A stretch of DNA of 64,000 nt from a virus, in the IMG/VR virus record IMGVR_UViG_3300025770_000006, positions 109,359 to 173,358 of that record. One strand, given 5' to 3'. How positions within the stretch are numbered: the first letter of the stretch is position 1; the number at the start of each line of letters is the position of its first letter. Of the stretch, positions 1 to 64,000 are shown piece by piece. A program made the translations under genes and the position numbers. The notes under the pieces were generated by a model. That model was not told the DNA's origin. It did no database searches and saw only the letters and a program-made list of their open reading frames with translations.

Positions 1-6
1 GATCCA

Positions 7-2460
7 ATGTCAATCTTCATTGGGTCAGAGGTAGATGAGACAGATACGATTTTACAAGGCACAGCTCGATCTGGACTTGTCAACTCAGCGGGTAATGAAG
101 ATAAAGGTAAAGGCATACTTCGTAATGTGTCCCCTACACAGGGTACAACGGCTCAAGTCCACACAGGTGATCTGCTGTATATTGAGAGTGGTCACAATGC
201 GGGTACACATCGGGTCTTAGATGTCATAGAGACTGATATAAGCTCAGAGATCACAGAAACTTTGGGGTCAAGCCAAGTCCTACCCGTAGTGTTCCCTAAA
301 GTTGTAAGCCTAGACACAGGCACAAAAGTTTTAACTACAGATGTAGCTGATCTCACGCAATACTTTAGCGACCTCAATGCTGGCTCTATCTACATCATAT
401 TAAATGATAACTACACTAACACCCCCACTCCAACATTAGACTCTACTCCAGCTCTCGTTAAAGACCCAGTATTTGGTGTCTCTATTATTAAGGTCGATTA
501 CACTAACATCGCAGGGTCAGAGATCACTTTGGATTTCCCATGTGAATATGCAGATGGAACAGGTATCGCAAACGCTACTGGTTTGAATACGATCTTAGGG
601 AGTTATAACCAAGTCATTGGCGGGGTGAATAAGATACCTTTCAACTTAGAGGCAACAGGTTTAGCAAGTAATGGTTTATCTGCCTCCTTTGGGGTAGACC
701 TAACCTTACAGATGATCGTAGGTGGTGGTATCGCAGGTTCAGCAAGTGCTTCAAATACGCCAGCTAATCCATTCTTAGAGACTCAAGTAGTTAGAACCGA
801 TAAAGGTTTAGTCTCACACATAACACTAGATGTCAGCGATGCTAATCTCTATCCAGTCATTACAGATACAGGGAGTCAAACCTACGGTAAGTCTTTCTTA
901 TCTCCTAATGACACCATCACCTTAACTGTTAAGTTGGACGCAGGTCTTTACCTTGATACAACATTCCCTCTACTCCTTAGAGAAGACTATAATGGCACTG
1001 CACCCGTTGAGTTTGGTGATGGCACAAGCCAAGTCAGATCCCCTATACAATCTACCCTAACAAATCTACCCGCATGGGATTGGTATGAGGAAGTCACATT
1101 CACTGTTCGCAGACTCAGACGCTTCACAGATGTGTTCTCGAAGCTCATCTATGCGTTCGAGGGGTTTCGATACCTTTATGAGCAACGAGTTGGTCGAGTA
1201 GATAGTGTGGCTTACGCAAATGGTGTGATTACCCTTACACCACTCAAGGTTGATGGTGAGGGTGTTGCTGATGTTAATGGTACAGATACACAGGTAGGGG
1301 ACTTTGCAAATGTTGTGTCTGTAGGAGATCAAGTACAGTGCGTTAATGCGTCTAACCTTGAGACTCTTTATTTGAGAATCCTTGAAGTTGGTTCTACGCT
1401 CAAATGTTCCGCAATCAGAGGTTCAGTCTCCGTTGTTTCCAACGGTGATGTTTTTAAGATCATCACTCGTGTTCCTCTTATCCCCGAACTACAAGCGTTC
1501 GATCAGTTTATTGAACATGGCTTCACAGAGGTTCATTCTACAACGCCACAGGCTGGTATCTCTGTCGGGTTTGAGAATATACTTACAGACACTAACGCTG
1601 ACTTCATCTCACTTGGTGTAGCAACAGGTGATTTCTTAGTTATCGACCCTCAAGGAGAGTTGGCAGGTTCTAACCCGACCGAATATGGATCACCACCTAA
1701 AGGAGATAATGGAGATGGTACTGTAGGGTCATCTCATGTTCTTGATGACAATAGGGGAGCTTACAAGGTGGTATCTGTAGATGATGCTAACACACTTGCT
1801 GTTGAGTTTTATGCAGGGGATAGTGGAACTGCTAGAACAACTTATAAACTCTTGCCCTCTGTTAATGGGGATGACGCTCAACCATTGCGTGAGACTTCTA
1901 GTATAGTCGGTAGCTCCTATGCGACAACCAATCACTCGATCCATCCATTCTCTTATCGTATCCTTAGACGGAAGACCACTCTTGGGGAGTCGCTTGCAGG
2001 TTCGTTCTTGTTCTTTAGGGAGAGGACGCTTTCATGGGTAGAGGTTATTCGTTCTTTCAACGCACTCCCTACTCAGCCATACACATGGTCGCAATATGAA
2101 ACCGAGAACTTGATTGATAGCGTAGGTGTTGCAGACCTCAGTCACCCATCTAATGATCTCTTATTACAAAACATCTTAGGTAATGAAGTTCCCAATCCTT
2201 TTGAGAACAATGAAACTTGTTTATCTGTATATGATAGGCGAATGTTGATTGAAGACCCGAAGATGGCAGAAGAGGGGTATGGGACACCCGAAGAGGGCAT
2301 CCCAACGGTGCTTGAAAATGATATATCTTCTATGAACGCTAGAGATAATAGGTACGCATGGATTTCTGTTCGTACCGATCAAGTAAACGGCACTCTCTCT
2401 AAACTTAGTAGGGTGAATCTTAACAACCCCGATGACACAGCATTGGAGGACATCAAATGA
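7..2460 (+). CDS. Large virion structural protein (baseplate/tail-associated); probably the C-terminal part of a gene starting before the window
   Basis: 817-aa ORF rich in G/T/V/D beta-strand repeats (e.g. GVATGDFLVI, GAYKVVSV). The frame is open to the window edge (gat cca atg). Confidence 0.55.
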   Translation: MSIFIGSEVDETDTILQGTARSGLVNSAGNEDKGKGILRNVSPTQGTTAQVHTGDLLYIESGHNAGTHRVLDVIETDISSEITETLGSSQVLPVVFPKVVSLDTGTKVLTTDVADLTQYFSDLNAGSIYIILNDNYTNTPTPTLDSTPALVKDPVFGVSIIKVDYTNIAGSEITLDFPCEYADGTGIANATGLNTILGSYNQVIGGVNKIPFNLEATGLASNGLSASFGVDLTLQMIVGGGIAGSASASNTPANPFLETQVVRTDKGLVSHITLDVSDANLYPVITDTGSQTYGKSFLSPNDTITLTVKLDAGLYLDTTFPLLLREDYNGTAPVEFGDGTSQVRSPIQSTLTNLPAWDWYEEVTFTVRRLRRFTDVFSKLIYAFEGFRYLYEQRVGRVDSVAYANGVITLTPLKVDGEGVADVNGTDTQVGDFANVVSVGDQVQCVNASNLETLYLRILEVGSTLKCSAIRGSVSVVSNGDVFKIITRVPLIPELQAFDQFIEHGFTEVHSTTPQAGISVGFENILTDTNADFISLGVATGDFLVIDPQGELAGSNPTEYGSPPKGDNGDGTVGSSHVLDDNRGAYKVVSVDDANTLAVEFYAGDSGTARTTYKLLPSVNGDDAQPLRETSSIVGSSYATTNHSIHPFSYRILRRKTTLGESLAGSFLFFRERTLSWVEVIRSFNALPTQPYTWSQYETENLIDSVGVADLSHPSNDLLLQNILGNEVPNPFENNETCLSVYDRRMLIEDPKMAEEGYGTPEEGIPTVLENDISSMNARDNRYAWISVRTDQVNGTLSKLSRVNLNNPDDTALEDIK

Positions 2461-2666
2461 GTAATGAAAATAAATGGACTAGAACACCCGAAGAGCCAAA
2501 CCTTAATGGCACAGAGGTAGGGAAGCTCTTAGATAACTTAAAGACGCTTCAAGCACACTACGAGGGTAAGCTACAAGGGGATTTAGGTAACTTAGCTGTT
2601 CTTGAACAAGCACTCGCTAAGTGGGAACTACAAAAAAGAAATAGAAAGGTAGACCCCAATGGCTGA
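2457..2666 (+). CDS. Small coiled-coil hypothetical protein
   Basis: ATGA overlap with upstream gene, GGAGG RBS, heptad-like sequence. Confidence 0.6.
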   Translation: MSNENKWTRTPEEPNLNGTEVGKLLDNLKTLQAHYEGKLQGDLGNLAVLEQALAKWELQKRNRKVDPNG

Positions 2667-5109
2667 GGACAACCCCACTTTTACCGTCAAAGCTCCAGGC
2701 TTTAACACTTGGGGTAATGTCGGTATTTCAAAAGACAACGATTTTTATAAGCTCTTAGACGAAACCAAAGAGAAAACGGATGCTGTCTTTGAGGTCGTCA
2801 ATCTTGTTTTTGATCTAGTCAACTCTGCGTTAGATTTTATTGCTTCCCTACTGATTGACTTCACTAATCCTTTGAAGCCCATCATTGAAGCAATCATCGC
2901 TTTCTTAGACTCTTTTATCTCTGACCTTCGCAACTTTGGCTGGTATCTTACTTACGATAAAAAACAGTTTAAAAACCCAGCTGAAAAACTACTCGGTGGA
3001 TATCCTGCATTTGAAAGTCGAATAATTGAAAAGCTGTTAAAGATCAAAGATCCTACTCGACCTAACTTCTCTCCCGAAAGTAAAGTGTTCGCAATGACCT
3101 TCTTTGCAGGAGCAGACGCATCATCACTAGGTGCGATTATTTCGGCTATAAAGAAGTTACTTAAACTTTTCCTCACCCTTAAAGGTCCGAGCGATAAGGC
3201 TGAAGCCCCCATCAACTTACAGGTCGGTTATTACAATGATGTTGTAGGTAGCATCGAGATACCAAATGTGTATAAACCCGATGGGGTAAGGGTTAAATGG
3301 AATCTACCTCCCCCTCCCTCAACAAATAAGATCCTGCCCAAGTCGTTCATACTACCAGATTATTTCTTATTCTCTGTGGCTACTCGACAGGCAACCGAAC
3401 GAATCGCTTACATCAACAGAAAACCGAGAGATCCTTATGATGAGGTGGGTATAGACGCATTCGGACCAGAAAAGTCTACCGTTCAAGAATTAATAGGGGA
3501 TCTAGACGCTAGACTATGGCCTCTCATCAAGACTGACAGTGAGTTCACTAAGCTCGATGAGTCTAAAGTTCTTGAACGACTTGATCAGATGCCCGATGGG
3601 ATTGGCACTCTAGGGTCGTTCATCTTAAAGGGAGATGATGACTATTACCTCAACAAGATTGGAGAGGAGAAAATCTCTGATGTTTATAGGTGTTTCGTAT
3701 ATGGAAGTGGTGGGGGAGCATTGTTTGGAGACAATGACTTCTCTTTCGACATCCCCCTAGAATCCCTAAAGATCAATGACAGTTTAGCGTCAGAGTATTT
3801 CATCACGATATATTCTCTCACAATGGAATCAAACGACTATGACTCTATATCTAAGAAAAAGAAGGATCTGCCAAGTGGGGGGCTGAACATAAGAGTAGGC
3901 ACACACGAACTAGTAGAAACAGGCGAATTTCTTATTAATAAGCCGTGGGGGAACAAATATTATCTAGGGATAGAAGCTGGAGAACTGTCTAAGCCCTCAG
4001 CCACAGTAGTAGTTAAAAGCCCATCTGAGATACGAGAAAAATACCTCAAAGCAGTTAAGTTTTATTTCCTCGCTCACTTATTGGCACAGCCATATATTGA
4101 AAGCCACAAAGCAAAACTTGGGTATGAAAATCCTGTGGGTAAAGAGGAAACACTCTTAAAAGAGTTCGCAGAAAGCATCGAAGGAAAACATCTCCATCAA
4201 AATAAGCAGAGTCGTAAAGTATTTGCTTTAGGTATCCAAGAATGGCTAAGAAAGATCATGATTAGGTTTAAGGAGGGTATGCCCTCAGATGCGACTCTTA
4301 GGTCTTTATCTAATAGCCTAGATAAGATCAACAGTTTCCCTCTTGACTTGGAGGTGCTGGTAAAGAATGAGGTAGAAGGAGAGCATCATGATTTAGATCT
4401 TTATCCAGATCTTAGGTCGGTTCTAGATAGCATCAAAAACATTGAAATAGAACAGGAACTTATAACTTCTAACTACGATGGAGTTGCACAGTTCATGTAT
4501 GCAGGTACTAAACCAAAGTATAAGGCTTCAGACTTCATGCACGATAAATGGCCAGAGAGTAAACAACCTGTGATCTTTGACGATGCCATGACTGGGTTTG
4601 TAGGTCACCTCATCTTCCACAAAGAGTTCAGAGAAACATTCAGACTCGCACAAAGAGTGGTGACCCTAAGCCCTCCTTCTGTTGGAGGAGGGGAATGGCT
4701 AAACCAACGACCTTTTAGAGACTCCGACCTAAGTGCTTTGACTAACTTTATAGACACAGTTAAAAAGTACATGGAAGGATTTCTTAAAGGTCTTGAGGGG
4801 ATTGTCGCTCAAATACTGAAGTTCATCCATATGTTGAAAACTAGGATAGCTCAAGTGCAGGCGATCATAGCGAGAATAAAAGCTCTCATAGACTTAATAC
4901 TGAGCTTCAGATTTCCTGCTGGTCTATATGGCACATTCCATTTAGCTGATGGTACAGCGGGTCTTGTTTCAGCATTACAACAGTCCGAAGATAAGCCCGA
5001 CATAGGTACTAGTGGTTATGGGACTGGTGTAATGGTGGTTGCAGGTGGTGTTCCTACTATACTTATTGATTTTTTGATCGCCCTTATGGGTGGAGAGGGA
5101 GAGGAATAA
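2659..5109 (+). CDS. Hypothetical protein, probably virion-associated, with amphipathic helical N- and C-terminal segments
   Basis: 816-aa ORF coupled to neighbours; long amphipathic helices at both ends; context of structural genes. Confidence 0.5.
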   Translation: MAEDNPTFTVKAPGFNTWGNVGISKDNDFYKLLDETKEKTDAVFEVVNLVFDLVNSALDFIASLLIDFTNPLKPIIEAIIAFLDSFISDLRNFGWYLTYDKKQFKNPAEKLLGGYPAFESRIIEKLLKIKDPTRPNFSPESKVFAMTFFAGADASSLGAIISAIKKLLKLFLTLKGPSDKAEAPINLQVGYYNDVVGSIEIPNVYKPDGVRVKWNLPPPPSTNKILPKSFILPDYFLFSVATRQATERIAYINRKPRDPYDEVGIDAFGPEKSTVQELIGDLDARLWPLIKTDSEFTKLDESKVLERLDQMPDGIGTLGSFILKGDDDYYLNKIGEEKISDVYRCFVYGSGGGALFGDNDFSFDIPLESLKINDSLASEYFITIYSLTMESNDYDSISKKKKDLPSGGLNIRVGTHELVETGEFLINKPWGNKYYLGIEAGELSKPSATVVVKSPSEIREKYLKAVKFYFLAHLLAQPYIESHKAKLGYENPVGKEETLLKEFAESIEGKHLHQNKQSRKVFALGIQEWLRKIMIRFKEGMPSDATLRSLSNSLDKINSFPLDLEVLVKNEVEGEHHDLDLYPDLRSVLDSIKNIEIEQELITSNYDGVAQFMYAGTKPKYKASDFMHDKWPESKQPVIFDDAMTGFVGHLIFHKEFRETFRLAQRVVTLSPPSVGGGEWLNQRPFRDSDLSALTNFIDTVKKYMEGFLKGLEGIVAQILKFIHMLKTRIAQVQAIIARIKALIDLILSFRFPAGLYGTFHLADGTAGLVSALQQSEDKPDIGTSGYGTGVMVVAGGVPTILIDFLIALMGGEGEE

Positions 5110-6077
5110 TGAGCTTCGGTTGGAACTGTATGTTTCGTAAAGGACAGTGGCTAGAGTTTAGACGCTTTGTCCTTCTTCAAAGACAGAATGTAGGTTATCG
5201 TATCAACTACATAAATAAAGAGATTAGTCATATAGGAGAAATACGCATCTCTTATGAAAAGGTAGGTGAAGGCGAGGATCAAAGAGTAACAGAAAAAAGA
5301 GTGGGTCTTGAAGTTGGCGTGAACTCGGTTCTCGGCAAACTCTTAAAAGCATATATCGCACAGGGTGGAAATCCTTTTGACATCTCTATGTTTTTAAAGC
5401 CAGATTCTTATCAATGGGTAGAGAGAGAGGTAGAGGCAAGTAGTGAGCAAGGTACAGTCACTGACTCTCAAGGGAACACACAAAATGTGTATAAAAGTTA
5501 TGATCTGCCCTATGGTGGTACTTTGTGGCCTAGAACAGCAACGGCTGAAGAATCCGAACAAGTAGACACATCGGGTTGGTTACCTCTACTAAAGTATCCA
5601 GGGTGGAGACTAGGTGGTAGTAATAAAAGCATTTACCCTAGAGCCGATGAGATAGGTGGGGTGATCTACCATGCTCGTAAATGGGCGACACAAGAAATAT
5701 CTCATTTAAGGAACAACCTAGAAGCGAGGATCATCAAGCTCTGTGATTTAAGAGAACAACTCTTAATTGAGAGGGATGATCTCTTATTTAACGCTCTTTC
5801 TGGCACTGCGTCTAAACTAGCTCCTTATGATCCTAACATACAACTTGATGAGGTACATCTTTCACACATCGTGACCAACATAGATCTCAACTACTTTGAG
5901 GCTATGGATCAAGAACAGATAGATCAGATTGAAGGCCCTCCTGCTCCGAACACTGTTGACCGAGTTGCTTCAAGCGTACCCGACTTTAGCAAACTGAGGG
6001 ATCGAGGACCAGAACCTTATTATAAATCGTTGCTTGACGATTATGAGAATGGTGAAGAAGATAACACAGCTCTATGA
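5109..6077 (+). CDS. Hypothetical protein
   Basis: 322-aa ORF with TAATG coupling and GAGGA RBS. Confidence 0.65.
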   Translation: MSFGWNCMFRKGQWLEFRRFVLLQRQNVGYRINYINKEISHIGEIRISYEKVGEGEDQRVTEKRVGLEVGVNSVLGKLLKAYIAQGGNPFDISMFLKPDSYQWVEREVEASSEQGTVTDSQGNTQNVYKSYDLPYGGTLWPRTATAEESEQVDTSGWLPLLKYPGWRLGGSNKSIYPRADEIGGVIYHARKWATQEISHLRNNLEARIIKLCDLREQLLIERDDLLFNALSGTASKLAPYDPNIQLDEVHLSHIVTNIDLNYFEAMDQEQIDQIEGPPAPNTVDRVASSVPDFSKLRDRGPEPYYKSLLDDYENGEEDNTAL

Positions 6078-6394
6078 TTTCTCTTGCTACAAATAAAATC
6101 GACTTCAAAAGAGGATGGTCTGATAAAGCCTTAGATGCGTTTCAAAAAGGCAAATGTAATATGTGTCTCATGTATTTCTCTGTAGGATTAATAGAGAGTG
6201 GATTCAAAAAGAACGGAGAGTATGCTGGAATGGAGCGTTGGTATTTAGCTGATACGGATATCTATATCTTAGTTAATACAAATACTTCCACTTGGGGATT
6301 CAATAATCATAGTCACTACCTCATAAAGGATTCTAAAGACTTCTTCGACATCATTCGGAAAGTTTGGGATGAGAGGACCAAACCTGTCGAATAG
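6074..6394 (+). CDS. Hypothetical protein
   Basis: ATGA coupling, 106 aa. Confidence 0.55.
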   Translation: MISLATNKIDFKRGWSDKALDAFQKGKCNMCLMYFSVGLIESGFKKNGEYAGMERWYLADTDIYILVNTNTSTWGFNNHSHYLIKDSKDFFDIIRKVWDERTKPVE

Positions 6395-6698
6395 TTACTA
6401 ATACAAGATCTCCGTTCTCTCGAAAGCGACTACGAAGAGTCCAAGCCATGTCTAGCGACTGATGGCTTTCATCATCACTGACAAATAAAACTTTACATTG
6501 AGTGTCTGTGCTAAACTTCACATAGATTAAAATTTGTCCCTTACACCCTTTCATGATGTATTCTTTAGGTGAAGCACTTTGCGTTATAGCAAACCCACAA
6601 TCCGACAACACTTCTTTAAGGTAATCCCATGAGTGTATGTGAGGATTAGGATGCTCACATTTACGCTTACCATTTATTCTCTGTGTGAACATCGCCAT
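6351..6698 (-). CDS. Possible hypothetical protein
   Basis: 115-aa ORF with protein-like composition filling an otherwise empty gap; start uncertain. Confidence 0.35.
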   Translation of the reverse strand: MAMFTQRINGKRKCEHPNPHIHSWDYLKEVLSDCGFAITQSASPKEYIMKGCKGQILIYVKFSTDTQCKVLFVSDDESHQSLDMAWTLRSRFRENGDLVLVTIRQVWSSHPKLSE

Positions 6699-6996
6699 GC
6701 CTAAAAGTCGGAGACAAGATATAAGAGAGTTCTTAGTGATACACTTTAAAAGTGAATCACAACCACAGACTGTGGAGAACTGTCTGAACGCTTATATCAT
6801 ACAGAGAGATTTGGGTGGAGACTATAAACTCAAAACCAACGAGGTTAAAACATCAAAACCCACTAGCAAAAAGTCTCGTGTTCGACTCAGAGATCAGATC
6901 GCCCAAGAGCTAGGTGTGGTGAAGCAAATGGGTTTGATATGCCGTCTAAGATATGGTGTCTATGTTAAGAAGTACCCACCTAGCAGATCACCTTAA
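6697..6996 (+). CDS. Small basic hypothetical protein
   Basis: ATG at 6697 (MPKSRRQ), K/R-rich. Confidence 0.45.
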   Translation: MPKSRRQDIREFLVIHFKSESQPQTVENCLNAYIIQRDLGGDYKLKTNEVKTSKPTSKKSRVRLRDQIAQELGVVKQMGLICRLRYGVYVKKYPPSRSP

Positions 6997-7539
6997 ACGC
7001 TTATTGATCTCCCTAACTAATGCAGAAGCGTCATCCTCTGGTTTAAAGTTCGTGTCTAACTCAAAGTTAAACTTCCTGTCTCTGGAACTCACAACCCAAT
7101 TACCTTTAAAATCATCATACTCGATTTCGATCATTTCCGTTAGACTCAAACCCTTGCTCGGATAGATTTCGCCACGACCAATGTTTGAGTGTCCAAAAGT
7201 ATAGTTTTGGAAATGGCAGTCTGTAAAAGGTTGTTTCTCTTCTAGGAGAGAAACTACTTTTTTGCCATCGTAATGAACCATCACATAGTCCTTAGTCTTA
7301 AAACGACCAGTGATTTCTACCTCCCCACTATTCCCGTCTTGCTTCTTGAACTCAACACTAGAGACATCCCAATCAACACCTGGGTTGTTCTCTTTGAGGT
7401 AACCAATCACATTTTCTTCTATTTCAGAAGCTGTCTCAAAGTACATCTCACTAGAGATAGGTAGCAACTGAGCTGACTTTTCAAGTCTGGCGACTCTTGA
7501 TTCAAGGTCATTAATGATTTCTGAAGCTGATCTTCTCAT
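6988..7539 (-). CDS. Leader-tagged protein (MRRSASEIINDLESRVARLEKSA) with unknown acidic cargo
   Basis: Shared N-terminal leader seen in the translation. Confidence 0.8.
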   Translation of the reverse strand: MRRSASEIINDLESRVARLEKSAQLLPISSEMYFETASEIEENVIGYLKENNPGVDWDVSSVEFKKQDGNSGEVEITGRFKTKDYVMVHYDGKKVVSLLEEKQPFTDCHFQNYTFGHSNIGRGEIYPSKGLSLTEMIEIEYDDFKGNWVVSSRDRKFNFELDTNFKPEDDASALVREINKRLR

Positions 7540-7548
7540 GGGTCATTC

Positions 7549-8112
7549 TCAATTCTTTCTATACTCAGCTATAGCAGGTGTAAAATACTCCGATAAAATA
7601 ACCTCTGAGACTAACCCCTTGCGTGTACTCTTGACTCGACCCAAAGTGTCTCGTAATTGTCTAATTTTTGATTCCATACAAAGACATATATTAGACCCTT
7701 TACCAAAATCTTCAGCGTCTAGCTCTAACCAGAAATCAATCTCGTATTTTATTCCCTTTATCATGAAAGAAACATCACCCCCCCCAAGTATGCTTTGAGA
7801 AATTTTCTCGTTATACATAGTCCCAATATTCATATCACTGCTGTTCATATGGAAGTTGTGTACTTTAATGTTTGTCGCACCTTTAGATTTAAGTGCTTTC
7901 ATCATTTGTTTAGGGAAAGTCTTTTGTATTTCAATGTCCACACCCCTCGCATACGATAAAAGATATTTTCTCTGTTCATTTAAGTCGCCATAGTCATAAG
8001 GATAGCCATCGTCTTCTGGATTGCCCTCCTCGTCTTCTGGATAGGATCGTTTTTCAAGTCTAGCGACTCTAGTTTCAAGATTACGGATTATTTCTGATGC
8101 TGATCTTCTCAT
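7549..8112 (-). CDS. Leader-tagged protein (MRRSASEIIRNLETRVARLEKRS) with unknown cargo
   Basis: Leader ATG at 8112, AAAGGTG RBS, promoter-like motif at 8146-8159. Confidence 0.8.
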   Translation of the reverse strand: MRRSASEIIRNLETRVARLEKRSYPEDEEGNPEDDGYPYDYGDLNEQRKYLLSYARGVDIEIQKTFPKQMMKALKSKGATNIKVHNFHMNSSDMNIGTMYNEKISQSILGGGDVSFMIKGIKYEIDFWLELDAEDFGKGSNICLCMESKIRQLRDTLGRVKSTRKGLVSEVILSEYFTPAIAEYRKN

Positions 8113-8158
8113 AATGGACACACCTTTCATCTAAAAGATGACGACAATAAATAAACTA

Positions 8159-9019
8159 CTAATCATTGGTTTCACACAAGCCCCACCTAAAACAACCGAT
8201 TTCATCTCTTCCTAGTTGTTCATCTGTGAAAAGTTCTTGTAATCCGTCTTGTTTCCCTTTAGCCCAAGATACCGCTTGCCTTATGTTTCCTTTCTTGAAG
8301 AAAGTGGCTTGACTCCCTCGCTCCTCAGATACTCTCTTCTCTAAGTTCTCTAAGTAGTCTATACGATCTGGATCTATTCTAGCCATATTACGAATGTCTG
8401 CTTTATTGGAGTATATACAAGGCCAACATCCAACTCTACTAGAACCCTTTAGATATAGAGGGTTTGGAGAAACACCGTTTTTCTGATGAATGTAAATCAC
8501 ATCTTCTTCTGACCATTCTAAAATAGGTCTGATTTGTGTCGCTTCGTCTTGCTCCTCTACATATCCAAAAGTAGATCTTCTGATCGACTCCCCTCTTCTA
8601 ATACCTGTGATGTTAATGGGGAACTTTCGGTTCTTTAAGAAAACCTCCACTGCGTAAGTTCGATAACTTACAAGTTTAAGCTCATTAGTACACCATTTTA
8701 AGCGTCCATTCGGGAACATTTTTTTCTGTAATACAGCACTCTCCATACCATAAGCATGATCTTGGTAGTTGAGTTTTTCATTTTGAAGTTTGACTACTTC
8801 AACCCCCAAAATATCACTAAGGGTATCTACATACTTATATGTCAAAGGGTGTTCCCACCCAGTGTCGCAAAACACTGGAGTGAAAGGTATGTTATGTGTT
8901 TTTAACAACAACCCGACTGCTGTAGAGTCTTTTCCCCCACTACAACTTAAGATTAGAGGTCGATCTGTTTCTTTTAAGAATGCTATCGTTTCTTTTTCAG
9001 TGTTTAGTTCTAATGTCAT
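8159..9019 (-). CDS. PAPS reductase-family (CysH/DndC-like) PP-loop protein
   Basis: SGGKDS PP-loop, DTGWE, WCT.ELK, GIRRGES and RVGCWPC motifs. Confidence 0.85.
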   Translation of the reverse strand: MTLELNTEKETIAFLKETDRPLILSCSGGKDSTAVGLLLKTHNIPFTPVFCDTGWEHPLTYKYVDTLSDILGVEVVKLQNEKLNYQDHAYGMESAVLQKKMFPNGRLKWCTNELKLVSYRTYAVEVFLKNRKFPINITGIRRGESIRRSTFGYVEEQDEATQIRPILEWSEEDVIYIHQKNGVSPNPLYLKGSSRVGCWPCIYSNKADIRNMARIDPDRIDYLENLEKRVSEERGSQATFFKKGNIRQAVSWAKGKQDGLQELFTDEQLGRDEIGCFRWGLCETND

Positions 9020-9039
9020 TGTTCTACCTTTTTAAGAAG

Positions 9040-9100
9040 AGGTTTAATGACATTATACTATTTAAGGTTTAATGACATTATTATACTATTTAAGGTTTAA
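9040..9100. repeat. Tandem direct repeat (25-bp and 28-bp units plus a partial third) containing a minus-strand TATAAT
   Basis: aggtttaatgacattatactattta / aggtttaatgacattattatactattta / aggtttaa. Confidence 0.85.
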
Positions 9101-9209
9101 AATAATCGAATAACCTTTTCCAATCAAGAGGGTGTTTTAATCTGCCGAACTAGTTGTAAGCGATCTTTTGGATCATCTGGTAGGAGATGTGACATCCAAC
9201 TTGGTGGAT

Positions 9210-10124
9210 TTAATAATACAGTCTTCTCATAGGTCTAGTGATTGGGCTTGGTCTTCTAACAAAACCATCGTCAAGTCTAGCAAATCTTTTCTTTTCAACA
9301 GGGTACTTTTTAACTTTAGCTCTGTACTTTGTACCTAACTTGCCCTCTACTTTACCTAGAACTTCACCTCTAGCGATTTCTACAGCCTTAACACCTGCTG
9401 GGTTCGCCAACTTACCATAAGCACTTGCACCCACAAAAAGACCTGTATCTTGATCTTCCCAAAGAACAAAGAAATGGAACTGACCTGCTCTTGAACCTAC
9501 TCCCTCTAAATACATTGTACCAATCTCATTATAGTTAGATACACCTGTTTTACTTTCAAGTGCTTGGTAAGCCGATCTGGATAACGCTTCTGTTTTTGAT
9601 AAATTATCAGAAGAAATCTCGTTATCAAGTTCCTTTTGTTTCTTATAGTTCTCTCTTCTTCTTGCCTTATCTTCACCCATAGCTTTAGGTTTCGATCTTG
9701 GTTCTCTCAAAAACCACCCTTGATCTTCGGCGTGTTCAGCTTCGCCCACATAACCAGGTTTACCAGACTTTCCCCAACACTCTTTGTGGAAAACTGAAAA
9801 AGGAGCATTTTTCGCACTGCCGAGAGGTAGTCGTTTACCATTCATATTATAGTATCCGTCATAAGCCTCATCAATCTCAACTTTGCCGTTTGGGTGGACA
9901 ACGACCAACTCACTCATCCATTTAGACTTATCAGACCATGCTTTAGGTTGTTTTGGAGTACGAACACCTGGGATAACAGGTAGGGGTGTTGTGTCCCATT
10001 TAAAGTGGGAAATGATAGACTTGCCACAAGCCATACATTTCCAAGAACTGAACCCTGCTGTTTTTTCAAGACGAGCGACCCTTGTTTCAAGATTATGGAT
10101 AATTTCTGATGCTGATCTTCTCAT
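9210..10124 (-). CDS. Leader-tagged protein (MRRSASEIIHNLETRVARLEKTA) with a Cys/His-containing domain and a possible WGR-like C-terminal domain
   Basis: Leader; CMAC...HKEC; C-terminal FHFFVLWE...AYGKL...KVKK pattern; AAGGAG RBS. Confidence 0.75.
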   Translation of the reverse strand: MRRSASEIIHNLETRVARLEKTAGFSSWKCMACGKSIISHFKWDTTPLPVIPGVRTPKQPKAWSDKSKWMSELVVVHPNGKVEIDEAYDGYYNMNGKRLPLGSAKNAPFSVFHKECWGKSGKPGYVGEAEHAEDQGWFLREPRSKPKAMGEDKARRRENYKKQKELDNEISSDNLSKTEALSRSAYQALESKTGVSNYNEIGTMYLEGVGSRAGQFHFFVLWEDQDTGLFVGASAYGKLANPAGVKAVEIARGEVLGKVEGKLGTKYRAKVKKYPVEKKRFARLDDGFVRRPSPITRPMRRLYY

Positions 10125-10197
10125 AATGGTTTTCTCCTTTGGGTTTAAATCATATAAACATGGTGACCAATAAACAAATTACAAAAGGATTTGAATC

Positions 10198-10455
10198 ATG
10201 ACGAGAGGTAGAAATAAAACACCCGCAGAGAGAGCGTTGGAGGTCATCTGTACTATGGCTGGTGTCTCATTTGAAGAGTTCGAGGAGCAACTTAAGAAGT
10301 CTCAAGGAAACACAGCGACTGAGAGAGCGTTTCCCGAATCCTCATATAAAATGGTCAAGACGAACTACTTTAAGAACAGTTCAATCAGCCAACAGGAATG
10401 GAAAGACCTGTATCAGCACATCACCAACCCGAAGAGCAACTTTGGGGCTAACTAA
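10198..10455 (+). CDS. Hypothetical protein
   Basis: 85-aa ORF with AAGGA RBS. Confidence 0.65.
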   Translation: MTRGRNKTPAERALEVICTMAGVSFEEFEEQLKKSQGNTATERAFPESSYKMVKTNYFKNSSISQQEWKDLYQHITNPKSNFGAN

Positions 10456-10526
10456 TGCCTTTAATCATATAAGAAAGATATCTACAAACCACTACTGTTC
10501 CAATATGAGAAACAGGAGATGAAAAT

Positions 10527-10895
10527 ATGAGTAATAACTTTAGACCCAAGCGAGGTTCAAGTTTCTTCCTTAAATCAATGCCCCGATCACAGTATGCGTT
10601 CGGGATCTGTCTGTCCTCTAAGTCTGATGAAGATGACGAGTATAAGATCATTCGCACAGATTTTGCAGATAATCCTTCGGAAGCTCTCAAACTCGCACTC
10701 GTACACACAGATATGTTCGACTTCCAAGACACTGACCTTTACGGTGTGGTCGAGTGGGATAAGACGATTGTTAAATCTCTGTCCCGTAAGCAACTTTTTG
10801 GTAAAGGTCTTGAGGTTCGTTTACTCACACATGACCAAGAGCAACCCTCCCCTTTTGTCGAGGAAAGCGTAGAAACTCTCTTCATCGAGGATTAG
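10527..10895 (+). CDS. Hypothetical protein
   Basis: 122-aa ORF with AGGAG RBS. Confidence 0.7.
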   Translation: MSNNFRPKRGSSFFLKSMPRSQYAFGICLSSKSDEDDEYKIIRTDFADNPSEALKLALVHTDMFDFQDTDLYGVVEWDKTIVKSLSRKQLFGKGLEVRLLTHDQEQPSPFVEESVETLFIED

Positions 10896-10937
10896 GTTTG
10901 TAACCCCTTGTCTATTAAGTCTTGAAAGGACAACACT

Positions 10938-11225
10938 ATGAAAACACTTACACTTTTTTTTCTTCTTCTTTCCACTGCCTGTACCGATGCTACTTGGGAT
11001 AAGTACGCTGTCTTAGGGAATAAGGCAGAGGTCAAGTGCTACTCTGGCCCCTTGCTTATCTTTCATGGGGTCAGCACAGGAAAGATAAGCAATGAGCAAA
11101 ACAGCGATGGCTACTTTGCTCGATGGAATGTCATCTCTGTAGACGGAAAATGGAAACACATCGACACTACTAAGCCTGTTAGTGCAGGTGTAAGTGGGAA
11201 CTGCACAATCATCTACATCGACTAA
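10938..11225 (+). CDS. Putative lipoprotein
   Basis: Signal peptide MKTLTLFFLLLSTA followed by Cys (lipobox-like). Confidence 0.7.
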   Translation: MKTLTLFFLLLSTACTDATWDKYAVLGNKAEVKCYSGPLLIFHGVSTGKISNEQNSDGYFARWNVISVDGKWKHIDTTKPVSAGVSGNCTIIYID

Positions 11226-11267
11226 GCAAGGATCTTATTCATATCACTATATAAAGGAGAACCGAAT

Positions 11268-11735
11268 ATGAACCAGCAAGCCATTGACGCAAAGATCAAA
11301 GAGACACAATCTAAGATCAAAGAGTTGCATCCCAACTCTTGCACCTCATGTTCGGGTAGAGGTGGTCGGATAGTCCCTTCTTGGGAAGACAGTCGAGACA
11401 TCGTACTATGTGGTGGGTGTGTCCTCAAAGGACTTGACCCCCTCGACATGACCAAAGATCTCATCCCCTTTGATTATGAGGGGGAGTACGGTACAGAATA
11501 TATCGAGGAATGCATCCTTGATGGATATGACCCCCGTGAGGTCTCTGAAATGAATGGTCTTGAACTAGAGGATCACTATAAAAATTGCACCTCACCAACT
11601 CTAAGTGAGGGGATACTTTATGGGGCGTGGACAGGATTGCCTACCTTAGTTCAAAATCTGCTCGACCTAAAAGAAGAGATTCATCAAATACAAAAGAGGT
11701 ATGCGAACCTCGTATTATCGGAGGACATAAAATGA
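11268..11735 (+). CDS. Hypothetical protein with a CxxC...CxxC (DnaJ-like) zinc finger
   Basis: CTSCSGRGG...CGGC; AAGGAG RBS. Confidence 0.65.
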   Translation: MNQQAIDAKIKETQSKIKELHPNSCTSCSGRGGRIVPSWEDSRDIVLCGGCVLKGLDPLDMTKDLIPFDYEGEYGTEYIEECILDGYDPREVSEMNGLELEDHYKNCTSPTLSEGILYGAWTGLPTLVQNLLDLKEEIHQIQKRYANLVLSEDIK

Positions 11736-12127
11736 AAGAGATCAAAGCAAAAATCCAAGACATAATGGAAGCCTACCCTAACATGAACATTGAGGGTATC
11801 TCACTGCCCATATTGTACACTAAGAGGGAGTCTCCTGCTCAACGCAAAGAACGACTCCAAATGCTTCGAGAATCTCTCTTAACTGATGTTGGGTGTGTAG
11901 AGGTGGCTACTGTCATAAAGTGGCTCAGAACCTCAAATAAGGCTCGTAGAACTAAACTGATGAACACTAAGTACAGTAGCTTTGGTCTAAAGACTTATGT
12001 AGAACAAGATATGGGTGTTGGAATCTCTAATGGTTCATTCATCGTAGGGGCGATGATTTGTGGATGCCGAGCCGAGCAAGTAAAAGCCTCAGAGAACGCA
12101 CACCTCAACTTAAGGGTTAAAGGTTAG
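11732..12127 (+). CDS. Hypothetical protein
   Basis: ATG at 11732 after GGAGG; SFGLKTYVE...NGSFIVGAMICG. Confidence 0.65.
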   Translation: MKEIKAKIQDIMEAYPNMNIEGISLPILYTKRESPAQRKERLQMLRESLLTDVGCVEVATVIKWLRTSNKARRTKLMNTKYSSFGLKTYVEQDMGVGISNGSFIVGAMICGCRAEQVKASENAHLNLRVKG

Positions 12128-12417
12128 CCCTCAACTCTTAGGGAGATCTCATCTCGAAGAACAGGTTCAACTAAAGCAAAGATCGCTTCATCTAAAGACT
12201 CGTGTGTGGATTTATTCTCAAGGTAGACAACAACCCACTCTGAGGCATCCCTCCTAAGCACCACACTCAAACCTCGCTCGGTAATCAATGTGATGGAGGT
12301 AGGGGAGAGGTTTAAACGCACCCTAAGAGCAGTTTCTACCCCCCCTCTAGGGAAACTACCCAATGGGGCAGAAAACAAGCTCTTAACGATTTTTATGGCT
12401 TCATTTAGTGTTCTCAT
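12124..12417 (-). CDS. Hypothetical protein
   Basis: ATG at 12417 with AAGGAGGT RBS and promoter-like TAGATTATCTAT upstream. Confidence 0.6.
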   Translation of the reverse strand: MRTLNEAIKIVKSLFSAPLGSFPRGGVETALRVRLNLSPTSITLITERGLSVVLRRDASEWVVVYLENKSTHESLDEAIFALVEPVLRDEISLRVEG

Positions 12418-12546
12418 AGACACCTCCTTCATATAAGGATTGATGATAGATAATCTATGAGGAGATAGAGTAATGTGTAACCCCTTATCTATGAGATAAT
12501 ATAAGGGGTCGATAACCGACCACACCACTCCCAAACGGAGAACAAA

Positions 12547-13038
12547 ATGAATACTCTAAAAACCAAAATCGCATCCAGCCTCTCAGTCACCTCAGCCATC
12601 ATGCTAGTGATCATCCCGATGGTCATGGTTGTGTCTTGCATAGACACATTCAATAATGATTTGGGGGGGATCGAGGACGAGATTAGAGAGATCAACCGAT
12701 CTGTCCAAGCTCAGATGTATGTCTGTGATGGTATCGAAGAGCCTGTCTACTATCGGGGGAGGAAAAGGTACAACGGGAATCACACCCGTTATCACAGGTA
12801 CCAGTCAACAACGACTGGTCAAATGTATCGCCCCCGCCACAGACCCATCTGTCAAGAGTTAGGGGAAAGACCTTTCACAGAAGATAACCTTGAGCGAATC
12901 GCACAACTCAACTCTGAGATTTGCAAGGAAGGTGACGACCTATGGTACAGAAACTTGTGGTTCATCTGTCTTTGGGTCTTCTTCCTTGGATTCAATTTCT
13001 ACCTCCATAGGGGAGATCGTAAACAACCTCGATTATAA
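12547..13038 (+). CDS. Putative membrane protein
   Basis: Hydrophobic segments near both termini; GGAG RBS. Confidence 0.6.
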   Translation: MNTLKTKIASSLSVTSAIMLVIIPMVMVVSCIDTFNNDLGGIEDEIREINRSVQAQMYVCDGIEEPVYYRGRKRYNGNHTRYHRYQSTTTGQMYRPRHRPICQELGERPFTEDNLERIAQLNSEICKEGDDLWYRNLWFICLWVFFLGFNFYLHRGDRKQPRL

Positions 13039-13040
13039 TG

Positions 13041-15344
13041 TTAAGGGGTGATCGCTAGGTTCTGACCTCTAGGTGGGCAGAAGGTCAAGAAAGGTATCCC
13101 CAAAATTGGATGGATGTCCGACCCACATATGATAGGGCCAACTGACGCTCCTGGCGAACCAATCACTACAGATGCTCCACTGATAGACACATTAGCGTTT
13201 CCCCTTAACGCAACCACATTAGCTGTCATCGCAATGACTGTACCTGCTGTGGCTACAACTGCACCAGCAGGAGCAAGGAACTTAGTGCCTGTAGGATCAG
13301 TCATTTGAACAGTCGTTCCCACAACTGTTTGGTCAGACCCTGCCACAATGGTTTTAGTCTCTGTACCTACAGCAATCGTCTTAGTGTTCGTAGCAGGCCC
13401 AATGTATATTTCTGACTTACCTCCAAACGCATTGGTGTATGAGTCAGAGGGTAAACCTGCACCACCCGTTACAGGAGACTCGGTTACTGTTACTTTACGA
13501 GCTGGTGATGCCAACGCATTAAACCCTGCTGGTCCTCCACACACTTGCTCAAAGCTACCCATTGAGGATTGCTTAATCGTGTCTGCTGTCTGTGATAATC
13601 CTGCACCAGTATTAAACTCCATTTGATCTGACGAAGCTAACCTTACTTGACCGACCTGTGAGAAATCTACAATAGGAGCTTTGAACGCTATTGCTGTACC
13701 CGACTGTATGCTAATCCTTTTAGTTCCTTTGATGATGACTGATACTGAAGCATCCGAACCATCTAAGGGATCTCCCTCCTCACTACCCGAACCATTGACT
13801 TCAACAGCCCCTAAAGAGCTAATGGTCGTCTTTGTTGTGGTTGCGAAGGTTGATTTATCACTCTGCACAAGCAGGTCATTATTAACCTCTAACAACGCTC
13901 CACCCTCTACTCTAGCTTCCATAGCATCTTGTGAAGGACTAGAAATGTTAGCCTTGAACTTCCCTCCTTTTGTGAAGGACACAAAAGAGTCGGCTATATT
14001 AGGTACGACAGGTGTAACTCTTAAAAGAGTAGCGGCATGATCCGAGAATGGTGTAGATTCATTCGCCACACCAAGCGTTGTTAAAGAAGGTACGACAGGT
14101 AGTCCGTAGTCCTCTTTACCCTTCGCTGAAAAAGCATCGTTGCCTACAGGTGTTCCTAACACCCACTCAATAAATGGAGGTGCGTTATTTACATCAGGTC
14201 GATTACTTGCCCTATCGGAATCAAACCCATCTGTCTGTTCTGTCACAGGCAGACTTCCATCTGCCGTGTGATTCATTTCTATACGATACTCGGTAAAGGC
14301 TAGACCGTTATTAAAAGCATTTTTACCAAACTCATTACCAACACGAAGGATAGACTTCCCACCATAAATGATGTCGCCTTCTCTGTTTAACTCATCATAG
14401 TTCTCATCCACAAACCCTGCGTTATACAAGAATACATACGGATCTAAATGCGTAGGGAAATCCCCATTAAAACCAGTACGCTCTCCCTCAATGTTTACAC
14501 CTAACCCGTCAAAATCTTCTCTTTGAAAAACTGGGTGGGGCTGTAGTTCTCCTTGTTCTAAAGGGTTCTTGAAACCCTCACCACCACTGAAAGGGTTATA
14601 AGGATTACCCTCAGAGTCTATCTGTATGTCGGCATCCCACTTGATCCCGTCAGAGAACATCTCTCTCGGTAGAGTTCTAGCATCTCTCTGAACCATGCCT
14701 GCGTACACCCTAGCTCCCGACATCGCATGGAACTGTTGTAAAGACCTCATCACAATCGCTTGGTCTTGATCCCTTATGATGATCTCATTGGCTCTCCTAT
14801 TACTCAATAGAACGCTCTCATCAAGTACCATATCAGCCCCTTGAGATGAACTCGCTCCTATATTGCCAGGTGAGAAATGTCTCATCTTATGTCGAACACG
14901 CTGATGGAAGTTTTGGACAATCTGTCTGTTCTTATTGTCCTCTAGGACACCCTCTTGAGGATCAAACCCTTGAGTCATGTGCCAATCATGTCTAACCCAA
15001 GGTGTTGAAGGCCACCACGCTAATATCGCAGGTGTCTTACCCGCTGTACCTGCTCTCGTGTCATTCGCAAACCAACCCACAACACACTGATCCCCTATCT
15101 CTGGTATACCTCCCATAAAGTGTCGGTTGCCCATAGAGGGCATCAATAACTCAACCCCTGTTAAAGCTCTCGTGTCCGCACCACTCCCGTTAAGGATTTC
15201 TAAAGTGCATCTCATCTCCTCCCAATGCATCTCTACAATCTGTGCAATGCACATAGAGAGAGCTGACCAACCCCTACTTGAATCAGCAGACTTACTCTCA
15301 ATCGCTTTCTGTTCCCTCATTAAATTTACATCAGTCATTATCAT
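13041..15344 (-). CDS. Baseplate central spike (gp5/gpV/VgrG-like)
   Basis: N-terminal OB-fold signature (PEIGDQCVVGW), C-terminal beta-helix-like repeats, last gene of the tail operon. Confidence 0.65.
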   Translation of the reverse strand: MIMTDVNLMREQKAIESKSADSSRGWSALSMCIAQIVEMHWEEMRCTLEILNGSGADTRALTGVELLMPSMGNRHFMGGIPEIGDQCVVGWFANDTRAGTAGKTPAILAWWPSTPWVRHDWHMTQGFDPQEGVLEDNKNRQIVQNFHQRVRHKMRHFSPGNIGASSSQGADMVLDESVLLSNRRANEIIIRDQDQAIVMRSLQQFHAMSGARVYAGMVQRDARTLPREMFSDGIKWDADIQIDSEGNPYNPFSGGEGFKNPLEQGELQPHPVFQREDFDGLGVNIEGERTGFNGDFPTHLDPYVFLYNAGFVDENYDELNREGDIIYGGKSILRVGNEFGKNAFNNGLAFTEYRIEMNHTADGSLPVTEQTDGFDSDRASNRPDVNNAPPFIEWVLGTPVGNDAFSAKGKEDYGLPVVPSLTTLGVANESTPFSDHAATLLRVTPVVPNIADSFVSFTKGGKFKANISSPSQDAMEARVEGGALLEVNNDLLVQSDKSTFATTTKTTISSLGAVEVNGSGSEEGDPLDGSDASVSVIIKGTKRISIQSGTAIAFKAPIVDFSQVGQVRLASSDQMEFNTGAGLSQTADTIKQSSMGSFEQVCGGPAGFNALASPARKVTVTESPVTGGAGLPSDSYTNAFGGKSEIYIGPATNTKTIAVGTETKTIVAGSDQTVVGTTVQMTDPTGTKFLAPAGAVVATAGTVIAMTANVVALRGNANVSISGASVVIGSPGASVGPIICGSDIHPILGIPFLTFCPPRGQNLAITP

Positions 15345-18300
15345 CTCCTCCTACTCGTTTTGAGGCGGCTTTAATTGCTTTTGCTTGATCACTTAGTTGA
15401 TCTAAACCTGCACTTGCACTTGAAACTGCTCCTGCAAATGGATTTCTAAACGATGTCTGTAAGGTATCTGCGTCTTCATCTACCTCAGTAAATGAAGATA
15501 GCAAGCGATTGTTACCTCGATTGTTAAAATCAAATCCATCACCAAAACCACTTGAAGTAGCAAAACCCCCTTGACCTGGTGGCACTCTCTCGATATTTTC
15601 ACCTCGTAAAGCTGTCTGATGCTCTCTCCATTCAACTGATTTCTTCTCGGTCATATTTCTAATGCCTCTCAGTGCTGGGTTCTCAATCTCTAAGAAGTTG
15701 TCTAAGTCTAATGACCCCTCCAATAAGATTGCGTCTGTGCTGTGTATTCTACATTCGCAAACCACATTCCCATCTTCACTAGGGTAAATCTCTGAAAGAG
15801 CTGAAGGGATGTTCGTAATGATCTGTTCATCACTACGAGTCATTAACCTATTCGCTAACACACTCGCATCATCCTTGGTTATTGCGTTATCATCTGTATC
15901 TCGTTTTTCTGCGTCTAACCCTAACCCAACCCTAAGACGATCTCTATCTTCTGCTGATAGAGACATTACTCTGCGTATATACTGTTGCTTCAATCTCTTT
16001 CTAAAATCTGTTTGGTTACTGGCTTCATCTAAGTTATCCATCGCTTCATCTAACCCTTTCGGAGTCAATACCTGTGAGGGATCTTGCCTTAAAAGAGCGT
16101 CAAATAATGTGCCTCTTGAGGGGCTTAAACCACGACCATATTGATACGCCCCAAATACCTCATACCCCTTAGCATCAGAAATAGGGAAGATTGGTGTGAT
16201 GGTAGGAGTCGTATCTTTTTTCGTTGTGTATGTAGTCCCACTGAGTTCTACCGTACCCAAATCTGCTGTAGGGAGGATCGTATTTGGTTTAATCGTTCTA
16301 TATACAAAACCCCTCACCGCAGTTATTAACTCTTCTTGCGTTTTGACATTTGCTTCTGTGGGGTTTGCAGTTAGCTCTTTCCATTTATCTTCATTGTACG
16401 CAAGCTTTACTTTCTCTTTAGTCAACTTTCTAAGAGCATATACGATGACGGAAGCAAAGTGGCTGGCCAACGAGTTTGTATTTGTGACTACTTTACCCGC
16501 CCGACTCCGTTTAGCAGTTGGAGGGAACTTAATGTCTAGTCCTGTACTTTTACTTTTTTTAGAAGAGGCTAAGGTTTCCGTTGTTCCTGCAAAGATCTCT
16601 GTACCATTTGCAAAGTAATCACTTGCTTCTGCACTATCCCAATTCGCTACAGGAAAGTCGATTCTAAGAAGAGGTACTTTCAGTTTGTCTATTTTAGGGT
16701 CTGCTGATGCATTGAAGAATCTTTCAATGATAGTACCAGCCTTTGTATTTTGATTGAAGTTTTTTGCTTTAAGCAATGCACCTTTAATATGTCTATACAA
16801 ACCCTCCCAATACTCAGTTCCTGGTTTATAGTTCCTTTGAAACCAAACCTGTGAGATTTTAAGTATAGGGCCTTTTGACTTACTTACAGAGAATTGACTA
16901 GTAACTTGAAAAGACAAAGATGTGATGTCTTTAGTCGGCACATACTCTACACCATTAGAATACATTGTTTTCGTCATCAAACCCCTAACGATCTGTCCAC
17001 GAGTGGATGAATCATTGCCGAAGACAACGGTATCCCCATCTCCATCGGGTTTAGCCTTGACTACATTATCCTTAACAGTGTCGGGTACATTGTCATTGAA
17101 ACGAAGTTCGGGAACTTCTCTTTGTGTGTCTATGTTGTACTCAGTCAACTCTGGACCTTGATGTTCGGGACTTGGGTGTGATGATGAATAGTATCTAAAG
17201 TAACCCTGTGCTTTCGGAACAAAGCTCGATTTCTTATCCGAGAGAGCTGACATCAAGTTCTGTAAGGGAGAGTTGCTAGGATTACGACCCTGTGGTGATT
17301 GGATAAGGTAAATAAGGTCAAGGATCGTAGCTGTATTAGATTCCCCTGTAGGGTTGGGGTTTTTCTTTGTGCCTGCTTCACCATAGACACCTGCTGTACC
17401 TACTGCCTTCTGGATGTCGCCCTGTACTGATTCCAATCTATTAGCTTCTTTTTTCCTTGCTTTTTCAACCTTCGCGGATTGACCCCCTTTCCCTATCGCC
17501 AATGCGGCATTCCCTGCGTCCTTACGAGATTTATCCGTAATCGTCTTTAACTCTGCTGTGCCTGCAATCTCACCCTTCACTAAAGGAAGCACTACTTTTC
17601 TTGGTGCAGACCCATCACTTGAAGGGACCATTAAAAACCAAGGGCCTTTACGAAGATCCACATTAGGCTCTGCATTGAGAATACCCAATCGCATACCCTC
17701 ATTGATAATCATGTTCCTATAACGCACACGCTCCTTTGGTTTTTTACCTCCTATGTTATGGAAGTCTGGTGTATAGAACAACATACTTGGACTAATGTTC
17801 TGGTGGTCAAAAGCCATGACCACATTGGGGAATCCAGTGATCTTTTTATAAGCAACATCACTGTCTTGTGATTGAGCATTAATTTGTCTGCTACCCTCAT
17901 CTGTTCGATCATACCTCTTGTAAATATATCTTTCGGGTAACTCGGTGCGACCTAGATCTACTGCACGAGAAGGATCATCCCTATACTTAACTGAAGCATC
18001 TCCTGGTGGAATAAACTTTTTACGCTGACAAGTTAAGGTAAGCGATGTCGTGCATGAGCCACCATAACTGAATGAATGATTGATTGATTCCACATAATAA
18101 TAGCAATCGTTCTCCTCAATGTAGACAGGATATCCTGCTTTCATTTCGGGTCTTAGAGGAATGGTCACACTACACCCCTCTGTCGTCTTATTTTGCTTGT
18201 CTAATTCTACAGCCGCCGCATAGTATGCTTGCCTTCCATTACTGTAAAAAGATGAGTCAAAATCTTGACCCTTCCAACCATATTTGGCGACCAAAGCGTA

Positions 18301-19719
18301 GTCCACATAGACACCCTTAACACCCCATTCTCCTGTAGGGGCGACTCCATTAAAGTTCCTAAAGTGAGATCCCTTCATAGTAACATAAGTCGCTTCGGGT
18401 TCAGCATGGGTAAAACTAATGTCGATTATATCTTCTCTGTAAATGTTATAGACTCGATCAGAAGAGGTATCCATGTTGTACATAGGGGGTTTAAATACTA
18501 AGTCTCCATCCATGTCTTGGTAGAACTCATAGCCAGTTGCTTCACATACACGATTCGCTATGCTTTTCTTACTCTCCATGTTTGACTCAAAGAAAGAGAT
18601 TTGACCAAATGAACCTAAGTCGGGTACGAAAGGTTTTAGTTGGAAAACACTCAACCCTTTCTTATCTTTCTCTGTTACTTTACCTAATAACCTCGCGTCC
18701 ATTGTCCTTTGAACACGACCCTGTGTTGCGTTGTTATGTTCAAACGCTATCAAACCAGCCTTAACCATTCGAGAGAAAGAAATCCCTTTACTTTTCTCTT
18801 GTGAATAAGGTTTCTGTTGTTGTTTAATTACTCCCCTAAACTCAGCCTGCTTTTCACCTTTAGTCACAGTTTTATTCGCTACGATCTGTGTCTCTATCGC
18901 TGAATACATACGACCCGATGCACCATACATACGAAGCCCATACATACCATTCTTGAATCGTTGCTCTAAGTACCTAATCATCAATGAGTAAAGCTGAGGT
19001 CCTGTACCCGATCTCGCTTTAATGTTCGACTTCTTTGATAAAGCGAAACCAGTACCCTCTGCACTACCTCCTGAATCTAAGAACAAATCATAAATGACTT
19101 GGTGAGGGGTCATCCCTGTATATACATGACCTCTAAGATTAACTGAACCACGAGACATCGTAGGATCAGCGGCAAAGTATCCTTGCTGTGTATTGATCTG
19201 TTGGTTATCCCAAAAAGAGAGCATATTTCTCGTGGATATAGACACATCATACGCCCCGTCCGTTAGTGAGACATCAACTCCCGATATGACTCCATGAAAG
19301 ACAGGGTAATAAGGTCGAATCTCAGTATCTGGTGCTGATAATGTTTCTCCATTCTCTAGGTCTATATTGTCAGCTTTTAAGGCAAGCTCTTTTACTTGGA
19401 AGAATCCCCTATAATAAACGAAAACCTCAATCCCCGATACGAGGATAAACTTACCGTCTTTATATACAGAGTCTCCATAAGCCCAAGGGATCTTCAAAGA
19501 TATATCACAACCGTTAGATCCATCTACCCCACCACTTGCACTCACTGTAGTGATGAATCTTGAGAAATCAATCTTGTTCCTACAAGTTGGGCAACCAGGT
19601 AATGTTGTTTCACCATTAAAAGTAACGATGGCATCGGGAGTCCATGAACGAGTCTTTCGGTACTTATTTACAAAGTCTTCTGACCAGTTTCCTGCGTATG
19701 GTCTATTACTTACTTTCAT
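15331..19719 (-). CDS. Baseplate hub / tail protein (gp27-like) with a large insertion
   Basis: YEFYQDMDGDLVFKPP and IPLRPEMKAGYPV...YYVESINHSF motifs; position between tape measure and spike. Confidence 0.65.
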   Translation of the reverse strand: MKVSNRPYAGNWSEDFVNKYRKTRSWTPDAIVTFNGETTLPGCPTCRNKIDFSRFITTVSASGGVDGSNGCDISLKIPWAYGDSVYKDGKFILVSGIEVFVYYRGFFQVKELALKADNIDLENGETLSAPDTEIRPYYPVFHGVISGVDVSLTDGAYDVSISTRNMLSFWDNQQINTQQGYFAADPTMSRGSVNLRGHVYTGMTPHQVIYDLFLDSGGSAEGTGFALSKKSNIKARSGTGPQLYSLMIRYLEQRFKNGMYGLRMYGASGRMYSAIETQIVANKTVTKGEKQAEFRGVIKQQQKPYSQEKSKGISFSRMVKAGLIAFEHNNATQGRVQRTMDARLLGKVTEKDKKGLSVFQLKPFVPDLGSFGQISFFESNMESKKSIANRVCEATGYEFYQDMDGDLVFKPPMYNMDTSSDRVYNIYREDIIDISFTHAEPEATYVTMKGSHFRNFNGVAPTGEWGVKGVYVDYALVAKYGWKGQDFDSSFYSNGRQAYYAAAVELDKQNKTTEGCSVTIPLRPEMKAGYPVYIEENDCYYYVESINHSFSYGGSCTTSLTLTCQRKKFIPPGDASVKYRDDPSRAVDLGRTELPERYIYKRYDRTDEGSRQINAQSQDSDVAYKKITGFPNVVMAFDHQNISPSMLFYTPDFHNIGGKKPKERVRYRNMIINEGMRLGILNAEPNVDLRKGPWFLMVPSSDGSAPRKVVLPLVKGEIAGTAELKTITDKSRKDAGNAALAIGKGGQSAKVEKARKKEANRLESVQGDIQKAVGTAGVYGEAGTKKNPNPTGESNTATILDLIYLIQSPQGRNPSNSPLQNLMSALSDKKSSFVPKAQGYFRYYSSSHPSPEHQGPELTEYNIDTQREVPELRFNDNVPDTVKDNVVKAKPDGDGDTVVFGNDSSTRGQIVRGLMTKTMYSNGVEYVPTKDITSLSFQVTSQFSVSKSKGPILKISQVWFQRNYKPGTEYWEGLYRHIKGALLKAKNFNQNTKAGTIIERFFNASADPKIDKLKVPLLRIDFPVANWDSAEASDYFANGTEIFAGTTETLASSKKSKSTGLDIKFPPTAKRSRAGKVVTNTNSLASHFASVIVYALRKLTKEKVKLAYNEDKWKELTANPTEANVKTQEELITAVRGFVYRTIKPNTILPTADLGTVELSGTTYTTKKDTTPTITPIFPISDAKGYEVFGAYQYGRGLSPSRGTLFDALLRQDPSQVLTPKGLDEAMDNLDEASNQTDFRKRLKQQYIRRVMSLSAEDRDRLRVGLGLDAEKRDTDDNAITKDDASVLANRLMTRSDEQIITNIPSALSEIYPSEDGNVVCECRIHSTDAILLEGSLDLDNFLEIENPALRGIRNMTEKKSVEWREHQTALRGENIERVPPGQGGFATSSGFGDGFDFNNRGNNRLLSSFTEVDEDADTLQTSFRNPFAGAVSSASAGLDQLSDQAKAIKAASKRVGGDDND

Positions 19720-19728
19720 ATTAACTCC

Positions 19729-20802
19729 TTAAAAGCCACCTAGATCAACATCGCCTGCTATAGAAGATAAAGCGTCAAGGGTACTTTGACCAATCGAACT
19801 AGCACTGCTTCCTATATCACTGAGATCATCACCCATCTGACCTATGCTACCCACTTGATCGGCACTCGCTGAAGGTGGCTTCATAGGCAATAAATGAGAC
19901 TTATATTCAAAGCCCTCTTGGGTGTGCTTAAACACCGTAAAGCTCATACTAAACTCAATCCCACCATGTGGTTGATCTTCGCTTAAAGAATACTCCATGC
20001 TCTTAAGACGACCTTCCCAAGTCTGTCCATCATAGTGAATACATTGTGTACCCACTGCATGATAAGCTCTCGACCTACCAAGAAGATCTACAATAGTCGC
20101 ACTGTTCCTATATAAAGCGAGGATGGATGTTAGATTTCTGAACGCTAAACTATCTCTGCGACTCACATATTGTAAGCCAGATATGCCTTGAATGTTCCCG
20201 TCAAAGTCTGGTACTTCTACTTTATCTCTACCTGCTATAAATGCACCTATCGTACAGTTGATTGTGATCTCGGTTTGTTCCTCTCCCCAACGATGAAAGA
20301 TAAAACCATAGCGAGTTACATCTCCATAACTCTGCCGATCTGTATAGTTAAAAGAAATAGAGTTAGGGTTGATAGCAAATACAATAGGGGGCAAGTCTAA
20401 CATACGCCTGTGTTGTGCCATGATTGAACGGATCTGATCTCGGTCTGTAAACCCAGCATCTTGTCTTAACTCATTGTTCTCATCTCTTCTCGCTCCATCT
20501 ATTGGTCTTAATGCGTAAGTAGGGAGATTAGGCTTGAACATCGCCACCTCTTTATTCTGCATTGAAGAAATCCTGCCCCTAGACTGACTGACACCACTAA
20601 AAGGCTGACCACTAGGGTTTTTTATATACTCACCAATGTAAGGTGGGTTTAGCCTCAATACAAAAGGAGACATGGATCTTAAATGTTCCATACGACCATG
20701 TTCTAAAGGGATCGCCCCTGGATTATCTTCGGGGAATAAAATAAACTCTTCTGTGGTTGGTAAGTCTACAAAGGGCTTTGTGTCTACTGTTGCTTTAGCC
20801 AT
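19729..20802 (-). CDS. Tail-tube-initiator/baseplate-type protein
   Basis: FAINPNSISF...HRWGEE; similar to the adjacent 223-aa gene; tail operon context. Confidence 0.5.
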   Translation of the reverse strand: MAKATVDTKPFVDLPTTEEFILFPEDNPGAIPLEHGRMEHLRSMSPFVLRLNPPYIGEYIKNPSGQPFSGVSQSRGRISSMQNKEVAMFKPNLPTYALRPIDGARRDENNELRQDAGFTDRDQIRSIMAQHRRMLDLPPIVFAINPNSISFNYTDRQSYGDVTRYGFIFHRWGEEQTEITINCTIGAFIAGRDKVEVPDFDGNIQGISGLQYVSRRDSLAFRNLTSILALYRNSATIVDLLGRSRAYHAVGTQCIHYDGQTWEGRLKSMEYSLSEDQPHGGIEFSMSFTVFKHTQEGFEYKSHLLPMKPPSASADQVGSIGQMGDDLSDIGSSASSIGQSTLDALSSIAGDVDLGGF

Positions 20803-20804
20803 GA

Positions 20805-21476
20805 CTAAAACCTTTCTGAAGGCATTTGAGTTCTTACTCCATGATACTCCCTCTCCACTTGCATCGCCAAACTCACATTAAAACTGTAAGGTGTGTTTGC
20901 GTCATCTGTCACACTAAAAGACTGAAACCACCCGAACCATACCCCTCCGTCAAAGATCATCTTGATCTTACCTTGTACGATGACCCTACCTGTCTGATCA
21001 TAGATCGACCCATTGTTATGAAAGAGAGCGAGTAGGTCGAGGTACTTATCATAAGTGATTGTCTCTCGTCTTGTGCCACCTATACTTGTTCCGATAGTTG
21101 TTTCTTTAAGTGGTGGAGGACCCATGAAATCAGTGTAAGTTGTCGATGTTTGAGAGTTAGGGGGGATTGTTACTGGGCCAGTCACTGCACTTAGACCAGT
21201 ATAGGGTCTGATGAAAGCACCACTAGATGCTTCAAGTGATATGGTCGTAGGGTTATCTCCCCAATAGTATTCAATCCAACCACTCAGCGTGGGAGAAATC
21301 TCATGCTTCTTCTCGTATGAGAATGAGATGTTCTTCGGGTTTGCGTGTAAGGTCATCTTCACATCATCGGGCAACAAAGAGGTAACCCCATCGGGAGCGA
21401 CTATATCAAAGACAAAAGGTCTAATACCTAGATTGGAATCGGCTATGTCTTTATGTGGTATGGGTGATTTAATCAT
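20805..21476 (-). CDS. Tail-tube-initiator/baseplate-type protein
   Basis: ANPKNISF...YYWGD...GWFQSFSVTDDANTPYSF; immediately downstream of the tape measure gene. Confidence 0.55.
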   Translation of the reverse strand: MIKSPIPHKDIADSNLGIRPFVFDIVAPDGVTSLLPDDVKMTLHANPKNISFSYEKKHEISPTLSGWIEYYWGDNPTTISLEASSGAFIRPYTGLSAVTGPVTIPPNSQTSTTYTDFMGPPPLKETTIGTSIGGTRRETITYDKYLDLLALFHNNGSIYDQTGRVIVQGKIKMIFDGGVWFGWFQSFSVTDDANTPYSFNVSLAMQVEREYHGVRTQMPSERF

Positions 21477-24400
21477 CTAGTCCCTCCCATGATTTTATCT
21501 TGTGCTTTTTTGATTTCGTTCACAACTTGACGACCAGTGTCCACAGGGTTCTTTGATCCATCAACAGTGATTGAGATGTTAAAGTTCCCACCTCCACCTC
21601 CACCTCCATATTTAGAGATGGCTTGATCTACATAGTTATTGACAGCCCCACCTGGTTTGGTCATCGCCATTGCACCACCACCTAAAGGGGAGGGGAGATC
21701 TTGAGGGTCAATGCTCCAAAGATTGCCTCGTCCATCAAGCCAAAAGTCCTTCTTTTTTTTAGCTTTAGCTACTATTTTTTTAGCTTTAGTTTCTGCTGGA
21801 GTACCTGCTGTGTTACCTGCTGTAGTACCTGCTGGAGTACCTGCTGTGTTACCTGCTGGAGTACCTGCTGTAGGAGTTCCTGCTGTAGCAGGTGTAGAGT
21901 TAAAGCCTAATAGAGATCTTGCCGCTTGATTGCCAGTTAAAGCCCTACTATTAACCATACGCTGTATCCCCTCTTCTCCTTTTCTCTTTTGATAAGCGTC
22001 ATAGACCTTTCCAGCGGAAGCCTCTTTACCTAAACCAAGCATATCTCGCATCTCTTGTATCTCTTTATCTTCCATTTCTTTTTGGGCCTGAATATACGCA
22101 TTTTTTGCAGTTTCTTCCTCTATCTCTTGTCTTGCTTTAGCGTCTACCTTCGCTTGGTTTTGGAGGTCTGATTTCTTTAATGGAGCGTTTAACTCTGCGA
22201 CTGCCTCTTTCGATAGTTCTGCATTTACATCCTTTTCACTTATGTTTTTTCCAATCTCCTTATCCCATACATCTTCAACTAAAGTTTTATCCTTTCCTTC
22301 CTTATCCTTCCCTATTAGTTTCCTGGTAGATTGACCCATCGCCATACCCTTAGAAGAAAGATCCAATCTCATTTCATTTTGTGCCATAAATTTCAATACT
22401 TCGGGAGACATTTCTTCTCTCTTTGTAGTAGTAATATACTTCATAAGATCACGATGCGTACCCCCTCCTATAATATCTGCGATAGGGGCAAACTGTTTAG
22501 CGATCTTATCCACTGCTTCCCCTAAAGCACCCTCCTCTTTACCTGTCCTCGCTCTTGTTTTTAGTGCTGTGTCGCCACTCAATCTTAGCATTTCCTCTTT
22601 GGTCTGAGTTCCAACTCCTAAATGATACGAGGTGGTCTGCAAGTTCCTTAACTGTTCTCTTGATCTACCCTCTCTTGCCTTTAACTCAACTAGATCTTTT
22701 TCTTTCTGAGCTAGTGCTTTTTGGTCAGCCTCATACTTTTTCTTCTCCTTACCGTCCATTTTCTTTTTAAAAGACAAACTGTGGAGTCTTTCTTTTTCAG
22801 CCTTAATCTTAGCTTCTTCTAACTTTTTCTCCTCAGATAGAGCTTGGACTCGCTCTCCCACGAGTTCTAAGGCATCTTTTCTGTTCTGTTTCTCAGCAGG
22901 ATTAGCCCCCTTACCAGAGAAGAAAGACACCATATTATATATCCCACCCGAAATGTCATTCAAGATCCCTGCTATCGTGTTATTCAAGACATCGAATACA
23001 GAGGTAGTTGCTTTGATTCCTTCAGATAAATACTGCTCTTGGGTTTTAGCCGCTTCTTCTGGTTTGAGTCCTTCAAACTTAGCCTCGTCTTGTGCTTGCA
23101 AGTAATCAGAGAAGTTATCAACAGCCGTCTTAGTTGATAAGGAAATAAGTTTACCGTCTTTTGCTTCCAACCCTTGTTTCGCTAAGAAGGTCTTTTCCTC
23201 TGAAGTAAGTTTTCTATCGTCCTTATTAGCCACCTTAGCGATTTCTTCGGCTTTCCTCATATCACCCTTCATTGTTGTTTGAAGTTGGGCGAACGCTTCT
23301 ATTTGCTCTTTAGTGACATCAAACTTAGTTAACATTTCTTTTGTAACCACGCCTGCATCATTTAAATCCTTGTCTCCAATCCTAGACTCGATCATAGAAA
23401 ACTTAGTCTTTAAGTTTGCCGAGGCCCCCTGCTCTTCTTGAGCACCTTGCACCTCTGCCGATGTCGCTTTATCTTTTGTACCTCTAGCAAGCCTTATGAA
23501 CTTATATAGTTGATCGGTGAACTCTCCAGTTGCATCCTCCCCCCCTACTTCTTTCATCCTCGAAAATAAGTCCTGTCTTCCCTTATTATCAAGATGTGCT
23601 AACTTTTTGATCAGATCTGCTTCATCTTCCGCACCTAGCGTTTTATCCTCCATAAGTTTTTGCATCATGCCCCCTTTCCCAGTCTCACCCCCGAAAGACT
23701 CCTTAAAGGATTTCCCAAACTTAATCGCTTCTACCTTTAATGTCTTTTTGACTTCCTTTGACTTGGCCAGCATATTACGCTTCATTTGTTCAAGGTATCC
23801 CTCACTTCTGAACCCAGAGAACAGAGATTGTAGAGCTTTATCTAGTCCACTCTTACCAAGGACAGAAGCGAATCTAAGGAATAAAGTACCAGCTTCTTTT
23901 GTTCTGTAGTTCATGTTCTCAAGTTGGTCAGTGAGTTCTTGTACCTTCTTGAAAAAGTTCCCTGTAGAGTAGCTTGATTGTAAAGCCATATCTCTAATGT
24001 TGGCAAAGTCTCCTGCCATTTTGCCAATAATAGAACCGTCTTTAGCAGACACCCCTAAGTCATGTGAAAACTTAGCCATGTACCCTTGGGCTTCGTCCAT
24101 CGAGATACCAAGACCAAAAGCCATACCCTTAGCTGACTTCATGGCTTCTTTCATTTTCACCATGCTTGATTCTTCACCCCCAAACTGTTTGATACCCATA
24201 TTCAAACTATTAAAACCAGCCACTAGAGCCATCGTATCTGCAAGGGGTATACCCATAGCGTTGGCAAAGTCTTTATCTCTAAAGGTGTCTCTTACTTTCT
24301 CAAGATTTTTCTGTGTGTCTCCTGTCCCTAATTTAATATCGTCAATCGCCACACCACCCTCTAAGAGAGCTTTATTTGCTTCGAGGACAGTTCCCTCTAC

Positions 24401-25159
24401 GAACTGAAAGAGCTTTACGAGCATCATGATTGAGCCACCTATAACAGCAACCGTACTTACTACCTTAGACAGTCCACCGAGCATATCCGCAAACTCTTTA
24501 CTTCCTTTACCTGCCCCCGCCTTTTCTTCTGCTTCACCTGCTTTCTCAGATAAAAACCCACCTAATGATTTAAGACCTCCTGCAAAAGTGTTACCCCAAC
24601 TCTCAAGATCCTTAGCTCCCGAAGTGAAAGCACTAACTGACGCTTCAAACCTGTTAGAGAACTTTTCTTCTATCATAGCACCAGTTTTACCAAGTTCTTT
24701 GATACGCTCTTCTCGGTTCTCTAGCACTTTAGAGTATTGTAGGAGACTATGCTCTGCCCCCTTACCAAACTCAGCGGCATTCTTCTGCATCAGTTTAGCT
24801 TCTCTAGCCAACTTGTTTATTTCTTGATTGATTTTCCCAACGACCTTGAGCTGTGCGTCCCTCCCTTTTGCATTACCCTCTTGATCTAATTTGAGGAGCT
24901 TTTCCTTTGCCTCTCTAAGATTGTTAGTCGCCTCAACCTGTGCTTCTTGAGCTTGCTTTGCGGCTGTAATGATACGCATTGCAGATTTCTCATCGCCTGC
25001 CCTAAGAGTCTTGTCGATGAGTTTGTCTTGTTCTTTAAGGACAGCTTGTAGGTCTTTAATCGACCCGATTGACCCCTTTAATATGTCAGACTGACCAGAC
25101 TCGTTGATCTCTTTAAGAACAGTTGAAAAAATGTCCGTTAACTCTGTAGTGTTAGCCAT
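21473..25159 (-). CDS. Tail tape measure protein
   Basis: 1228 aa, helical and A/K/E-rich, with a hydrophobic segment and C-terminal GGGGGGNFNISITVDG; follows the chaperones and tube. Confidence 0.8.
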   Translation of the reverse strand: MANTTELTDIFSTVLKEINESGQSDILKGSIGSIKDLQAVLKEQDKLIDKTLRAGDEKSAMRIITAAKQAQEAQVEATNNLREAKEKLLKLDQEGNAKGRDAQLKVVGKINQEINKLAREAKLMQKNAAEFGKGAEHSLLQYSKVLENREERIKELGKTGAMIEEKFSNRFEASVSAFTSGAKDLESWGNTFAGGLKSLGGFLSEKAGEAEEKAGAGKGSKEFADMLGGLSKVVSTVAVIGGSIMMLVKLFQFVEGTVLEANKALLEGGVAIDDIKLGTGDTQKNLEKVRDTFRDKDFANAMGIPLADTMALVAGFNSLNMGIKQFGGEESSMVKMKEAMKSAKGMAFGLGISMDEAQGYMAKFSHDLGVSAKDGSIIGKMAGDFANIRDMALQSSYSTGNFFKKVQELTDQLENMNYRTKEAGTLFLRFASVLGKSGLDKALQSLFSGFRSEGYLEQMKRNMLAKSKEVKKTLKVEAIKFGKSFKESFGGETGKGGMMQKLMEDKTLGAEDEADLIKKLAHLDNKGRQDLFSRMKEVGGEDATGEFTDQLYKFIRLARGTKDKATSAEVQGAQEEQGASANLKTKFSMIESRIGDKDLNDAGVVTKEMLTKFDVTKEQIEAFAQLQTTMKGDMRKAEEIAKVANKDDRKLTSEEKTFLAKQGLEAKDGKLISLSTKTAVDNFSDYLQAQDEAKFEGLKPEEAAKTQEQYLSEGIKATTSVFDVLNNTIAGILNDISGGIYNMVSFFSGKGANPAEKQNRKDALELVGERVQALSEEKKLEEAKIKAEKERLHSLSFKKKMDGKEKKKYEADQKALAQKEKDLVELKAREGRSREQLRNLQTTSYHLGVGTQTKEEMLRLSGDTALKTRARTGKEEGALGEAVDKIAKQFAPIADIIGGGTHRDLMKYITTTKREEMSPEVLKFMAQNEMRLDLSSKGMAMGQSTRKLIGKDKEGKDKTLVEDVWDKEIGKNISEKDVNAELSKEAVAELNAPLKKSDLQNQAKVDAKARQEIEEETAKNAYIQAQKEMEDKEIQEMRDMLGLGKEASAGKVYDAYQKRKGEEGIQRMVNSRALTGNQAARSLLGFNSTPATAGTPTAGTPAGNTAGTPAGTTAGNTAGTPAETKAKKIVAKAKKKKDFWLDGRGNLWSIDPQDLPSPLGGGAMAMTKPGGAVNNYVDQAISKYGGGGGGGNFNISITVDGSKNPVDTGRQVVNEIKKAQDKIMGGTR
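21795..21893 (-). repeat. 12-nt tandem repeats encoding (T/N)-(P/T)-A-G within the tape measure gene
   Basis: TPATAGTPTAGTPAGNTAGTPAGTTAGNTAGTPA. Confidence 0.85.
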
Positions 25160-25163
25160 GATC

Positions 25164-26234
25164 TTACCTCTCTAACTTCGGTAAAGGTCTGTTCGCAATC
25201 TGCTCTTGCAAAGATGGCATCTTGCCACCAGGGACTTGTTGTGACTTAAAGTATCTCTTGGAAAGATGTTCAGAGTATTCTTGACCTTCATCAAAGTTAA
25301 TCGTGCTTCGTTCTCTTCCTTGAGTCATCTGAGCCACCTCTTCATCTGTGTATGCTCTAATAGGTGAACTCATAGATAAACTATTCATCTCGTGAACTTG
25401 CATCGCCATTTCACGAGCTTCTTGTGCTTGACGACTAAGAAATCCTTTTCTTTTTTCCATGTGCTCCATCACTTGGGATTTATATTCTTTCACCGCTTTA
25501 TCGTGATTGTCCTCTTTACCCTCAATCCAATCCCAATACTCGCCCTGTAGCTCCTCTACCGATTTCTCGGCTTTGAGTTTTTCTTTCTTCTCATCATTTA
25601 AATCACCTTTATTCGCCTCCTCGATTAACCTCTCTCGATACTCCGATTCTTTCTTCTTTCGCCCTTCCCAATCCCTCTGTGCTTTTTGAACACCTTTAGG
25701 GTTCATTGAAGAAGCAATGAAGAACGCCCGACCCCATTCGTCTTCTATATCACCCTTCTTATCTTCTGCTTCGTTATAGGCGATCCAACTCTTTTGTAAA
25801 TCGGTGAGGGGAAAGCTCTGTGCTGTAAAAGTCATCCCGAACCGAGATGCTTGTTTCCACTCTTCCCACAAAACACGAGACTGATGTGTATAGCAAAACG
25901 CTTCAAAGGAACTCGCAAAAGAGTGAGACTCCTTCACACAACACCAGTAATATCTTATGACTCTCGTAGTAAAACGAGGGCAAGATAGAAAGTGTTTTAA
26001 GACCTCAAACGAGACATCTTGAGAGACATCAAACCCCCCAATAGACTGCAAAGTCCTAGCCAAGATGAAAGAGCTTTTTTCGACCTCGTACTCAGCATAG
26101 TCATCACTACGATGTACATCTTCGAGCATAGGTAGTCGAAACCGAAGTGTATATCCCTTTTTAACAGAGACTACTAAGCCTTGACCACCAGTCTTAATGT
26201 AGTCGTGTATGGCTTCATGGTACTTCTTTTTCAT
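25164..26234 (-). CDS. Putative tail assembly chaperone-like protein
   Basis: Lies between the first chaperone and the tape measure; start probably at MKKKYHE. Confidence 0.5.
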   Translation of the reverse strand: MKKKYHEAIHDYIKTGGQGLVVSVKKGYTLRFRLPMLEDVHRSDDYAEYEVEKSSFILARTLQSIGGFDVSQDVSFEVLKHFLSCPRFTTRVIRYYWCCVKESHSFASSFEAFCYTHQSRVLWEEWKQASRFGMTFTAQSFPLTDLQKSWIAYNEAEDKKGDIEDEWGRAFFIASSMNPKGVQKAQRDWEGRKKKESEYRERLIEEANKGDLNDEKKEKLKAEKSVEELQGEYWDWIEGKEDNHDKAVKEYKSQVMEHMEKRKGFLSRQAQEAREMAMQVHEMNSLSMSSPIRAYTDEEVAQMTQGRERSTINFDEGQEYSEHLSKRYFKSQQVPGGKMPSLQEQIANRPLPKLER

Positions 26235-26754
26235 CGTTCTCAAGATTTTCTAACTTTTGAGAAACTTCAAGGTTTTCAATACGAGCTTTCAACTGCTCTT
26301 TTTCTACCTCTGTGTCCTCAATGTTTATCTTTAAACTCTCGTCTAGTCCTTGCTCTAGCTCCTCTGATAGAAGCCCATACTGCTCGAATAACTTAGATAG
26401 TACATACTTAGACCAACTGTCCATTACTTGAACAACTGCTTCTTCTTTAGAAACCTTAACTGCTTTACCATTTGGTAATGTGTCGCCTGTCTCGATTTCT
26501 TTTAAACCACGCAAATCGAGATCACCTACTTGAATGATAGACCGAGCAAGTGTCTCTCTACGAAAGGTGTCCGCAAACTCAACAGCAGATGAACCCTCAA
26601 GTTCGGGCAACATTTTCTGTACCTCAAGCTCCTCTTTTGGAGTGAGGTGCTTGATGAAGACCTTAATACCTTTAAGGTCTACTTCTCTTTCTCTTTGACA
26701 GAGTTGAGTAAGAGGAGACATCAACTCAAAGAGTTGTGATAAATTGATTGTCAT
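26215..26754 (-). CDS. Putative tail assembly chaperone
   Basis: Directly after the tail tube gene; acidic and helical. Confidence 0.55.
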   Translation of the reverse strand: MTINLSQLFELMSPLTQLCQREREVDLKGIKVFIKHLTPKEELEVQKMLPELEGSSAVEFADTFRRETLARSIIQVGDLDLRGLKEIETGDTLPNGKAVKVSKEEAVVQVMDSWSKYVLSKLFEQYGLLSEELEQGLDESLKINIEDTEVEKEQLKARIENLEVSQKLENLENDEKEVP

Positions 26755-26824
26755 TTTATTTTCATCCTGTCCGTTTATTTGTAGAGGGTACGGCTACCCT
26801 CATAGTACCATGTTAGGCTAAAGA

Positions 26825-27685
26825 TTATGCAGGTGCTTCAGGTGCTGGAGCTACACCTGAAGCAGACGCACCTGCTGAACGACCCGTAGCAGTAGCCGCT
26901 CTCTCATTGTACAGGAGTGAACTGTTCTGACCAAGTGTTGGATCATTACCAGTAGCCATGAACTCACCATAGGTAGAGTATAGGTCATGCACATCTGTGA
27001 TCTGAGCTTCGATATTCTGCTGAATGATGCCACCATCGGCTGACATCTCACCATGATCCATCGAAGTGATCCAACAACCCTCACAATAAGTGATGAGTGC
27101 TTTGTGTATTTGTGAACCCACTGTACCAGCTTCACCCTCGGCATTAGGTACAGCACCATCTCCTAATGCATTATTTGAATTCAATCCTCCTGTCGCATTT
27201 TGCGATGAGAAATCGACATCAACAAGGCCATTGGGGCCAGTAGCAGGTGCTTCGGTGTCAGCAAGAGTTGAGAACACAAGCTGTTGCTCAATGTCGAAAG
27301 GCCATCTGTGATGTTGTAAAGTACGAACGGGTCCATCAACACCACCTGCAAAACCAAATGCTTGGTGAGCATTTGAGAGATAAAGAAGGGTACGAACAAA
27401 TGAAGCACTGTGAGGGTCTGAAACACCAGGTACGAGTTCAGCAATCTGATCCCCGAAACCTACACCACGATATGGTTCTGCACCTCTTGAAGATCCAGAG
27501 ATTGAGAATGAAGCAACCACACCGATCTGATATAGAAGTCCATCTGTACTTCCATAAGCAGGTGTGAGAATACGACACTTTTGAGAAACAACGGCACGAG
27601 TGTTTGGGGATGAATTGAACTTATACAGGGCAGAAGTACCTGCGATACCTGCTTGTGGGTTCATATCTTTATTATTTGCTGGCAT
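26825..27685 (-). CDS. Tail tube protein
   Basis: RGVGFGDQIAELVPG...PFDIEQ...YCEGCWITS pattern typical of myophage tube proteins; strong AGGAGG RBS; precedes chaperones and tape measure. Confidence 0.7.
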   Translation of the reverse strand: MPANNKDMNPQAGIAGTSALYKFNSSPNTRAVVSQKCRILTPAYGSTDGLLYQIGVVASFSISGSSRGAEPYRGVGFGDQIAELVPGVSDPHSASFVRTLLYLSNAHQAFGFAGGVDGPVRTLQHHRWPFDIEQQLVFSTLADTEAPATGPNGLVDVDFSSQNATGGLNSNNALGDGAVPNAEGEAGTVGSQIHKALITYCEGCWITSMDHGEMSADGGIIQQNIEAQITDVHDLYSTYGEFMATGNDPTLGQNSSLLYNERAATATGRSAGASASGVAPAPEAPA

Positions 27686-27747
27686 AATGTCCTCCTAGAT
27701 TGACATGAGAGCTAAGGGAAAGTTTTGTTATTCATTTATATTTGAAC

Positions 27748-27763
27748 TATAAACGAACTATTA
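27748..27763 (-). promoter_or_regulatory. Putative late-promoter motif (TAATAGTTCGTTTATA) upstream of the tail operon
   Basis: Matches the recurring TAGTTTNTTTATA consensus, oriented toward the tube gene. Confidence 0.55.
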
Positions 27764-27785
27764 AAGACTATGTGAGGTTGTGTAT

Positions 27786-28535
27786 ATGTCATTTACATCA
27801 AATGAGAAATCTTATGGTGGGTATTCGTCTTTCTCTCCCATGCGTCACGCTGAACGAGAAGGCGATAAAAAAGAGAGAAACAAGAATGTACCCGCTTATG
27901 TTCATGATAAGGTAGAAGAGATCATGGAGAAGCAAAAAGATAAAGATGAGGGTAAGGCATGGGCTGTGGCGTGGTCGATTTATTGTAAATATAAGAAACC
28001 AGGATCGGATCACTGTAAAAAAGAGAAGGACGATTATTTCCCTAGTCGGAATAAAAAAGCCACATGGACAAAACAAGAGCAACGAGAGATCAGAAGAAGA
28101 ACACTTAGGATCATGGGTAAATTAGATCAGCTCGTGAGTAAAGGTCTCCAACACATCACTAAGATCATTAAAGTGAACACGAATACAGAGCGTGAAGAAC
28201 AACTTGTATGGCATATGTTAACCTACGGTAAGTTCCCTACCTATATGTTCAAAATATCTACCGAAGCTCGTATCTTAGGTAAGATTTCTGGCCTAATGCA
28301 CCACGATAAGAAGGTGTCTGACATCACTTACCAAGAAGAGAAGGTGGCTTACAAAACACTCTATAAGATTTGTAAATACTGCCACATTTATTGGTCTAGT
28401 AAAGTGTGGTCAAAAGTATGGATTGCATCGGGCGACATTCCGATTCGTACTATTCGTGTTGAGTTTTTAACGCTTCATAATGTTGAGTTCAATGTAGAAT
28501 ATACAAGATTGCTTAGGTACTTATTTGATAGCTGA
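27786..28535 (+). CDS. Hypothetical protein with an N-terminal ChaB-like AWAVAW motif
   Basis: EGKAWAVAWSIYCKYK, followed by a KKA junction and an unrelated domain. Confidence 0.5.
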   Translation: MSFTSNEKSYGGYSSFSPMRHAEREGDKKERNKNVPAYVHDKVEEIMEKQKDKDEGKAWAVAWSIYCKYKKPGSDHCKKEKDDYFPSRNKKATWTKQEQREIRRRTLRIMGKLDQLVSKGLQHITKIIKVNTNTEREEQLVWHMLTYGKFPTYMFKISTEARILGKISGLMHHDKKVSDITYQEEKVAYKTLYKICKYCHIYWSSKVWSKVWIASGDIPIRTIRVEFLTLHNVEFNVEYTRLLRYLFDS

Positions 28536-28582
28536 AATCATATAAAGTACATTCCACACCCATAAAGGAGGGGTGTACTCAT

Positions 28583-30184
28583 ATGGACAATAAGAAACTA
28601 CTCGCTACGATTGAAAAGCTCAGAGAGATAAGAGTCAAAGAAGATCTTACCCCACCTGCTTGTAAGATGCTTAATACACATATGCCTAATGGTGGGGAGA
28701 TAAAGCTAAGACAGTATCAGATACAAGGTGTGCTTCACCTTTTGGCAATGCCTAGATTCGTTCTAGGTGATGATACAGGACTTGGGAAAACCCTACAAGT
28801 AATCGCAACACTCGCTTATTTATGGGAAAAACGACCCGATATACCAGCAATCATCTGCACGACTAAGAGTGCTGTTGGTCAATGGGAATCCGAGTTCGAT
28901 AAGTTCACTACAGGAGTAACGATCTTCAAATGCTTGGGGACTAAAAAGAAAAGAGCGAAAATCCATGCCGAGTTTAAAGAATTTGTGGGACCAAAAGCTA
29001 TGGTCATGGGATATAGAACAGCAGTAAATGACTTTCAATACCTTCAAAGCATGACGGGTCATGTAATGGTCTTCGATGAAGCGACTGCTTTTAAAAATGA
29101 TCGTGCTCAAGTTCACCAAGTCTGTCTACACCTTGCAGGTTCAGCAGAGCGTGTATGGTCTTTATCTGCAACCATCATTAAGAATAGACTCATGGAAGCA
29201 TGGGCTATTTATAAGGTGACTGTCCCCCATATCTTTGGGAATAAAACTAACTTTATGCGTGAGTATTGTATCACTAGAGATCAAACAATACCTGGTTCTC
29301 GTAGGCGTATTAAGATTGTGGTTGGACACCGTAAGCGTGATATAGAAGCCTTTCGTGAACACATTGATCCTTACTTTTTAGGTAGACCAAAACATGAAGT
29401 CGCTAAAGAGTTACCCCCACTGACAACTAAAGTCATCCACTGTGATTTGAGTAAACCTCAAAAGAATAAGTATGCCGAAGCCCTACAAGGTCTACTTGAA
29501 TACACAGACCCCGAAACTGGCGAGGTGATGGAGCGAGAAGTCACGAAACTCACAGCAGTTACAGTTTGTCAGCAAATTGTAAACCACCCTGCACTTATCG
29601 ACTGCGATGGGGAATCAGGTAAACTAGAGACTCTACTTGATGTTTTAGATAATGAACTTAACGGTGAAAAAGTGATTATCTTCTCTCGATTTAGGGGCAT
29701 GATAGATATTCTTGAGGCAGAACTAGAAGCAAAGAAGATTAAAACCGTTCGTATCACTGGTACAGAGAATGGTAATCAGCGTATGGCTAGTCAAAAGGCA
29801 TTTCAAGATGAGAAAGATGAGACTAAAGTTTGTCTCATTACAATGGCGGCGGCTGAAGGTATTAATCTCCAACTCGCTAAAGCGGTTGTCTTTTATGACA
29901 CCCCTTGGAGTGCTGGTGATTACTTGCAGATCATTGGTCGTATGATTCGTATTGGATCAATTCACGAGAAGGTATTCAGTTATCATATCTGTGCTCCTAA
30001 GACCATTGATGAGCGTGTAATGAAAACCCTAAAGGCTAAGATGGGTTTGATTGAAGCTGTCTTAGGAAAGCGTCTTAAAGAGGATGGGGAAGAAGACTCA
30101 ATTCTTGAAGTCGGTCAATCCGAGATTGCTGATCTCTTTGATGGTCTACTTGACGATGCGAGGGACATTATAAAAGTTAAGTAA
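28583..30184 (+). CDS. SNF2-family (SF2) helicase
   Basis: GDDTGLGKT, DEAT, LSAT, EGINLQ and QIIGRMIRIG motifs. Confidence 0.92.
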   Translation: MDNKKLLATIEKLREIRVKEDLTPPACKMLNTHMPNGGEIKLRQYQIQGVLHLLAMPRFVLGDDTGLGKTLQVIATLAYLWEKRPDIPAIICTTKSAVGQWESEFDKFTTGVTIFKCLGTKKKRAKIHAEFKEFVGPKAMVMGYRTAVNDFQYLQSMTGHVMVFDEATAFKNDRAQVHQVCLHLAGSAERVWSLSATIIKNRLMEAWAIYKVTVPHIFGNKTNFMREYCITRDQTIPGSRRRIKIVVGHRKRDIEAFREHIDPYFLGRPKHEVAKELPPLTTKVIHCDLSKPQKNKYAEALQGLLEYTDPETGEVMEREVTKLTAVTVCQQIVNHPALIDCDGESGKLETLLDVLDNELNGEKVIIFSRFRGMIDILEAELEAKKIKTVRITGTENGNQRMASQKAFQDEKDETKVCLITMAAAEGINLQLAKAVVFYDTPWSAGDYLQIIGRMIRIGSIHEKVFSYHICAPKTIDERVMKTLKAKMGLIEAVLGKRLKEDGEEDSILEVGQSEIADLFDGLLDDARDIIKVK

Positions 30185-30235
30185 TCTGTTCTTTATTGAT
30201 CTCTTATTCATATAAGGTGTAGCAAAGGAGTCATT

Positions 30236-30934
30236 ATGGATAAATGTAAAAAATGTGGTGGTGTAGGCTACACACAAAAAGATAATGGACACATGGGTAT
30301 GCCTCAAGCTATCCAATGCGATTGTGTTATTGATAAAGCCCTAGATGAACAAGCAGAGAGGGCATGGACACATTTAAGCGTAGCTCCCATTCGCAAGCGT
30401 TCTATGCTTAACGGTAAGGTTTCTAAGAACCTTGTCATCACAGCCACTACAGATCAGTTGAGATTACATCTTAGATCTGCGTTAGGAAATCTTAGGAATC
30501 CTAATGTGTTTGTCAAAGTCATTGGGGATCACACGCTCATGTCTTCTTGGCTAGGGTCTATGATGATTCAAGGGAAAGACATAGCAGACCCAGACTTTCA
30601 GAGAGACTTAAAAGTTTACTCTTTGGATGACCTTGCTGAAGCACCGTATCTCATGGTGATAAGGCTTGGTACAAAAGTAGCACGAAATGCGGCTATGTCT
30701 GAGGTCGTTGTTGAAACGATTGAGATTCGAGAACATTTGAAGAAACCTACTTGGCTTATCATTGATCCCGACAAACCACTTGAGGAAGGGCATATTGCAT
30801 GGAGTCAATTATTAGAGGACACGATTCACCCTTGGGATCGTATAAACCTTAATGAAAATACTTCCTCAAGTCGTACCCGAACTTCAAAGAAAAGCGTATC
30901 TAATATGGGGCAACATAAGCGAGTGAAACTATGA
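30236..30934 (+). CDS. Probable helicase loader (DnaC/IstB-like, degenerate) with an N-terminal Zn finger
   Basis: CKKCGG...CDC at the N-terminus; coupled to the DnaB-like gene; no recognisable Walker A. Confidence 0.5.
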   Translation: MDKCKKCGGVGYTQKDNGHMGMPQAIQCDCVIDKALDEQAERAWTHLSVAPIRKRSMLNGKVSKNLVITATTDQLRLHLRSALGNLRNPNVFVKVIGDHTLMSSWLGSMMIQGKDIADPDFQRDLKVYSLDDLAEAPYLMVIRLGTKVARNAAMSEVVVETIEIREHLKKPTWLIIDPDKPLEEGHIAWSQLLEDTIHPWDRINLNENTSSSRTRTSKKSVSNMGQHKRVKL

Positions 30935-32457
30935 GTGATATTTTAAGAAGCATACTCCCAGATGAGCCAAGAGGTGATGACCCTAAGCTCATGTTTCAAA
31001 ACTACTGTTCTCTTAAGGAGTCTGTCTTACGCTTTGACTTACCCTCAGAAGTCAATGTGTTCGAGTATGTTGAGGACTTCACTCTCAAGCATGGTCATTT
31101 ACCTTCGCAACAGGGAGTTAGAGAATACTTTGAAGAGAATCAATCCTTTGATGAAGCAGATCGTATTCAACAGATCGCTAACCGACCAGTCTCTTATCGA
31201 GGTGACTTTGTATCCCTAATCGAAAGACGAGTTGAAGAAGGTCGGATGACTAAGTTAGCTTCTGTTATGGCTGACGCTAAAGTCATCGCTCGTACAGGGC
31301 TTGAGGTTAAAGAAGGTCGGACAAAGAAGATCATTAAGGGTTCAAGGGATGCGGGGAACTTCCTACTCAATGAGATTGCTAAGATAAACACCCCTACCTT
31401 TGGCTCTCGTATCGGGGGAGAAATCTTAGGTGATGGTGAAGACTTTTGGAATGAGTATGAACGCACTTGTAATAAACAAACTGACATCCTCCCACAAACA
31501 GGGCTATCTATTATTGATAATGCTATCGGTGGGTTCAAGAGAAAAGAACTATACATCATGGCGGCTTTTACAGGTCACCTTAAATCTACCTCAAGTTTAA
31601 ATTGGGTTTACAATCAGTCTGTCTATGGAGGGACTGATACACTGTATTTCTCTCTTGAAATGCACTATACTCAATGTAGACGCATCATCTATGTCTATCA
31701 TTCTATGCACCCTAAGTTCCGAGATAAGCGTATCGCTTTGGGTATACAGCAGGGTCAAACAGATGCAGGTATTGATCCAGACAAGATCAAAAAGGGAACA
31801 CTTACAGAAGATGAGCGTTCTTACATGAGAGATGTCATTGAAGATCTCGACAACGGTATGAAACAAGGAAATTATGGGTCAATCCACATTGAGGTTGCCG
31901 ATCCCGATGTTCTTGACTTCACAGTTGAAAACATCCGTACTAGAGCCGAGCTACTTTATCAAAAGGCCCCTTTCAAGATGATGGTGGTAGACCATGCTTT
32001 ATTGGTCTCCCCTCGTAAGTGGGTAGCGTCCACTACGGATCGGTTAAATGAGGTCATCAGAGATCTTAAAAAGACATCTCTTGGATTTAATCGTGGTGAA
32101 GGTATTCCTGTCTTATGTCTGTTTCAGATCAGTCGTGAGGGTTATAAGTCAGCCGAGAAAAACGGTGGGTCTTACAACCTCACTCACTTGAGTTATGCAA
32201 ATGAAGCAGAGCGTTCTGCTGATCTTGTGATCTCAAGTTGGTATGGTGATGATAAGCGTGAGAACAGTTTGGTTAAATACCAATGCCTCAAGTCTCGTGA
32301 CCAAGCCCCCTTTGAAGAGTTTGACGCACAAATCGCTTGGCCTTATGGTCGTATCCTCGATATGCCTTTACAGTTCCAAACGAACACCTCTTATAAGAGC
32401 AAAGGTAAAAAGACTGAAGTGTTTGACGATCCTTTAGACGCTCTCATGGATCTGTAA
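30931..32457 (+). CDS. DnaB-like (SF4) replicative helicase
   Basis: TGLSIID...AFTGHLKS (Walker A), FSLEM, VVDH, LFQISRE, ERSADLV, KSRD. Confidence 0.88.
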   Translation: MSDILRSILPDEPRGDDPKLMFQNYCSLKESVLRFDLPSEVNVFEYVEDFTLKHGHLPSQQGVREYFEENQSFDEADRIQQIANRPVSYRGDFVSLIERRVEEGRMTKLASVMADAKVIARTGLEVKEGRTKKIIKGSRDAGNFLLNEIAKINTPTFGSRIGGEILGDGEDFWNEYERTCNKQTDILPQTGLSIIDNAIGGFKRKELYIMAAFTGHLKSTSSLNWVYNQSVYGGTDTLYFSLEMHYTQCRRIIYVYHSMHPKFRDKRIALGIQQGQTDAGIDPDKIKKGTLTEDERSYMRDVIEDLDNGMKQGNYGSIHIEVADPDVLDFTVENIRTRAELLYQKAPFKMMVVDHALLVSPRKWVASTTDRLNEVIRDLKKTSLGFNRGEGIPVLCLFQISREGYKSAEKNGGSYNLTHLSYANEAERSADLVISSWYGDDKRENSLVKYQCLKSRDQAPFEEFDAQIAWPYGRILDMPLQFQTNTSYKSKGKKTEVFDDPLDALMDL

Positions 32458-33677
32458 TGTTCTTTGAAATCGACAAACCTAAACTCCCACCCCTCAAGGA
32501 GCTGAACCTATTAGATAAGAACAACGAGTTCTCGATTCCGTCCGACCTGTGGGCTTCTATCTTAGACCAATACACGAAGCAAGAAATCATCGAGCATTTT
32601 TCGGATCTTATTGAGAACACTCCTGTGCCTTTCCCCTATAGAGTCTACGGTCTTGGAAATGTCCGTAAGGACTACCTAGAGCTTTGCTCTGATACAGTGA
32701 AATGGGAAGAAGAAAGATGGGAGGCACTAAGGACACCTAAAGACCTTCCTATGCTCTATAAGGACAGGCCGATACACCTCGATTACATAAGTAAAAAAGG
32801 ACTGTCTGTGTCGGATATGTTCACACAAGAAATACGAATGGAGTGTGGACATAAGTCAAGCCCATCGCCCACTCGACAATGGGATCGGGTTGGATATAAA
32901 TCAAAAGTTAGACCCATCTTAAAAGTCTTGATGGGATTGAACTTAAGTAGAACACTGAGGAGTGGTGTGTATAAGACTGCCATGTTTGATTGCCTCCGAC
33001 TTGGTAGGTACATGGCGAGTCAGTTTAAGCCCTCTTGTGCTAAAGCTATCTACGATTTCTTTGGTGCAAAGAAAGTGTTAGACTTCAGTGCTGGTTGGGG
33101 TGATAGGCTGGTTGGCTTTCATGCCTCTGATGCCGAGTCTTACATCGGCATAGATCCAAATACTAGACTCCACATTCAGTATAAAAAGATCTCCTCATTC
33201 TGTAACACCGATAAGGAGGTTAGGTTCATCTGCTCTCCTGCTGAAGATGCAGACTTATCTGATGTTAAAGTAGACTTCATTTTTACAAGCCCTCCTTATT
33301 TTGATACCGAGAGATATAGCCAAGAAGGAACTCAGTCGTGGAAGAGATACCCGACAATGAATGGATGGTTGAGTGGATTTCTTTACCCTACCCTCAATAA
33401 GAGTTGGGAAGCGTTAGAGGAAGGGGGTCGGATAGCAATCAATATAACTGATGTTCTTGATGGGAGTCATTACTTAGAAATCATCAAACCGATGATTGAG
33501 TACATGGAGGGCTTAGGTGCTACTTATGAAGGAGTAGTCGGATATAGGACGAAAAAGAGACCAGGCGAAAATCAAGGGATTGTTGGAGGGAGCGTGTTCT
33601 GCGAACCTATCTTCATTTGGTCTAAGGGGGAAGCTCTCGAACCTAAGTGGCATCAAGATAACTACTTCGGAGTTTGA
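32457..33677 (+). CDS. DNA amino-methyltransferase (N4-C or N6-A), paralog 1
   Basis: VLDFSAGWGDR (SAM binding) and FTSPPYF (catalytic) motifs. Confidence 0.85.
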   Translation: MFFEIDKPKLPPLKELNLLDKNNEFSIPSDLWASILDQYTKQEIIEHFSDLIENTPVPFPYRVYGLGNVRKDYLELCSDTVKWEEERWEALRTPKDLPMLYKDRPIHLDYISKKGLSVSDMFTQEIRMECGHKSSPSPTRQWDRVGYKSKVRPILKVLMGLNLSRTLRSGVYKTAMFDCLRLGRYMASQFKPSCAKAIYDFFGAKKVLDFSAGWGDRLVGFHASDAESYIGIDPNTRLHIQYKKISSFCNTDKEVRFICSPAEDADLSDVKVDFIFTSPPYFDTERYSQEGTQSWKRYPTMNGWLSGFLYPTLNKSWEALEEGGRIAINITDVLDGSHYLEIIKPMIEYMEGLGATYEGVVGYRTKKRPGENQGIVGGSVFCEPIFIWSKGEALEPKWHQDNYFGV

Positions 33678-33774
33678 CTATGAGACTCATTTATACTGTA
33701 GCCTTTATAAGTACAATACCTGTAAAGAACGCAGGGAAAGCCTGCCTCAATGCAGTCAATCTTTAGGAGAATGA

Positions 33775-34980
33775 ATGTTTTTTGATTATGAAAAAAAAGC
33801 CAAAGATAAGATAGACGAATATGAGGTTGTAAGAGGACAAGAGATCTTCATACAACCTCATCAGTGGTCAGAGATGCTTGATAAGTTTACTCGTGATGAG
33901 ATCATCACTTACTTATCAACTAAGATCGAAGGGATACCATTCCCATATACTAAATATACTCCTCAAGAGGTGCATCGTGATTGGTTAGATGTTCAGTCCG
34001 ACTATATGACACCAGTGGCAGGAGAGTGGGGATTACCTCGATGTCAGTTAGAGGATGCTCATACTTACAAAGGTAGGTATCTTTACTTCGCACCTAATAA
34101 CAAAGGACTCAAAGTCTCTAATCAGTTCACCGAGTTCGCAAGAGTATTAGTAGACCATCGAGAATATAAAAGTGCCATGACTCAATGGACTCGAATAGGT
34201 ATGAAGGGCGATAAGAGATACTTCCTTAGACCCTTTTTCACCCTATACGACAGGTCTAAAGGGGTTAATAGGAAAATGCTCTTTAACGCTATAAATATGT
34301 CTTATTACATACCTGCTCAGTTCAAACCAACACTCTCCAAAGCCATGTATAACTTCTTCGGGGCAAAGAAGGTCTTAGATTTCTCTATGGGATGGGGTGA
34401 TAGGCTAGTTGGTTTCCTCGCTTCTGACGCTCTGTCGTATGTTGGTATTGACCCTAATACAAAACTCCATGAGCCTTATGGACAAATAGATTCGTACTGT
34501 AATGCAAACAAAGAAACTAAGTTCATTTGTTCTCCAGCTGAGGATGCTGACCTAACTGATGTTAAAGTAGACTTTATCTTCACAAGCCCTCCTTACTTTG
34601 ATACCGAGAAGTATAGCCAAGAAGATACTCAGAGTTGGAAGAGATACCCCAAAACAGATGACTGGCTCAATGGATTTCTTTACCCGACACTCAAGAAATG
34701 TTGGGAGGTATTAGAAGACGGAGGACGGATCTGCGTCAATATCTCAGACAAGGTTTATGGTGATATACGAGTATGCCAACCCATGATTGAATACATGGAG
34801 TCATTAGGTGCTACTTACGAGGGAGTGATTGGTTATAGGATGTCCAAGAGACCAGGAAATCACCATTCATTGAACGAGGATCTGTCTAAGGTAAGTGTTT
34901 TTTGCGAACCTATTTTCATTTGGAGTAAGGGAGAAGCCCCCGAACCTAAATGGAATCAAGATAACTTCTTTGGGGTATAA
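33775..34980 (+). CDS. DNA amino-methyltransferase, paralog 2
   Basis: VLDFSMGWGDR and FTSPPYF. Confidence 0.85.
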   Translation: MFFDYEKKAKDKIDEYEVVRGQEIFIQPHQWSEMLDKFTRDEIITYLSTKIEGIPFPYTKYTPQEVHRDWLDVQSDYMTPVAGEWGLPRCQLEDAHTYKGRYLYFAPNNKGLKVSNQFTEFARVLVDHREYKSAMTQWTRIGMKGDKRYFLRPFFTLYDRSKGVNRKMLFNAINMSYYIPAQFKPTLSKAMYNFFGAKKVLDFSMGWGDRLVGFLASDALSYVGIDPNTKLHEPYGQIDSYCNANKETKFICSPAEDADLTDVKVDFIFTSPPYFDTEKYSQEDTQSWKRYPKTDDWLNGFLYPTLKKCWEVLEDGGRICVNISDKVYGDIRVCQPMIEYMESLGATYEGVIGYRMSKRPGNHHSLNEDLSKVSVFCEPIFIWSKGEAPEPKWNQDNFFGV

Positions 34981-35009
34981 TCCTATAAGGGTCTTGAAAG
35001 GATTTAAGT

Positions 35010-36242
35010 ATGTTCTTTGATTATGAAAAAACCAAAAAAGAGAACCTTGAAGAGTATGAGGTTTTGAGAGGGAATGAGATCTTTATCCCACCCCATCAGT
35101 GGCTAGAGATGGTAGATAGTTTTAGTAGAGATGAGATCACTGATTATCTGTCTGCAAAGATTGAAGATTTACCTTACCCCTTCACTAAGTACACACCACA
35201 AGAGATCAAGAAAGATTGGTTAGAGGTTCAGTCCGATTACATGATCCCGATTGAGGGTGCTTGGGGATTGCCACGATGTCAGTTAGACGAAGACCATACT
35301 TACAAAGGTAGGTATATTTACTTCGCACCTAATAACAAAGGACTCAAAGTCTCTAATCAATATAGTGAACCTATGCGTTTAGAGGTAGACCATAAGCAGT
35401 TCCCAAGTGCAATGAGACAATGGACACGAACTAACCTCAAGTCCAAAAAGAGAGCGTTCCTTAGACCTTTATGGACATTGTATGATCCGTCAAAAGGTGT
35501 GAACAGCAAGATACTTGTAAACGCTATCGGTATGTCTGGTTATATCCCAGCACAGTTCAAACCTACTTTAGCTAAGGCGATGTATAACTTCTTCGGGGCT
35601 AAAAGAGTATTGGATTTCTCTATGGGATGGGGCGATAGATTAGTTGGATTCCTATCTTCTGATGCCGAGTCCTATGTAGGATTAGACCCTAATACAAAAC
35701 TCCATGAGCCTTATCAGAAGATCGCTGATTATTGTTCTACGAGTAAGACCACTAGGTTCATCTGCTCTCCTGCCGAAGATGCAGACCTGTCTGATGTTAA
35801 AGTAGACTTCGTTTTCACGAGTCCACCTTATTTCGACACCGAGAAATATAGTCAGGAGGAGACTCAATCATGGAAGCGTTATCCAGAGACTGATGATTGG
35901 CTGAATGGGTTTCTTTACCCAACCCTCAAGAAATGTTGGGATTGCTTAGAAGAGGGAGGGAGGATATGCGTAAACATCTCTGATAAAGTCAGAGGAAACA
36001 TACGAGTGTGTCAGCCCATGATTGAGTATATGGAGTCATTAGGTGCTACTTATGAAGGCGTGATTGGTTATCGGATGGCAAAGAGGCCAGGAAACCACCA
36101 CTCTTTAAATGATGAGTTGTCCAAGATGGATGTTTTCTGTGAGCCGATTTTCATTTGGAGTAAGGGAGAAGCCCCCGAACCTAAATGGAATCAAGATACT
36201 TACTTTGGGGTGTGTGAGGTCGGTCATGTGGGGAAACCTTGA
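35010..36242 (+). CDS. DNA amino-methyltransferase, paralog 3
   Basis: VLDFSMGWGDR and FTSPPYF; close duplicate of paralog 2. Confidence 0.85.
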   Translation: MFFDYEKTKKENLEEYEVLRGNEIFIPPHQWLEMVDSFSRDEITDYLSAKIEDLPYPFTKYTPQEIKKDWLEVQSDYMIPIEGAWGLPRCQLDEDHTYKGRYIYFAPNNKGLKVSNQYSEPMRLEVDHKQFPSAMRQWTRTNLKSKKRAFLRPLWTLYDPSKGVNSKILVNAIGMSGYIPAQFKPTLAKAMYNFFGAKRVLDFSMGWGDRLVGFLSSDAESYVGLDPNTKLHEPYQKIADYCSTSKTTRFICSPAEDADLSDVKVDFVFTSPPYFDTEKYSQEETQSWKRYPETDDWLNGFLYPTLKKCWDCLEEGGRICVNISDKVRGNIRVCQPMIEYMESLGATYEGVIGYRMAKRPGNHHSLNDELSKMDVFCEPIFIWSKGEAPEPKWNQDTYFGVCEVGHVGKP

Positions 36243-37152
36243 TGTATCTAACTTAGATGTATTGACTCCATACATCGAGTCTGCTTTAGAGAGAAATCTC
36301 CTGTATTACAATCTCAACCCTTTTGAATTCCTAGCCTTTAAAACAAAAGGCAACTTGTTCAAGATTGAAAACAATACCTTACATTTTGGTTGGCATGGTG
36401 TAATCGGAGCGAGGTTCTTAAAGCTCTACTTCCCCCCTATTCACTTATACGGTGATGAAGAGATTGAAAGGGAATCTGTTTTAAAAGCTACAAATGAGGG
36501 ATGCTCTTTGTGGATCGAAAAGGAGCACTCGAAGGCTTTAGGTGTCAAAGCCAAAACTATCTCGGAGTATCGAGGAGCTTATCAGCCCATATACCATAGA
36601 GACTATCAACTAGCGGGTAAGAAATATAAAAATATGAGGAGAGATAGAAATATCCTCCATTCTCTCATTGAGAGTGGTGAGTTAGAGTTTGTATTTGACT
36701 ACCCCTTAAAAGGTCTTACAGGACTCAATAATGCTTGGCTAAGTCAGACTGGTCGTAAAAGGTCTGTGTTTGACTTTTGTCTTCAGAACGAAAAGCACCT
36801 CACACACAGGATCAAAAACCTAACCCTACTTAACAGAGATGGTGAGCCTATCACATCCTCTCTGTACGCTATATATTCACCAGATAAATGGCATTGTATA
36901 GGTGCGATCTCGGACTATGGGAAGATACCTATTGGTGGGTTGCAAAGACAGTCTGATCTGTATCTGTTTGAGTTGGAGGAAAAAGTCAACTTAGTGATGG
37001 TTGGTGGGTATAGCTATAAAGAGCTGAAGTTCTCTAAATTGGCATTACCACACAGTGTTTATAGGTTAGGCACACTACCTTCCAATATAACTGTGACCAA
37101 AGATATATGGGAGTCCTTTAGACCGAAGCCTCAGACCTATTTTGGAGTGTGA
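36226..37152 (+). CDS. DUF2156 / aminoacyl-tRNA-dependent transferase-like (Fem/MprF C-terminal GNAT fold) protein, paralog A
   Basis: ATG at 36226 after GAGGT; FPPIHLYGDEE; IY...LAGKKYKNMRRDRN resembles the DUF2156 L.G.KY...RN..N motif. Confidence 0.55.
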   Translation: MWGNLDVSNLDVLTPYIESALERNLLYYNLNPFEFLAFKTKGNLFKIENNTLHFGWHGVIGARFLKLYFPPIHLYGDEEIERESVLKATNEGCSLWIEKEHSKALGVKAKTISEYRGAYQPIYHRDYQLAGKKYKNMRRDRNILHSLIESGELEFVFDYPLKGLTGLNNAWLSQTGRKRSVFDFCLQNEKHLTHRIKNLTLLNRDGEPITSSLYAIYSPDKWHCIGAISDYGKIPIGGLQRQSDLYLFELEEKVNLVMVGGYSYKELKFSKLALPHSVYRLGTLPSNITVTKDIWESFRPKPQTYFGV

Positions 37153-37153
37153 A

Positions 37154-38077
37154 ATGTGGAACTACCTAACCCCCAAAGACTTTGAGACATTGATACCTTA
37201 CTTAAAGAGTGCAATACAACGAGGGTGGAAGTATTACGATCTCTGTGTGATAGATCGTATGTGGTGTTATAATAATCAAATCCTCTTCAAGATAGAGAAC
37301 GACATATTATATGTGTCTAGGTTGCACCGCTTCATTAATAACTTAATCCATAAGATGCAGTTCCCTCCAATCCACTTGTACGGTGATGAGGAACTTGAAA
37401 AGAAAGCCTTGCTAGGAGCTTTGGAAATAGGTGTGTCCGTAAACGCCACAAAGCAAGTCGCAAAAGACCTCGGATTAAAATACACCTTAATGAGTCAATG
37501 GGATGGTGGGTGTGAAGTGGTCTATACAAAAGACCATCTCAAAATGGACGGTAAAAAATATGCAAAGCGAAGAGGTGAGTTAAACAAAATCAAAAGGTTG
37601 ATTTCTAGCGGTCAACTCATGGTCAAACTCGATAGTGATTTAGATTCTTTGTACGGTCTGTTTCAAACATGGAAAAGGCAACAAGGGTACAAAACAGGGA
37701 TGTATGAATACCTCCTTAAAAACAAAGAATACTTACCCTACTTAAAAGTCTTTAGTGTGCGTAACTCTGATAAGGTAGTGTTTGCATCTGTGTTCCTAAA
37801 CATCGACAAATCGACTTGGATTTCCCCTTGCTCAATGACGGATTATGAAAATACAGTTAGTGGGTTTCAAAGACTCTCTAAGATCCTCCTGTTAGATATG
37901 CAGGAAGATTTAGAAACGATCATCGAAGGTGGGTGGGTCACAGAAGAAATCAAAAGAGGAAAGACATTGATCCCTCACGAGATATGGAGGATCGCTAAAA
38001 TCATAAGCCCCAAAAAGCTCTCGAAGATTGAGTGGGAGAGTTTTAAGCCAAAACCGAATACCTACTTTGGAGTTTAA
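37154..38077 (+). CDS. DUF2156 / aminoacyl-tRNA-dependent transferase-like protein, paralog B
   Basis: FPPIHLYGDEE and VY...MDGKKYAKRRGELN; paralog of the preceding gene. Confidence 0.55.
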   Translation: MWNYLTPKDFETLIPYLKSAIQRGWKYYDLCVIDRMWCYNNQILFKIENDILYVSRLHRFINNLIHKMQFPPIHLYGDEELEKKALLGALEIGVSVNATKQVAKDLGLKYTLMSQWDGGCEVVYTKDHLKMDGKKYAKRRGELNKIKRLISSGQLMVKLDSDLDSLYGLFQTWKRQQGYKTGMYEYLLKNKEYLPYLKVFSVRNSDKVVFASVFLNIDKSTWISPCSMTDYENTVSGFQRLSKILLLDMQEDLETIIEGGWVTEEIKRGKTLIPHEIWRIAKIISPKKLSKIEWESFKPKPNTYFGV

Positions 38078-38078
38078 T

Positions 38079-40091
38079 ATGTTATTTGAAACAACATTCA
38101 ACGCTGAGAGTTTCTACAAGAAGTTTACACCAATCTTAAAAGAGATCTCTGTACCAGAAAACTTAGTGCCGTTTGCAGAGTGCTTATCCGAGTATCACGA
38201 ACTAGACTTAGATATTTCCGTTGAGCCTAAAGTATTTGTAGATCCACAAGATGGTGGCGACCAAAAAAAAGCCATCGTTCTTTTATCTGGAGGGATTGAT
38301 AGTGCTTGGTGTCTCTTATGGGCTTTAGAACAAGGTCTGAATCCACAACCTTTATTTGTGGATGGGCTGAACGCTTCTCAAAACTCTCGTGAGCGTAAAG
38401 CTGTCCAAGTCTTATGTGATAAGCTAGACCTGCCCCTCATCACATATAAACACCCAACCCATCTCAAAAAGCTACATAAAGATCCGTCTAATATATTCAA
38501 GATACCAGAGAGCTTTGTGAAACTACAGTATGCTCTGATGGCAATCAAAGATGACATACGAAAAGAGGGCATAGCAGGGGTCATTGTCACCTGCCCTACT
38601 AACCAACCCGAATACATTGACCCTACTGCACCTAAGAAAGAAAATGGGGAACCGCTGACATGGTTTCAAGACTCAGAAGAGTCTATGGAAACTTTCTTAC
38701 CGTTCCTCTCCGATTATATTGGGTGGGGTTTTAAAGGATACTACCCTGTCACCATGAAAGAGCAGAAGATAAAAGCTCTAATGGACAAAGGGATCTTTGA
38801 AGATACCTGCTCGTGCGTATGCAATCCTATGTTCTTTTCGGGTCATCGTAAGAGATCAAAACCCAAGTATTCCAATATGTGCGGCGTGTGTTGGAAGTGC
38901 AAAGAAAACCTAGCTTTCATCAGTAAACTTAACCGAGATGATGAAGTCGTTGAAGATGAGATGCCAGAAGAGCCTCAAATGAAACCTTGGCAAAAAGGAT
39001 ATGAGTTAGATTATCTTAAAAGCGTAGAGGGTCAGTTCAACGCTTTTAATGACCTGTGTATTTCCCCATTCCTACAGATGAAAAAAAATAAAGTCGCAGA
39101 CCACTTACACGATGGCACTTTAATCCTTAAAGACGGATTTAGGTGCATCCTTAAAAAGTCTAAAACTAGAACGAGTATAAAAGTGTACTCGAATAGGGAT
39201 CACACCCTCGCTTATAAAGATGTAGGCGAGTTCGCTATGGGTAAGTTAGTCATTGATGATGTGAGTGAGTTTAAAGAATACTGCGATAAGATTGATCAGA
39301 ACATTTGGGTCATCAGCTTTGACTCGATTGAGAAAGATCTTCTCTCATGCGGGTTTGTTAAGCTAGGATATAAATACACCTCCTTTGGTGATGATCTCAC
39401 TGTGTTCCTTTTGCAAAAGCAAATCGACTTTTTCGGTACGAACACAAATAGACTAATCTTTAATGACCCTTTAGAAAGAGCTACCTGTGTGAAACTCGAC
39501 TCCAACTTTGAGGTTGAGTCCATCGCAGATAAGTTAGCCGCTTACGAATTTAAGAAGCACTACTCCAACTACAATAGTGGTGGGTGGTCAGCTATCAGTC
39601 TAAGAGGGTTTAGCGATGACCCCTCCTTCATTATCAAACCAGAAGAGATGAATGATAAATGGACGGAGCAAAACTCAGAGACAGATTTCTATCTGAGAGA
39701 CACCGAAGCGTATGAATATTTTAGCGAGGTAAGGGAGATCATAAACACAGTCGCCCCAAACCAAAAGATCGAGAGGGTGAGAATAATGAAGCTCTCTGAA
39801 GGATCTGAGATTAAAAAGCATACTGATCTAGTAGATCCAGATTGTGGTGTCGGGGTAGGAGAAACAGCAAGGTTTCATGTGCCGATTAAAACAAAAGATG
39901 CTGTCTTTGAGGTATGGGGACAAAATGGTAAAGAGTCATTCTCTTTAGAGAAGGGTTCTCTATGGTATCTCGACACAAGAAAACCACACCGAGTCATTAA
40001 CCCAACCAGCGATAGATACCATCTTGTTTTTGATGTCTTTGTTGATCAAGAAATAAGAGAACTTATCAAGAGATGCTTAAATGTTCTTTGA
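38079..40091 (+). CDS. QueC-like PP-loop ATPase fused to an Asp/Asn beta-hydroxylase-type 2OG-Fe(II) oxygenase
   Basis: IVLLSGGIDS; TCSC...CGVCWKC; C-terminal RVRIMKL...HTD...RFHVPI...KPHRVIN...RYHLVFD. Confidence 0.75.
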   Translation: MLFETTFNAESFYKKFTPILKEISVPENLVPFAECLSEYHELDLDISVEPKVFVDPQDGGDQKKAIVLLSGGIDSAWCLLWALEQGLNPQPLFVDGLNASQNSRERKAVQVLCDKLDLPLITYKHPTHLKKLHKDPSNIFKIPESFVKLQYALMAIKDDIRKEGIAGVIVTCPTNQPEYIDPTAPKKENGEPLTWFQDSEESMETFLPFLSDYIGWGFKGYYPVTMKEQKIKALMDKGIFEDTCSCVCNPMFFSGHRKRSKPKYSNMCGVCWKCKENLAFISKLNRDDEVVEDEMPEEPQMKPWQKGYELDYLKSVEGQFNAFNDLCISPFLQMKKNKVADHLHDGTLILKDGFRCILKKSKTRTSIKVYSNRDHTLAYKDVGEFAMGKLVIDDVSEFKEYCDKIDQNIWVISFDSIEKDLLSCGFVKLGYKYTSFGDDLTVFLLQKQIDFFGTNTNRLIFNDPLERATCVKLDSNFEVESIADKLAAYEFKKHYSNYNSGGWSAISLRGFSDDPSFIIKPEEMNDKWTEQNSETDFYLRDTEAYEYFSEVREIINTVAPNQKIERVRIMKLSEGSEIKKHTDLVDPDCGVGVGETARFHVPIKTKDAVFEVWGQNGKESFSLEKGSLWYLDTRKPHRVINPTSDRYHLVFDVFVDQEIRELIKRCLNVL

Positions 40092-41256
40092 ATATAAGAC
40101 TGAACTTAACTCACTAGACGACATTGAATATATTAAAGATGGCTATCTTCACATACGCCCTAACGAATGGAGTATGCTTCGTGAGAAATATACTAAGGAA
40201 GATATCAAAGACCATATCGCACCCATCGTTGAGTCTTTACCTTATCCTTACTCTGAGTACACAACGGAGTCTGCAAAGAAGGACTTCATAAGCCTCAAAG
40301 CGAAAAAAGAGCCATTCGTATTTGATGAATGGGTAGCACCACGCCAAGCTACTCCCCTAGAGACTACTTATCTAGGTAAGCACATTTACCTCAACAGCTA
40401 TTACAAAGGTAAAGAGGTGTCTAACCTGTTCACTCAAGAACAGAGGATGAAATGTAGCTATCGCACACAAGGTAACTCACCTTATGACGAATGGGTCAAC
40501 GCTAGTAAGAATAACTCGTTCCTACGATGCTTCTTCGGTATCTGTGAAAATGACATTTATGAGAGGGGTGGGGTCAATAAACAAACCCTTAGAAGAGCAT
40601 TGAAGATGCACACATATATGGCTAGTCAGTTCAAAGCTGAGTCTGCTAAAGCTCTCTATGATCTGTTCCAATCTAAAAGCGTCTTAGATTTCTCAGCAGG
40701 TTGGGGTGATAGGTTAGTAGGCTTCCTAGCTTCAAATGCCGACTCCTATATTGGGATTGATCCTAATACTAAGCTCCATGAACCATATCAGCAAATCGTC
40801 AACCTCTGTGATACAGGTAAAGAGGTTAGGTTTATTTGCTCACCTGCTGAAAATGCTGACCTCTCTGATGTCAAAGTAGACTTTATCTTTACGAGCCCAC
40901 CATACTTTGACATCGAAAGGTACAGTACAGAGTCCACACAATCATGGAAGCGATACCCAGACCTTAAGGATTGGGTCAATGATTTCTTACTCGCTACCCT
41001 CACCAAGTGCTGGTCTGCACTTAAAGATGGTGGCCGGATAGCCATCAACATTGCGGATAAAAAAGGAGAGGACATCTGCACTCCTATGCTTGAACACATG
41101 AAGAATTTAGGGGCTACATATGAAGGGGTGATAGGATATCGAATGTCTGAGCGTGGTGGTCAGAAAACAGATTGCCCTACTTGTGAGCCGATCTTTATTT
41201 GGAGTAAGGGTTTAACACCCGAACCTAAATGGAATTATAATGAGTATTTTTTTTGA
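40081..41256 (+). CDS. DNA amino-methyltransferase, paralog 4
   Basis: VLDFSAGWGDR and FTSPPYF. Confidence 0.85.
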   Translation: MFFEYKTELNSLDDIEYIKDGYLHIRPNEWSMLREKYTKEDIKDHIAPIVESLPYPYSEYTTESAKKDFISLKAKKEPFVFDEWVAPRQATPLETTYLGKHIYLNSYYKGKEVSNLFTQEQRMKCSYRTQGNSPYDEWVNASKNNSFLRCFFGICENDIYERGGVNKQTLRRALKMHTYMASQFKAESAKALYDLFQSKSVLDFSAGWGDRLVGFLASNADSYIGIDPNTKLHEPYQQIVNLCDTGKEVRFICSPAENADLSDVKVDFIFTSPPYFDIERYSTESTQSWKRYPDLKDWVNDFLLATLTKCWSALKDGGRIAINIADKKGEDICTPMLEHMKNLGATYEGVIGYRMSERGGQKTDCPTCEPIFIWSKGLTPEPKWNYNEYFF

Positions 41257-41265
41257 AGAGGTGTT

Positions 41266-42393
41266 ATGCAGTTATTTAACTACAAAAAAATAGGAGGTCA
41301 GACCCTTAAATCAAAAGTGGTCTTAGATCCTGTCGTTGAAAAAGTAGCAAGTGAGTCCGACTATAAGTTCAATGGTGAAACTTCATTTGTTGTACCTGAG
41401 TTTGATGTTCCTCCCGACTTCACATTAGGAGTGATATATGGGCCGAGTGGTTCGGGTAAGTCTACCCTCTTAAAAGAATTCGGAGAAGAAGCTGTTGGAG
41501 CATGGGATCAATCTTTAGCTATAGCTTCTCAAGTAGACCCAAACCTACTCTTGAGACTCGGATTATCGTCTATCCCCTCTCTTTGCAGACCATATCATGT
41601 CTTAAGCACAGGTGAGAAACATAGAGCTGATATAGCTAAAAACCTAACAAATGGATGTGTCATAGATGAGTTCACTTCTGTGTGTAATCGAGACTTCGCT
41701 CAATCAATCTCTGTGGGACTGAGGAAAGTCATAGATCATTACGGATATAAAAATGTGGTCATCGCTACCTGCCACGAAGATGTCATAAATTGGTTAGAAC
41801 CAGATTGGGTTGCTAACACATTAACGAGGCGGCTCGTAGAAGGGAGGTCGGAAAGGCGATCTTCAACTTTTAGAGTTCTACCTTGCTCAGTCGAAGTCTG
41901 GTCAATCTTCAGCGACCATCATTATCTGAGTGGAGATCTCAACAAGGGTGCTCATTGTTGGCTACTCATCAACGAAAATAATACAATCTGTGGCTTCATG
42001 TCTGCGATTGCATTACCAGGAGGGAATGTACGCAATGCTTGGAGAACACATCGAACAGTAATCTTACCCGACTTTCAAGGTATGGGATTAGGGTCAAGAC
42101 TGTCTAATGCTATAGCTAAGATGTACTACGATAAAGGATGTCGATTCTTCGGTAAAACTGCACACCCAAAGCTCGGTGAACATCGAAACAACTCTGAACT
42201 ATGGAAACCCACAAGGAATAATAGAGTCAGCAACAAGAGTATGTCCTATGAAAAAATGAAGGACTCCAAATACTCTAAAAAGTTTCTGCAAAAGCACAAC
42301 AATAGAGTATGTTATGCACATGAATATATTGGCGATGGAACTATGAACTTGAAAGGTCAAGAGCCAAAAAAAGAGCATACTCCATTCTTTTGA
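41266..42393 (+). CDS. ABC-type ATPase fused to a GNAT (Mom-like) acetyltransferase
   Basis: GPSGSGKS, LSTGE, IDEFTS, TCHED; then HHYL and RTVILPDFQGMGLG (GNAT motif A). Confidence 0.85.
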   Translation: MQLFNYKKIGGQTLKSKVVLDPVVEKVASESDYKFNGETSFVVPEFDVPPDFTLGVIYGPSGSGKSTLLKEFGEEAVGAWDQSLAIASQVDPNLLLRLGLSSIPSLCRPYHVLSTGEKHRADIAKNLTNGCVIDEFTSVCNRDFAQSISVGLRKVIDHYGYKNVVIATCHEDVINWLEPDWVANTLTRRLVEGRSERRSSTFRVLPCSVEVWSIFSDHHYLSGDLNKGAHCWLLINENNTICGFMSAIALPGGNVRNAWRTHRTVILPDFQGMGLGSRLSNAIAKMYYDKGCRFFGKTAHPKLGEHRNNSELWKPTRNNRVSNKSMSYEKMKDSKYSKKFLQKHNNRVCYAHEYIGDGTMNLKGQEPKKEHTPFF

Positions 42394-42423
42394 TTTCTTA
42401 TAACCATAGTGAGGAGTGAGACT

Positions 42424-42771
42424 ATGAGTTTAGAAGAACTACTAAAAAGAAATCGGGTGCAACTGCAAAAGAAGCAGGGCGACTATCTGTACTTCATCCA
42501 GTCAAGCAAAACAGGGATGATAAAGATAGGTCGATCTAAACACCCTAAGAAGAGACTCAAACAACTTCAAACAGGGAACTCAAATACGCTCCGTATTATC
42601 GCCTCATTTGAAGGTTTAGGGTGGAGGGAACCCCACCTACACGAAGACCTCAAAAAGTGGCGTATACGCCAAAATGGAGAGTGGTTTCACCATGATTGTG
42701 TCGGGTCGATCCCTACTGATCTATATGAGATGATCGAATGGGGAGCGTTTGATGACTGGTGGAAACCTTAA
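42424..42771 (+). CDS. GIY-YIG-like (T5orf172/MUG113) nuclease-domain protein
   Basis: YFIQ...IKIGRSKHPKKRLKQLQTGN...GEWF. Confidence 0.85.
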   Translation: MSLEELLKRNRVQLQKKQGDYLYFIQSSKTGMIKIGRSKHPKKRLKQLQTGNSNTLRIIASFEGLGWREPHLHEDLKKWRIRQNGEWFHHDCVGSIPTDLYEMIEWGAFDDWWKP

Positions 42772-42788
42772 CGAGTAAAAAGAAACTA

Positions 42789-42935
42789 TTAACAATGATC
42801 CTCTTCTATTAAAGGTTGCGAATCTATCTTTCTCAACATCTCCTTTGGGTCAAGCTCATCAACAGAAGAATTATTCTGCGAGATTGACCCACAAGAGAAA
42901 AGAAAAAAGAGGAATAAAGAAAAAAGAAGTCTCAT
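42789..42935 (-). CDS. Small lipoprotein (48 aa), absent from the ORF track
   Basis: MRLLFSLFLFFLFS-CGSISQNNSSVDELDPKEMLRKIDSQPLIEEDHC*; promoter-like motif at 42977-42990. Confidence 0.6.
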   Translation of the reverse strand: MRLLFSLFLFFLFSCGSISQNNSSVDELDPKEMLRKIDSQPLIEEDHC

Positions 42936-42991
42936 GTGTTGTACCCTAACTTATTATCAATATCTCTAAAAAAGGGTATAAAGAAACTACA

Positions 42992-43025
42992 AATCCTCGT
43001 CATATTCCTGTTGAGCGAGGATTAA
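42992..43025. repeat. 34-bp third copy of the actin-gene 3' end (palindromic core)
   Basis: aatcctcgtcatattcctgttgagcgaggattaa, identical to 43504-43537 and 44114-44147. Confidence 0.95.
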
Positions 43026-43438
43026 GCCTCTTTTACTTCAATCTCTTTATGGTCATAGATAACTTGGAAAGTCATCTTATGAACATAATTTTCAACCCCA
43101 AAAAGTTGAAGTTTTCTGGGTCTATCCATCGTACACTTAACCTCAACTATTAGATCCCCAGCAAGATTAATAGATCGATACCCAAGAACTTTAATGTCTA
43201 AGTCGTCTGGTGTGTCTTCGGGAATATCAAAATCAAAAAAACCCTCGATGCCCAAGAAAAAGTCATATAAAGCGTCTTCTACCCAGTTTGATCTAACTCT
43301 TGACCCCGATAGTTTGCTTAAATCTTTTGCTATCGTGGTGGATAGGCTCTTGAGGGTTTCTTCCCGACTTGATTGTTTTTCAAGTCTAGCGATTCTTGAC
43401 TCAAGGTTACGGATAATTTCACTAGCTGATCTTCTCAT
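43022..43438 (-). CDS. Leader-tagged protein (MRRSASEIIRNLESRIARLEKQS) with unknown cargo
   Basis: Leader plus full upstream element; the stop codon lies inside the repeat. Confidence 0.8.
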   Translation of the reverse strand: MRRSASEIIRNLESRIARLEKQSSREETLKSLSTTIAKDLSKLSGSRVRSNWVEDALYDFFLGIEGFFDFDIPEDTPDDLDIKVLGYRSINLAGDLIVEVKCTMDRPRKLQLFGVENYVHKMTFQVIYDHKEIEVKEA

Positions 43439-43501
43439 GGTTTACTCCAGTGGTTTAAGGTTAATGAGATCACTTATGAGAAGATATAAAGAAACTACAA
43501 A

Positions 43502-43637
43502 TCAATCCTCGTCATATTCCTGTTGAGCGAGGATTAACATACCCTTAGAGACAGCGTGAAGCGGGTCAGAAGCATGACGAACCTCTGAGATCTCGATAGG
43601 GGAACGCTTTTTCTTAGTCTCAAAGACCTCCCTAAAG
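43502..43637. repeat. 136-bp displaced copy of the actin-gene 3' end
   Basis: 130/136 identical to 44112-44247. Confidence 0.95.
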
Positions 43638-43647
43638 TTATTATTTT

Positions 43648-44037
43648 TTAACCAACAATGACAGTGTTAGGTCGATCAACCATGTTTGTTTGATACCTGT
43701 CCATTAACTCCGCATCAGTATCGAGGATGGCTTTGTTAATTTCTACTTCAACGCAAAAATGCACTTTGCTTGACGAGATTGTCTTTACATTAGAGACAAT
43801 ACCCATTTGCCGAAGGTTTACCATATCAGACATGAAAGAGGAAACTGCTGATTTTAGAGTAGATGGATAAAGGTGCGTGAAGCAATACTCATTAGCATGG
43901 GAGTTAAAATTCATTAAAATAACACATTCATCTCCGTCAATTATTCTGGTATTGTATGCCGCAGTTTTACTTTTACCTTCAAGTCGTGCGATCCTAGACT
44001 CAAGATTTCTGATTACTTCACTAGCTGATCTTTTCAT
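43648..44037 (-). CDS. Leader-tagged protein (MKRSASEVIRNLESRIARLEGKSKTA) with unknown cargo
   Basis: ATG at 44037, GGAG RBS, full upstream element to 44100. Confidence 0.8.
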   Translation of the reverse strand: MKRSASEVIRNLESRIARLEGKSKTAAYNTRIIDGDECVILMNFNSHANEYCFTHLYPSTLKSAVSSFMSDMVNLRQMGIVSNVKTISSSKVHFCVEVEINKAILDTDAELMDRYQTNMVDRPNTVIVG

Positions 44038-44111
44038 TATAGTTCTCCATTTTGTTAAGGTTAAAGAGATCACTTAAGACCAATTATAAATAAACTATTA
44101 ACCTTGACAGC

Positions 44112-45113
44112 TCAATCCTCGTCATATTCCTGTTGAGCGAGGATTAACATACCCTTAGAGACAGCATGGAGAGGGTCTGACGCATGACGAACCTCTGAGA
44201 TCTCGATAGGGAAACGCTTTTTCTTAGTCTCAAAGACCTCCCTAAAGAAGTCCATGAATCCACCTGCGAGACTTGTACCACCACCCACTACGATTGGAAT
44301 GGGTTTGTTAAGGGTGAGGTGTCCACCTTTCATCACAAACTGCTGTGCGATGTTATCTAAAGCGTGTTCAATAAGAGCCTTATAATAGAACGAGATCGCT
44401 TCTTCTTCTCTATTCTTAGGTGCTTTAAGGTCAATGCCCTTCTCTTTTACCGCACACATTTTAGAAGCTGTTGCACCTACTGATCGAGCCGCTCCTTGAT
44501 CAATCCAATCACCACCACGAGCAACGGAGAAGGATAACCCCTCAATGGTGCTGATAGCGAGAGCGATATTGGTCATACCAGAACCGAAACTAATCCCGAC
44601 ACCAGAAAAACCTTCCTTTGCAGTCTCTGCGAAGACGATAGCCATAGCTTCGTTGGCGGGGTGTGCAGTATATCCACATTCTTGAACGATGCGAGTGAAT
44701 ACACCCTTATGATAAACAACATCCATATTAGCGTCCACAGGAGCCGCAGGGATTGAGAAATAACAATGCTCTCCCTCATGGCTAGGGTCACCGAGAACAT
44801 CTTTGACCATATGTCCGAGAACGGTAAGGGAGTCGATCTCATCAGCAGAGATAAGACCTGCTTTAAGGGGTCTACGACCTTCTCTACCGAACATATTAGC
44901 TACTTCCATAGCTTCATCCCCAAGTACAAGTAGATTGTCGTCAGCTTCGATGTATGACACCGAGCCGAGTTTGAGCATCTTTTTAGCCGAAGATGGGAGA
45001 TCAATAAAGAGGTCACGCATCCTTCTTAGAGTTACTTCATTTTTCTTAGCACCACTCATGCGAGCAGACACCAAGTTCATAGTTCCAATGTCAAGTCCTA
45101 CACCTTTACTCAT
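44112..45113 (-). CDS. Actin-like ATPase (MreB/MamK/ParM superfamily)
   Basis: Phosphate-1 GLDIGTMN, connect NEAMA, phosphate-2 SFGSGMTN, adenosine VGGGTS, AVSKG. Confidence 0.85.
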   Translation of the reverse strand: MSKGVGLDIGTMNLVSARMSGAKKNEVTLRRMRDLFIDLPSSAKKMLKLGSVSYIEADDNLLVLGDEAMEVANMFGREGRRPLKAGLISADEIDSLTVLGHMVKDVLGDPSHEGEHCYFSIPAAPVDANMDVVYHKGVFTRIVQECGYTAHPANEAMAIVFAETAKEGFSGVGISFGSGMTNIALAISTIEGLSFSVARGGDWIDQGAARSVGATASKMCAVKEKGIDLKAPKNREEEAISFYYKALIEHALDNIAQQFVMKGGHLTLNKPIPIVVGGGTSLAGGFMDFFREVFETKKKRFPIEISEVRHASDPLHAVSKGMLILAQQEYDED

Positions 45114-45778
45114 TGTTTATTTGCCTTTCTTAATGCTTTCAAAGCAGAGAGAGCATCCGAGAGTTCTTCAGAACCTTCGGATTTTGTTTCATTCGCCAGA
45201 GACTCTGAGGAGGCTATGGTCTTATTAGAGATAATGTTAGATGGGATAAAGGTCAATCCTTCATCGGCTGTTGTGTTCATATTACCCATAGGTTGATTGC
45301 TTTGAGCGTTATTGTTCACGACAACCTGTTGAGTGGGCATCTGTTTAGCGACAGCTTCAGCGATAGCTTCGGGAGAGATCATTGTCCCTAACTGTTGGAT
45401 AAGGATATTAGCAAGAGCGTTCATGTCTAATTGTGGTTGCTCTGTTTGTTTCTCTACAATCACTTCCTTTTCTACTATCACTTCCTTTTCGACTATCACT
45501 TCCTTTTCGACTATCTTCTCAACCACTACAGGTCTTACTTCTTTAACTACCTTTGACTCATGAATGATTTTAAATCTGTTATTGCTGTTTACCCCTAGTC
45601 GAGAGGGAGATGGATTGCCTTTAACCTTGAGAGCGATCAATCCTGTGTTGACTAAAGTCTTTAGTTCTTGGTTTGAGTCATATTGGGATTTAGTGCAATC
45701 AAAGGTCTGCCCTTGTTTGAACTTGAGTCGAAGACTCTTAATCTCTATATCTTTAAGGCACTGTGCTACATAAATCAT
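45110..45778 (-). CDS. Hypothetical protein with VIVEKE tandem repeats, coupled to the actin gene
   Basis: VVEKIVEKEVIVEKEVIVEKEVIVEK; ATGA overlap. Confidence 0.65.
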   Translation of the reverse strand: MIYVAQCLKDIEIKSLRLKFKQGQTFDCTKSQYDSNQELKTLVNTGLIALKVKGNPSPSRLGVNSNNRFKIIHESKVVKEVRPVVVEKIVEKEVIVEKEVIVEKEVIVEKQTEQPQLDMNALANILIQQLGTMISPEAIAEAVAKQMPTQQVVVNNNAQSNQPMGNMNTTADEGLTFIPSNIISNKTIASSESLANETKSEGSEELSDALSALKALRKANKQ

Positions 45779-46347
45779 TGTTCGCCCTTGCTCATACTTT
45801 TAGTAAGAAAGAAAGTAGCCTTTCGTATAGCTTTTATTCTACCCTTCTCAATCCCTTGCTCGATGAAGTTAAACTTATAAACTGATGGGTGTATCCATTT
45901 GTTTTCTGTTCTAAGAGGAAGATTTCTGAAAACTACTTCACCTGTTTTTGTCTTAATAGGTACGACCTTCCTTTCCATGTTAGAGTTACGAGTCAACCAC
46001 CTCATTTCATAAGGATCTTTGCGTTCAAGATACTTTTTGACCCATTGCCACTCTGACTTGATCTTGATCGCCCCCCCTTTAGATATCTCATAATAAAAGG
46101 AGTCTAGGAAATCTTTGGTGCGAGGAATACCACTGCCGAGTCCTGATGCTCTTTTCGCTTCCTCTTTGATTGCCTTTATTATCTCATCCCCGAAGATCTC
46201 TATGACCTTTTTAGAGATGTCTTTGCCTCTTAGGTCAACATTCTGGAACTGATTTTTACGCACCTTATAAGTACGGAGATCCCAAGGTCTATTTGGATCT
46301 CTGTTCTTTGGTGGGTTTCTTCGTGCTCGTCTAGGGTCAAACTTCAT
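45775..46347 (-). CDS. Basic protein, possibly neck/tail-completion (HK97 gp10-like)
   Basis: PRTKDFLDSF...WIHPSV...FIEQGIE pattern; GGAGGAGGAGGT RBS; late-type motif upstream. Confidence 0.4.
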   Translation of the reverse strand: MKFDPRRARRNPPKNRDPNRPWDLRTYKVRKNQFQNVDLRGKDISKKVIEIFGDEIIKAIKEEAKRASGLGSGIPRTKDFLDSFYYEISKGGAIKIKSEWQWVKKYLERKDPYEMRWLTRNSNMERKVVPIKTKTGEVVFRNLPLRTENKWIHPSVYKFNFIEQGIEKGRIKAIRKATFFLTKSMSKGEQ

Positions 46348-46376
46348 ATCTACACCTCCTCCTCCTGTAGTGTGGA

Positions 46377-46405
46377 TATAAACAACTTACAATAGTCTAT
46401 TTATA
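46377..46405. promoter_or_regulatory. Back-to-back divergent copies of the promoter-like motif
   Basis: Minus strand GTAAGTTGTTTATA (46377-46390) and plus strand AATAGTCTATTTATA (46391-46405), each pointing at a gene. Confidence 0.55.
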
Positions 46406-46478
46406 TTTGGTTTTTTGATAAAAACCCCTCCCTTATTAAAAGTAAGGACGGACAGATGTTCACTTTAAGGATCAAAGC

Positions 46479-46772
46479 ATGAGTGGAGATAGTAAACCCC
46501 CCGAAGAAATAGACCCTATAGAAACAGAGATTAATCTCATCAATGAACTTATAGGAGATAATATAATTATAGTACTCCATCAAAATGGTATGACTATTAT
46601 GATGGATGAGGACATAGAATATAGGGCTGAAGAGCAACTGAAGATGTTTAGTCGTTTATATGTAGCCGCTAACCCCAGCTTTGTGTTGAGACTCTTTTTG
46701 ATGCTTGAGGTGGGGATGCTTCTCGCATGGGACTACCTAGAAGATTCCTTCAATAAATATATTAAAAGATAA
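46479..46772 (+). CDS. Hypothetical protein
   Basis: 97-aa ORF with AAGGA RBS. Confidence 0.55.
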   Translation: MSGDSKPPEEIDPIETEINLINELIGDNIIIVLHQNGMTIMMDEDIEYRAEEQLKMFSRLYVAANPSFVLRLFLMLEVGMLLAWDYLEDSFNKYIKR

Positions 46773-46833
46773 TCTTATCCCCTCCTAAATTGTATAAGGT
46801 AAGTGTTCACATTAACCACAATGGAGGTCGCAC

Positions 46834-47298
46834 ATGAGCGATAAATGGAAAGCAGGACCTGAAGTCCAAGAGCAGATTAATCATCTCATCGGAAACGCAC
46901 ACCCACACTTGGCTGACATCATGAATGACATTGTAGTCATCTTTAAAGAGAAGTGTTCACGCAAGGGTGGTCGCCCTATTCTCGGTAAGACCTCAAAAGC
47001 ACCAGGGATCTTGTCTGTCCTTGGGGATCACGCATACGAGTTTGTCATTGAGCTTGGGGCAGACTGTTGGAACAACCTTAAAGAGAATGAGCGTATGGCT
47101 CTACTTGACCATCTTCTCTGCTTCATCGGAGGTGAAGAAGACGAGAAATCGGGTGAGATGAAGTATTATCTCTCGACTCCCGATGTCTTTTATTTCTCTG
47201 AGGAAGTTGCTCGTAATGGGAGTTGGCGTGAGGAGATCCTACCCGATGGTGTACCCGAAGAGGGTTCAGACGCACCTTTGTTAGACCCTATCGGTTAA
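46834..47298 (+). CDS. Phage metallopeptidase-like protein with a degenerate active site
   Basis: HPHL...ILGKTSK...FVIEL...W...ALLDHLLCF...PDV; GGAGG RBS. Confidence 0.6.
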   Translation: MSDKWKAGPEVQEQINHLIGNAHPHLADIMNDIVVIFKEKCSRKGGRPILGKTSKAPGILSVLGDHAYEFVIELGADCWNNLKENERMALLDHLLCFIGGEEDEKSGEMKYYLSTPDVFYFSEEVARNGSWREEILPDGVPEEGSDAPLLDPIG

Positions 47299-47873
47299 AG
47301 GTCTAACCACCTTTTGAGTTCATTGCGATAGTTCTCACCCTTGTTGATGTAGTGGCTAACGATTTCATTAGACATGAACCTCATGTGGCATCCGATTGTC
47401 CAACGAAGATCACCCTTTCGATCAATCGAAGCATTTTCAAGTGTCAACATGAAATGGGGATCTTCAGACCCATCAAGAAGTGTTCCTGACTGTAGCACTC
47501 GCCGATAATCCCCACCGCTCAGTTTAAATGCCTTTCGTCTAGGGTCAAACTTTACATACTTTGGGAAAGTCTTATCAAAGGATTCTGATACGGTACCATC
47601 AGTATCGAGCTTATGTAGTGATGAAAGAATCTTCATAATATCTACAACTTCGTCATACAACTCGATATACAACTCTTGGGTAGGGGTGGTTTCTTCTTCT
47701 TGTCCAAAGTAATCATCTTTAAAAATCTTTGAGTCATCTTCATAGTATGATCTCTCTGCGTCATACATATTAGAGTCAAAATAACCTTGTGGGTATCCTG
47801 CTGTCCTTTGGTTTTCAAGACGAGCGATTCTTGACTCAAGGTTTCTGATTACTTCTGATGCTGATCTTCTCAT
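47295..47873 (-). CDS. Leader-tagged protein (MRRSASEVIRNLESRIARLENQRTA) with unknown cargo
   Basis: Leader; promoter-like TAATAGTTTACCTATA at 47927-47942; sits inverted within a plus-strand gene run. Confidence 0.8.
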   Translation of the reverse strand: MRRSASEVIRNLESRIARLENQRTAGYPQGYFDSNMYDAERSYYEDDSKIFKDDYFGQEEETTPTQELYIELYDEVVDIMKILSSLHKLDTDGTVSESFDKTFPKYVKFDPRRKAFKLSGGDYRRVLQSGTLLDGSEDPHFMLTLENASIDRKGDLRWTIGCHMRFMSNEIVSHYINKGENYRNELKRWLDL

Positions 47874-47957
47874 GGGCTGTTCCTTTCATATAAGAACAAT
47901 GGTATAAAAACACACCTAATGTTAATTATAGGTAAACTATTAAAAAGGAGTATTGAT

Positions 47958-48443
47958 ATGAAGTACGCAAAATTTGAAAAGATTGATGGAAAAGATCAAC
48001 TTGTCGTTGTGACCCGTGATGAACTCATTCATTTGGTTGGGTCAGAAGAAGTGGATCAATACATCTTTGATAATGGGTATACAGACCACTCTGACGAGAC
48101 ATTCAATAACTACCAAGAGATGACCGCACAGACTGCAAAGTACCCCCCATCTCAAGCTCTTGAGTACCTTTCACTCGGTATTGCATCTGAGGCGGGAGAG
48201 GTAGCAGGTAAGATGAAGAAATGGATTCGAGATGATTCCAAACTTTGGGAGATTGAAAAAGAGGAGGCTAAACAAAAGTGGGTTCAAGCGATGTCATCAG
48301 AGATTGGGGATGTTCTCTGGTATTGTGCCCGACTCGCAGATGAGCTTGGTCTAAGTCTCTCTCAGATTGCAGAAGAGAATATGGAGAAGCTCTTAGATCG
48401 AAAGGCTCGTGGTGTTATCGGTGGTAGTGGGGATAACCGATGA
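47958..48443 (+). CDS. MazG-like nucleotide pyrophosphohydrolase
   Basis: LGIASEAGEVAGKMKK...EIGDVLWY...NMEKL...GSGDNR. Confidence 0.88.
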   Translation: MKYAKFEKIDGKDQLVVVTRDELIHLVGSEEVDQYIFDNGYTDHSDETFNNYQEMTAQTAKYPPSQALEYLSLGIASEAGEVAGKMKKWIRDDSKLWEIEKEEAKQKWVQAMSSEIGDVLWYCARLADELGLSLSQIAEENMEKLLDRKARGVIGGSGDNR

Positions 48444-48497
48444 GGTTTATAAACTGTTTATAATCTCCTTTAGTTATAAAAACTGAGGTTAGTTTAT

Positions 48498-49181
48498 ATG
48501 AGACTAGTTTGCATTTCAGACACACACAACCAGCACGATAAACTTGAGTTGCCCGATGGGGATGTTCTAATCCACGCAGGAGATTGGACAGGTACAGGTA
48601 CGCAAAAGCAAGTTATCTCATTTATAAGATGGTTTGCGAATCAGCCACATAAACATAAAGTCTTGATTGCAGGAAATCATGAGGTGACTCTTGACTCACC
48701 TTTTTATCGTACTAACTGGCCTAGATTCCACCCTCAACAACCCCACAGTTCACATGATATCTCTAACTATGTGTTGAGAGAAGAGGGCATCCACTACCTT
48801 GAGGATACAGAGGTGGTTATAGAGGGTGTTAAGTTTTACGGTAGTCCATGTCAGCCCTCTTTTGGTGGTTGGGCTTTTAATGTAGACAGGGGTTTACCGA
48901 TACGATCTGTATGGGGGAATATACCCGATGACACTGATGTCTTGATAACTCATGGGCCTCCACATGGATATGGAGATAAGTTAGCTTGTGGAGAGCGTGT
49001 GGGCTGTAAAGATTTACTTGATGAGGTAACGACAAGAATCAAGCCCAAAGTCCATATTTACGGACATATACATGAAGGGTATGGCACATACGACTTAGAG
49101 GGTATAAAGCTAATTAACCCTTCTAGTTGTAATGAGCATTATAAGATTACAAATAAGCCTATCATATATGACTTAGAATAA
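48498..49181 (+). CDS. Metallophosphoesterase (calcineurin-like)
   Basis: ISDTH, HAGD, AGNHE, THGPP and GHIHE motifs. Confidence 0.92.
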   Translation: MRLVCISDTHNQHDKLELPDGDVLIHAGDWTGTGTQKQVISFIRWFANQPHKHKVLIAGNHEVTLDSPFYRTNWPRFHPQQPHSSHDISNYVLREEGIHYLEDTEVVIEGVKFYGSPCQPSFGGWAFNVDRGLPIRSVWGNIPDDTDVLITHGPPHGYGDKLACGERVGCKDLLDEVTTRIKPKVHIYGHIHEGYGTYDLEGIKLINPSSCNEHYKITNKPIIYDLE

Positions 49182-49297
49182 CTTGTTTTCAAGTCGTGCT
49201 ATTCTTGATTCGAGTCTGAAGCTGATCTTTTCATAATGGTTTCTCCATTTGGTTAAGGTTAAAGAGATCACTTAAGATCAAGTATAAATAAACTATC
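49182..49297 (-). pseudogene. Empty, frameshifted copy of the promoter-RBS-leader element (no cargo)
   Basis: ATG at 49234: MKRSAS, then a deletion of about 13 nt, then LESRIARLENK in another frame. The upstream 56 bp are 53/56 identical to 44043-44098. Confidence 0.85.
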
Positions 49298-49301
49298 AAA
49301 C

Positions 49302-50312
49302 CTAGTATGGCTCTCTGAAATCTAGGTTTTCTCCCTCAAGGAGATGAGCAATAAAATTAAGCTCCTTCTTACTTAGACCTCTAAAAGTAAGAGTTGTTTC
49401 TAGGTGTCCAGACTCATTTAAGACAGCTTCTGTGAAATGATCCTCTACACCCCAAGCATATCCAGCATAAACGGAAGAACTATCTTGCTCAAGTACTATT
49501 GAAGAGGGTTTGACCTCGACAGACATTAAACCCTCTATTTCACCAAACTCACTCTTAACTGCTTCCTCAATGTCTTCCCCCCTCAACTGACCCTTATCTT
49601 CCCAAGTAGCGATTATATCCCTATCATCCATAAGTTTGTGGGTGAGTGTGTAGGTAGTATTTATTCGAGCTGTCTTGTTTTCAAGTCGAGCGACTCTTGA
49701 TTCAAGACTGTTAATTATTTCACTAGCTGATCTTCTCATCCCTGCGATCTCCATATCTTTGAGTATTCTATTTAGAACTTTCTTGACTCTACGATCTCTA
49801 GTCAAAGAGAGGGCTTTTTCAAAGTCTCCGCTCCATAGTGCGTCATATTTTTCAGACATTTCATCTCTAAACTCTGGGTCATAGATATAAAGCATTGGTT
49901 CATGCTTTTCGATAGCCTCGATTAAGAGATGTTTTACGGACGAGTGTCTTTTCATGATGTATTCACTTTGTTTGCTTGTGGATGGAAAAGGGGTTGGGTT
50001 ATATTTAGCCGCCATATCAACCATCTCACGATCTTCATGTGTGAGTCTTTGTCGATACCAGTCAGAACCCATAGTGATAAGTGCATAATTAGTACGGTCT
50101 AAAGATCTCTCCATTTTAGAGAGGTGCTTAGGGATGGCTTCAAAGTTATCCCCACAACGCTTGTATACTTCTTCTGCGAGTTGCGGGTGTTCTTTGATAG
50201 CTTCTACCATCTGGTTGACATGACTACGAACAATGTGAGCTTCTACACGAGAGGCTGAGACACCTTCAGATAAAATAGACCAAGATGCTTGGCTTGAAGA
50301 TTTCTTTTTCAT
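49302..50312 (-). CDS. Modular protein with an internal leader copy (MRRSASEIINSLESRVARLENKTA at 49668-49739)
   Basis: Translation; promoter-like motif at 50348-50362. Confidence 0.75.
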   Translation of the reverse strand: MKKKSSSQASWSILSEGVSASRVEAHIVRSHVNQMVEAIKEHPQLAEEVYKRCGDNFEAIPKHLSKMERSLDRTNYALITMGSDWYRQRLTHEDREMVDMAAKYNPTPFPSTSKQSEYIMKRHSSVKHLLIEAIEKHEPMLYIYDPEFRDEMSEKYDALWSGDFEKALSLTRDRRVKKVLNRILKDMEIAGMRRSASEIINSLESRVARLENKTARINTTYTLTHKLMDDRDIIATWEDKGQLRGEDIEEAVKSEFGEIEGLMSVEVKPSSIVLEQDSSSVYAGYAWGVEDHFTEAVLNESGHLETTLTFRGLSKKELNFIAHLLEGENLDFREPY

Positions 50313-50359
50313 TATTATCCCCCTTGTCTTTTGTTCTAACGACAATAATAGAAGAACTA

Positions 50360-50824
50360 TTACTCAAGCTCTTCTGGTATATCGAAGCGTATCGTTCTTC
50401 TATATTTATCTCGATACCCAATTTTAGCTTCTACTTGATGCTTACAAGGGATCATCTTTCCTGTCTTGATCTTGTGTAAGATTAACTCGTAATCCATGAG
50501 ATCACCAGGCAATGCCATAATGATATATGGGTTAGCTATATCAGTTGGTAGGTCTTTAGGGTCAACTACAAGCACAATCGCAGTTGGAGTAGAAATCCAA
50601 CCTTTAATGTGGATCGTCTGTTTGGTAGCAAGTATTGAGGTGTATGGCTTTAAGTCGATTACAGATCCGTTTGATCCGAATGACTTAAGGACAGCAACAG
50701 ACCCTTTTTTAGTCCAATAAGATGGAATAGGGGGTGTGTTGAGTTCACTCCTCCACCAGAGTAAAAGTTCTTCGGGTTCTCTTATACAAGCAACGAGACT
50801 AGATATTTTTGTGATTAGATCCAT
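50360..50824 (-). CDS. Hypothetical protein
   Basis: 154-aa ORF in the minus-strand operon. Confidence 0.6.
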   Translation of the reverse strand: MDLITKISSLVACIREPEELLLWWRSELNTPPIPSYWTKKGSVAVLKSFGSNGSVIDLKPYTSILATKQTIHIKGWISTPTAIVLVVDPKDLPTDIANPYIIMALPGDLMDYELILHKIKTGKMIPCKHQVEAKIGYRDKYRRTIRFDIPEELE

Positions 50825-50826
50825 GA

Positions 50827-52656
50827 TTACTGCCCTTTGATTTTAAACTTAGTTTTCCAGTTAGGTGAGTAAGTGTCCAAGACACTTCTGTTCACCCTAG
50901 AGACTAAGTTAGGTTCAAGCACATTAGCGATCAAAGCATTGGTTTTAGGTGTTCGAGAGCTTTTGGGCATATAGATGTTTCCGTTAGTCTTATCTATAAA
51001 TGCCACAGCGTGTTTAGACCCTAACTCCAAGTTATCGTAGACTAGTTTAATCATAGAATTGCCTACTCTAGCTTCTAAGTCTAAAGCATTCGCTATTCCC
51101 CTACTCGCTTCTGTGATCGCATCTAAATTACTTTCTGGAGTAGTTGGTCTTGTCGGTTCGGGTGTTTGATCCACGATTTCTGTTGGAGGAGGTGTTGTAT
51201 TCCCCTCCGTTATCATGTTCATTGTTCTCCAACGAGGCTTTAAGCTACTCATTCTCTCATGTCCTACACAAACATCTAAGTTATTGTCTGTAATGTTTGC
51301 GAGGTTGACATTTAGGTTTGGTTTAGACTTATTCTTAGGTGCAAACAAGTTACCTGTCGCATAGTCAATGAACATATATGCGTGTGTAGATCCAATAGCT
51401 TGATTGGTGTAGATAAAGAGTCCATACTTACGCCCCTTCTTAAAGAACAGTCCAAGACGACTCGCCAAGGACTCAGAGGTCTGTATCATTTGTTGTTTAC
51501 TTGGGAGTGTTTCTTCAACCTGCGTTGTGGGAACATTCTCTTCTGGTGTAAATTCTTCCGTAAAGTCAGTCATGTTTGGAGTGTACTCTTGACCGTCTAT
51601 TACAATGCTATTAAACGCATCTAAAGACTTCGGATGTAGCTTCCCTACTGCTTTGTAAGCTAAGGCTTCGCAGAAATGCTCTTCTACATCAGAGGTAGCA
51701 TAATTAGTAGGGAACAGACCAGACCGAGACTTGAGGTGGTCTTTAATGTACTTTGCTTTGTACGCACCGACTTCGCTTCCATCTGGCAATACAAGGTAAA
51801 CACCACCTCTTGGGTGAGTCCGAGAAAGCGTAGTTGGAACACCATGACTCGGATTTGAACTTATAGTTGTCTTAGTACGATTCTTTTTGGCATATAAACC
51901 GATGTCTTTACCCACAAAGTCATTGAGATTTACTCTGTGTCCCATATGACATCGGGAGTCATATCTTCTCCATAAACTCTTTTTCTCCCTAGATAGATTC
52001 TTCCTGTAATATCTATGTCCAATTTCATGGATGAATGTCTTCATGAACTCTTCTTGATCTCGACCCATGTGCTTTAGGGTGACTTCATCTTTAGCAGAGT
52101 TGTACCACGCATACCAACTAGCCCTACCTAGCTTTTCGACTAACACCACATCACCATAAAGTGCTTGAGTAAAGTTGGGTGCAAGCGAGTTTGTGCAGTA
52201 AGTAAGTGCTTTAGTACAAGCCTCTACCATCTCTTCAACTTTATCGCCACTGAGGTTGATTGGGTTCTGCAAAGTAAAAGGACCAACATCAACTGTGTTT
52301 TCACCTTCTTCTCTTAATGGATGTTTCAGAAGATCAAAGATATCCTTAATATGTGATCTTCTATCAGAAAACCATTTAGCTGGACTGAATCTTGATCTAG
52401 GCATCTTAACCTTGTTTTTTATGGCTCGGACTCTCCTAGATTTATCTTCGGGAAACTTGATCTTATGGAACAAGAAATCGGCTAGATGCACTGTGTGTAC
52501 TACTGCCGTAGTATCTAAACTCTGAAGATGCAGATGATCTTCAATGTAGTCGAGAGCATCGGTTACTTTTATATTGAACTGACTACCTCTTACGAGTCCT
52601 TGCCAGTCGCCTAGTTTACATCTACTTAAATGATTATAACTAGCGTACTTTTTCAT
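50827..52656 (-). CDS. Zincin-type metallopeptidase-domain protein with two tandem C-terminal repeats
   Basis: FIHEIGHRY...YATSDVEEHFCEA; repeats HAYMFIDYATGNLFAPK and HAVAFIDKTNGNIYMPK. Confidence 0.65.
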   Translation of the reverse strand: MKKYASYNHLSRCKLGDWQGLVRGSQFNIKVTDALDYIEDHLHLQSLDTTAVVHTVHLADFLFHKIKFPEDKSRRVRAIKNKVKMPRSRFSPAKWFSDRRSHIKDIFDLLKHPLREEGENTVDVGPFTLQNPINLSGDKVEEMVEACTKALTYCTNSLAPNFTQALYGDVVLVEKLGRASWYAWYNSAKDEVTLKHMGRDQEEFMKTFIHEIGHRYYRKNLSREKKSLWRRYDSRCHMGHRVNLNDFVGKDIGLYAKKNRTKTTISSNPSHGVPTTLSRTHPRGGVYLVLPDGSEVGAYKAKYIKDHLKSRSGLFPTNYATSDVEEHFCEALAYKAVGKLHPKSLDAFNSIVIDGQEYTPNMTDFTEEFTPEENVPTTQVEETLPSKQQMIQTSESLASRLGLFFKKGRKYGLFIYTNQAIGSTHAYMFIDYATGNLFAPKNKSKPNLNVNLANITDNNLDVCVGHERMSSLKPRWRTMNMITEGNTTPPPTEIVDQTPEPTRPTTPESNLDAITEASRGIANALDLEARVGNSMIKLVYDNLELGSKHAVAFIDKTNGNIYMPKSSRTPKTNALIANVLEPNLVSRVNRSVLDTYSPNWKTKFKIKGQ

Positions 52657-52658
52657 TT

Positions 52659-53390
52659 TTACCACCTGATCTTGAACTTGACTTTAAGTTGTAAATCTTC
52701 GTTAATGACTTCTTCTGGAGGTCTTGTGTCATAAGAATAGTTAAACTCATTAATGATAGAGAAGAACTTATCTACCTTGAACTCTAATGAACCTGTCCCC
52801 AGAATACGATAATCAGAAGGAGTCATAAAGAGAGGCTGATAATAGGCTATTATTTTCCCCTCTACTGTGTCCTTCCACTTTTTACCTAGTCTGATATAGG
52901 AAGTACCTCTAGCGTCTAACCTACCCTCTTTTAAGCCTTCAATTTGTTCATAGTCTGACATACCCCCTAGACCTATGGCTAGATGGTCTTCAAAAGCAGT
53001 AAATCTAATTCCAAATCCAGTTAGTTGTCTGAGTTGAAGAAGTCTGAACTCATCTTTTTGGTTTTGGGTGAACATTTCTGTTCCTATGTGGTTGAACCAC
53101 ATAGCTGTCCACCTTAAATGAGAATACGCAGTGTTGTTAAAAGACTCTCCGTCTTCTTCTCCGTAGGAAACAGATCCTATAAGTAAGTTATGGTGTACGC
53201 CACTAATGTGATCTAACCTCAAACCTGCTTGGTATTGGAATACTTCCACATTTCCTCTTTGAAGAGAAACTCCTACTTCGGTAGAACCATGTAATCCTTG
53301 CTTATTTCCACTTCGGTCAGACTCGATGTTTACAACCTGTCCCCATGCCATAAGAGGGGGCATCAACAGAAAGATAAGCAAGGCTCTCAT
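52659..53390 (-). CDS. Outer-membrane beta-barrel protein (DUF481-like)
   Basis: Signal peptide MRALLIFLLMPPLMAWG, alternating beta-strands, QRGN, YYQP...DYR, C-terminal aromatic residue (KFKIRW). Confidence 0.7.
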   Translation of the reverse strand: MRALLIFLLMPPLMAWGQVVNIESDRSGNKQGLHGSTEVGVSLQRGNVEVFQYQAGLRLDHISGVHHNLLIGSVSYGEEDGESFNNTAYSHLRWTAMWFNHIGTEMFTQNQKDEFRLLQLRQLTGFGIRFTAFEDHLAIGLGGMSDYEQIEGLKEGRLDARGTSYIRLGKKWKDTVEGKIIAYYQPLFMTPSDYRILGTGSLEFKVDKFFSIINEFNYSYDTRPPEEVINEDLQLKVKFKIRW

Positions 53391-54799
53391 TACAGAATCT
53401 CTACAGGGTAGTTCTCCAATAGGAGTTTTGTAAGAGGACATCGCTTTTTCTTAGCGTGTGTTTGTAGGTACGGGATATGATCACTACTCTTATTGTGGAG
53501 AGTGTGAGCAATAGTTCCTGTATAAAGAATGAGATCAGAGATCGCCTTATGTGCAGACTTTGCACAAGAGGGTTTAAATCCTAAAGGGCCTGATAACACA
53601 CGCTTTGGTTTCTGATTGAGCAAGCAAGCACCACTAAGAGCTTTACTAGCATGACAGTTTGATCCTTGGCATCGAGTGCTGAAATAAGTACCCGCTTCTG
53701 GGTGTTTTGTTTCAACAAACCGAGCGAGGGTATTTACCTTTTTCTCCAGTTTACGCAGAGCAACCTCTACATCACTCTGGACTCGCTTGGTGAAGCCATA
53801 GTTCCCACTAGCCGCAGTCTTGGTTGCCATTCGACTCATGCCTCGGTAGATTTCCATAGCCATCGCATTGTTGGTGGCCGCATACTCAAAAAGCCTTTCA
53901 GCATCTTGATCTACCAACTCTTCTTCGATCTCACGAACGGAAACCCCATAGTGATCTGCGATATGCTTCAGGATCTGAGCCTTCTTTGCAGGGGGGATGC
54001 TGTTCAGATACTTTGCGTTCTCAGCACCCGAACCAGCGATCTTGTTCATATATTGAGAAGCCACTCTACTAGACTGTACTGAGTTAGCAATCAAGTCAGC
54101 TATTTGCTGACCTAATTGTTTCGCAGATGACCCATTAAGGTTCTTGATCAAATCCCTACCTACCCAAAGAGAAGTCGCAATCTCATTTGATTTTCCAGAT
54201 CCCTCAGTTGAGTTTTGAAAAAAGATAGTAGTATTTAAAGAAGATATCTCCATTTTGACTGAATAAAAAGGTTTACCTCTTAACCTTGCATGGGTACTGA
54301 CCTTAATCTCAGTGATCTTAATGTCTCCTTTAATATTCTGGGCATCAAGCCAAGTTTCAAGTTTCATTACAAAAGCATAGAGTTTGCTTCGGACATCTTC
54401 TTCATCAATGAGTTTAGCGACCTCAGTCAAAGACTTTCCAGTATTTGAATTAAACAACTCTTTTGGTGAGTACATTGCTTGACGCAAAGTAGACCTAGAC
54501 TTAGTAATCAAGTCATCAACTTCTTTTTTGAGTCGTTTGATGTTCTTGTCGGCTTTTTCCATAGCTCTGTTATAGTGTTCAAAGCTAGGTGTATAAGCAT
54601 CACGACCATGTGTATTTACTAGATCTTGTTCATTTTGTTCAGCTCTCTCCCAGTTCTGATAGATCCTACGATCAATCATACCTAGATCAAGAAGCCCTTT
54701 GATGTCCATGCTATCAATACACTTTTCAGCTTGGTCAATTTTCTCTTGAAAGAGCAAAGATTTTTCAATCAGATTTTCGGATATTTCATGCCTACTCAT
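53390..54799 (-). CDS. Multi-module hypothetical protein with RVASQY/KIA/KTA junctions
   Basis: ATG at 54799 after GGAG; translation. Confidence 0.65.
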   Translation of the reverse strand: MSRHEISENLIEKSLLFQEKIDQAEKCIDSMDIKGLLDLGMIDRRIYQNWERAEQNEQDLVNTHGRDAYTPSFEHYNRAMEKADKNIKRLKKEVDDLITKSRSTLRQAMYSPKELFNSNTGKSLTEVAKLIDEEDVRSKLYAFVMKLETWLDAQNIKGDIKITEIKVSTHARLRGKPFYSVKMEISSLNTTIFFQNSTEGSGKSNEIATSLWVGRDLIKNLNGSSAKQLGQQIADLIANSVQSSRVASQYMNKIAGSGAENAKYLNSIPPAKKAQILKHIADHYGVSVREIEEELVDQDAERLFEYAATNNAMAMEIYRGMSRMATKTAASGNYGFTKRVQSDVEVALRKLEKKVNTLARFVETKHPEAGTYFSTRCQGSNCHASKALSGACLLNQKPKRVLSGPLGFKPSCAKSAHKAISDLILYTGTIAHTLHNKSSDHIPYLQTHAKKKRCPLTKLLLENYPVEIL

Positions 54800-54800
54800 A

Positions 54801-55979
54801 TCACCACTCCAAGTCGTCAATGATGTCATAGTATCGAGCTTTTTTACCCATTTCATCTCTGTTTTTTTCAACAAGACTAGGGTCTGGAGCTTGCCCTGGA
54901 GAAGTTACTGATCCTTCATACTCTAAAAAATCTTCTGGTACATCTCCATCTCTTCTAGCATTTGCGTACTCCTCTTGACCTTTTTCTCCCTTAGAATATT
55001 TTGATTCTTTATCGAAATCAGCCATGAACCCCATATCATCAATAATGTCCTCTGAACCTTGTTGGTCATCATCTCTATATCCACGATAACGAGCAACATC
55101 ATTCATAGCAGAGTAAGACTGAGAAATCTTGTCCTCGACCCAATCATCAAGATCTTCCAGACCAATGTCATCAACGATGAAATCAGCCATGTCGCTCATC
55201 TCTCGTAGATTCTGTCGGCTCATGTATGAACCAGAGTCTTCGTGGTCTTTAGCAGTTCGACCAAGACCAATGTCATCAATAATCTCATCGTCTGAAGCGA
55301 ACATAGGTCTGTGTGTTACTTGAGAGCCACCTTTTTCAGCAAGCATTACCGTAACATCATATCCCTTTATTCTTTTACGAGTGCCTTTTTGGAAATGTGC
55401 CTGTGCCATCTCCTGTGCTTCAAACTTCGAGTCCGCGTAGACTTCAACTTTTTCACGATTCCACATGGCGATATACCCATTAGAACCAGATCCGATTTGT
55501 TGACCCCCAGCCATGCGACCAAGACCCATGTCATCAATAATCTCATCGTCTGCTGACTTCATCTTTTCATTCATCTCTTCCTCAGAGTGAACTACTTCAT
55601 CTTCAAACTTTTCAGCAACTTCAGGGTTGTCTTTTTTCCATTGTGCGACCGCTGTATCAACAACTTTATCTGAGTTATGCTTACGACTAGGTAAACGAGA
55701 CTCTTTCCAAAAGTCGGACATACGACCAAGACCAATGTCATCGACAATCTCGAATCCTTCAAGTTCATCAGCCTCAAAGTCATCAGCGACAACATCATCT
55801 ATATAGTTGCCTGGTCCACTTTTAAGGTCGCCATATCCCGTGTTGAGTTGTACCGTCTTTTCCCCCAAGAAATCGGCGGCATTTCTTTCACCATAGTCGG
55901 GCTGTAGGCGAAGGGGTTGTTGTGGTTGGCGAAGCTCCATGTGCTTCTGAGCGATTTTCTTTGCGAGTCTTTTAAACAT
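54801..55979 (-). CDS. Acidic modular protein with repeated IIDD(M/I)GLGR linkers (putative head-internal protein)
   Basis: Repeats seen in translation; AAGGAG RBS; promoter-like motif at 56019-56033. Confidence 0.7.
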   Translation of the reverse strand: MFKRLAKKIAQKHMELRQPQQPLRLQPDYGERNAADFLGEKTVQLNTGYGDLKSGPGNYIDDVVADDFEADELEGFEIVDDIGLGRMSDFWKESRLPSRKHNSDKVVDTAVAQWKKDNPEVAEKFEDEVVHSEEEMNEKMKSADDEIIDDMGLGRMAGGQQIGSGSNGYIAMWNREKVEVYADSKFEAQEMAQAHFQKGTRKRIKGYDVTVMLAEKGGSQVTHRPMFASDDEIIDDIGLGRTAKDHEDSGSYMSRQNLREMSDMADFIVDDIGLEDLDDWVEDKISQSYSAMNDVARYRGYRDDDQQGSEDIIDDMGFMADFDKESKYSKGEKGQEEYANARRDGDVPEDFLEYEGSVTSPGQAPDPSLVEKNRDEMGKKARYYDIIDDLEW

Positions 55980-56030
55980 TTCTGTTCTCCTTAAGAGGGT
56001 TCATCTTTAATAGTGGTAATAGATAAACTA

Positions 56031-57917
56031 TTAAATAGAGGGTAGTCCTACGAGGTACTTAACAACATCACCCTTACCCTCTAGGTTTCGGGTGTAGCAT
56101 TTTCTATCATCATCCCACTCAAGAGGTTTATTGATGATTGTCCTTACTTGATCTTCATCTTGAACATGGTTGACACCGAGTCTCTTCTTTAAGAGTCGGG
56201 CGAACCTTGCGTCAACCTCTGCGTACCAACCTCTCTTTAAGAGAAGTTCAGCACCTTTCATCAACATAGCGTTCCTACCTTCACTTGTTCCGTCAGATCC
56301 GATGAGTCCAATCTTCTTTCCGAAAGGAGTAGATGAGTAGCTGACGAAAGCGTCTATCTCATCATCACCTTCTACATCTACAACCCAGAAGGTGTCGTAG
56401 TTGCTCATAAGATCCGACTTGGAGCTTATGTGTTTCCCTACTTTGGAGTATGACAGATCATAAATAGTCCAAAGTTGTTCTTGTTGATCTTGATCAAACT
56501 GTCGAGGGGGTGCTTCAACCCACTTTTTACGCTCAAGATGAACACGAGCGATACGACTAGCCATTCTTTGATGGGTGTTAAAGATCATCTTATATGCTTC
56601 GCCCACAGCTTTCTTATATTTGCCTTTGGCGTATCTTTTAAGAGTGTGAAAAAAGCTATTTGGGCTTGTGGATCTCGTCCATTTAGATTTTGACCCGACA
56701 CCAGTTAAAGCTTTGAATACCTCTAATTTATCTTTTTCTGTGAAAGTCTCATATTCAGAAAATCGCTTTAGATCAGACATTATTGTTCTAATGTTATCTC
56801 TAAGATCAGTATAAAACTCACCATCGTCAAGATAGTGGAGTTCCTTTTTATCTCTTACGCTTAGACTTTTGGGGTCTCCATGTTGGTTATATTCAGGGGT
56901 TTGGATTTTCTTTGAGGGCATACCAGCTTCATTCTTATACGCCCTAAAATTGTCTGTTATTTTCTTACCCACGAAAGTTAATATAGATTGACCAACATGA
57001 GTCATTTCATGGATTACAGAAGTATGCACTGCTCTTATTACATTACGCACAGTAGGATGGTAATCAAAAGACTGAAGAATCTTTTTCCCATAGTCAGGGA
57101 TAGCGATTGTGACTTCTTTTTTAGTAAAAGACCAACTACTGTTTGTTGCATCTACCTCGATCTTTACTTTGATCTTGTCAAAATACTCCCAAGTACGGCT
57201 CATGTCTGACATACTTTTTTTTAAGGACTCAACCATCATTTCATAGTTTTCAATGAGGTCCTCGAACTCAGGGTTGTTTTTCTTTTTCGCCTTCTCAATT
57301 ATTTGAGAATACTCCACGATTTGACCCTTGGCTTTTTCCCGCATCATTTCTTGATGTTCTTCTAATGAGTTTTGGTCGAGATACCAGTCACCAAAATAAA
57401 TAGGGAACTCTTTAATAATCACCTGCCCCATTTTCATGGGTTTTAATTTTACTCGGATGACTTTCTTAAATTCTTTTATCTCCCCTTTAAGTTTCTTTGT
57501 CTCTCTTTCGCCCCAAGATAAGTAACTCTCCAATTCGATCTCGGTTTTCGCTATGCTTTCTTCAACGACTACTCTTATCTGTTCTCTTTTGGCGGGGTCT
57601 TTTACTCCAGAGAAGTATCTCTGTTTTAAATGCATAGATGCATAACCATATCCAAAGTACCCTGTGGACAATGAAGAAAAATCTTTATAACTATTGAAAA
57701 GACCACGAGTCCCATCCTTCCTTAACGATTCTCTAAGGGAGACAATGGAGTCTGAGAGGGCGGATAGACGGGTTTCTTGCTCTCCTCGGTAGTTTTTATA
57801 ACTTTTAATCTTCTCTTGTAGGGCTTTGACGATATTAGTAGCTACTTGAGAGAGTGCAAAACCATAAACATCTTGAGTCATCATTTCTGGTGGCTTCATT
57901 AGTCCTGCGTATTTCAT
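56031..57917 (-). CDS. Zincin (HExxH) domain protein with an additional C-terminal module
   Basis: SVIHEMTHVGQ...YLDDGEF; RMASRIAR junction before the last domain. Confidence 0.6.
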   Translation of the reverse strand: MKYAGLMKPPEMMTQDVYGFALSQVATNIVKALQEKIKSYKNYRGEQETRLSALSDSIVSLRESLRKDGTRGLFNSYKDFSSLSTGYFGYGYASMHLKQRYFSGVKDPAKREQIRVVVEESIAKTEIELESYLSWGERETKKLKGEIKEFKKVIRVKLKPMKMGQVIIKEFPIYFGDWYLDQNSLEEHQEMMREKAKGQIVEYSQIIEKAKKKNNPEFEDLIENYEMMVESLKKSMSDMSRTWEYFDKIKVKIEVDATNSSWSFTKKEVTIAIPDYGKKILQSFDYHPTVRNVIRAVHTSVIHEMTHVGQSILTFVGKKITDNFRAYKNEAGMPSKKIQTPEYNQHGDPKSLSVRDKKELHYLDDGEFYTDLRDNIRTIMSDLKRFSEYETFTEKDKLEVFKALTGVGSKSKWTRSTSPNSFFHTLKRYAKGKYKKAVGEAYKMIFNTHQRMASRIARVHLERKKWVEAPPRQFDQDQQEQLWTIYDLSYSKVGKHISSKSDLMSNYDTFWVVDVEGDDEIDAFVSYSSTPFGKKIGLIGSDGTSEGRNAMLMKGAELLLKRGWYAEVDARFARLLKKRLGVNHVQDEDQVRTIINKPLEWDDDRKCYTRNLEGKGDVVKYLVGLPSI

Positions 57918-57919
57918 TT

Positions 57920-58966
57920 TTACCCCCTGTTTAGATATGAAGAAGCAACACGACTAGCCCTGCGTTTATTGATGTCTCTTAATACGAGATCGACCACGCT
58001 TAGTTGAGCCGATGGTTTGACATTGGGCAACAGACCTGCAATCTCAATCGCTAACTCTTTTCTCGACAACCCGCTTTGAGCGAGGTTTAAGATTTGAGAT
58101 ACCTGTTCATCTGAAACATCTGTCTCTGACTGCAAGCAAGGCAGTAAGGAAGCCATTTTAGAGGTTGTTGAGGGTAAGTGTCTGATGATCTCTGGGAATG
58201 TGGAGATACCTTTACAAGTACGGATTAAGTCAGCCCCCTCAAACAAGAACGCAGTACATTCTCCTTGAGCGTTCTTTTCAAAATCAAGGGAATACTGTCC
58301 AACACCTGGAACTGAGACTTTGTAAACAAGATATATCCCGTCCACATCTGCTTTACATGACCACTTATCAAGCATGGTCATGTAGCCTAAGTGCTTCACA
58401 CTTGATACGATCTCTTTTACAGAGCTTACAAAGTCATCTCTAGTAGCCATGATTTGTCTCCCATCTTCTGTTATTTCACGCTCAATCATAAGAGCAGGTC
58501 TGCGAACTAAGTAGTTAGGCCACTTCTCGTACCACTTAGCATAGAAGTCATCTTCGGAGACTTCACGAGTGGTCTTGTCGGGGTTGGGTAGATTCGGGTC
58601 AGCCACATGAACTACATAGCTTCCTTTTTCACCTGTAACATCAAAGATCAAACTAGCATGACTCCAATCCCTACCTTCGGGATTCCATGCAATAAGTACA
58701 GGCTTACCCTCATCTGTCCACGCTTTTACTTGGGTCAAAGTAGCTGGTGTAGTGAGGGTAGCTCGACACCCAAAATACTGAGCACAAGCTAAGACTTCTT
58801 CCCACCTAGCCCCTTGCATAGGTTTTGCACCAATCACTTGATTGACTTGATCCTCGTTGCACTTAACGCCAACAGCATTTAGAGCCATACAGGTGGAGGT
58901 CGCCACACAACTAAACTGTGAACGCTGTCGTATTGGGCTCACATCTGCTTTTGCTGATCTTCTCAT
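57920..58966 (-). CDS. C39-like (papain-fold) peptidase-domain protein beginning with a truncated leader (MRRSA)
   Basis: Q..QFSCVAT (Cys), WSHASLI (His), VADPN (Asp); promoter-like motif at 59004-59017. Confidence 0.75.
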   Translation of the reverse strand: MRRSAKADVSPIRQRSQFSCVATSTCMALNAVGVKCNEDQVNQVIGAKPMQGARWEEVLACAQYFGCRATLTTPATLTQVKAWTDEGKPVLIAWNPEGRDWSHASLIFDVTGEKGSYVVHVADPNLPNPDKTTREVSEDDFYAKWYEKWPNYLVRRPALMIEREITEDGRQIMATRDDFVSSVKEIVSSVKHLGYMTMLDKWSCKADVDGIYLVYKVSVPGVGQYSLDFEKNAQGECTAFLFEGADLIRTCKGISTFPEIIRHLPSTTSKMASLLPCLQSETDVSDEQVSQILNLAQSGLSRKELAIEIAGLLPNVKPSAQLSVVDLVLRDINKRRASRVASSYLNRG

Positions 58967-59029
58967 GATAGGTATCCCTTTCTATTGTTAGAAAAGGCAC
59001 ACCTATAAAGAGACTACAAATCTACTGTC

Positions 59030-59791
59030 TTATCTTCTCTTAAACTTCGCTTTATTGAGGTGAATCTGAATGTGTCCTTTTTCTCCTATACCAATATCAT
59101 AGTCCTTATCGTAGCCCGATTTGAGCTTTTGAAATATGGGGTACTTTCTTGTTAGGAGTTTATTAAGATCATTGGTTAGAGGTCCAGCCCACTCATCCCA
59201 CCAACCTTCTTCATCCCAACCTTCTGGATCACAGTCATCATCCCAATCCTCATCACAGTCATAATTCTCTCCAACATAATGGTCGAGTCTATGTCTATTC
59301 ATAGGTTCTATCCATAGGAACCAGGTATCTCCATCGTCACTTAGATCCATACCACTCATACGACTGCCATTCGGGGTCCTTGATCTAATCAAGAAATCGT
59401 ATACCTCTTGAGCTGTCGGTAGTTGTTCTTCAACTGTAGGTCGAGATCGAGGTGTTGATCTAGTAGGTGTTGGTTGTCGAACAGCTCTTGCACTTGGAAC
59501 AGAGGGTTGTCTACCTGTTGGGTTGGATCTAAATGAGTCAGCCAAGTCAGATGCGTTGTTTCTGTGCATCATCTTTCTGATGTTTTTTAGATCACGATCA
59601 CTAAGATCTCCACCGTCTTTGAGGATCTGAAGGTATCCTCCAAGTTCAATGACCATTCTCGTGTCAGTTCGGTTTTGAGCTATGAAACCCCTAAGAACTT
59701 CATAAGCCTCTGTCTTAGTAGTCGCTTGTTTTTCAAGCCTTGCAATCCTCATCTCAAGACTTCTGATTATTTCTGAGGCTGATCTTCTCAT
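59030..59791 (-). CDS. Leader-tagged protein (MRRSASEIIRSLEMRIARLEKQA) with acidic, W-rich cargo
   Basis: Leader, GGAG RBS, motif at 59829-59844. Confidence 0.8.
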   Translation of the reverse strand: MRRSASEIIRSLEMRIARLEKQATTKTEAYEVLRGFIAQNRTDTRMVIELGGYLQILKDGGDLSDRDLKNIRKMMHRNNASDLADSFRSNPTGRQPSVPSARAVRQPTPTRSTPRSRPTVEEQLPTAQEVYDFLIRSRTPNGSRMSGMDLSDDGDTWFLWIEPMNRHRLDHYVGENYDCDEDWDDDCDPEGWDEEGWWDEWAGPLTNDLNKLLTRKYPIFQKLKSGYDKDYDIGIGEKGHIQIHLNKAKFKRR

Positions 59792-59841
59792 AAGTGTTCT
59801 CCATTGATTTAGGTTAGTTAAGATCTAGTATAATGAAACTA

Positions 59842-60744
59842 TTAAAAGCGATCTCTATCAAAAGAATCGCTATCAAAGTCTGCAATCACATCATATTCAA
59901 TTTGAGCAACGACAATAACAGTTAAATATCTGTCATCATCTCGAAAGATGTCTCTAACTTCATAATCATACTCGATCACTTCGATTTGAGAGATGTTATG
60001 ATAGCTAGGGAGTCTCTGTTTTATCTCATATTCAACTTCACCAAAAGCTAAGTCAATTTCTTCTGATCCCATATTTCTCAAGATGTTGTTCTCAATGTTC
60101 TTAGTGAGAGCATCACACAAGATTTTAGTAGATTTATCTTCTGGAGGATAGAAGTCATCTAAGTTCATCTTAGCTAGTTTCTCAAGGTCTTTTAAGTCAA
60201 CTTTGAGCTTCATCTTGGTCTTTGATCCTACGACACCCGAAACTGTGTCCAATTCGGGATAAGCTGGATTGCTAGGGTGTAGCATAGAGTTTGATTCAAC
60301 TTCGATCTCACCTTTCATAAGTTTTTCATTCTTATTGATGACTTCACCATCAAGAATAGAAGCAGACAAAGCATGGAGGAAATGATTTGCTTGTCGATCA
60401 GAAACACCTGGCATCATTGCTTGAACAGACTTTAATCCTGTACCTGCTTGTTTCAGACTCGCATTACGATAACTCGATGTTATCCGATCTGCATCACGAT
60501 CTGACAGATACATATCTGTATCCCGATCATAATACTTGCCTGCTTTCGGGTCGTAGTAAAGAACTTCACCACCTTTAAACATGAAAGGCCCTTCAAGACC
60601 TTGATTGGAAAGATCTGTGTACCGATCACGATCAAGACGGGGCAGACGATGTTTAGCCATCATTTCTTCATGGTGTCTCTTTGCAGAGGATCTCTTCTCA
60701 AGGTTCGCAATACGCACCTCAAGATTTCTGATTGTATCTTTCAT
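59842..60744 (-). CDS. Leader-variant protein (MKDTIRNLEVRIANLEKRS) with a YYDPKAGKYYDRDTD module
   Basis: ATG at 60744 with GGAG RBS; partial upstream element. Confidence 0.75.
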   Translation of the reverse strand: MKDTIRNLEVRIANLEKRSSAKRHHEEMMAKHRLPRLDRDRYTDLSNQGLEGPFMFKGGEVLYYDPKAGKYYDRDTDMYLSDRDADRITSSYRNASLKQAGTGLKSVQAMMPGVSDRQANHFLHALSASILDGEVINKNEKLMKGEIEVESNSMLHPSNPAYPELDTVSGVVGSKTKMKLKVDLKDLEKLAKMNLDDFYPPEDKSTKILCDALTKNIENNILRNMGSEEIDLAFGEVEYEIKQRLPSYHNISQIEVIEYDYEVRDIFRDDDRYLTVIVVAQIEYDVIADFDSDSFDRDRF

Positions 60745-60788
60745 TAGTATCTCCATTTATTTGGTAGGGTTAATGATCTAAAATTTGA

Positions 60789-61904
60789 CTATCTAAGAGA
60801 GACTGCTTCCATTTTATAAGTCAAATAAGTGATTGCAGGGTATCGACTCGCTGTCTTACCCTCTACCATCTCATCATATTCGTCAGTATTAACCACCCAG
60901 CGATACATCGCTTTCTCTAAGAGAGCTAAAAACCCTGTTATGATGAGTGGTGCAAAACTACCTATGTTTTGTTTTAGATAATCCTTAACCTGATCTGCAT
61001 TTAAACTGATCGGTTGGTATTGAGATATTGGAGTCTCTATCGTTGTATGCTCAATTTGAAGGAAGTTATTATCTGAAGCAGGGATAGCGTCTAATGTAAG
61101 ATCTCCTTTTGACATTGCTACTTCCATTTTTTTAGCAAGGTCTTGGGCTTCTTCTATCGTGGGGAGCTGTGTGGTCGGAGGAACTTCTTGAACAATACGA
61201 ACCCTTGTATTTTGACTCAAAGCGGTATACTCAGTCATATCTGCTAAAGTGGTTCTTAACCCAGAGGCTTGGACAATCAAACGAGCTAACATCACAATGA
61301 TCGTGGTCACTACTGTGCCTTTTAAAGCCATTATCCCCACTACCCCTATGAGAGATGTGAAAAAACGATAAAGTACCTTAGAATACCTTTTAAGAGCGTT
61401 CATGAATATCTTAAAGCTATCCCCTTCACTAATCTTCTTAGGGTTAAGGATATGCTTAAAGTCTGAATACCATGAAAGGTATGCACTTTTCATCCTCGTT
61501 TGGTTTTCGCCCACATACTTTTTAACAAGGTCTTTTAAAGGAATCTTTTTATCCTCTGCCTTACCCCCTGTGAAGATAGATTTCAAAGGGTCTGAAGGAT
61601 TAAAGGAAACGATCTTAGGTAAGCCAGCTCTTGTGGTTGTCACACCTGCCATAGCTCTAAAAATCCTTGAACCCAACAACGCCCCTAAAGAGTCGTTAAT
61701 CTTGGATTTATTTCCCTCAACTTCAAGATTGACCGTATTGTATATGTCAGCAAATCCATTGATGATCTTCTTAACAATGTTCTTAGGGATATTAACAAGA
61801 CCTTTAAATGTACTTGAAATATCATCTATGAACCCTGCTTGACGCTCTAAGTTTGCGACTCTAATTTCAAGCTCTCTTATGGTTTCACTGGCAGATCTTC
61901 TCAT
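60789..61904 (-). CDS. Leader-tagged protein (MRRSASETIRELEIRVANLERQA) with membrane-spanning cargo
   Basis: Leader; hydrophobic segments FFTSLIGVVGIMALKGTVVTTIIVMLA and FAPLIITGFLALL; full upstream element. Confidence 0.8.
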   Translation of the reverse strand: MRRSASETIRELEIRVANLERQAGFIDDISSTFKGLVNIPKNIVKKIINGFADIYNTVNLEVEGNKSKINDSLGALLGSRIFRAMAGVTTTRAGLPKIVSFNPSDPLKSIFTGGKAEDKKIPLKDLVKKYVGENQTRMKSAYLSWYSDFKHILNPKKISEGDSFKIFMNALKRYSKVLYRFFTSLIGVVGIMALKGTVVTTIIVMLARLIVQASGLRTTLADMTEYTALSQNTRVRIVQEVPPTTQLPTIEEAQDLAKKMEVAMSKGDLTLDAIPASDNNFLQIEHTTIETPISQYQPISLNADQVKDYLKQNIGSFAPLIITGFLALLEKAMYRWVVNTDEYDEMVEGKTASRYPAITYLTYKMEAVSLR

Positions 61905-61962
61905 AAGATTTCTCCATTTGATTTAAGGTTAATGAGATCACTTATGAGAACCTATAAAGAGA

Positions 61963-62397
61963 TTACAAATCTATCACCACACAAAGACCAGAGCTAGGGT
62001 ACTTCCTTTTAAGAGAATCCCACACCCTCATGGCTTGGTCGCTAGTAGAACCCGATATGCTACATTTTTCGGGTATGATGACAAAGGGTTTCCTCACCCT
62101 TTTCGACCAACCCTCTATGAGCCTTTGATAAATCTCTGACCCGATTCTCTTGCCATGATAGTCTTTACTAAGACTAACCACAGTTACTTCAAGAATTCGT
62201 ATCTCCTCACCCTCCATGACTTGAGGGTATTCATAACTGATGTCAATGAGGTCATCAGAACAGTGGTAGGTATGTACTACTTCCATCATAGAGATAGAGT
62301 CTCCATAAGCCCTAGCAAGCCCGATGACATTACCTTGATCTTTAACCTCTACAAAAACAGAGGTTGGTGTGGTTTTGACAGAGAACTCTAACATCAT
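61963..62397 (-). CDS. GNAT-fold acetyltransferase-like protein
   Basis: VSLSKDYHGKRIGSEIY (motif A) and SDQAMRVW. Confidence 0.6.
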   Translation of the reverse strand: MMLEFSVKTTPTSVFVEVKDQGNVIGLARAYGDSISMMEVVHTYHCSDDLIDISYEYPQVMEGEEIRILEVTVVSLSKDYHGKRIGSEIYQRLIEGWSKRVRKPFVIIPEKCSISGSTSDQAMRVWDSLKRKYPSSGLCVVIDL

Positions 62398-62398
62398 C

Positions 62399-62959
62399 TT
62401 AGTATTTGAGATCTAGTCCGAGTTTGCCATCCGTACCTGGTACTTTACAGCAGATACCTACGACTGTTGGGTCAACACCTAAATTGGCGTTAAGATTAGC
62501 GTCTGGGTCATTACATAACAACCCATTTTCGCTTATTTTGAGAGGGTCATTAAGGTTATATGTAATAGGGCCAGCGTTGCGAACGCCATTAACTGCTAAG
62601 GCTGTTGTTTCAAACTCTTTGAACAGAACTCTAGCACCCCCATTAATGAGAGTCAGAACAGCCGCACCCGAAGCTGAAGCTAATGCACCCGTGTTCTGAT
62701 AGGATGTGAAGTTTCTGTATGTGGATTGTCTAGCGTCAGCGTAGTTTTCTGATCCATAGAGAACGAAACCCGCTACATATTGACCATTGGATTTTTCAAC
62801 GGTAAATTCAGCCACGCTATTTTCGTTTTCTACATAGTGAACCCAAGTGCCACCTTTCCAACCTGTTTGACGCATGATCTGTCCTGCGGTGCAAGGTGTT
62901 TTATCGCCATTTTTTAAGACATCAATGTCATCCATAGTTAAATTAAGATCTATTGACAT
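62399..62959 (-). CDS. Putative virion (capsid-decoration-like) protein
   Basis: G/A/N-rich; LKISENGLL...VVGIC...LGLD resembles small head-decoration proteins; late-type operon. Confidence 0.35.
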   Translation of the reverse strand: MSIDLNLTMDDIDVLKNGDKTPCTAGQIMRQTGWKGGTWVHYVENENSVAEFTVEKSNGQYVAGFVLYGSENYADARQSTYRNFTSYQNTGALASASGAAVLTLINGGARVLFKEFETTALAVNGVRNAGPITYNLNDPLKISENGLLCNDPDANLNANLGVDPTVVGICCKVPGTDGKLGLDLKY

Positions 62960-63462
62960 TAGACTTCACCTTTGTCTTTTTTATCTTGTAAGACCTTCTT
63001 GACTGCTTTAGCCATTTCTTTCTTGTCTAAGTGTCTTTCAACAACCTTCTTTACAAGATCCTTTTTCACCTCAGATTTGGTCTGTACTTTGGGTGTAGGG
63101 GGTTTAGCTTTAGCTAACTCATCAAATGAATTAGGTACACCCTTAATCGGTTCTTCTGTTTTCACAATGAACTGATTGAGGGTACTGAACTCTTTACCTC
63201 CAGGTCTCTTGACGATCTCATCGGGAGGAGGGGGTGCAATCACAGATTCGCTTTGGATGAGATCGTCATCTTTTTTCATCTCACCCGACTGTATCGCTTT
63301 TTCGGCTGTGTCTACTTTGTTTGTGATAGCTTTCGACTCTGCTAAGTTCCTCACTGATCTTTTGGTTGGGTTGTCAAAGAAAACAGACTCGGCTGACTGT
63401 GCCTGTTCAAGCTCTGCTACTCTCCTCATCAATGAGGCTATTTTATATCTAAGATTGCTCAT
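62959..63462 (-). CDS. Hypothetical protein with a divergent leader-like N-terminus (KIASLMRRVAELEQA)
   Basis: AAGGAG RBS; TAATAGTTTATTTATA at 63496-63511. Confidence 0.65.
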   Translation of the reverse strand: MSNLRYKIASLMRRVAELEQAQSAESVFFDNPTKRSVRNLAESKAITNKVDTAEKAIQSGEMKKDDDLIQSESVIAPPPPDEIVKRPGGKEFSTLNQFIVKTEEPIKGVPNSFDELAKAKPPTPKVQTKSEVKKDLVKKVVERHLDKKEMAKAVKKVLQDKKDKGEV

Positions 63463-63663
63463 ACTAAACTCCTTGAGGCTTTAGTGTACGCAATTTATAA
63501 ATAAACTATTACTTTTTACCTATAGCGTGGGGAATCAAAACTTTTTAGATTCAACTCTATTTCCTGTTTAGGGGCTAAGTTAGGGTCTTGAGTAAACTCG
63601 TGCCACAGGTTGATCTTGACCCATGTCGGGTATATGATTAAGGGTCATACGGTATTCGACAGG

Positions 63664-63972
63664 CTAGAGGGTGCTACGAAGCCTAATGTTCGCTCGAATA
63701 TCCCAGTAGGCTTTAGAGATCTCCATTTGAGCCTCATACTCCTCTTGGGTCATGGAGGTCTCTGTGCCACCACTCAAGTTGTTGTAGTTAGCGTGTAGAG
63801 CGTTAGGGGTGATGGGAGGTGCTTCCATATTGTCGTCCTCACTTGCGTTGATGCTCACAAGTTCCCAGTTATCGGGAGACAACTCCATGATATTATCTCC
63901 ATCTTGGGCGAGAGCCACACTATTATAAAACACCAAGTCCACAACCTTTGCGACAGGCTTAAAAGAACGCAC
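63664..63972 (-). CDS. Hypothetical protein, possibly the 3' part of a gene starting beyond the window
   Basis: 102-aa acidic ORF near the window end. Confidence 0.4.
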   Translation of the reverse strand: MRSFKPVAKVVDLVFYNSVALAQDGDNIMELSPDNWELVSINASEDDNMEAPPITPNALHANYNNLSGGTETSMTQEEYEAQMEISKAYWDIRANIRLRSTL

Positions 63973-64000
63973 GACCTCCCGAAAGGGTCGGGGATCTTCC

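Follow-up and report, generated by a model that had tools for sequence, protein, structure and literature searches.

Soluble DUF2156-type tandem-GNAT paralogs in a phage methyltransferase operon: candidates for aminoacyl-tRNA-dependent modification of DNA

To our knowledge, Mom of phage Mu is the only proven case in which a charged tRNA is the donor for a DNA modification. Mom, a phage protein of the GNAT superfamily, takes glycine from Gly-tRNA and, once the DNA has been replicated, attaches it to the N6 position of adenine in the duplex (PMC13219725; bioRxiv 10.1101/2023.03.24.534169), and it does the whole job alone, as a single GNAT with R111 and S124 as catalytic residues (PMC13219725). 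Amino acids are also added post-replication, and then sculpted, in the thymidine hypermodification phages M6, ViI and PaMx11, where combinatorial gene modules attach free amino acids to 5-hmdU pre-activated by a phage DNA kinase, and where PLP enzymes, acetyltransferases and others do the sculpting (PMC8989533). Tandem-GNAT aminoacyl-tRNA transferases are otherwise known with other acceptors: FemX/FemA (PF02388) and Sbb17/Sba18 act on peptidoglycan precursors or streptothrisamine, while the synthase domain of MprF, with L-PGS and A-PGS (PF09924; 4V36, 4V35, 7DUW), acylates the glycerol hydroxyl of phosphatidylglycerol, in MprF beside a 14-helix flippase anchor.

Here we analyse two proteins, which we call FemL1 (36226..37152, 308 aa, start ATG 36226) and FemL2 (37154..38077, 307 aa), encoded next to each other on the plus strand of a 64,000-nucleotide stretch of IMG/VR virus record IMGVR_UViG_3300025770_000006 (the window). 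The start of FemL2 is most likely the ATG at 37154 (MWNYL), as in its homologs, rather than the TTG at 37142. Like Mom, they are phage GNAT-superfamily proteins, and like Mom they would use charged tRNA to place an amino acid on replicated dsDNA; they differ in belonging to another family, in being two tandem-GNAT DUF2156 paralogs, and in having an operon of several enzymes around them, with tailoring functions and a common tail, so that the comparison is one of how the enzymes may work and not of family membership. The structural matches listed by Foldseek and VIA do not include Mom. Unlike in M6, ViI and PaMx11, a tRNA-type transferase seems to stand in place of the starting enzymes: Pfam scans of ~55 ORFs of the window, which is part of the genome and in which most structural-region ORFs had no match at all, revealed no hydroxymethyl-pyrimidine synthase, 5-hmU DNA kinase or amino-acid:DNA transferase.

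The two genes lie in a longer run on the plus strand, which begins with replication genes (28583..32457) for an SNF2 helicase, a 232-aa Zn-ribbon protein and a DnaB-like helicase (phrog_62, phrog_19); the order of these three is kept in related loci L002 and L011, and among named records an uncultured 485-kb phage comes closest for the DnaB gene. Three paralogous SPPY amino-methyltransferases follow: MT1 (32457..33677; PF01555, phrog_12517/498/67), ending in QDNYFGV, MT2 (33775..34980; PF01555 at 2e-9), ending in QDNFFGV, and MT3 (35010..36242), whose tail QDTYFGV runs on for 9 extra residues because TGT replaces the stop codon of its relative. A fourth paralog, MT4 (40081..41256), ends in NEYFF. 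All four match phrog_12517. No sequence relatives of the 232-aa protein or of MT2 were found in the PDB, and promoter and terminator sites between 27000 and 43500 were no more frequent than in shuffled sequence.

Directly after FemL2 lies a gene without such a tail (38079..40091), encoding a three-part fusion of a QueC-like PP-loop ATPase, a GNAT-like domain and a 2OG/Fe(II) amino-acid-hydroxylase-like domain (PF06508, PF05118). The QueC-like part matches Cap9 and QueC, and enzymes of the QueC family are able to join carboxylates and amines (10.1101/2025.04.06.647259). The C-terminal GNAT-like/2OG module was modelled with a pLDDT of 94.9, and its structural matches include 4p7x (Z 15.5) and AspH (Z 14), with the GNAT 2pc1 matching residues 9-150 (Z 9.9). 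Predicting a complex of this module with FemL1 returned a score of 0.00, marked 'no answer', which is evidence neither for nor against an interaction. The run continues with an ABC-type ATPase-GNAT acetyltransferase fusion (41266..42393; PF00583, PF00005; phrog_11143 at 1e-86) ending in TPFF, and closes with a GIY-YIG/T5orf172 protein (42409..42771; PF10544) that is probably a passenger. A gene of this last type also adjoins a FemL in L017 and L018.

A reading of the sequence by itself had proposed FemL1 and FemL2 as paralogs related to the aminoacyl-tRNA-using MprF C-terminal/DUF2156 family, and this assignment holds. The proteins are 34% identical (105/310, E 1e-60), and both contain FPPIHLYGDEE and a Y..(x)..GKKY...R...N stretch, as that reading had pointed out. 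In an alignment of 24 family members these columns are conserved throughout, P76, R144, G263 and K274 (FemL2 numbering) are invariant and G137 is nearly so, although some members are as little as 16-25% identical to FemL2. The signature basic helix GKK-x(4)-R-x(3)-N is kept, its counterparts being GKKRAGLRAIYN in L-PGS and GKKFQAKRNHIN in 2HQY; in the family profile alignment, the GKKY..R...N helix of FemL pairs with GKKR..LR...N of L-PGS. A profile of the 24 members finds 2HQY at E 8.3e-7 and L-PGS 4V36 at E 1e-3. PF09924 is matched by 15 of the 24 (best E 3.6e-10), and unmarked matches to it are on record for member P0018 and its two neighbours; FemL2 alone reaches E 1e-3 and 18.7 bits, under the Pfam cut-off of 27.5, while for FemL1 alone no Pfam match was found. 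By these profile matches the window's proteins are a divergent branch of the PF09924 superfamily. No member of the 24 matches PF02388 (FemABX) at E 0.1 or better, so that the likeness to FemABX is one of fold only (Z about 15).

The family is small. An exhaustive profile search of 1.8 billion proteins gave 23 representatives, a word-based protein search only two close relatives, and a viral contig scan with a narrow FemL alignment a single locus; among GenBank phages the FemL region had no match, whether searched as DNA or as protein. Genomes carry one to three paralogs. All members are basic (pI 8.2-9.7), and no recognisable DNA-binding domain of their own was found in them. FemL1 groups with P0003-P0005 and a fused domain of L011 in a clade with support 100/99, which we refer to as the FemL1 type.

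Structure prediction and Foldseek searches gave a Fem-type tandem GNAT, with 2HQY, MprF and FemX as the top matches. The AF2 model of FemL2 (311 residues, pLDDT 92.8) is one compact tandem-GNAT body, except that confidence drops over the last ~10 residues, as would be expected if they formed a free linear motif. The stand-alone DUF2156 protein 2HQY from Bacteroides thetaiotaomicron is the best match both by sequence profile and by structure (VIA Z 23.3, 274 residues aligned, rmsd 3.5); like the FemLs it is soluble, ~300 aa long and a tandem GNAT with the GKK....R...N helix, but it is cellular, lacks a Qxx[FY]F tail, is only 14-15% identical and has no known function. MprF/L-PGS/A-PGS, which share superfamily, fold and implied aminoacyl-tRNA donor, follow at Z 16-17 and FemX at Z 15 (~250-275 residues aligned), and then the tRNA-dependent peptide synthases Sbb17 and Sba18 at 14.6; FemX/FemA and Sbb17/Sba18 are thus fold relatives at Z 14-15, FemX/FemA having no sequence match to FemL. 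The soluble tandem GNAT takes up the 307-308 residues entirely, which bears out the earlier statement that there is no membrane domain. FemL1 and FemL2 are therefore not MprF proper, the bifunctional aminoacyl-PG synthase/flippase, having neither its membrane part nor a lipid context.

Gene neighbourhoods of the homologs point to DNA. All FemL contexts recovered belong to phage modules for replication or DNA modification; the genes next to FemL are PolA, tagged methyltransferases, ThyX, a primase with a topoisomerase, or a T4-like gp32/clamp-loader module, and among the contexts found a lysis or envelope module never occurs. Such modules are present in marine and other uncultured phages. Two domain fusions add to this picture. 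In P0021, a ParB domain is joined to a DNA methyltransferase that is split by a complete FemL domain (residues 454-767; hhalign against FemL, 99.7% probability, E 1e-26), and the match of this methyltransferase to phrog_12517, the PHROG of MT1-4, accordingly comes in two pieces, covering model positions 29-153 and 157-311. Compared directly by BLAST, MT2 and the two halves of the P0021 methyltransferase show weak similarity, confined to motif IV (E 0.011); the suggested kinship of the two rests on their shared PHROG profiles. L011 encodes a FemL1-type domain joined to a GNAT-like/2OG module 66% identical to that of the window, where the module belongs to the gene right after FemL2. Other parts of the operon recur as well: QueC-like genes lie beside FemL2-like genes in L007 and L009, a homolog of the ATPase-GNAT protein, ending in NFFGI, is directly upstream of FemL in L007, and PALP-type PLP enzymes adjoin FemL in L001, L015 and the P0018 contig and share its operon in L011.

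FemL1 and FemL2 both end in TYFGV (37135..37149 and 38060..38074, plus strand), and the observation that this tail is common to the neighbouring methyltransferases stands. Within the run, an aromatic tail ([YF]FGV, YFF or PFF) is carried by MT1-4, FemL1, FemL2 and the ATPase-GNAT protein; the only other ORFs of the window that match the loose pattern are the GIY-YIG ORF closing the run, one minus-strand ORF (LYY) and one antisense ORF. The consensus is ..Q-D-N-[FY]-F-G-V. MT2 has 2553 homologs, and 112 of the 120 listed have a ..QDN[FY]FGV-like tail, as against 5 of the 120 listed homologs of the hydroxylase module. FemLs of an 11-row clade carry the tail, as do PLP enzymes of related phages, so that no fewer than five enzyme families without common homology bear Qxx[FY]F-type tails; the L017 endings are KQLTLFGDLQ for a Dam-like methylase and QQAFSLFQ for the FemL. 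Tail codons differ between FemL and the methyltransferases, which argues against recent DNA exchange as the origin of the shared ending and implies selection at the protein level.

The tail probably tethers the methyltransferases, the FemLs, the ATPase-GNAT protein and the PLP enzymes of relatives to one hub. Most plausibly this hub would be the sliding clamp that stays behind on freshly made DNA. As a PIP box the tail is a misfit, with Q at position 4. C-terminal Q-L-x-L-F is the consensus of a known motif for binding in the beta-clamp cleft (PMC4549789), and the pattern Q1-x-x-[hydrophobic]4-F5 is found in QDNFF of the methyltransferases, QENFF of P0007 and QLTLF of the L017 Dam-like methylase; the window's tails differ from QLxLF at position 2, and those of the window's FemLs (PQTYF and PNTYF) fit Q-x-x-x-F in part. 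In L015 a beta-clamp gene closes the FemL module, while phmmer with this clamp found none in the window or the other loci. In eukaryotes, DNMT1 is recruited by PCNA. That a common hub recruits post-replicative modification enzymes is a separate idea, which can be tested in its own right.

Based on these observations, we suggest that FemL1 and FemL2, free-standing proteins of the cytoplasm from a small branch of DUF2156 (the MprF synthase domain) carried by viruses, mark the DNA of the phage itself with a group derived from an amino acid, an explanation to which, taken as a whole, we give an even chance. Aminoacyl-tRNA as donor is suggested by the rank order of the structural matches, and DNA as acceptor by the P0021 insertion, the L011 fusion, the neighbourhoods and the shared tail, a support that is real but indirect. 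Each FemL would hold an aminoacyl-tRNA of the host in the cleft that separates its GNAT lobes, and pass the aminoacyl group to a nucleophile on newly replicated phage DNA. This could be an exocyclic amine, the type of group that Mom modifies, or a hydroxyl, which is what the characterised DUF2156 enzymes acylate; it counts against the proposal that neither a hydroxymethyl-pyrimidine synthase nor a 5-hmU kinase turned up in the scanned ORFs of the window. The two old paralogs may differ in the amino acid used or in the target. The appended residue would then be tailored by the 2OG/Fe(II) hydroxylase-like domain, the QueC-like domain, which activates carboxylates at the expense of ATP, and the GNAT acetyltransferases, joined in related phages by PLP enzymes, with the shared tail holding those enzymes that carry it at the hub. 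Searches for tRNA genes in the window and eight related loci gave none, and partial Pfam scans no aaRS, so these give no hint at the amino acid used. N-acyl groups on adenine are unstable (PMC13219725), which also counts against the proposal. A bolder version, in which this lineage and several unrelated phages make an amino-acid-derived base from host aminoacyl-tRNA with DUF2156 GNATs and then hydroxylate, amidate and/or acetylate it on a clamp-tethered line amid a swarm of methyltransferases, is more tentative, and we hold it to be somewhat less probable than its negation.

The acceptor is where an aminoacyl-tRNA-dependent FemL could most readily be something else. It is conceivable, if rather unlikely, that the aminoacyl group goes to a nucleotide or small-molecule precursor later incorporated into or attached to DNA, a metabolite or a protein instead of DNA. 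Enzymes with this type of fold are known to act on lipids and sterols, on precursors of peptidoglycan, on amines of natural products and on the N-termini of proteins (PMC13219725), and the hydroxylase domain is nearest to hydroxylases of free amino acids (4p7x, 1e5r). A partner enzyme or the clamp itself could be the target, as with L/F-transferase and ATE1, and the ThyX and PurB-like genes adjacent to P0009, as well as a MazG gene and a PAPS-reductase-like gene that are also present in the window, speak for this reading. Against this stand the position of a FemL domain inside a ParB-DNA-methyltransferase, the sharing of the tail with enzymes that act on polymerised DNA, and the proximity of FemL to clamp, PolA and methyltransferase genes in unrelated phages; a carrier protein or further biosynthetic genes are not present. 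It is also possible that the whole operon acts on RNA, since some databases label methyltransferase homologs as the 16S rRNA m2G966 methylase RsmD.

Other doubts concern the donor, or catalysis itself. Use of a different acyl donor such as acyl-CoA, as by Eis, mycothiol synthase and VipF, is improbable: two further GNAT-type domains are found in the operon, and acetyl-CoA tandem GNATs do occur further down among the structural matches (Z 10-11.4), yet the 23 best matches among solved structures are all aminoacyl-tRNA-dependent transferases or DUF2156 kin, with the acyl-CoA tandem GNATs, at Z 11.4 or less, more than 2 Z units under the aminoacyl-tRNA group. Sequence homology, moreover, is solely to PF09924, and the conserved acyl-CoA Q/RxxGxG/A motif, the CoA-pyrophosphate loop, is not seen in the alignment of the 24 members. 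That the closest relatives with a known role work on lipids and peptidoglycan could suggest remodelling of the host envelope in the manner of MprF/FemX, for example to exclude superinfecting phages; we consider this very unlikely, as a membrane domain or amphipathic anchor is absent, an isolated MprF synthase domain makes no aminoacyl-PG in vivo (PMC8131360), and the exclusively replication and DNA-modification contexts, the methyltransferase insertion and the shared tail all speak against it. Fusion to and insertion into other enzymes would also suit a non-catalytic tRNA- or DNA-binding adaptor of the methyltransferase/hydroxylase machinery, but the four invariant residues and the retained DUF2156 helix at such low identity, together with one to three paralogs per genome, which suggests diversified specificity, leave this equally far-fetched.

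A FemL-catalysed transfer from charged tRNA onto DNA had been put forward as new chemistry in the sequence-only reading; this is outdated, since Mom does the same (Nat Commun 2026, PMC13219725). A DUF2156-type enzyme that modifies DNA from tRNA would instead be a second, undescribed route, and a new variant with respect to Mom. If our suggestion is correct, tRNA-dependent DNA modification would be recurrent in viruses and not a one-off, and the orphan stand-alone DUF2156 fold would gain a new substrate class; on the bolder version, such modification would have a second independent origin, and the tail-bearing enzymes would form the first clamp-tethered assembly line for DNA hypermodification. 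The products would be undescribed hypermodified bases that could block restriction enzymes and CRISPR nucleases, and the enzymes would be new tools for site-directed DNA labelling.

FemL1 (36226-37152) and FemL2 (37154-38077), adjacent on the + strand, are paralogs with 34% identity over their full length (E 1e-60); their start codons, ATG at 36226 and at 37154, were judged from the N-termini of homologs. Both contain FPPIHLYGDEE and GKKY...R...N, the motifs that a sequence-only reading had ascribed to the pair. The family is small: searched exhaustively with a profile, 1.84 billion representatives yielded only 23 proteins; 15 of the 24 aligned members match PF09924 (LPG_synthase_C, formerly DUF2156; best E 3.6e-10). 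The family profile matches the stand-alone DUF2156 protein 2HQY (8e-7), L-PGS (4V36, 1e-3) and LpiA/MprF, and the conserved G-K-K-x4-R-x3-N helix aligns to the equivalent helix in all of these. AlphaFold2 on the family alignment gave a model with pLDDT 92.8 and pTM 0.89, with lower confidence only in the last ~10 residues, for which Foldseek and VIA-align ranked 2HQY first (Z 23.3), followed by MprF/L-PGS/A-PGS (Z 16-17), FemX/FemA (Z 14-15) and the tRNA-dependent peptide synthases Sbb17 and Sba18 (Z 14.6). Neither protein has a membrane domain, which the same reading had also stated, and the profile matches and the structural ranking bear out its Fem-like/DUF2156 guess: FemL1 and FemL2 form a soluble and divergent branch within the DUF2156 superfamily. 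Being soluble, they fall outside MprF proper; nor are they Fem proper, since none of the 24 aligned members matches FemABX.

The pair lies in a tightly packed, co-oriented gene run (28583-42771, + strand) that starts with an SNF2 helicase, a 232-aa Zn-ribbon protein and a DnaB-like helicase. The SPPY amino-methyltransferase paralogs MT1, MT2 and MT3 (starts 32457, 33775 and 35010, MT3 covering 35010-36242) precede FemL1 and FemL2; then come a QueC-like/GNAT-like/2OG-oxygenase fusion (38079-40091), a fourth paralog, MT4 (40081-41256), an ABC-ATPase/GNAT fusion and, last, a GIY-YIG/T5orf172 protein, all on the + strand. Stop-to-start spacing in the run is one or two bases (GTG TGA A ATG; GTT TAA T ATG), and a consensus scan for promoters and terminators gave counts not above chance. 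The window appears to come from a highly novel phage; PHROG and Pfam give no match for most of its structural ORFs, and GenBank phages contain nothing that matches the FemL region at either the DNA or the protein level. Elsewhere, the window encodes a 333-aa actin-family protein (44112-45113, - strand; Volactin, PF25216, E 5e-75), an unusual homolog for a phage to carry. A PAPS-reductase-type PP-loop protein (8159-9019, - strand; PF01507, 1.7e-27) and a MazG-type nucleotide pyrophosphohydrolase (47919-48443, + strand) belong to types that frequently accompany phage nucleotide and DNA-modification pathways; a calcineurin-like phosphoesterase lies at 48498-49181 (+ strand). Amid the unmatchable structural-region ORFs are a DUF481 (outer-membrane beta-barrel-type) protein (52659-53441, - strand), a Peptidase_C39-like protein (57920-58966, - strand) and a putative phage metallopeptidase (46834-47298, + strand).

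Other contigs with FemL genes vary the arrangement. L002/L004 carries the window's operon, with proteins 90-97% identical, plus a third FemL placed after PolA and a methyltransferase bearing the aromatic C-terminal tail ("tagged"). The order is PolA, FemL, tagged PLP enzyme in L001; ATPase-GNAT, FemL, QueC-like gene in L007; and tagged methyltransferase, Dam-like methylase, T5orf172, FemL, then primase, topoisomerase and PolA in L017. A stand-alone QueC-like gene lies near a FemL in L009, as does ThyX in L010, and a T4-like contig has gp32, clamp loader, three tandem PF09924 genes and a PLP enzyme. L015 runs DnaB-like helicase, PLP enzyme, FemL, methyltransferase and a beta sliding clamp (6355-7356) that matches B. 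subtilis DnaN 4TR6 at 8e-5. In related phages, a small Hc1-type gene (chlamydial histone H1-like, PF07432) is also found repeatedly within a few genes of FemL (L004 7516-7704; L005 11750-11938; L009 3271-3465).

The C-terminal tag said to be common to the FemLs and the methyltransferases is indeed present, with both FemL1 and FemL2 ending TYFGV. Across the window, such an aromatic ending ([YF]FGV, YFF or PFF) marks the run, where MT1-4, both FemLs and the ATPase-GNAT have it; the loose pattern applied also caught the closing GIY-YIG ORF and, outside the run, one antisense ORF and one other. The tail is carried by 112 of the 120 methyltransferase homologs listed (consensus E-P-K-W-x-Q-D-N-[FY]-F-G-V) and by 5 of the 120 hydroxylase-module homologs listed. 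The 11-member FemL clade to which both window paralogs belong has the endings TYFGV, YWFGV, NFFGV, NFFEV and NFFNI; PLP enzymes end QYYF or NFFFKVQL, and ATPase-GNATs TPFF or NFFGI (the latter in L007); in L017, the Dam-like methylase ends KQLTLFGDLQ and the FemL QQAFSLFQ. The tail codons of the FemLs differ from those of the methyltransferases, so the similarity is kept at the protein level. The beta-clamp-binding consensus is Q-L-x-L-F (PMC4549789), and a C-terminal Q-x-x-[FYL]-F fits its positions 1, 4 and 5. Based on this match and on the clamp gene that closes the L015 FemL module, we suggest that the tail is a docking peptide, with the sliding clamp most plausibly its partner; no sliding clamp gene was found in the window. 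MT3 has nine extra residues beyond its YFGV tail, where TGT replaces the stop of a 97%-identical relative (L002 7847-9064); this reflects a sequencing error or else a natural variant in which read-through buries the tail. The DnaB-like helicase of L015 (546-2072), from an unrelated phage, has a broadly similar tail, ..GKPLLFSF. At the opposite protein end, an N-terminal M-[FL]-F-[DE], common to the methyltransferases and the QueC-like fusion (MLFETT, 38079-38100) and found also in L007, L009 and L017, may be a second shared peptide.

The SPPY methyltransferase family (~400 aa; 2553 database homologs, many on one contig together) is greatly expanded, with four copies in the window, seven in a 37.6-kb relative and 11 or more in L011 (1-21206); nearly all start with MFF[DE]Y and finish with QDN[FY]FGV, and the N-terminal ~190 aa match no known domain. 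The GNAT-like/2OG module located C-terminal to the QueC-like domain usually occurs as a separate protein of ~375 aa (216 homologs). The predicted structure of this module, the one also joined to a FemL domain in L011, has pLDDT 94.9; it matches the GNAT acetyltransferase 2pc1 over residues 9-150 (Z 9.9) and, by structural search, is a 2OG/Fe(II) oxygenase over residues 165-371, closest to L-proline cis-4-hydroxylase (Z 15.5), proline 3-hydroxylase, AspH (Z 14) and a nucleoside-antibiotic beta-hydroxylase, with AlkB-type enzymes ranked lower. The QueC-like part matches QueC and Cap9; QueC-family enzymes activate carboxylates with ATP and, in CBASS, ligate them to a protein amine (10.1101/2025.04.06.647259). 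In known thymidine hypermodification pathways, PLP enzymes, acetyltransferases and enzymes of other classes go on to reshape the amino acids that have been attached to the DNA (PMC8989533). The FemL surroundings appear analogous, with a hydroxylase, an ATP-dependent amidoligase type, GNATs and PLP enzymes, but would have a tRNA-type transferase in place of the 5-hmU DNA kinase and free-amino-acid:DNA transferase of those pathways.

Two fusions tie FemL domains to such enzymes. One is encoded on L011, a contig of 86.6 kb that has 11 or more tagged methyltransferase paralogs: this protein of 693 aa links a FemL1-type domain (residues 9-305; within the FemL1 clade with support 100/99) to a GNAT-like/2OG module (residues 319-693) that is 66% identical to the window's. 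P0021, a 956-aa family protein from an unrelated phage contig with terminase and portal, combines a ParB-like domain with a DNA methyltransferase. The phrog_12517 match of the latter breaks off at model position 153 and resumes at 157, with an entire FemL domain (residues 454-767; hhalign probability 99.7%, E 1e-26) lying in the gap, motif I upstream of it and the CPPY motif downstream. MT1-4 match the same PHROGs as P0021, though direct BLAST between them is weak. This embedded aminoacyl-transferase-like domain is our strongest argument that the FemL family works on DNA.

The analysis establishes the fold, family, paralogy, tails, gene contexts and fusions; for donor, acceptor, order of steps and hub, we infer the following scheme: once phage DNA has been replicated, the FemLs would transfer to it an aminoacyl group supplied by host aminoacyl-tRNA, neighboring enzymes would then tailor the appended group, the methyltransferase paralogs would add methyl marks at other sites, and the shared tail would recruit all these enzymes. 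We consider the scheme as a whole about evenly balanced between right and wrong, while aminoacyl-tRNA as the donor, taken alone, is probable. The main rival keeps the tRNA donor but has a nucleotide, a small molecule or a protein as acceptor; beside the P0021 architecture, we regard this as rather unlikely, yet the most serious competitor. That the FemLs use acyl-CoA instead is improbable; acyl-CoA tandem GNATs enter the structural ranking only from Z 11.4 down. Envelope remodeling, the kind of role the MprF and Fem matches might bring to mind, seems very improbable, and all recovered FemL contexts are phage replication or DNA-modification modules; we believe a purely scaffolding role to be just as improbable.

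The sequence-only reading had taken transfer from charged tRNA onto DNA to be new chemistry. It is not, since tRNA-dependent DNA aminoacylation is established for Mom (PMC13219725; preprint 2023). Our literature search found only Mom papers and an aaRS review, and no paper tying the modification of phage DNA to enzymes of the DUF2156, MprF-like or Fem-like kind. What the window adds is a clamp-motif-like tail common to at least five enzyme families, a FemL-hydroxylase fusion and a recurring QueC-like partner.

Follow-up and report, generated by a model that had tools for sequence, protein, structure and literature searches.

Integrative elements insert at the 3' ends of genes for tRNA, tmRNA or protein, and they bring a replacement 3' end with them. 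In T4-type phages, insertions and deletions between close relatives are bounded by repeated stem-loop/promoter units, which also give mini-circles without a dedicated recombinase (PMC2839356, PMC4122927). These promoter-early stem-loop (PeSL) cassettes were described by Arbiol et al. (2010; PMC2839356) and Comeau et al. (2014; PMC4122927), who likened their layout to integrons and linked it to the polymorphic T4 internal-protein (IP) locus. The polymorphism of the IP locus was reported by Repoila et al. (1994, as cited in PMC4122927), and the T4 internal-protein genes carry a capsid-targeting sequence (Mullaney and Black, 1996, as cited in PMC9958956).

In hyperplastic regions, where phages try new genes, the individual steps of gene gain are seldom visible. 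The stretch 3' of an actin-like gene in the window analysed here (the whole stretch of viral DNA studied, 64,000 nt) is such a hyperplastic hotspot, found in uncultured huge phages of one marine clade (about 310-375 kb). The gene array at this site is real and records serial insertions beside actin. Its scars and the natural variants among relatives (given below by L numbers) form a stepwise record of empty, donor-like, one-cassette and two-cassette loci and of a cassette in front of different genes. Gene shuffling of the ordinary phage kind can be read unusually well at this locus: it shows a huge phage adding ORFans behind a conserved gene without breaking that gene, and it extends the PeSL idea to an unrelated marine huge-phage clade and to coding-derived repeats.

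As in the PeSL system, small ORFans lie in a hyperplastic region, the repeats mark where close relatives differ by insertion, deletion or replacement, and no dedicated recombinase was found; the repeated hairpin with its promoter-like motif may correspond to the PeSL unit. There are, however, differences. The repeat stems from coding sequence, the 3' end of a single conserved gene, and does not occur outside the locus, whereas PeSL is a dispersed intergenic element; hairpin plus promoter-like motif occur three times at the actin locus, and the hairpin nowhere else in the window. Moreover, the homology reaches about 60 nt into leader-coding sequence, the order in which the cassettes were inserted can be read from the scars, and the hairpin is not a canonical intrinsic terminator. 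Mini-circles are documented for PeSL, whereas here a joint in contig L118 (see below) offers a hint from assembled sequence.

Layout of the array behind the actin-like gene

The features of the array are the following, in their order from the actin-like gene:

44112..45113, minus strand: actin-like ATPase gene, 333 aa (Pfam PF25216 Volactin over its full length, E 5e-75)
44112..44247, minus strand: functional actin 3' end, allele a, the source of the repeats; contains the hairpin at 44114-44147
44038..44111, minus strand: IG1, intergenic region type 1, with a promoter-like motif (44085-44097), a conserved spacer and a GGAG ribosome-binding site
43648..44037, minus strand: cargo A, tagged ORFan (129 aa) whose codons 43978-44037 encode the shared N-terminal leader
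43638..43647, minus strand: A-rich joint of 10 nt from the cargo-A stop to the displaced actin fragment; illegitimate junction
43502..43637, minus strand: displaced 136-nt actin 3' copy, allele b, untranslated, 130/136 identical to 44112-44247
43439..43501, minus strand: IG2, intergenic region type 2, with a promoter-like motif (43485-43497), a spacer and a ribosome-binding site
43022..43438, minus strand: cargo B, tagged 138-aa ORFan; its TAA stop lies inside the hairpin foot
42992..43025, minus strand: third copy, 34 nt, which corresponds to the hairpin portion of the actin 3' end; 34/34 identical to 44114-44147
42977..42989, minus strand: promoter-like motif before the lipoprotein gene, an exact match to the motif upstream of cargo B
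42789..42935, minus strand: untagged ORF for a small lipoprotein-like protein of 48 aa, with which the array ends
42776..42788, minus strand: promoter-like motif directly after the lipoprotein stop, pointing into a convergent gene, with one mismatch to the motif
42409-42771: T5orf172/GIY-YIG-clan gene adjoining the array

The cassettes have accumulated beside a conserved gene, the actin-like protein having relatives with 51-99% amino acid identity at about 70 loci. The cassette order given in the earlier note, in which displaced copies of 136 and 34 nt separate two leader-tagged ORFans, was thereby reproduced. In a repeat search of the window, the family to which the actin 3' end belongs has a length of 141 nt at 94% identity, and the third copy, which overlaps the cargo-B stop codon, is in reality hairpin plus promoter motif (53 nt at 92%, with a 3-nt indel). 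IG1 is 88.6% identical to the intergenic region downstream of actin in L001/L080, and together with the leader codons (125 nt) it has an 80%-identical copy at 49188-49299. Promoter-like motifs are enriched in the window (16 matches, 3.7 expected), and each cassette has its own such motif and a predicted ribosome-binding site upstream. The segment 42776-42798, which holds the motif behind the lipoprotein stop, matches the IG1 region at 83%, and this motif is probably the remnant of a lost next cassette. For the lipoprotein-like ORF, homologous DNA was found in no fetched relative except the contig with the identical array.

The two units of the array are alike in length (610 and 512 nt) and have a 270-nt block in common at 84% identity. 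Both observations could be accounted for by a tandem duplication in situ that took in the first gene together with the actin 3' end before it and was followed by divergence, with no incoming DNA. However, the divergence between the units is very uneven, as the actin piece is 96%, the intergenic region 79% and the leader 83% identical, whereas the cargo bodies are unrelated. Furthermore, both intergenic types are found after intact actin genes in different relatives, and either cargo can be found behind actin without the other. We therefore consider duplication in situ hardly credible.

Origin of the displaced actin fragments

The 136-nt copy differs from the functional actin 3' end at six positions, exactly as had been claimed from the letters: a T>C change at position 44212 replaces Phe by Ser, and five clustered third-codon changes (44181, 44178, 44172, 44169 and 44166) are all synonymous. 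As the synonymous share of random single changes in this 136-nt stretch is 20.7%, the probability of five out of five is about 4e-4; that of five of the six changes falling inside 16 nt is about 0.0025. Synonymous bias and clustering are thus both improbable under random mutation, and the pattern is not a product of chance. The intact actin gene of L059 has all five synonymous states at once, and single ones among them occur in many other intact alleles. The Phe>Ser change is present in the displaced copy of the window only; it is missing from all intact alleles and from the displaced copy of L054, and therefore arose after displacement. Comparison of these alleles supports the view that the displaced copy was formerly coding sequence and that allele b exists as a working gene. 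L059 hence provides the intact allele whose existence had been predicted from the idea that the copy evolved as a functional gene. Translation of the copy as a fusion to cargo A was considered and rejected, since the length of the A-run differs between the window and L054 and a start codon upstream of the copy was looked for and not found.

Copies that differ at allelic sites would also be expected if an assembly had joined two co-occurring strains into a chimera. However, an identical array is carried by an independent ENA contig (L019/L052), and the junction between cargo A and the copy recurs in six further assemblies of a diverged lineage with an 88% identical actin gene (nucleotides). In addition, cargo proteins are encoded on 57-73 contigs of up to 310 kb, and assemblers collapse repeats and do not duplicate them. 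A chimera is thus almost inconceivable as the source of the array.

Among the relatives, empty sites (L053, L056, L008/L075-L077; a gap of 7-139 nt between actin and the anchor gene) were found as well as loci with cargo A only, with cargo B only and with both. The variants with zero, one and two cassettes that the earlier note had predicted therefore exist, and its view of at least two successive insertions at one hotspot holds. The breakpoints between empty, one- and two-cassette haplotypes all fall in hairpin, promoter or leader repeats. In L059, the intact actin gene is followed by IG2 and a homologue of cargo B (76% nucleotide identity), and L121 has the same arrangement; the block of displaced copy, IG2 and cargo B in the window matches the intact actin gene, IG2 and homologue of these two relatives. 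The junction of actin stop and IG2 is present behind intact actin genes in L002, L003, L059 and L079, and behind the displaced copy in L054. In L054/L109, the actin gene is 88% and cargo A 90% identical to those of the window at the nucleotide level, the A-rich junction is the same, and a displaced copy 132/136 identical to that of the window precedes IG2 and a conserved tagged gene. This block of displaced copy, IG2 and conserved tagged gene in L054 aligns base for base with the block at the intact actin 3' end of L055/L058. With the collinearity of L054 with L055/L058 and of the window with L059/L121, the proposal that the incoming DNA carried its own actin 3' end and displaced the resident one is supported.

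Each junction has a single origin. For cargo A this is indicated by L054, in which the same A-rich junction recurs with one extra A compared to the window; among homologues of cargo B (65-78% amino acid identity), the 3' junction is always the same and lies inside the hairpin foot. The same cassette stands before different downstream genes, the hairpin of cargo B being followed by the lipoprotein gene in the window, the conserved tagged gene in L121, the anchor gene in L119 and an 87-aa gene in L118. For presence or absence of cargo A combined with either cargo B or the conserved gene downstream, all four combinations exist (window, L054, L059 and L055), which requires exchange inside the interval of scar, promoter and leader. 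A third unrelated gene, of 152 aa, occupies the same slot in L079/L106/L107 and has a 41-nt hairpin scar. Cargo A occurs without any scar in L115/L116 (actin, cargo A, promoter, next gene), an arrangement that is likely the donor state. Identity between the window and L054 follows a mosaic pattern along the whole profile; a highly identical cassette block alone is therefore no proof of transfer, and we rejected the claim of a recent cassette-specific horizontal transfer based on identity. In the phage GenBank collection, a single weak DNA match was obtained, to a 485-kb uncultured phage (66% over 354 nt).

We consider it likely that the array was formed by unequal or illegitimate recombination between co-infecting relatives and then spread by homologous recombination. 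Relatives with different genes in the first slot behind actin would recombine out of register, and in the crossover product the first gene of one phage would, at its end, be joined to the interior of the other's actin 3' end. The product would contain an intact actin gene whose 3' end stems from the incoming DNA, the incoming gene, and the old actin 3' fragment of the resident, which would stay attached to its own promoter, leader and gene. Repeats of this process would stack cassettes with the newest nearest to actin, so that in the window cargo B (34-nt scar) would be the earlier and cargo A (136-nt scar) the later arrival. Once formed, a cassette and its scar might move between genomes by ordinary homologous recombination, the actin gene serving as left arm and the repeat composed of scar, promoter and leader (270 nt at 84%) as right arm; the leftover actin fragment could then act as a portable homology arm. 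A right arm of 34 nt is short for efficient homologous exchange, which counts against this explanation. The same repeats should also permit the loss of cassettes or their excision as small circles.

Such circles might alternatively have been the inserting agents. In a Campbell-type insertion, a circle composed of an actin 3' piece, promoter, leader and cargo, excised between flanking repeats, would enter another genome through one homologous crossover with the actin 3' end there and thereby duplicate that sequence to either side of the cassette, a route that has been proposed for the PeSL mini-circles of T4. The direct actin 3' repeats that flank each inserted cassette are the expected product of a single crossover, and PeSL mini-circles are documented in RB49/phi1 (PMC2839356). 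Furthermore, L118 opens with the 3' end of cargo B and the hairpin and continues with promoter, complete cargo B and hairpin, which could be either a tandem copy or the expected joint of a circle. However, L118 is one 1.4-kb contig with the repeat at its very end, where assembly artefacts are common. The first circle would, moreover, still need the illegitimate joint between a cargo end and the actin interior, so that a step is added and none removed. Insertion via circles thus appears unlikely to us, and unequal recombination between co-infecting relatives remains the preferred explanation.

In its outcome, the locus resembles the insertion sites of integrative elements: the target gene stays intact, the old 3' end persists as a partial direct repeat at the far junction, and successive insertions lead to tandem arrays. 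A replacement 3' end is also evident here, as the displaced copy is collinear with resident genes and the incoming cassette is the one joined to the functional 3' end. In contrast to integrative elements, no integrase was found and the locus has no fixed attachment core, the duplicated length ranging from 26 to 136 nt (136, 41, 34 and 26 nt). In addition, the unit is one small gene instead of a self-mobilising element, and the host is a lytic-type huge phage genome instead of a bacterial chromosome.

The actin hairpin and candidate recombinases

The earlier note suggested that the array had grown by integron-like accretion with no visible integrase. Indeed, no integrase was found among the neighbouring genes of the array and no resolvase in two complete relatives. 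The sole match to the integrase family (tyrosine-recombinase fold) in these two relatives is a topoisomerase-IB-like protein encoded far from the locus; it was rejected as an integrase, and its gene is absent from the window. In L009, the corresponding region contains a GIY-YIG gene.

Three occurrences of the 32-nt hairpin pattern were counted in the window, with zero expected. Its pairing holds in 88% of cells across 27 distinct relatives, compared to 47% or less with the partners slid, and one pair covaries between AU and GC in this set. The predicted fold is modestly better than shuffles in two of three contexts (z -1.1, -1.7 and -2.9). A role as canonical intrinsic terminator was rejected, because a consensus scan does not call the hairpin and because its fold has so modest an advantage over shuffles in two contexts. 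Within the window, all three copies of the hairpin agree at 34/34 positions, although cargo B has diverged by 24% of nucleotides from its homologue in L059; gene conversion or constraint is needed to explain this identity. Cargo B and the unrelated 152-aa gene join their hairpin copies at the same nucleotide, G|TTAATCC, and the TAA within this motif is the stop codon of both genes. Random illegitimate crossovers would seldom coincide, and the coincident junctions therefore weigh against them; the shared nucleotide may point to a step directed by the hairpin, or else to strong selection on where the genes are joined.

These observations could be explained by structure- or site-specific recombination, in which an unrecognised phage enzyme cuts at the hairpin foot and cassettes are captured as in integrons, albeit with other machinery. 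Candidates for such an enzyme would be a GIY-YIG-type nuclease or a topoisomerase-IB-like protein. Besides the junction common to two unrelated cargos and the conserved hairpin with its covarying pair, this reading is favoured by the T5orf172/GIY-YIG-clan gene that abuts the array, by the GIY-YIG gene of L009 and by the topoisomerase-IB-like protein of the relatives. However, cargo A is joined to its copy 102 nt upstream of the hairpin, and the breakpoints 3' of the hairpin differ between haplotypes. The scars also decay in relatives, by an internal deletion in L059/L121 and by a 7-nt duplication and a stem mismatch in L079, and cargo A can be found without a scar. Furthermore, in the window the hairpin is confined to the array locus, although tagged cassettes are not, and other arrays of tagged genes are without any hairpin. 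Together with the absence of an integrase or resolvase and of the topoisomerase-like gene from the places searched, this makes a hairpin-cutting enzyme quite improbable. It is equally doubtful that the hairpin in the last 34 nt of the actin gene is a true recombination site at which a non-IntI phage enzyme captures leader-tagged genes. If it were, the locus would be a phage-borne, integrase-free counterpart of the integron that collects genes for tagged, possibly virion-loaded proteins.

With integrons, the locus has in common single-gene cassettes between hairpin-forming repeats and additions at the end nearest to the fixed platform. In contrast to integrons, no gene for an IntI-type tyrosine recombinase lies beside the array, the repeats are copies of the platform gene instead of diverse attC sites, and the junctions are not fixed, whereas integron crossover occurs at a fixed G|TT of the conserved core sites. 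Moreover, each cassette appears to bring its own promoter-like motif, whereas integron cassettes are promoterless and depend on the promoter of the platform. Accretion in the manner of integrons or integrating elements thus describes the outcome well but not the mechanism, which is more simply provided by general and illegitimate phage recombination.

Cargo proteins and their common leader

In each genome, about 30 genes carry the leader MRRSASEIIRNLESRIARLE, and the cassettes are members of this family. Nine clear genes of this family (eleven matches in all) are present in the window, and two complete relatives have 31 and 27 matches. The leader is probably a sorting or processing tag. It recalls the capsid-targeting sequence of T4, as unrelated small proteins have one short N-terminal leader in common and, like the T4 internal-protein genes, their genes lie in a polymorphic, recombination-prone locus. 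The leader differs from that of T4, however, in its length of about 20 residues, its predicted helical form, its lack of the T4 sequence and its presence on about 30 genes per genome. In T4, the tagged proteins are loaded into the prohead, where the head protease removes the tag; a head protease was not identified in the window, which does have a gene for a C39-like peptidase at 57920-58966. The array marks the approximately 30 leader-tagged genes of each genome as mobile cargo, and the function of the leader, possibly in sorting, packaging or processing, becomes a concrete experimental target.

Searches of Pfam and PHROGs gave no match for cargo A, cargo B, the lipoprotein and eight other tagged proteins, nor for most of the neighbouring late proteins. 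Exact-protein look-ups of cargo B and of its 139-aa form in L059 returned nothing on record, whereas a cluster search did find them. Cargo A falls into 3 protein clusters only among 5.8 billion proteins, its cluster being distributed over 73 contigs with lengths up to 310 kb. Based on 3-4 sequences each, the AlphaFold models for the two cargos A and B were poor (mean pLDDT 56 and 47, respectively), and the only part predicted consistently was a helix in the leader, at residues 5-19.

Layout of the cassette array at the actin gene

Two leader-tagged ORFan genes, termed cargo A and cargo B, are stacked 3' of an actin-like gene, and each is followed by a displaced copy of the actin 3' end. The features of this locus are as follows (L numbers denote loci on contigs of related phages):

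44112-45113, minus: actin-like ATPase gene (Pfam Volactin, E 5e-75)
74 nt between actin and cargo A, minus: intergenic unit of the first type (IG1), promoter-like motif and ribosome-binding site
43648-44037, minus: cargo A, 129-aa ORF
10 nt between cargo A and the 136-nt copy, minus: A-rich joint
43502-43637, minus: copy of the final 136 nt of the actin gene
63 nt between the 136-nt copy and cargo B, minus: intergenic unit of the second type (IG2)
43022-43438, minus: cargo B, 138-aa ORF
42992-43025, minus: third copy of the actin 3' end, 34 nt, holding the TAA stop of cargo B
After the third copy, minus: repeated promoter-like motif, ahead of the lipoprotein-like ORF
Last in the array, minus: lipoprotein-like ORF, 48 aa
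42409-42771, plus: small T5orf172/MUG113 gene of the GIY-YIG clan, convergent on the array
L009:6809-7126: small GIY-YIG gene, two genes after actin

The tandem layout described in the earlier note is confirmed and recurs identically in an independent ENA contig. The cargo A and cargo B proteins are found on 57-73 contigs, the longest of 310 kb, and six assemblies of a lineage with 88% nucleotide identity in the actin gene share the cargo-A/copy junction; together, these observations exclude an assembly artefact.

The 34-nt core of the copies folds into an 8+3-bp hairpin and has exactly three occurrences in the window, where none is expected. The 136-nt copy differs from the actin gene at six positions, precisely those listed previously: five synonymous third-codon changes within 16 nt, and one Phe>Ser replacement. 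As the synonymous share among random changes in this sequence is 21%, the probability of five synonymous changes out of five is ~4e-4; for the clustering of the changes it is ~0.0025.

Origin of the displaced copies and exchange of cassettes

The relatives compared are contigs of 312-376 kb from uncultured marine phages. The intact L059 actin gene combines all five synonymous states, and each of them singly is common in intact actin alleles: the displaced 136-nt copy is a former working actin allele. The Phe>Ser change is absent from every intact allele examined and from the L054 displaced copy, and therefore arose after translation of the fragment had ended. In L059 and L121, intact actin is followed by IG2 and a cargo-B homologue, the arrangement found in the window behind the displaced copy. 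Likewise, the displaced copy, IG2 and next gene of L054/L109 line up nucleotide by nucleotide with L055/L058, where an intact actin 3' end precedes IG2 and the same gene, a conserved tagged gene with an LYIRF end (LYIRF gene). This collinearity identifies the displaced fragment as the resident end, which has stayed joined to the resident genes. Judging from these alignments, the functional actin 3' end came in together with cargo A, in support of the history proposed in the earlier note. L115/L116, where cargo A lies behind actin with a promoter and without a scar (a leftover piece of the actin 3' end downstream of a cassette), plausibly represent the donor state. In the L115 actin allele (L115:2990-3030), PIEI is replaced by the longer LKNSKSSVLV inside the region duplicated in the window; thus, the 3' end of the gene tolerates change.

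The predicted locus variants were found, among them empty sites and sites with cargo A, cargo B or both. The gap between actin and the anchor gene, a conserved gene further downstream, measures 7-139 nt in the empty sites L053, L056 and L008/L075-L077, compared to 547-1729 nt in other relatives, and is occupied by the LYIRF gene in most close relatives. The slot next to actin is a hotspot of independent events, having received three unrelated genes, every one with a scar: cargo A (136 nt), cargo B (34 nt, decayed to 26 nt in L059/L121), and a 152-aa gene in L079/L106/L107 (41 nt, including a 7-nt duplication). The cargo-A junction is shared by the window and L054, and the cargo-B junction is common to the window, L059/L121, L118 and L119, which indicates one event for each. 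What follows each cassette nevertheless differs: downstream of cargo A and its scar lies cargo B in some cases and the LYIRF gene in others, and cargo B and its scar have four alternative neighbours, namely the lipoprotein, LYIRF and anchor genes and a gene of 87 aa. Since all four haplotype combinations exist, counting the cassette-free counterparts L055 and L059, exchange is required inside the interval of scar, promoter and leader, which forms a 270-nt repeat at 84% identity.

A 1.4-kb contig (L118:1-626) opens with the final 41 nt of cargo B and the hairpin, directly preceding a different promoter region, a complete cargo B and the hairpin. Two copies of cargo B in tandem, or else the joint of an excised circle, would account for this; as the repeat lies at the contig end, an artefact is possible. 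Synteny with relatives is kept upstream of actin and ends at the array (window 32457-42771 versus L001-L003). Behind actin, L001-L003 have the anchor gene, then one SWIM-like gene of 124 aa, one zinc-ribbon gene and a trio of paralogues, each ~240 aa long. None of these is present in the window; there, the array instead meets a convergent DNA-modification operon.

Mechanism of cassette gain

Most likely, cassettes were gained by general phage recombination and not through integration by an element. In the simplest account, an out-of-register illegitimate crossover would occur between co-infecting relatives with different first genes after actin, the cassette would then spread through homologous recombination using actin as left arm and the repeat of scar, promoter and leader as right arm, and cassettes would occasionally be lost through those repeats. 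The likeness to integrons or integrating elements drawn in the earlier note holds for the outcome, but not for the mechanism, and its remark that no integrase is visible agrees with the gene content of the relatives. The two complete ones lack a resolvase, and their only integrase-family match and only tyrosine-recombinase-fold gene encodes a 476-aa topoisomerase-IB-like protein (L125:716-2146 in the 375.7-kb relative G001; Pfam Topoisom_I 48 bits, Phage_integrase 28 bits) without a homologue in the window.

These absences fit general recombination and speak against a site-specific system, and four further results do so too: the right-hand breakpoints differ, one junction is placed 102 nt upstream of the hairpin, scars have decayed in relatives, and in the rest of the window the hairpin is missing although tagged cassettes are present.

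Some observations sit less easily with this account. Cargo B is joined to the hairpin copy at exactly the nucleotide used by the 152-aa gene, to which it is unrelated, and both genes end with the TAA in TTAATCC. As palindromes have an established association with rearrangement endpoints, this coincidence could reflect polymerase stalling or template switching at the base of the hairpin, or else a selective preference for compact junctions that supply a stop codon. A hairpin-directed enzyme is conceivable but improbable: one GIY-YIG-clan gene adjoins the array, and another lies in the same region of L009. Free-standing nucleases of the GIY-YIG type stimulate local recombination in T4-type phages. 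The three hairpins of the window are identical, yet nucleotide divergence between cargo B and its homologue in L059 amounts to 24%. Among actin alleles the hairpin is kept (pairing in 88% of cells versus ≤47% when the partners are slid) and has one covarying pair (AU<->GC), but it is not a canonical terminator.

For general recombination at such repeats, the closest described system is the PeSL-mediated modular shuffling of T4-type phages, in which indels that distinguish close relatives are delimited by repeated stem-loop/promoter units, and these units give rise to mini-circles without a dedicated recombinase; its authors drew a link to the internal-protein locus of T4, which is polymorphic (PMC2839356, PMC4122927). 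The actin-locus array represents phage genome plasticity that is unusually well documented through natural intermediates.

Leader-tagged genes and a candidate processing enzyme

Cargo A and cargo B have the N-terminal leader MRRSASEIIRNLESRIARLE in common, which has 11 matches in the window (nine of them clear leader-bearing genes) and 31 and 27 in the two complete relatives. The protein bodies after the leader are mutually unrelated and matched no Pfam or PHROG family. Cargo A and cargo B are ORFans, with three (cargo A) and four (cargo B) protein clusters among 5.8 billion proteins, and their AlphaFold models were of too low quality for use.

Three leader-tagged genes lie in tandem (61904 to 59030), and the run is closed by a minus-strand gene (57920-58966) whose product starts with the leader-like MRRSA, followed by a Peptidase_C39-like domain (residues 8-124, 26 bits, cut-off 24). 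It is kept in the two complete relatives with 93 and 64% identity. Because C39 peptidases are known to remove N-terminal leaders, this protein is a candidate leader-processing enzyme.

At 49188-49299 (minus), an IG1 unit and leader codons have been copied (80% identical over 125 nt). An internal deletion shifts the leader frame, with a stop after 11 codons, and the copy, which has unrelated genes on its two sides, is a leader-only scar. In the product of the LYIRF gene (L003:7066-7779, L085:752-1429), 0 to about 115 additional residues separate the leader from the core; the L003 insert terminates in a second, internal leader remnant (VARLERQA...), which suggests an in-frame fusion of two adjoining cassettes.

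Follow-up and report, generated by a model that had tools for sequence, protein, structure and literature searches.

Why should one phage genome place the same promoter, the same 5' leader RNA and the same 22-residue tag ahead of many unrelated small genes? The window analysed here (the whole stretch of 64,000 nucleotides) comes from an uncultured marine giant, or jumbo, phage in which this arrangement recurs. A preliminary description of the sequence had proposed that promoter, spacer, RBS and leader codons spread together as a single piece of DNA, and that the near-identity of the non-coding spacer in front of unrelated cargo implies either recent copying onto new genes or cargo exchange by recombination between copies. 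No GenBank phage matched the window in a megablast of 8 kb or in a tblastn search with one tagged protein, and its relatives are contigs in IMG/VR, the largest of 375 kb, including a syntenic one (G005) that is 80-92% identical to it. The basis of the whole analysis is the comparison of sequences from metagenome assemblies.

Composition and conservation of the unit

The unit consists of a promoter-like motif some 60 nt ahead of the ATG, which is the general promoter of a gene class that includes untagged genes, a spacer of 7-10 nt complementary to the start-codon region ATGAGAAGATCA, a 5'UTR box of 22-24 nt found only ahead of the tag, the SD block AATGGAG, and about 20 codons for an amphipathic N-terminal helix with the consensus MRRSASEIIRNLExRIARLE. 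It spans about 128 bp, beginning with the promoter at -59 to -62 and ending with the leader at +66, in agreement with the roughly 130 bp first estimated. The identities first reported were reproduced exactly (53/56 for 44043-44098 versus 49241-49296, 29/29 for 43454-43482 versus 61922-61950), and so were the partial versions before 59791, where the promoter has one mismatch and the box is degraded, and before 60744, where part of the box but no promoter motif is present. Allowing up to one mismatch, the motif TAGTTTNTTTATA occurs 11 times in the window versus 0.9 expected from shuffles, and 10 of these 11 occurrences are followed on the same strand by a start codon at a distance of 40-75 nt. 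Four copies of the 22-nt box TAAGTGATCTCWTTAACCTTAA were found versus none expected, all of them leading into GGAG, ATG and the tag; the tag followed at 44/44 box occurrences found, and exact copies of the box are present in 31 stretches of viral contigs from IMG/VR, several of these stretches from one contig. A sigma-70 scan of 42.7-50.4 kb returned 14 sites versus 16.8 expected, and TAGTTTNTTTATA has no -35 partner. A small hairpin inside the box (TTAAG with CTTAA) was also considered and dropped, as TAAG-to-TAGG variants are uncompensated within the box.

About ten genes in the window carry the tag, and a tag profile found 31 and 26 copies in two complete relative genomes. Eleven of the 24 columns of the tag alignment (A1) are invariant, similarity ends after the leader, and the tag region had no match in Pfam even at E = 5. 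Arg2 and Arg3 are encoded by AGA in 88/90 cases, versus 44/116 at Arg10, 15 and 18 (p = 6e-22), and the Ser6 codon is divided between TCA and AGT. Judging from its analogy to known leaders, the tag probably acts as a common signal for targeting or assembly, for example as a capsid-targeting sequence (CTS). A search for the PF03420 prohead protease in four relatives gave no T4-type match, the controls of this search being likewise silent.

Comparison of 36 distinct units from many contigs revealed block-wise conservation, with promoter, box and SD invariant and the stretches between them variable, while tag codons for the same residue are only 63% identical and differ at synonymous sites. The block-wise pattern, the exactness of the box in many contigs and this codon identity argue for purifying selection on the blocks. 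A near-identical spacer therefore does not by itself imply recent copying, and the near-identity of the units is best read as reflecting selection on function more than recent copying. The idea that the unit spreads as one indivisible piece of DNA was likewise not supported in its original form: the promoter motif precedes untagged genes in the window (42935, 58966 and 63462) and serves such genes at about 31 of its 48 matches in a complete relative, tags without promoter or box exist (7539 and 49739), and UTR variants are only weakly linked to leader codon variants (r = 0.12, Mantel p = 0.02; spacer class versus Ser6 codon, Fisher p = 0.02).

Table 1. Positions in the window of tagged cassettes and adjoining features
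Feature	Position	Strand	Remarks
Three more tagged genes	7468..10124	-	ATG 7539, 8112, 10124; outside the range first described
T5orf172/MUG113 (GIY-YIG-like) gene	42409..42771	+	Pfam PF10544, E = 2.6e-9; adjoins array
Third volactin hairpin copy and promoter motif	42977..43025	-	hairpin 42992-43025, promoter 42977-42989
Cargo B	43022..43372	-	stop codon within third hairpin copy
Unit 2	43373..43497	-	promoter 43485-43497, box 43455-43476, ATG 43438, leader
Displaced volactin 3'-end copy, 141 nt	43497..43637	-	94% identity; includes hairpin 43504-43535
Cargo A, ORFan	43648..43971	-	other cargo at this position in L032, L033, L034
Unit 1	43972..44097	-	promoter 44085-44097, box 44055-44076, SD, ATG 44037, leader codons to 43972
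Volactin-family actin-like gene	44112..45113	-	Pfam PF25216, E = 5e-75
Unit with promoter motif, different UTR (no box)	47808..47939	-	leader of 192-residue gene 47295-47873
Cargo-less stub	49182..49295	-	promoter 49283-49295, box 49253-49274, SD, ATG 49234 intact
Internal tag, in frame	49668..49739	-	inside ORF 49302-50345; no promoter or box
24-nt promoter repeat, downstream copy	59001..59024	-	drives C39-like peptidase gene 57920-58966
Three tagged cassettes, 2.9-kb block	59025..61949	-	60789-61904 (box 61923-61944), 59842-60744, 59030-59791
24-nt direct repeat with promoter motif, upstream copy (left border)	61950..61973	-	family D14, 96% identity

Cargo exchange at orthologous loci

The volactin gene, with orthologues in L032-L049, is a conserved anchor upstream of the first cassette array (Table 1), and different cargo stands behind it in the syntenic relative. 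L032, L033 and L034 have one common cargo at this position, different from cargo A; the latter was not found in five relatives or in IMG/VR, and its gene aligns with an L022 gene over the 20-residue leader only. The last 34 nt of the volactin gene form a hairpin (44114-44145), a pattern that occurs three times versus none expected and precedes three promoters, all in this one array. The displaced copy of the volactin 3' end was probably acquired from another phage, since five of its six differences, when read in the volactin frame, fall at third codon positions and are synonymous. Its join with cargo A is non-homologous, with only about 11 nt in common with the gene; the junction after the copy is of the type seen in L033/L034/L021, and the one after the real gene of the type seen in L032. 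A 32-nt probe across the cargo A/volactin-copy junction had no match in JGI metagenome contigs, a collection that does not include the window's own contig. In unit 2, the spacer is 10 nt long and complementary to ATGAGAAGAT. Cargo B was not found in five relative records or in IMG/VR; its exact protein is recorded on 57 contigs, and its homologues P0002-P0004 are all tagged, with the tag co-diverging with the cargo. The promoter beyond the third hairpin copy drives an untagged lipoprotein gene of 48 residues (42789-42935), and the T5orf172/GIY-YIG-like gene next to it may be relevant to the array as a nuclease.

Similar discontinuities were observed elsewhere in the window. The 192-residue protein is homologous to the relative's gene only to residue 58, and DNA homology ends at 47808 and restarts at 47298. 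In the cargo-less stub, which has no counterpart in the syntenic relative, the leader is broken by a deletion and an early stop, and the stub ends flush with a convergent phosphoesterase gene. It is the copy that matches unit 1 at 53/56 positions, has a rare Lys2 codon and a similar (7/9) spacer variant in common with it, and leader-only stubs are present in L017 and L021 as well. The relative's counterpart of the ORF with the internal tag stops about 15 residues past the end of homology and carries neither tag nor cargo. Among the three further tagged genes at 7468-10124, the one starting at 7539 has no promoter of its own. The 2.9-kb block of three cassettes is absent at this position in four relatives, and in G005 a single hybrid copy of the 24-nt promoter repeat stands where the window has two around the block. 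Locations and affinities of the three cargos differ in relatives; in G001, for example, a conserved gene separates the homologue of the 59791 cargo from the side that this cargo occupies in the window, and the homologue has a truncated tag and lacks a promoter. The C39-like peptidase gene retains only the first five tag residues.

G005 differs from the window at the cassettes: 6 of 16 alignment breakpoints fall in units, which make up about 6% of the region (binomial p ~3e-4). The other 10 lie outside units, so the region is hyperplastic in general, and unit-independent indels have microhomologies of 7-10 nt at their junctions. A closer pair, L012 and L017, with flanks 95-98% identical, differs by one indel with an 80-nt repeat on either side, made up of the end of the upstream gene and the promoter, and by two cargo swaps with breakpoints at leader codons ~8-13 and ~20, with mosaic patches within the leader. 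Across the comparisons, the duplicated pieces of the upstream gene's 3' end measure 34, 80 and 141 nt. The conserved blocks are sites where relatives differ by cargo replacement, insertion or deletion, and the earlier proposal of cargo exchange by recombination between copies is supported by the cargo replacements, the gains and losses of cassettes and the promoter and leader breakpoints at orthologous loci. The 3' end of the leader, where breakpoints had been predicted, is one such site but not the sole one, as others fall within the promoter or the leader, some 35 residues past the leader, or in the 3' end of the upstream gene. No common site and no attC-like site was found among the cassette 3' ends compared, and the proteins scanned, which cover part of the ORFs, contained no match to an integrase. 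Searches of Pfam and PHROG matched the cargos to no family of known function.

A predicted stem between the spacer and the start codon

RNAalifold found no consensus structure for the mixed set of 36 units, because the stem registers, of which there are at least two, differ between spacer classes, and a duplex-energy test was used in its place. The mean duplex energy between spacer and start region was -7.7 kcal/mol versus -3.8 for shuffled spacers (z = -13), and spacers pair better with their own start regions than with permuted partners (p = 0.024); these and the other z and p values given here are inflated by the common descent of the units. Stems of 10 bp are predicted at 43438 and 61904, with modest single-sequence z-scores of -0.9 to -2.5, and stems between promoter-proximal bases and the SD/AUG are again predicted in a more distant clade with other UTR sequences. 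The 5' strand starts 1-3 nt past the final TATA of the promoter motif, and the computed helix sequesters the SD or the AUG.

A helix that sequesters the SD or AUG underlies the late-promoter/hairpin gating of translation in T4 genes e, soc, 49 and I-TevI (PMC3014915), to which the unit bears a predicted likeness. With less certainty, we surmise that the stem would silence translation of read-through transcripts, while transcripts from the unit's own promoter, which lack the 5' strand, would be translated as in T4 genes e, soc and I-TevI. In contrast to the T4 genes, the 3' strand of the stem here is formed by the first tag codons, which allows one stem design to be reused at many genes. If the stem does gate translation, the promoter and UTR could not be separated from the first tag codons, and the linkage of these parts would be explained. 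The predicted stem offers a testable reason for the co-evolution of non-coding DNA with the first codons of a protein.

Origin of the cassettes and relation to known systems

We consider the unit, at a probability of roughly 0.7, to be a co-adapted expression-and-tagging module of this uncultured marine jumbo phage clade that is not mobile by itself and serves as portable homology for general recombination. The conserved blocks would supply short stretches of such homology, and recombination between co-infecting relatives and between paralogous copies, assisted by occasional illegitimate joins, would insert, delete or exchange the cargo ORF while the front end stays constant. Such events would yield a second copy of the promoter, in many cases along with a piece of 3' sequence from the upstream gene, and may thereby have produced tandem arrays, hybrid promoters and empty stubs.

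Selection could in principle account for everything, if the units were ancient, immobile sequences for regulation and targeting, each kept ahead of its own gene by purifying selection, and the cargo differences were ordinary divergence; resemblance among copies would then carry no information on copying. The block-wise conservation with a box exact in many contigs, the substantial synonymous divergence of the tag and the co-divergence of tag and cargo B in its homologues all agree with this. Nevertheless, we find it improbable, and as we read the orthologous loci it is contradicted by them: flanks 82-98% identical switch sharply to cargos without detectable similarity, the 2.9-kb block is present or absent between promoter repeats, upstream gene ends are duplicated, the same cargo stands at different positions in two genomes, and the stub and unit 1 have their rare codon and similar spacer in common. 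An artefact, in which repeats of 60-140 nt made the assembler join strain variants into apparent tandem arrays and swaps, is very improbable. All sequences are metagenome assemblies with repeats long enough to confuse short k-mers, and the window's junction lacks a match in JGI contigs; yet the two-cassette arrangement of the L012 type was assembled from five different samples (L012, L014, L018, L020, L028), the ~11 nt shared at the cargo A/volactin-copy join are too few for a k-mer chimera, the exact cargo B protein recurs on its 57 contigs, and the differences between relatives are coherent and preserve the reading frame.

About as doubtful as selection alone is a dedicated mobile system, in which the box or hairpin would be the recognition site of a phage site-specific recombinase or homing nuclease, acting by integron-like capture or, in the case of the T5orf172/GIY-YIG-type gene nearby, by homing driven by double-strand breaks. 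The box is strictly linked to tagged cassettes, empty cassettes look like unoccupied sites, and a GIY-YIG-like ORF lies beside a cassette in L055/L056 as one adjoins the array here. Against these stand the lack of an integrase among the proteins scanned and junctions scattered over the promoter, the inside of the leader, sequence beyond it and 34, 80 or 141 nt of the upstream gene; these varied junctions, the lack of a common site at cassette 3' ends and the microhomologies at unit-independent indels favour general over site-specific recombination. Integron cassettes likewise form promoter-proximal arrays of small, unrelated, exchangeable ORFs, whereas here each cassette has its own promoter, and an integron-like reading was rejected since neither an integrase among the proteins scanned nor an attC-like site at the cassette 3' ends was seen. 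Rather unlikely, too, is that box and leader are a dedicated capture platform, with excised circles or packaged fragments ('UTR, tag, cargo, promoter') moving between co-infecting jumbo phages and plugging into any resident unit. Should this be true, these phages would have their own equivalent of an integron, linked to a signal for delivery, with a clade-wide pool of tagged and probably virion-delivered effector genes, about 30 per genome, and one RNA stem design silencing each newcomer until the right time.

The closest known systems to the module proposed here are the PeSL (promoter-early stem-loop) cassettes of T4-type phages (Arbiol et al. 2010, PMC2839356; Comeau et al. 2014, PMC4122927) and the CTS internal-protein loci of T-even phages. 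Like PeSLs, the units are short repeats carrying a promoter, here with a predicted stem of another kind, and stand ahead of ORFans in hyperplastic regions. In both systems close relatives differ by indels and replacements bordered by the repeats, no transposase or integrase appears to be involved, and recombination between repeats is the proposed driver. PeSLs differ in their sigma-70-like early promoter, which the motif here does not resemble, and in host and phage lineage, those of the uncultured phages here being unrelated. The predicted stem pairs promoter-proximal bases with the start codon and is not a terminator, the terminator-like hairpin being confined to the volactin gene end in one array. 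Furthermore, the repeat here runs through the 5'UTR box into about 20 tag codons, so that recombination preserves a protein-targeting front end along with expression. A review (PMC3012670, citing Repoila et al. 1994, EMBO J 13:4181) describes the T-even internal proteins as a 'highly diverse set' that has 'only a conserved CTS'. In both systems small proteins that change fast and are otherwise unrelated begin with a short conserved leader, but this is an analogy only, as the tag of about 22 residues has no sequence similarity to the T4 CTS and is present on 26-31 genes per genome versus a handful in T-even phages.

The identity of short regulatory DNA is, as this case warns, a poor basis for dating copy events, and the exact 22-nt box is a handy probe for the tagged cargo genes of this clade in metagenomes. 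Gene shuffling by regulatory cassettes, so far known from T4-like phages, would extend to uncultured marine jumbo phages of an unrelated clade, and here a protein tag travels in the recombining module along with the expression signals. Any gene placed behind this module would immediately acquire the right timing of expression and, presumably, the same destination as some 30 other proteins, which may make the module an efficient way to test new accessory or anti-host proteins.

Block structure and occurrence of the unit

The identities cited in the preliminary description, 53/56 bases between 44043-44098 and 49241-49296 and 29/29 between 43454-43482 and 61922-61950, proved exact on recheck. The promoter-like motif occurs 11 times in the window (0.9 expected) and the 22-nt box of the 5'-UTR four times (0 expected), while a six-frame scan located nine copies of the tag, the conserved N-terminal leader of about 20 residues, with a tenth copy, a broken one and two truncated or variant ones listed in the table. 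Besides a volactin-family actin, the window encodes an SNF2 helicase, a DnaB-like helicase, DNA methylases and tail-like proteins. It has no DNA-level likeness to GenBank phages, and tblastn of one tagged protein against these phages gave no match. Related viral contigs in IMG/VR reach 375 kb (226-375 kb for contigs of this clade), two of them being rated complete, and both the length and the gene complement of these relatives agree with an uncultured marine jumbo phage. All comparisons reported here are sequence comparisons of metagenome assemblies.

Alignment of 36 distinct promoter-bearing units from the window and IMG/VR loci revealed strictly block-wise conservation, in which a promoter of ~16 nt at -59 to -62 is separated from the box by 7-10 variable bases; a further 3-4 variable bases lead to the SD block, and 5-8 more to the ATG. 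The exact box was found in 31 stretches of IMG/VR contigs from many samples (in cases several stretches per contig), and at 44 of the 44 occurrences found it leads to an SD, an ATG and a tag, with very diverse cargos behind. The parts of the unit are separable, as the promoter motif also stands before untagged genes; the complete 375-kb relative carries 48 such motifs, the reversed control giving none, and about 17 of them stand before one of its 31 tags.

Coordinates of the features, in the window unless another contig is named
Feature	Position	Strand	Remark
Tags lacking promoter or box	7539; 49739		49739 internal
Tenth tag	10124
T5orf172/MUG113 (GIY-YIG-like) gene	42409-42771	+	adjoins cassette array
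Orphan promoter motif	42776-42788	-	aimed into 3' end of T5orf172/MUG113 gene, no gene behind
Cargo B; unit 2	43022-43372; 43373-43497	-
Predicted 10-bp stem	43438		spacer class complementary to ATGAGAAG
Cargo A; unit 1	43648-43971; 43972-44097	-
Repeat arm AAGGTTAA	44099-44110		just upstream of unit 1 promoter; exactly complements TTAACCTT of box
Volactin gene	44112-45113	-
Gene with partial G005 homology	47873		homology ends at residue 58
Stub (cargo-less unit copy)	49182-49295	-	broken tag copy, ATG 49234
Extra in-frame tag and cargo, then stub	49184-49966
Two untagged genes absent from relative	50315-52648		154 and 612 residues, the latter with DUF7717; junction within shared AATGAAAAAG start region
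Segment missing from G005 (L050-L052)	56571-58444		1.87 kb
Truncated or variant tags	58966; 63462
Three-gene block	59025-61949
Cargo with paralogues in G002	60789-61904
Tagged paralogues of 60789-61904 cargo	L035 (G002), 150-157 kb		about six; tag variant MNKVSAQQIRSLEMRIARLE
tRNA-like 3' arm sequence	L021, about 1850-1900	reverse	after leader-only 29-residue ORF
Diverged tag behind volactin	L036/L037/L044, about 5990-6050; L038, L039		distant clade; e.g. MKKTAEMALANLEMR..

Gain, loss and exchange of cassettes

The relative G005 (IMGVR_UViG_3300028189_000018) is colinear with the window over 43.4-64 kb at 80-92% identity. Behind volactin, identity between the two extends to the promoter motif, while spacer, leader codons and cargo differ, so that the 20-residue leader is the sole common part of the proteins. 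Three loci (L032, L033, and L034) share one common cargo at this position, and neither of the window's two volactin-side cargos was found in five relatives or in IMG/VR. The gene at 47873 matches its G005 counterpart only in its first part, and another gene, otherwise 72% identical to that of G005, is followed in the window by an extra in-frame tag with cargo and then the stub. Six of 16 window/G005 alignment breakpoints fall in units, which make up ~6% of the region (p about 3e-4, with related units counted as independent).

The block of three tagged genes is absent from G005. In the window, copies of a 24-nt direct repeat that includes the promoter motif lie on both sides of the block; G005 has one hybrid copy of this repeat. 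Because its flanking genes are adjacent in four relatives, including two loci (L055 and L056) at only 76% protein identity, the block is most simply read as having been inserted in the lineage of the window. The histories of its three cargos differ: one is 83% identical to a gene of the relative G001 that lies on the far side of the conserved neighbour and has a truncated tag and no promoter, another matches genes 100 kb away in G001, and the remaining one has homologues only in the relative G002, as about six paralogous genes. In the complete, 312-kb G002, four paralogues of the 60789-61904 cargo stand in tandem just upstream of volactin. Elsewhere, the absence of 1.87 kb from G005 leaves the N-domain of the C39-like peptidase fused, in frame, with the last ~180 residues of a 628-residue protein; the two parts meet in a shared ATGGCTA (..IMA|SRIARVHLE..), and the motif that is kept is similar to the tag core.

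The last 34 nt of the volactin gene are present three times and the last 141 nt twice. On the minus strand, the array reads gene end, unit 1 and cargo A, then the 141-nt copy, unit 2 and cargo B, and finally the 34-nt copy, a promoter and a lipoprotein gene. The 141-nt copy differs from the real volactin end at six positions, five of which are third codon positions of the volactin frame where the change is synonymous. Behind the copy, the junction is of the type that follows volactin in L033 and L034 and that also occurs at another gene's end in L021; the one behind the real gene is of the L032 type. Taken together, the synonymous differences and the junction types argue that the copy diverged while still coding and that it probably came from another phage's volactin gene rather than from in-place duplication; it would have been acquired via an unequal, partly illegitimate crossover.

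The same signature was observed between the IMG/VR loci L012 and L017, which have flanks of 95-98% identity. One cassette indel is bordered there by an 80-nt repeat composed of the upstream gene's end and the promoter. There are also two cargo swaps with 5' breakpoints that fall within the leader, near codons 8-13 and near codon 20; the leader contains mosaic patches, and the 3' borders are abrupt. A gene of L021 other than volactin has at its end the final 15 nt of volactin and the promoter. Stubs consisting of the leader alone were found in the window, L017 (24 residues) and L021 (29 residues).

Near-identity of the units had been attributed either to recent copying of a whole module or to cargo exchange by recombination between copies. 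The latter is supported by the swaps, gains and losses at orthologous loci in G005 and L012/L017. That near-identity proves recent copying of an indivisible unit was not borne out, given the block-wise conservation, the separable parts and the fact that same-residue tag codons are identical in 63% only. The only pair that looks like a fairly recent copy is unit 1 and the stub, which agree at about 90% of bases across roughly 80 nt and have in common a rare Lys2 codon and similar spacer variants (7/9 bases identical). With related units counted as independent, UTR and leader-codon variants show a weak linkage (r = 0.12, Mantel p = 0.02), as is expected if crossovers occur within the unit as well; spacer class and Ser6 codon are likewise linked (p = 0.02). 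A recombinase need not be invoked to account for the data: the junctions lie at varied places, and indels that do not involve units make use of 7-10-nt microhomologies. The GIY-YIG-like gene beside the array is a possible source of breaks.

Selection on the non-coding blocks and the predicted stem

Because the box is exact, the stretches between blocks are variable and tag codons are so often different (Ser6, for instance, is encoded by TCA in 25 units and by AGT in 20), the comparison argues that the tag is old and maintained at the protein level, and that the non-coding blocks are maintained by selection of their own. With related units counted as independent, AGA occupies 88/90 Arg2/Arg3 positions versus 44/116 at Arg10, 15 and 18 (p = 6e-22), the mean duplex energy of spacer and start region is -7.7 kcal/mol, shuffled spacers giving -3.8 (z = -13), and spacers pair better with their own start regions than with those assigned by permutation (p = 0.024). 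The codon bias indicates that codons 2-4 of the tag are constrained at the nucleotide level. While one spacer class is complementary to ATGAGAAG, a second is complementary to AAGATCA, and this complementarity, together with the AGA bias, points to a function tying the UTR to the first codons. Units of the more distant clade (L036-L039 and L044) have quite different promoter and UTR sequences, yet promoter-proximal stems sequestering the SD or AUG are again predicted, that of L037 with compensating extra C and G bases in its two strands. No stem with the SD or AUG was found for the operon-internal tags.

GATC recurs within the units, where the box, one spacer class and tag codons 3-4 contain it; several DNA methylases are encoded by the phage, and methylation-dependent control of the units is conceivable. 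The inverted repeat AAGGTTAA/TTAACCTT brackets the promoter at the volactin/unit 1 locus only, and is also present in the L032 orthologue.

Relation to known phage modules

The nearest match is found in the PeSL cassettes of T4-type phages (PMC2839356, PMC4122927), which behave alike in evolution but differ in having another promoter type, another stem and no coding component. For the tag, the parallel lies with the T-even internal proteins, which a passage in PMC3012670 describes as a diverse set with only a capsid-targeting sequence in common. Genes e, soc, 49 and I-TevI of T4 each have an inhibitory helix with its 5' strand placed at a late promoter, so that translation is limited to transcripts begun there (PMC3014915). 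The predicted stem of the unit has the same layout, and translational gating by the spacer/start stem is predicted by analogy with gene e. PeSL cassettes, T-even internal proteins and T4 gene e offer precedents for the component behaviours; what is new is the joining of promoter, predicted UTR stem and tag in one roughly 128-bp module, which these uncultured jumbo phages reuse at ~30 genes in each genome.
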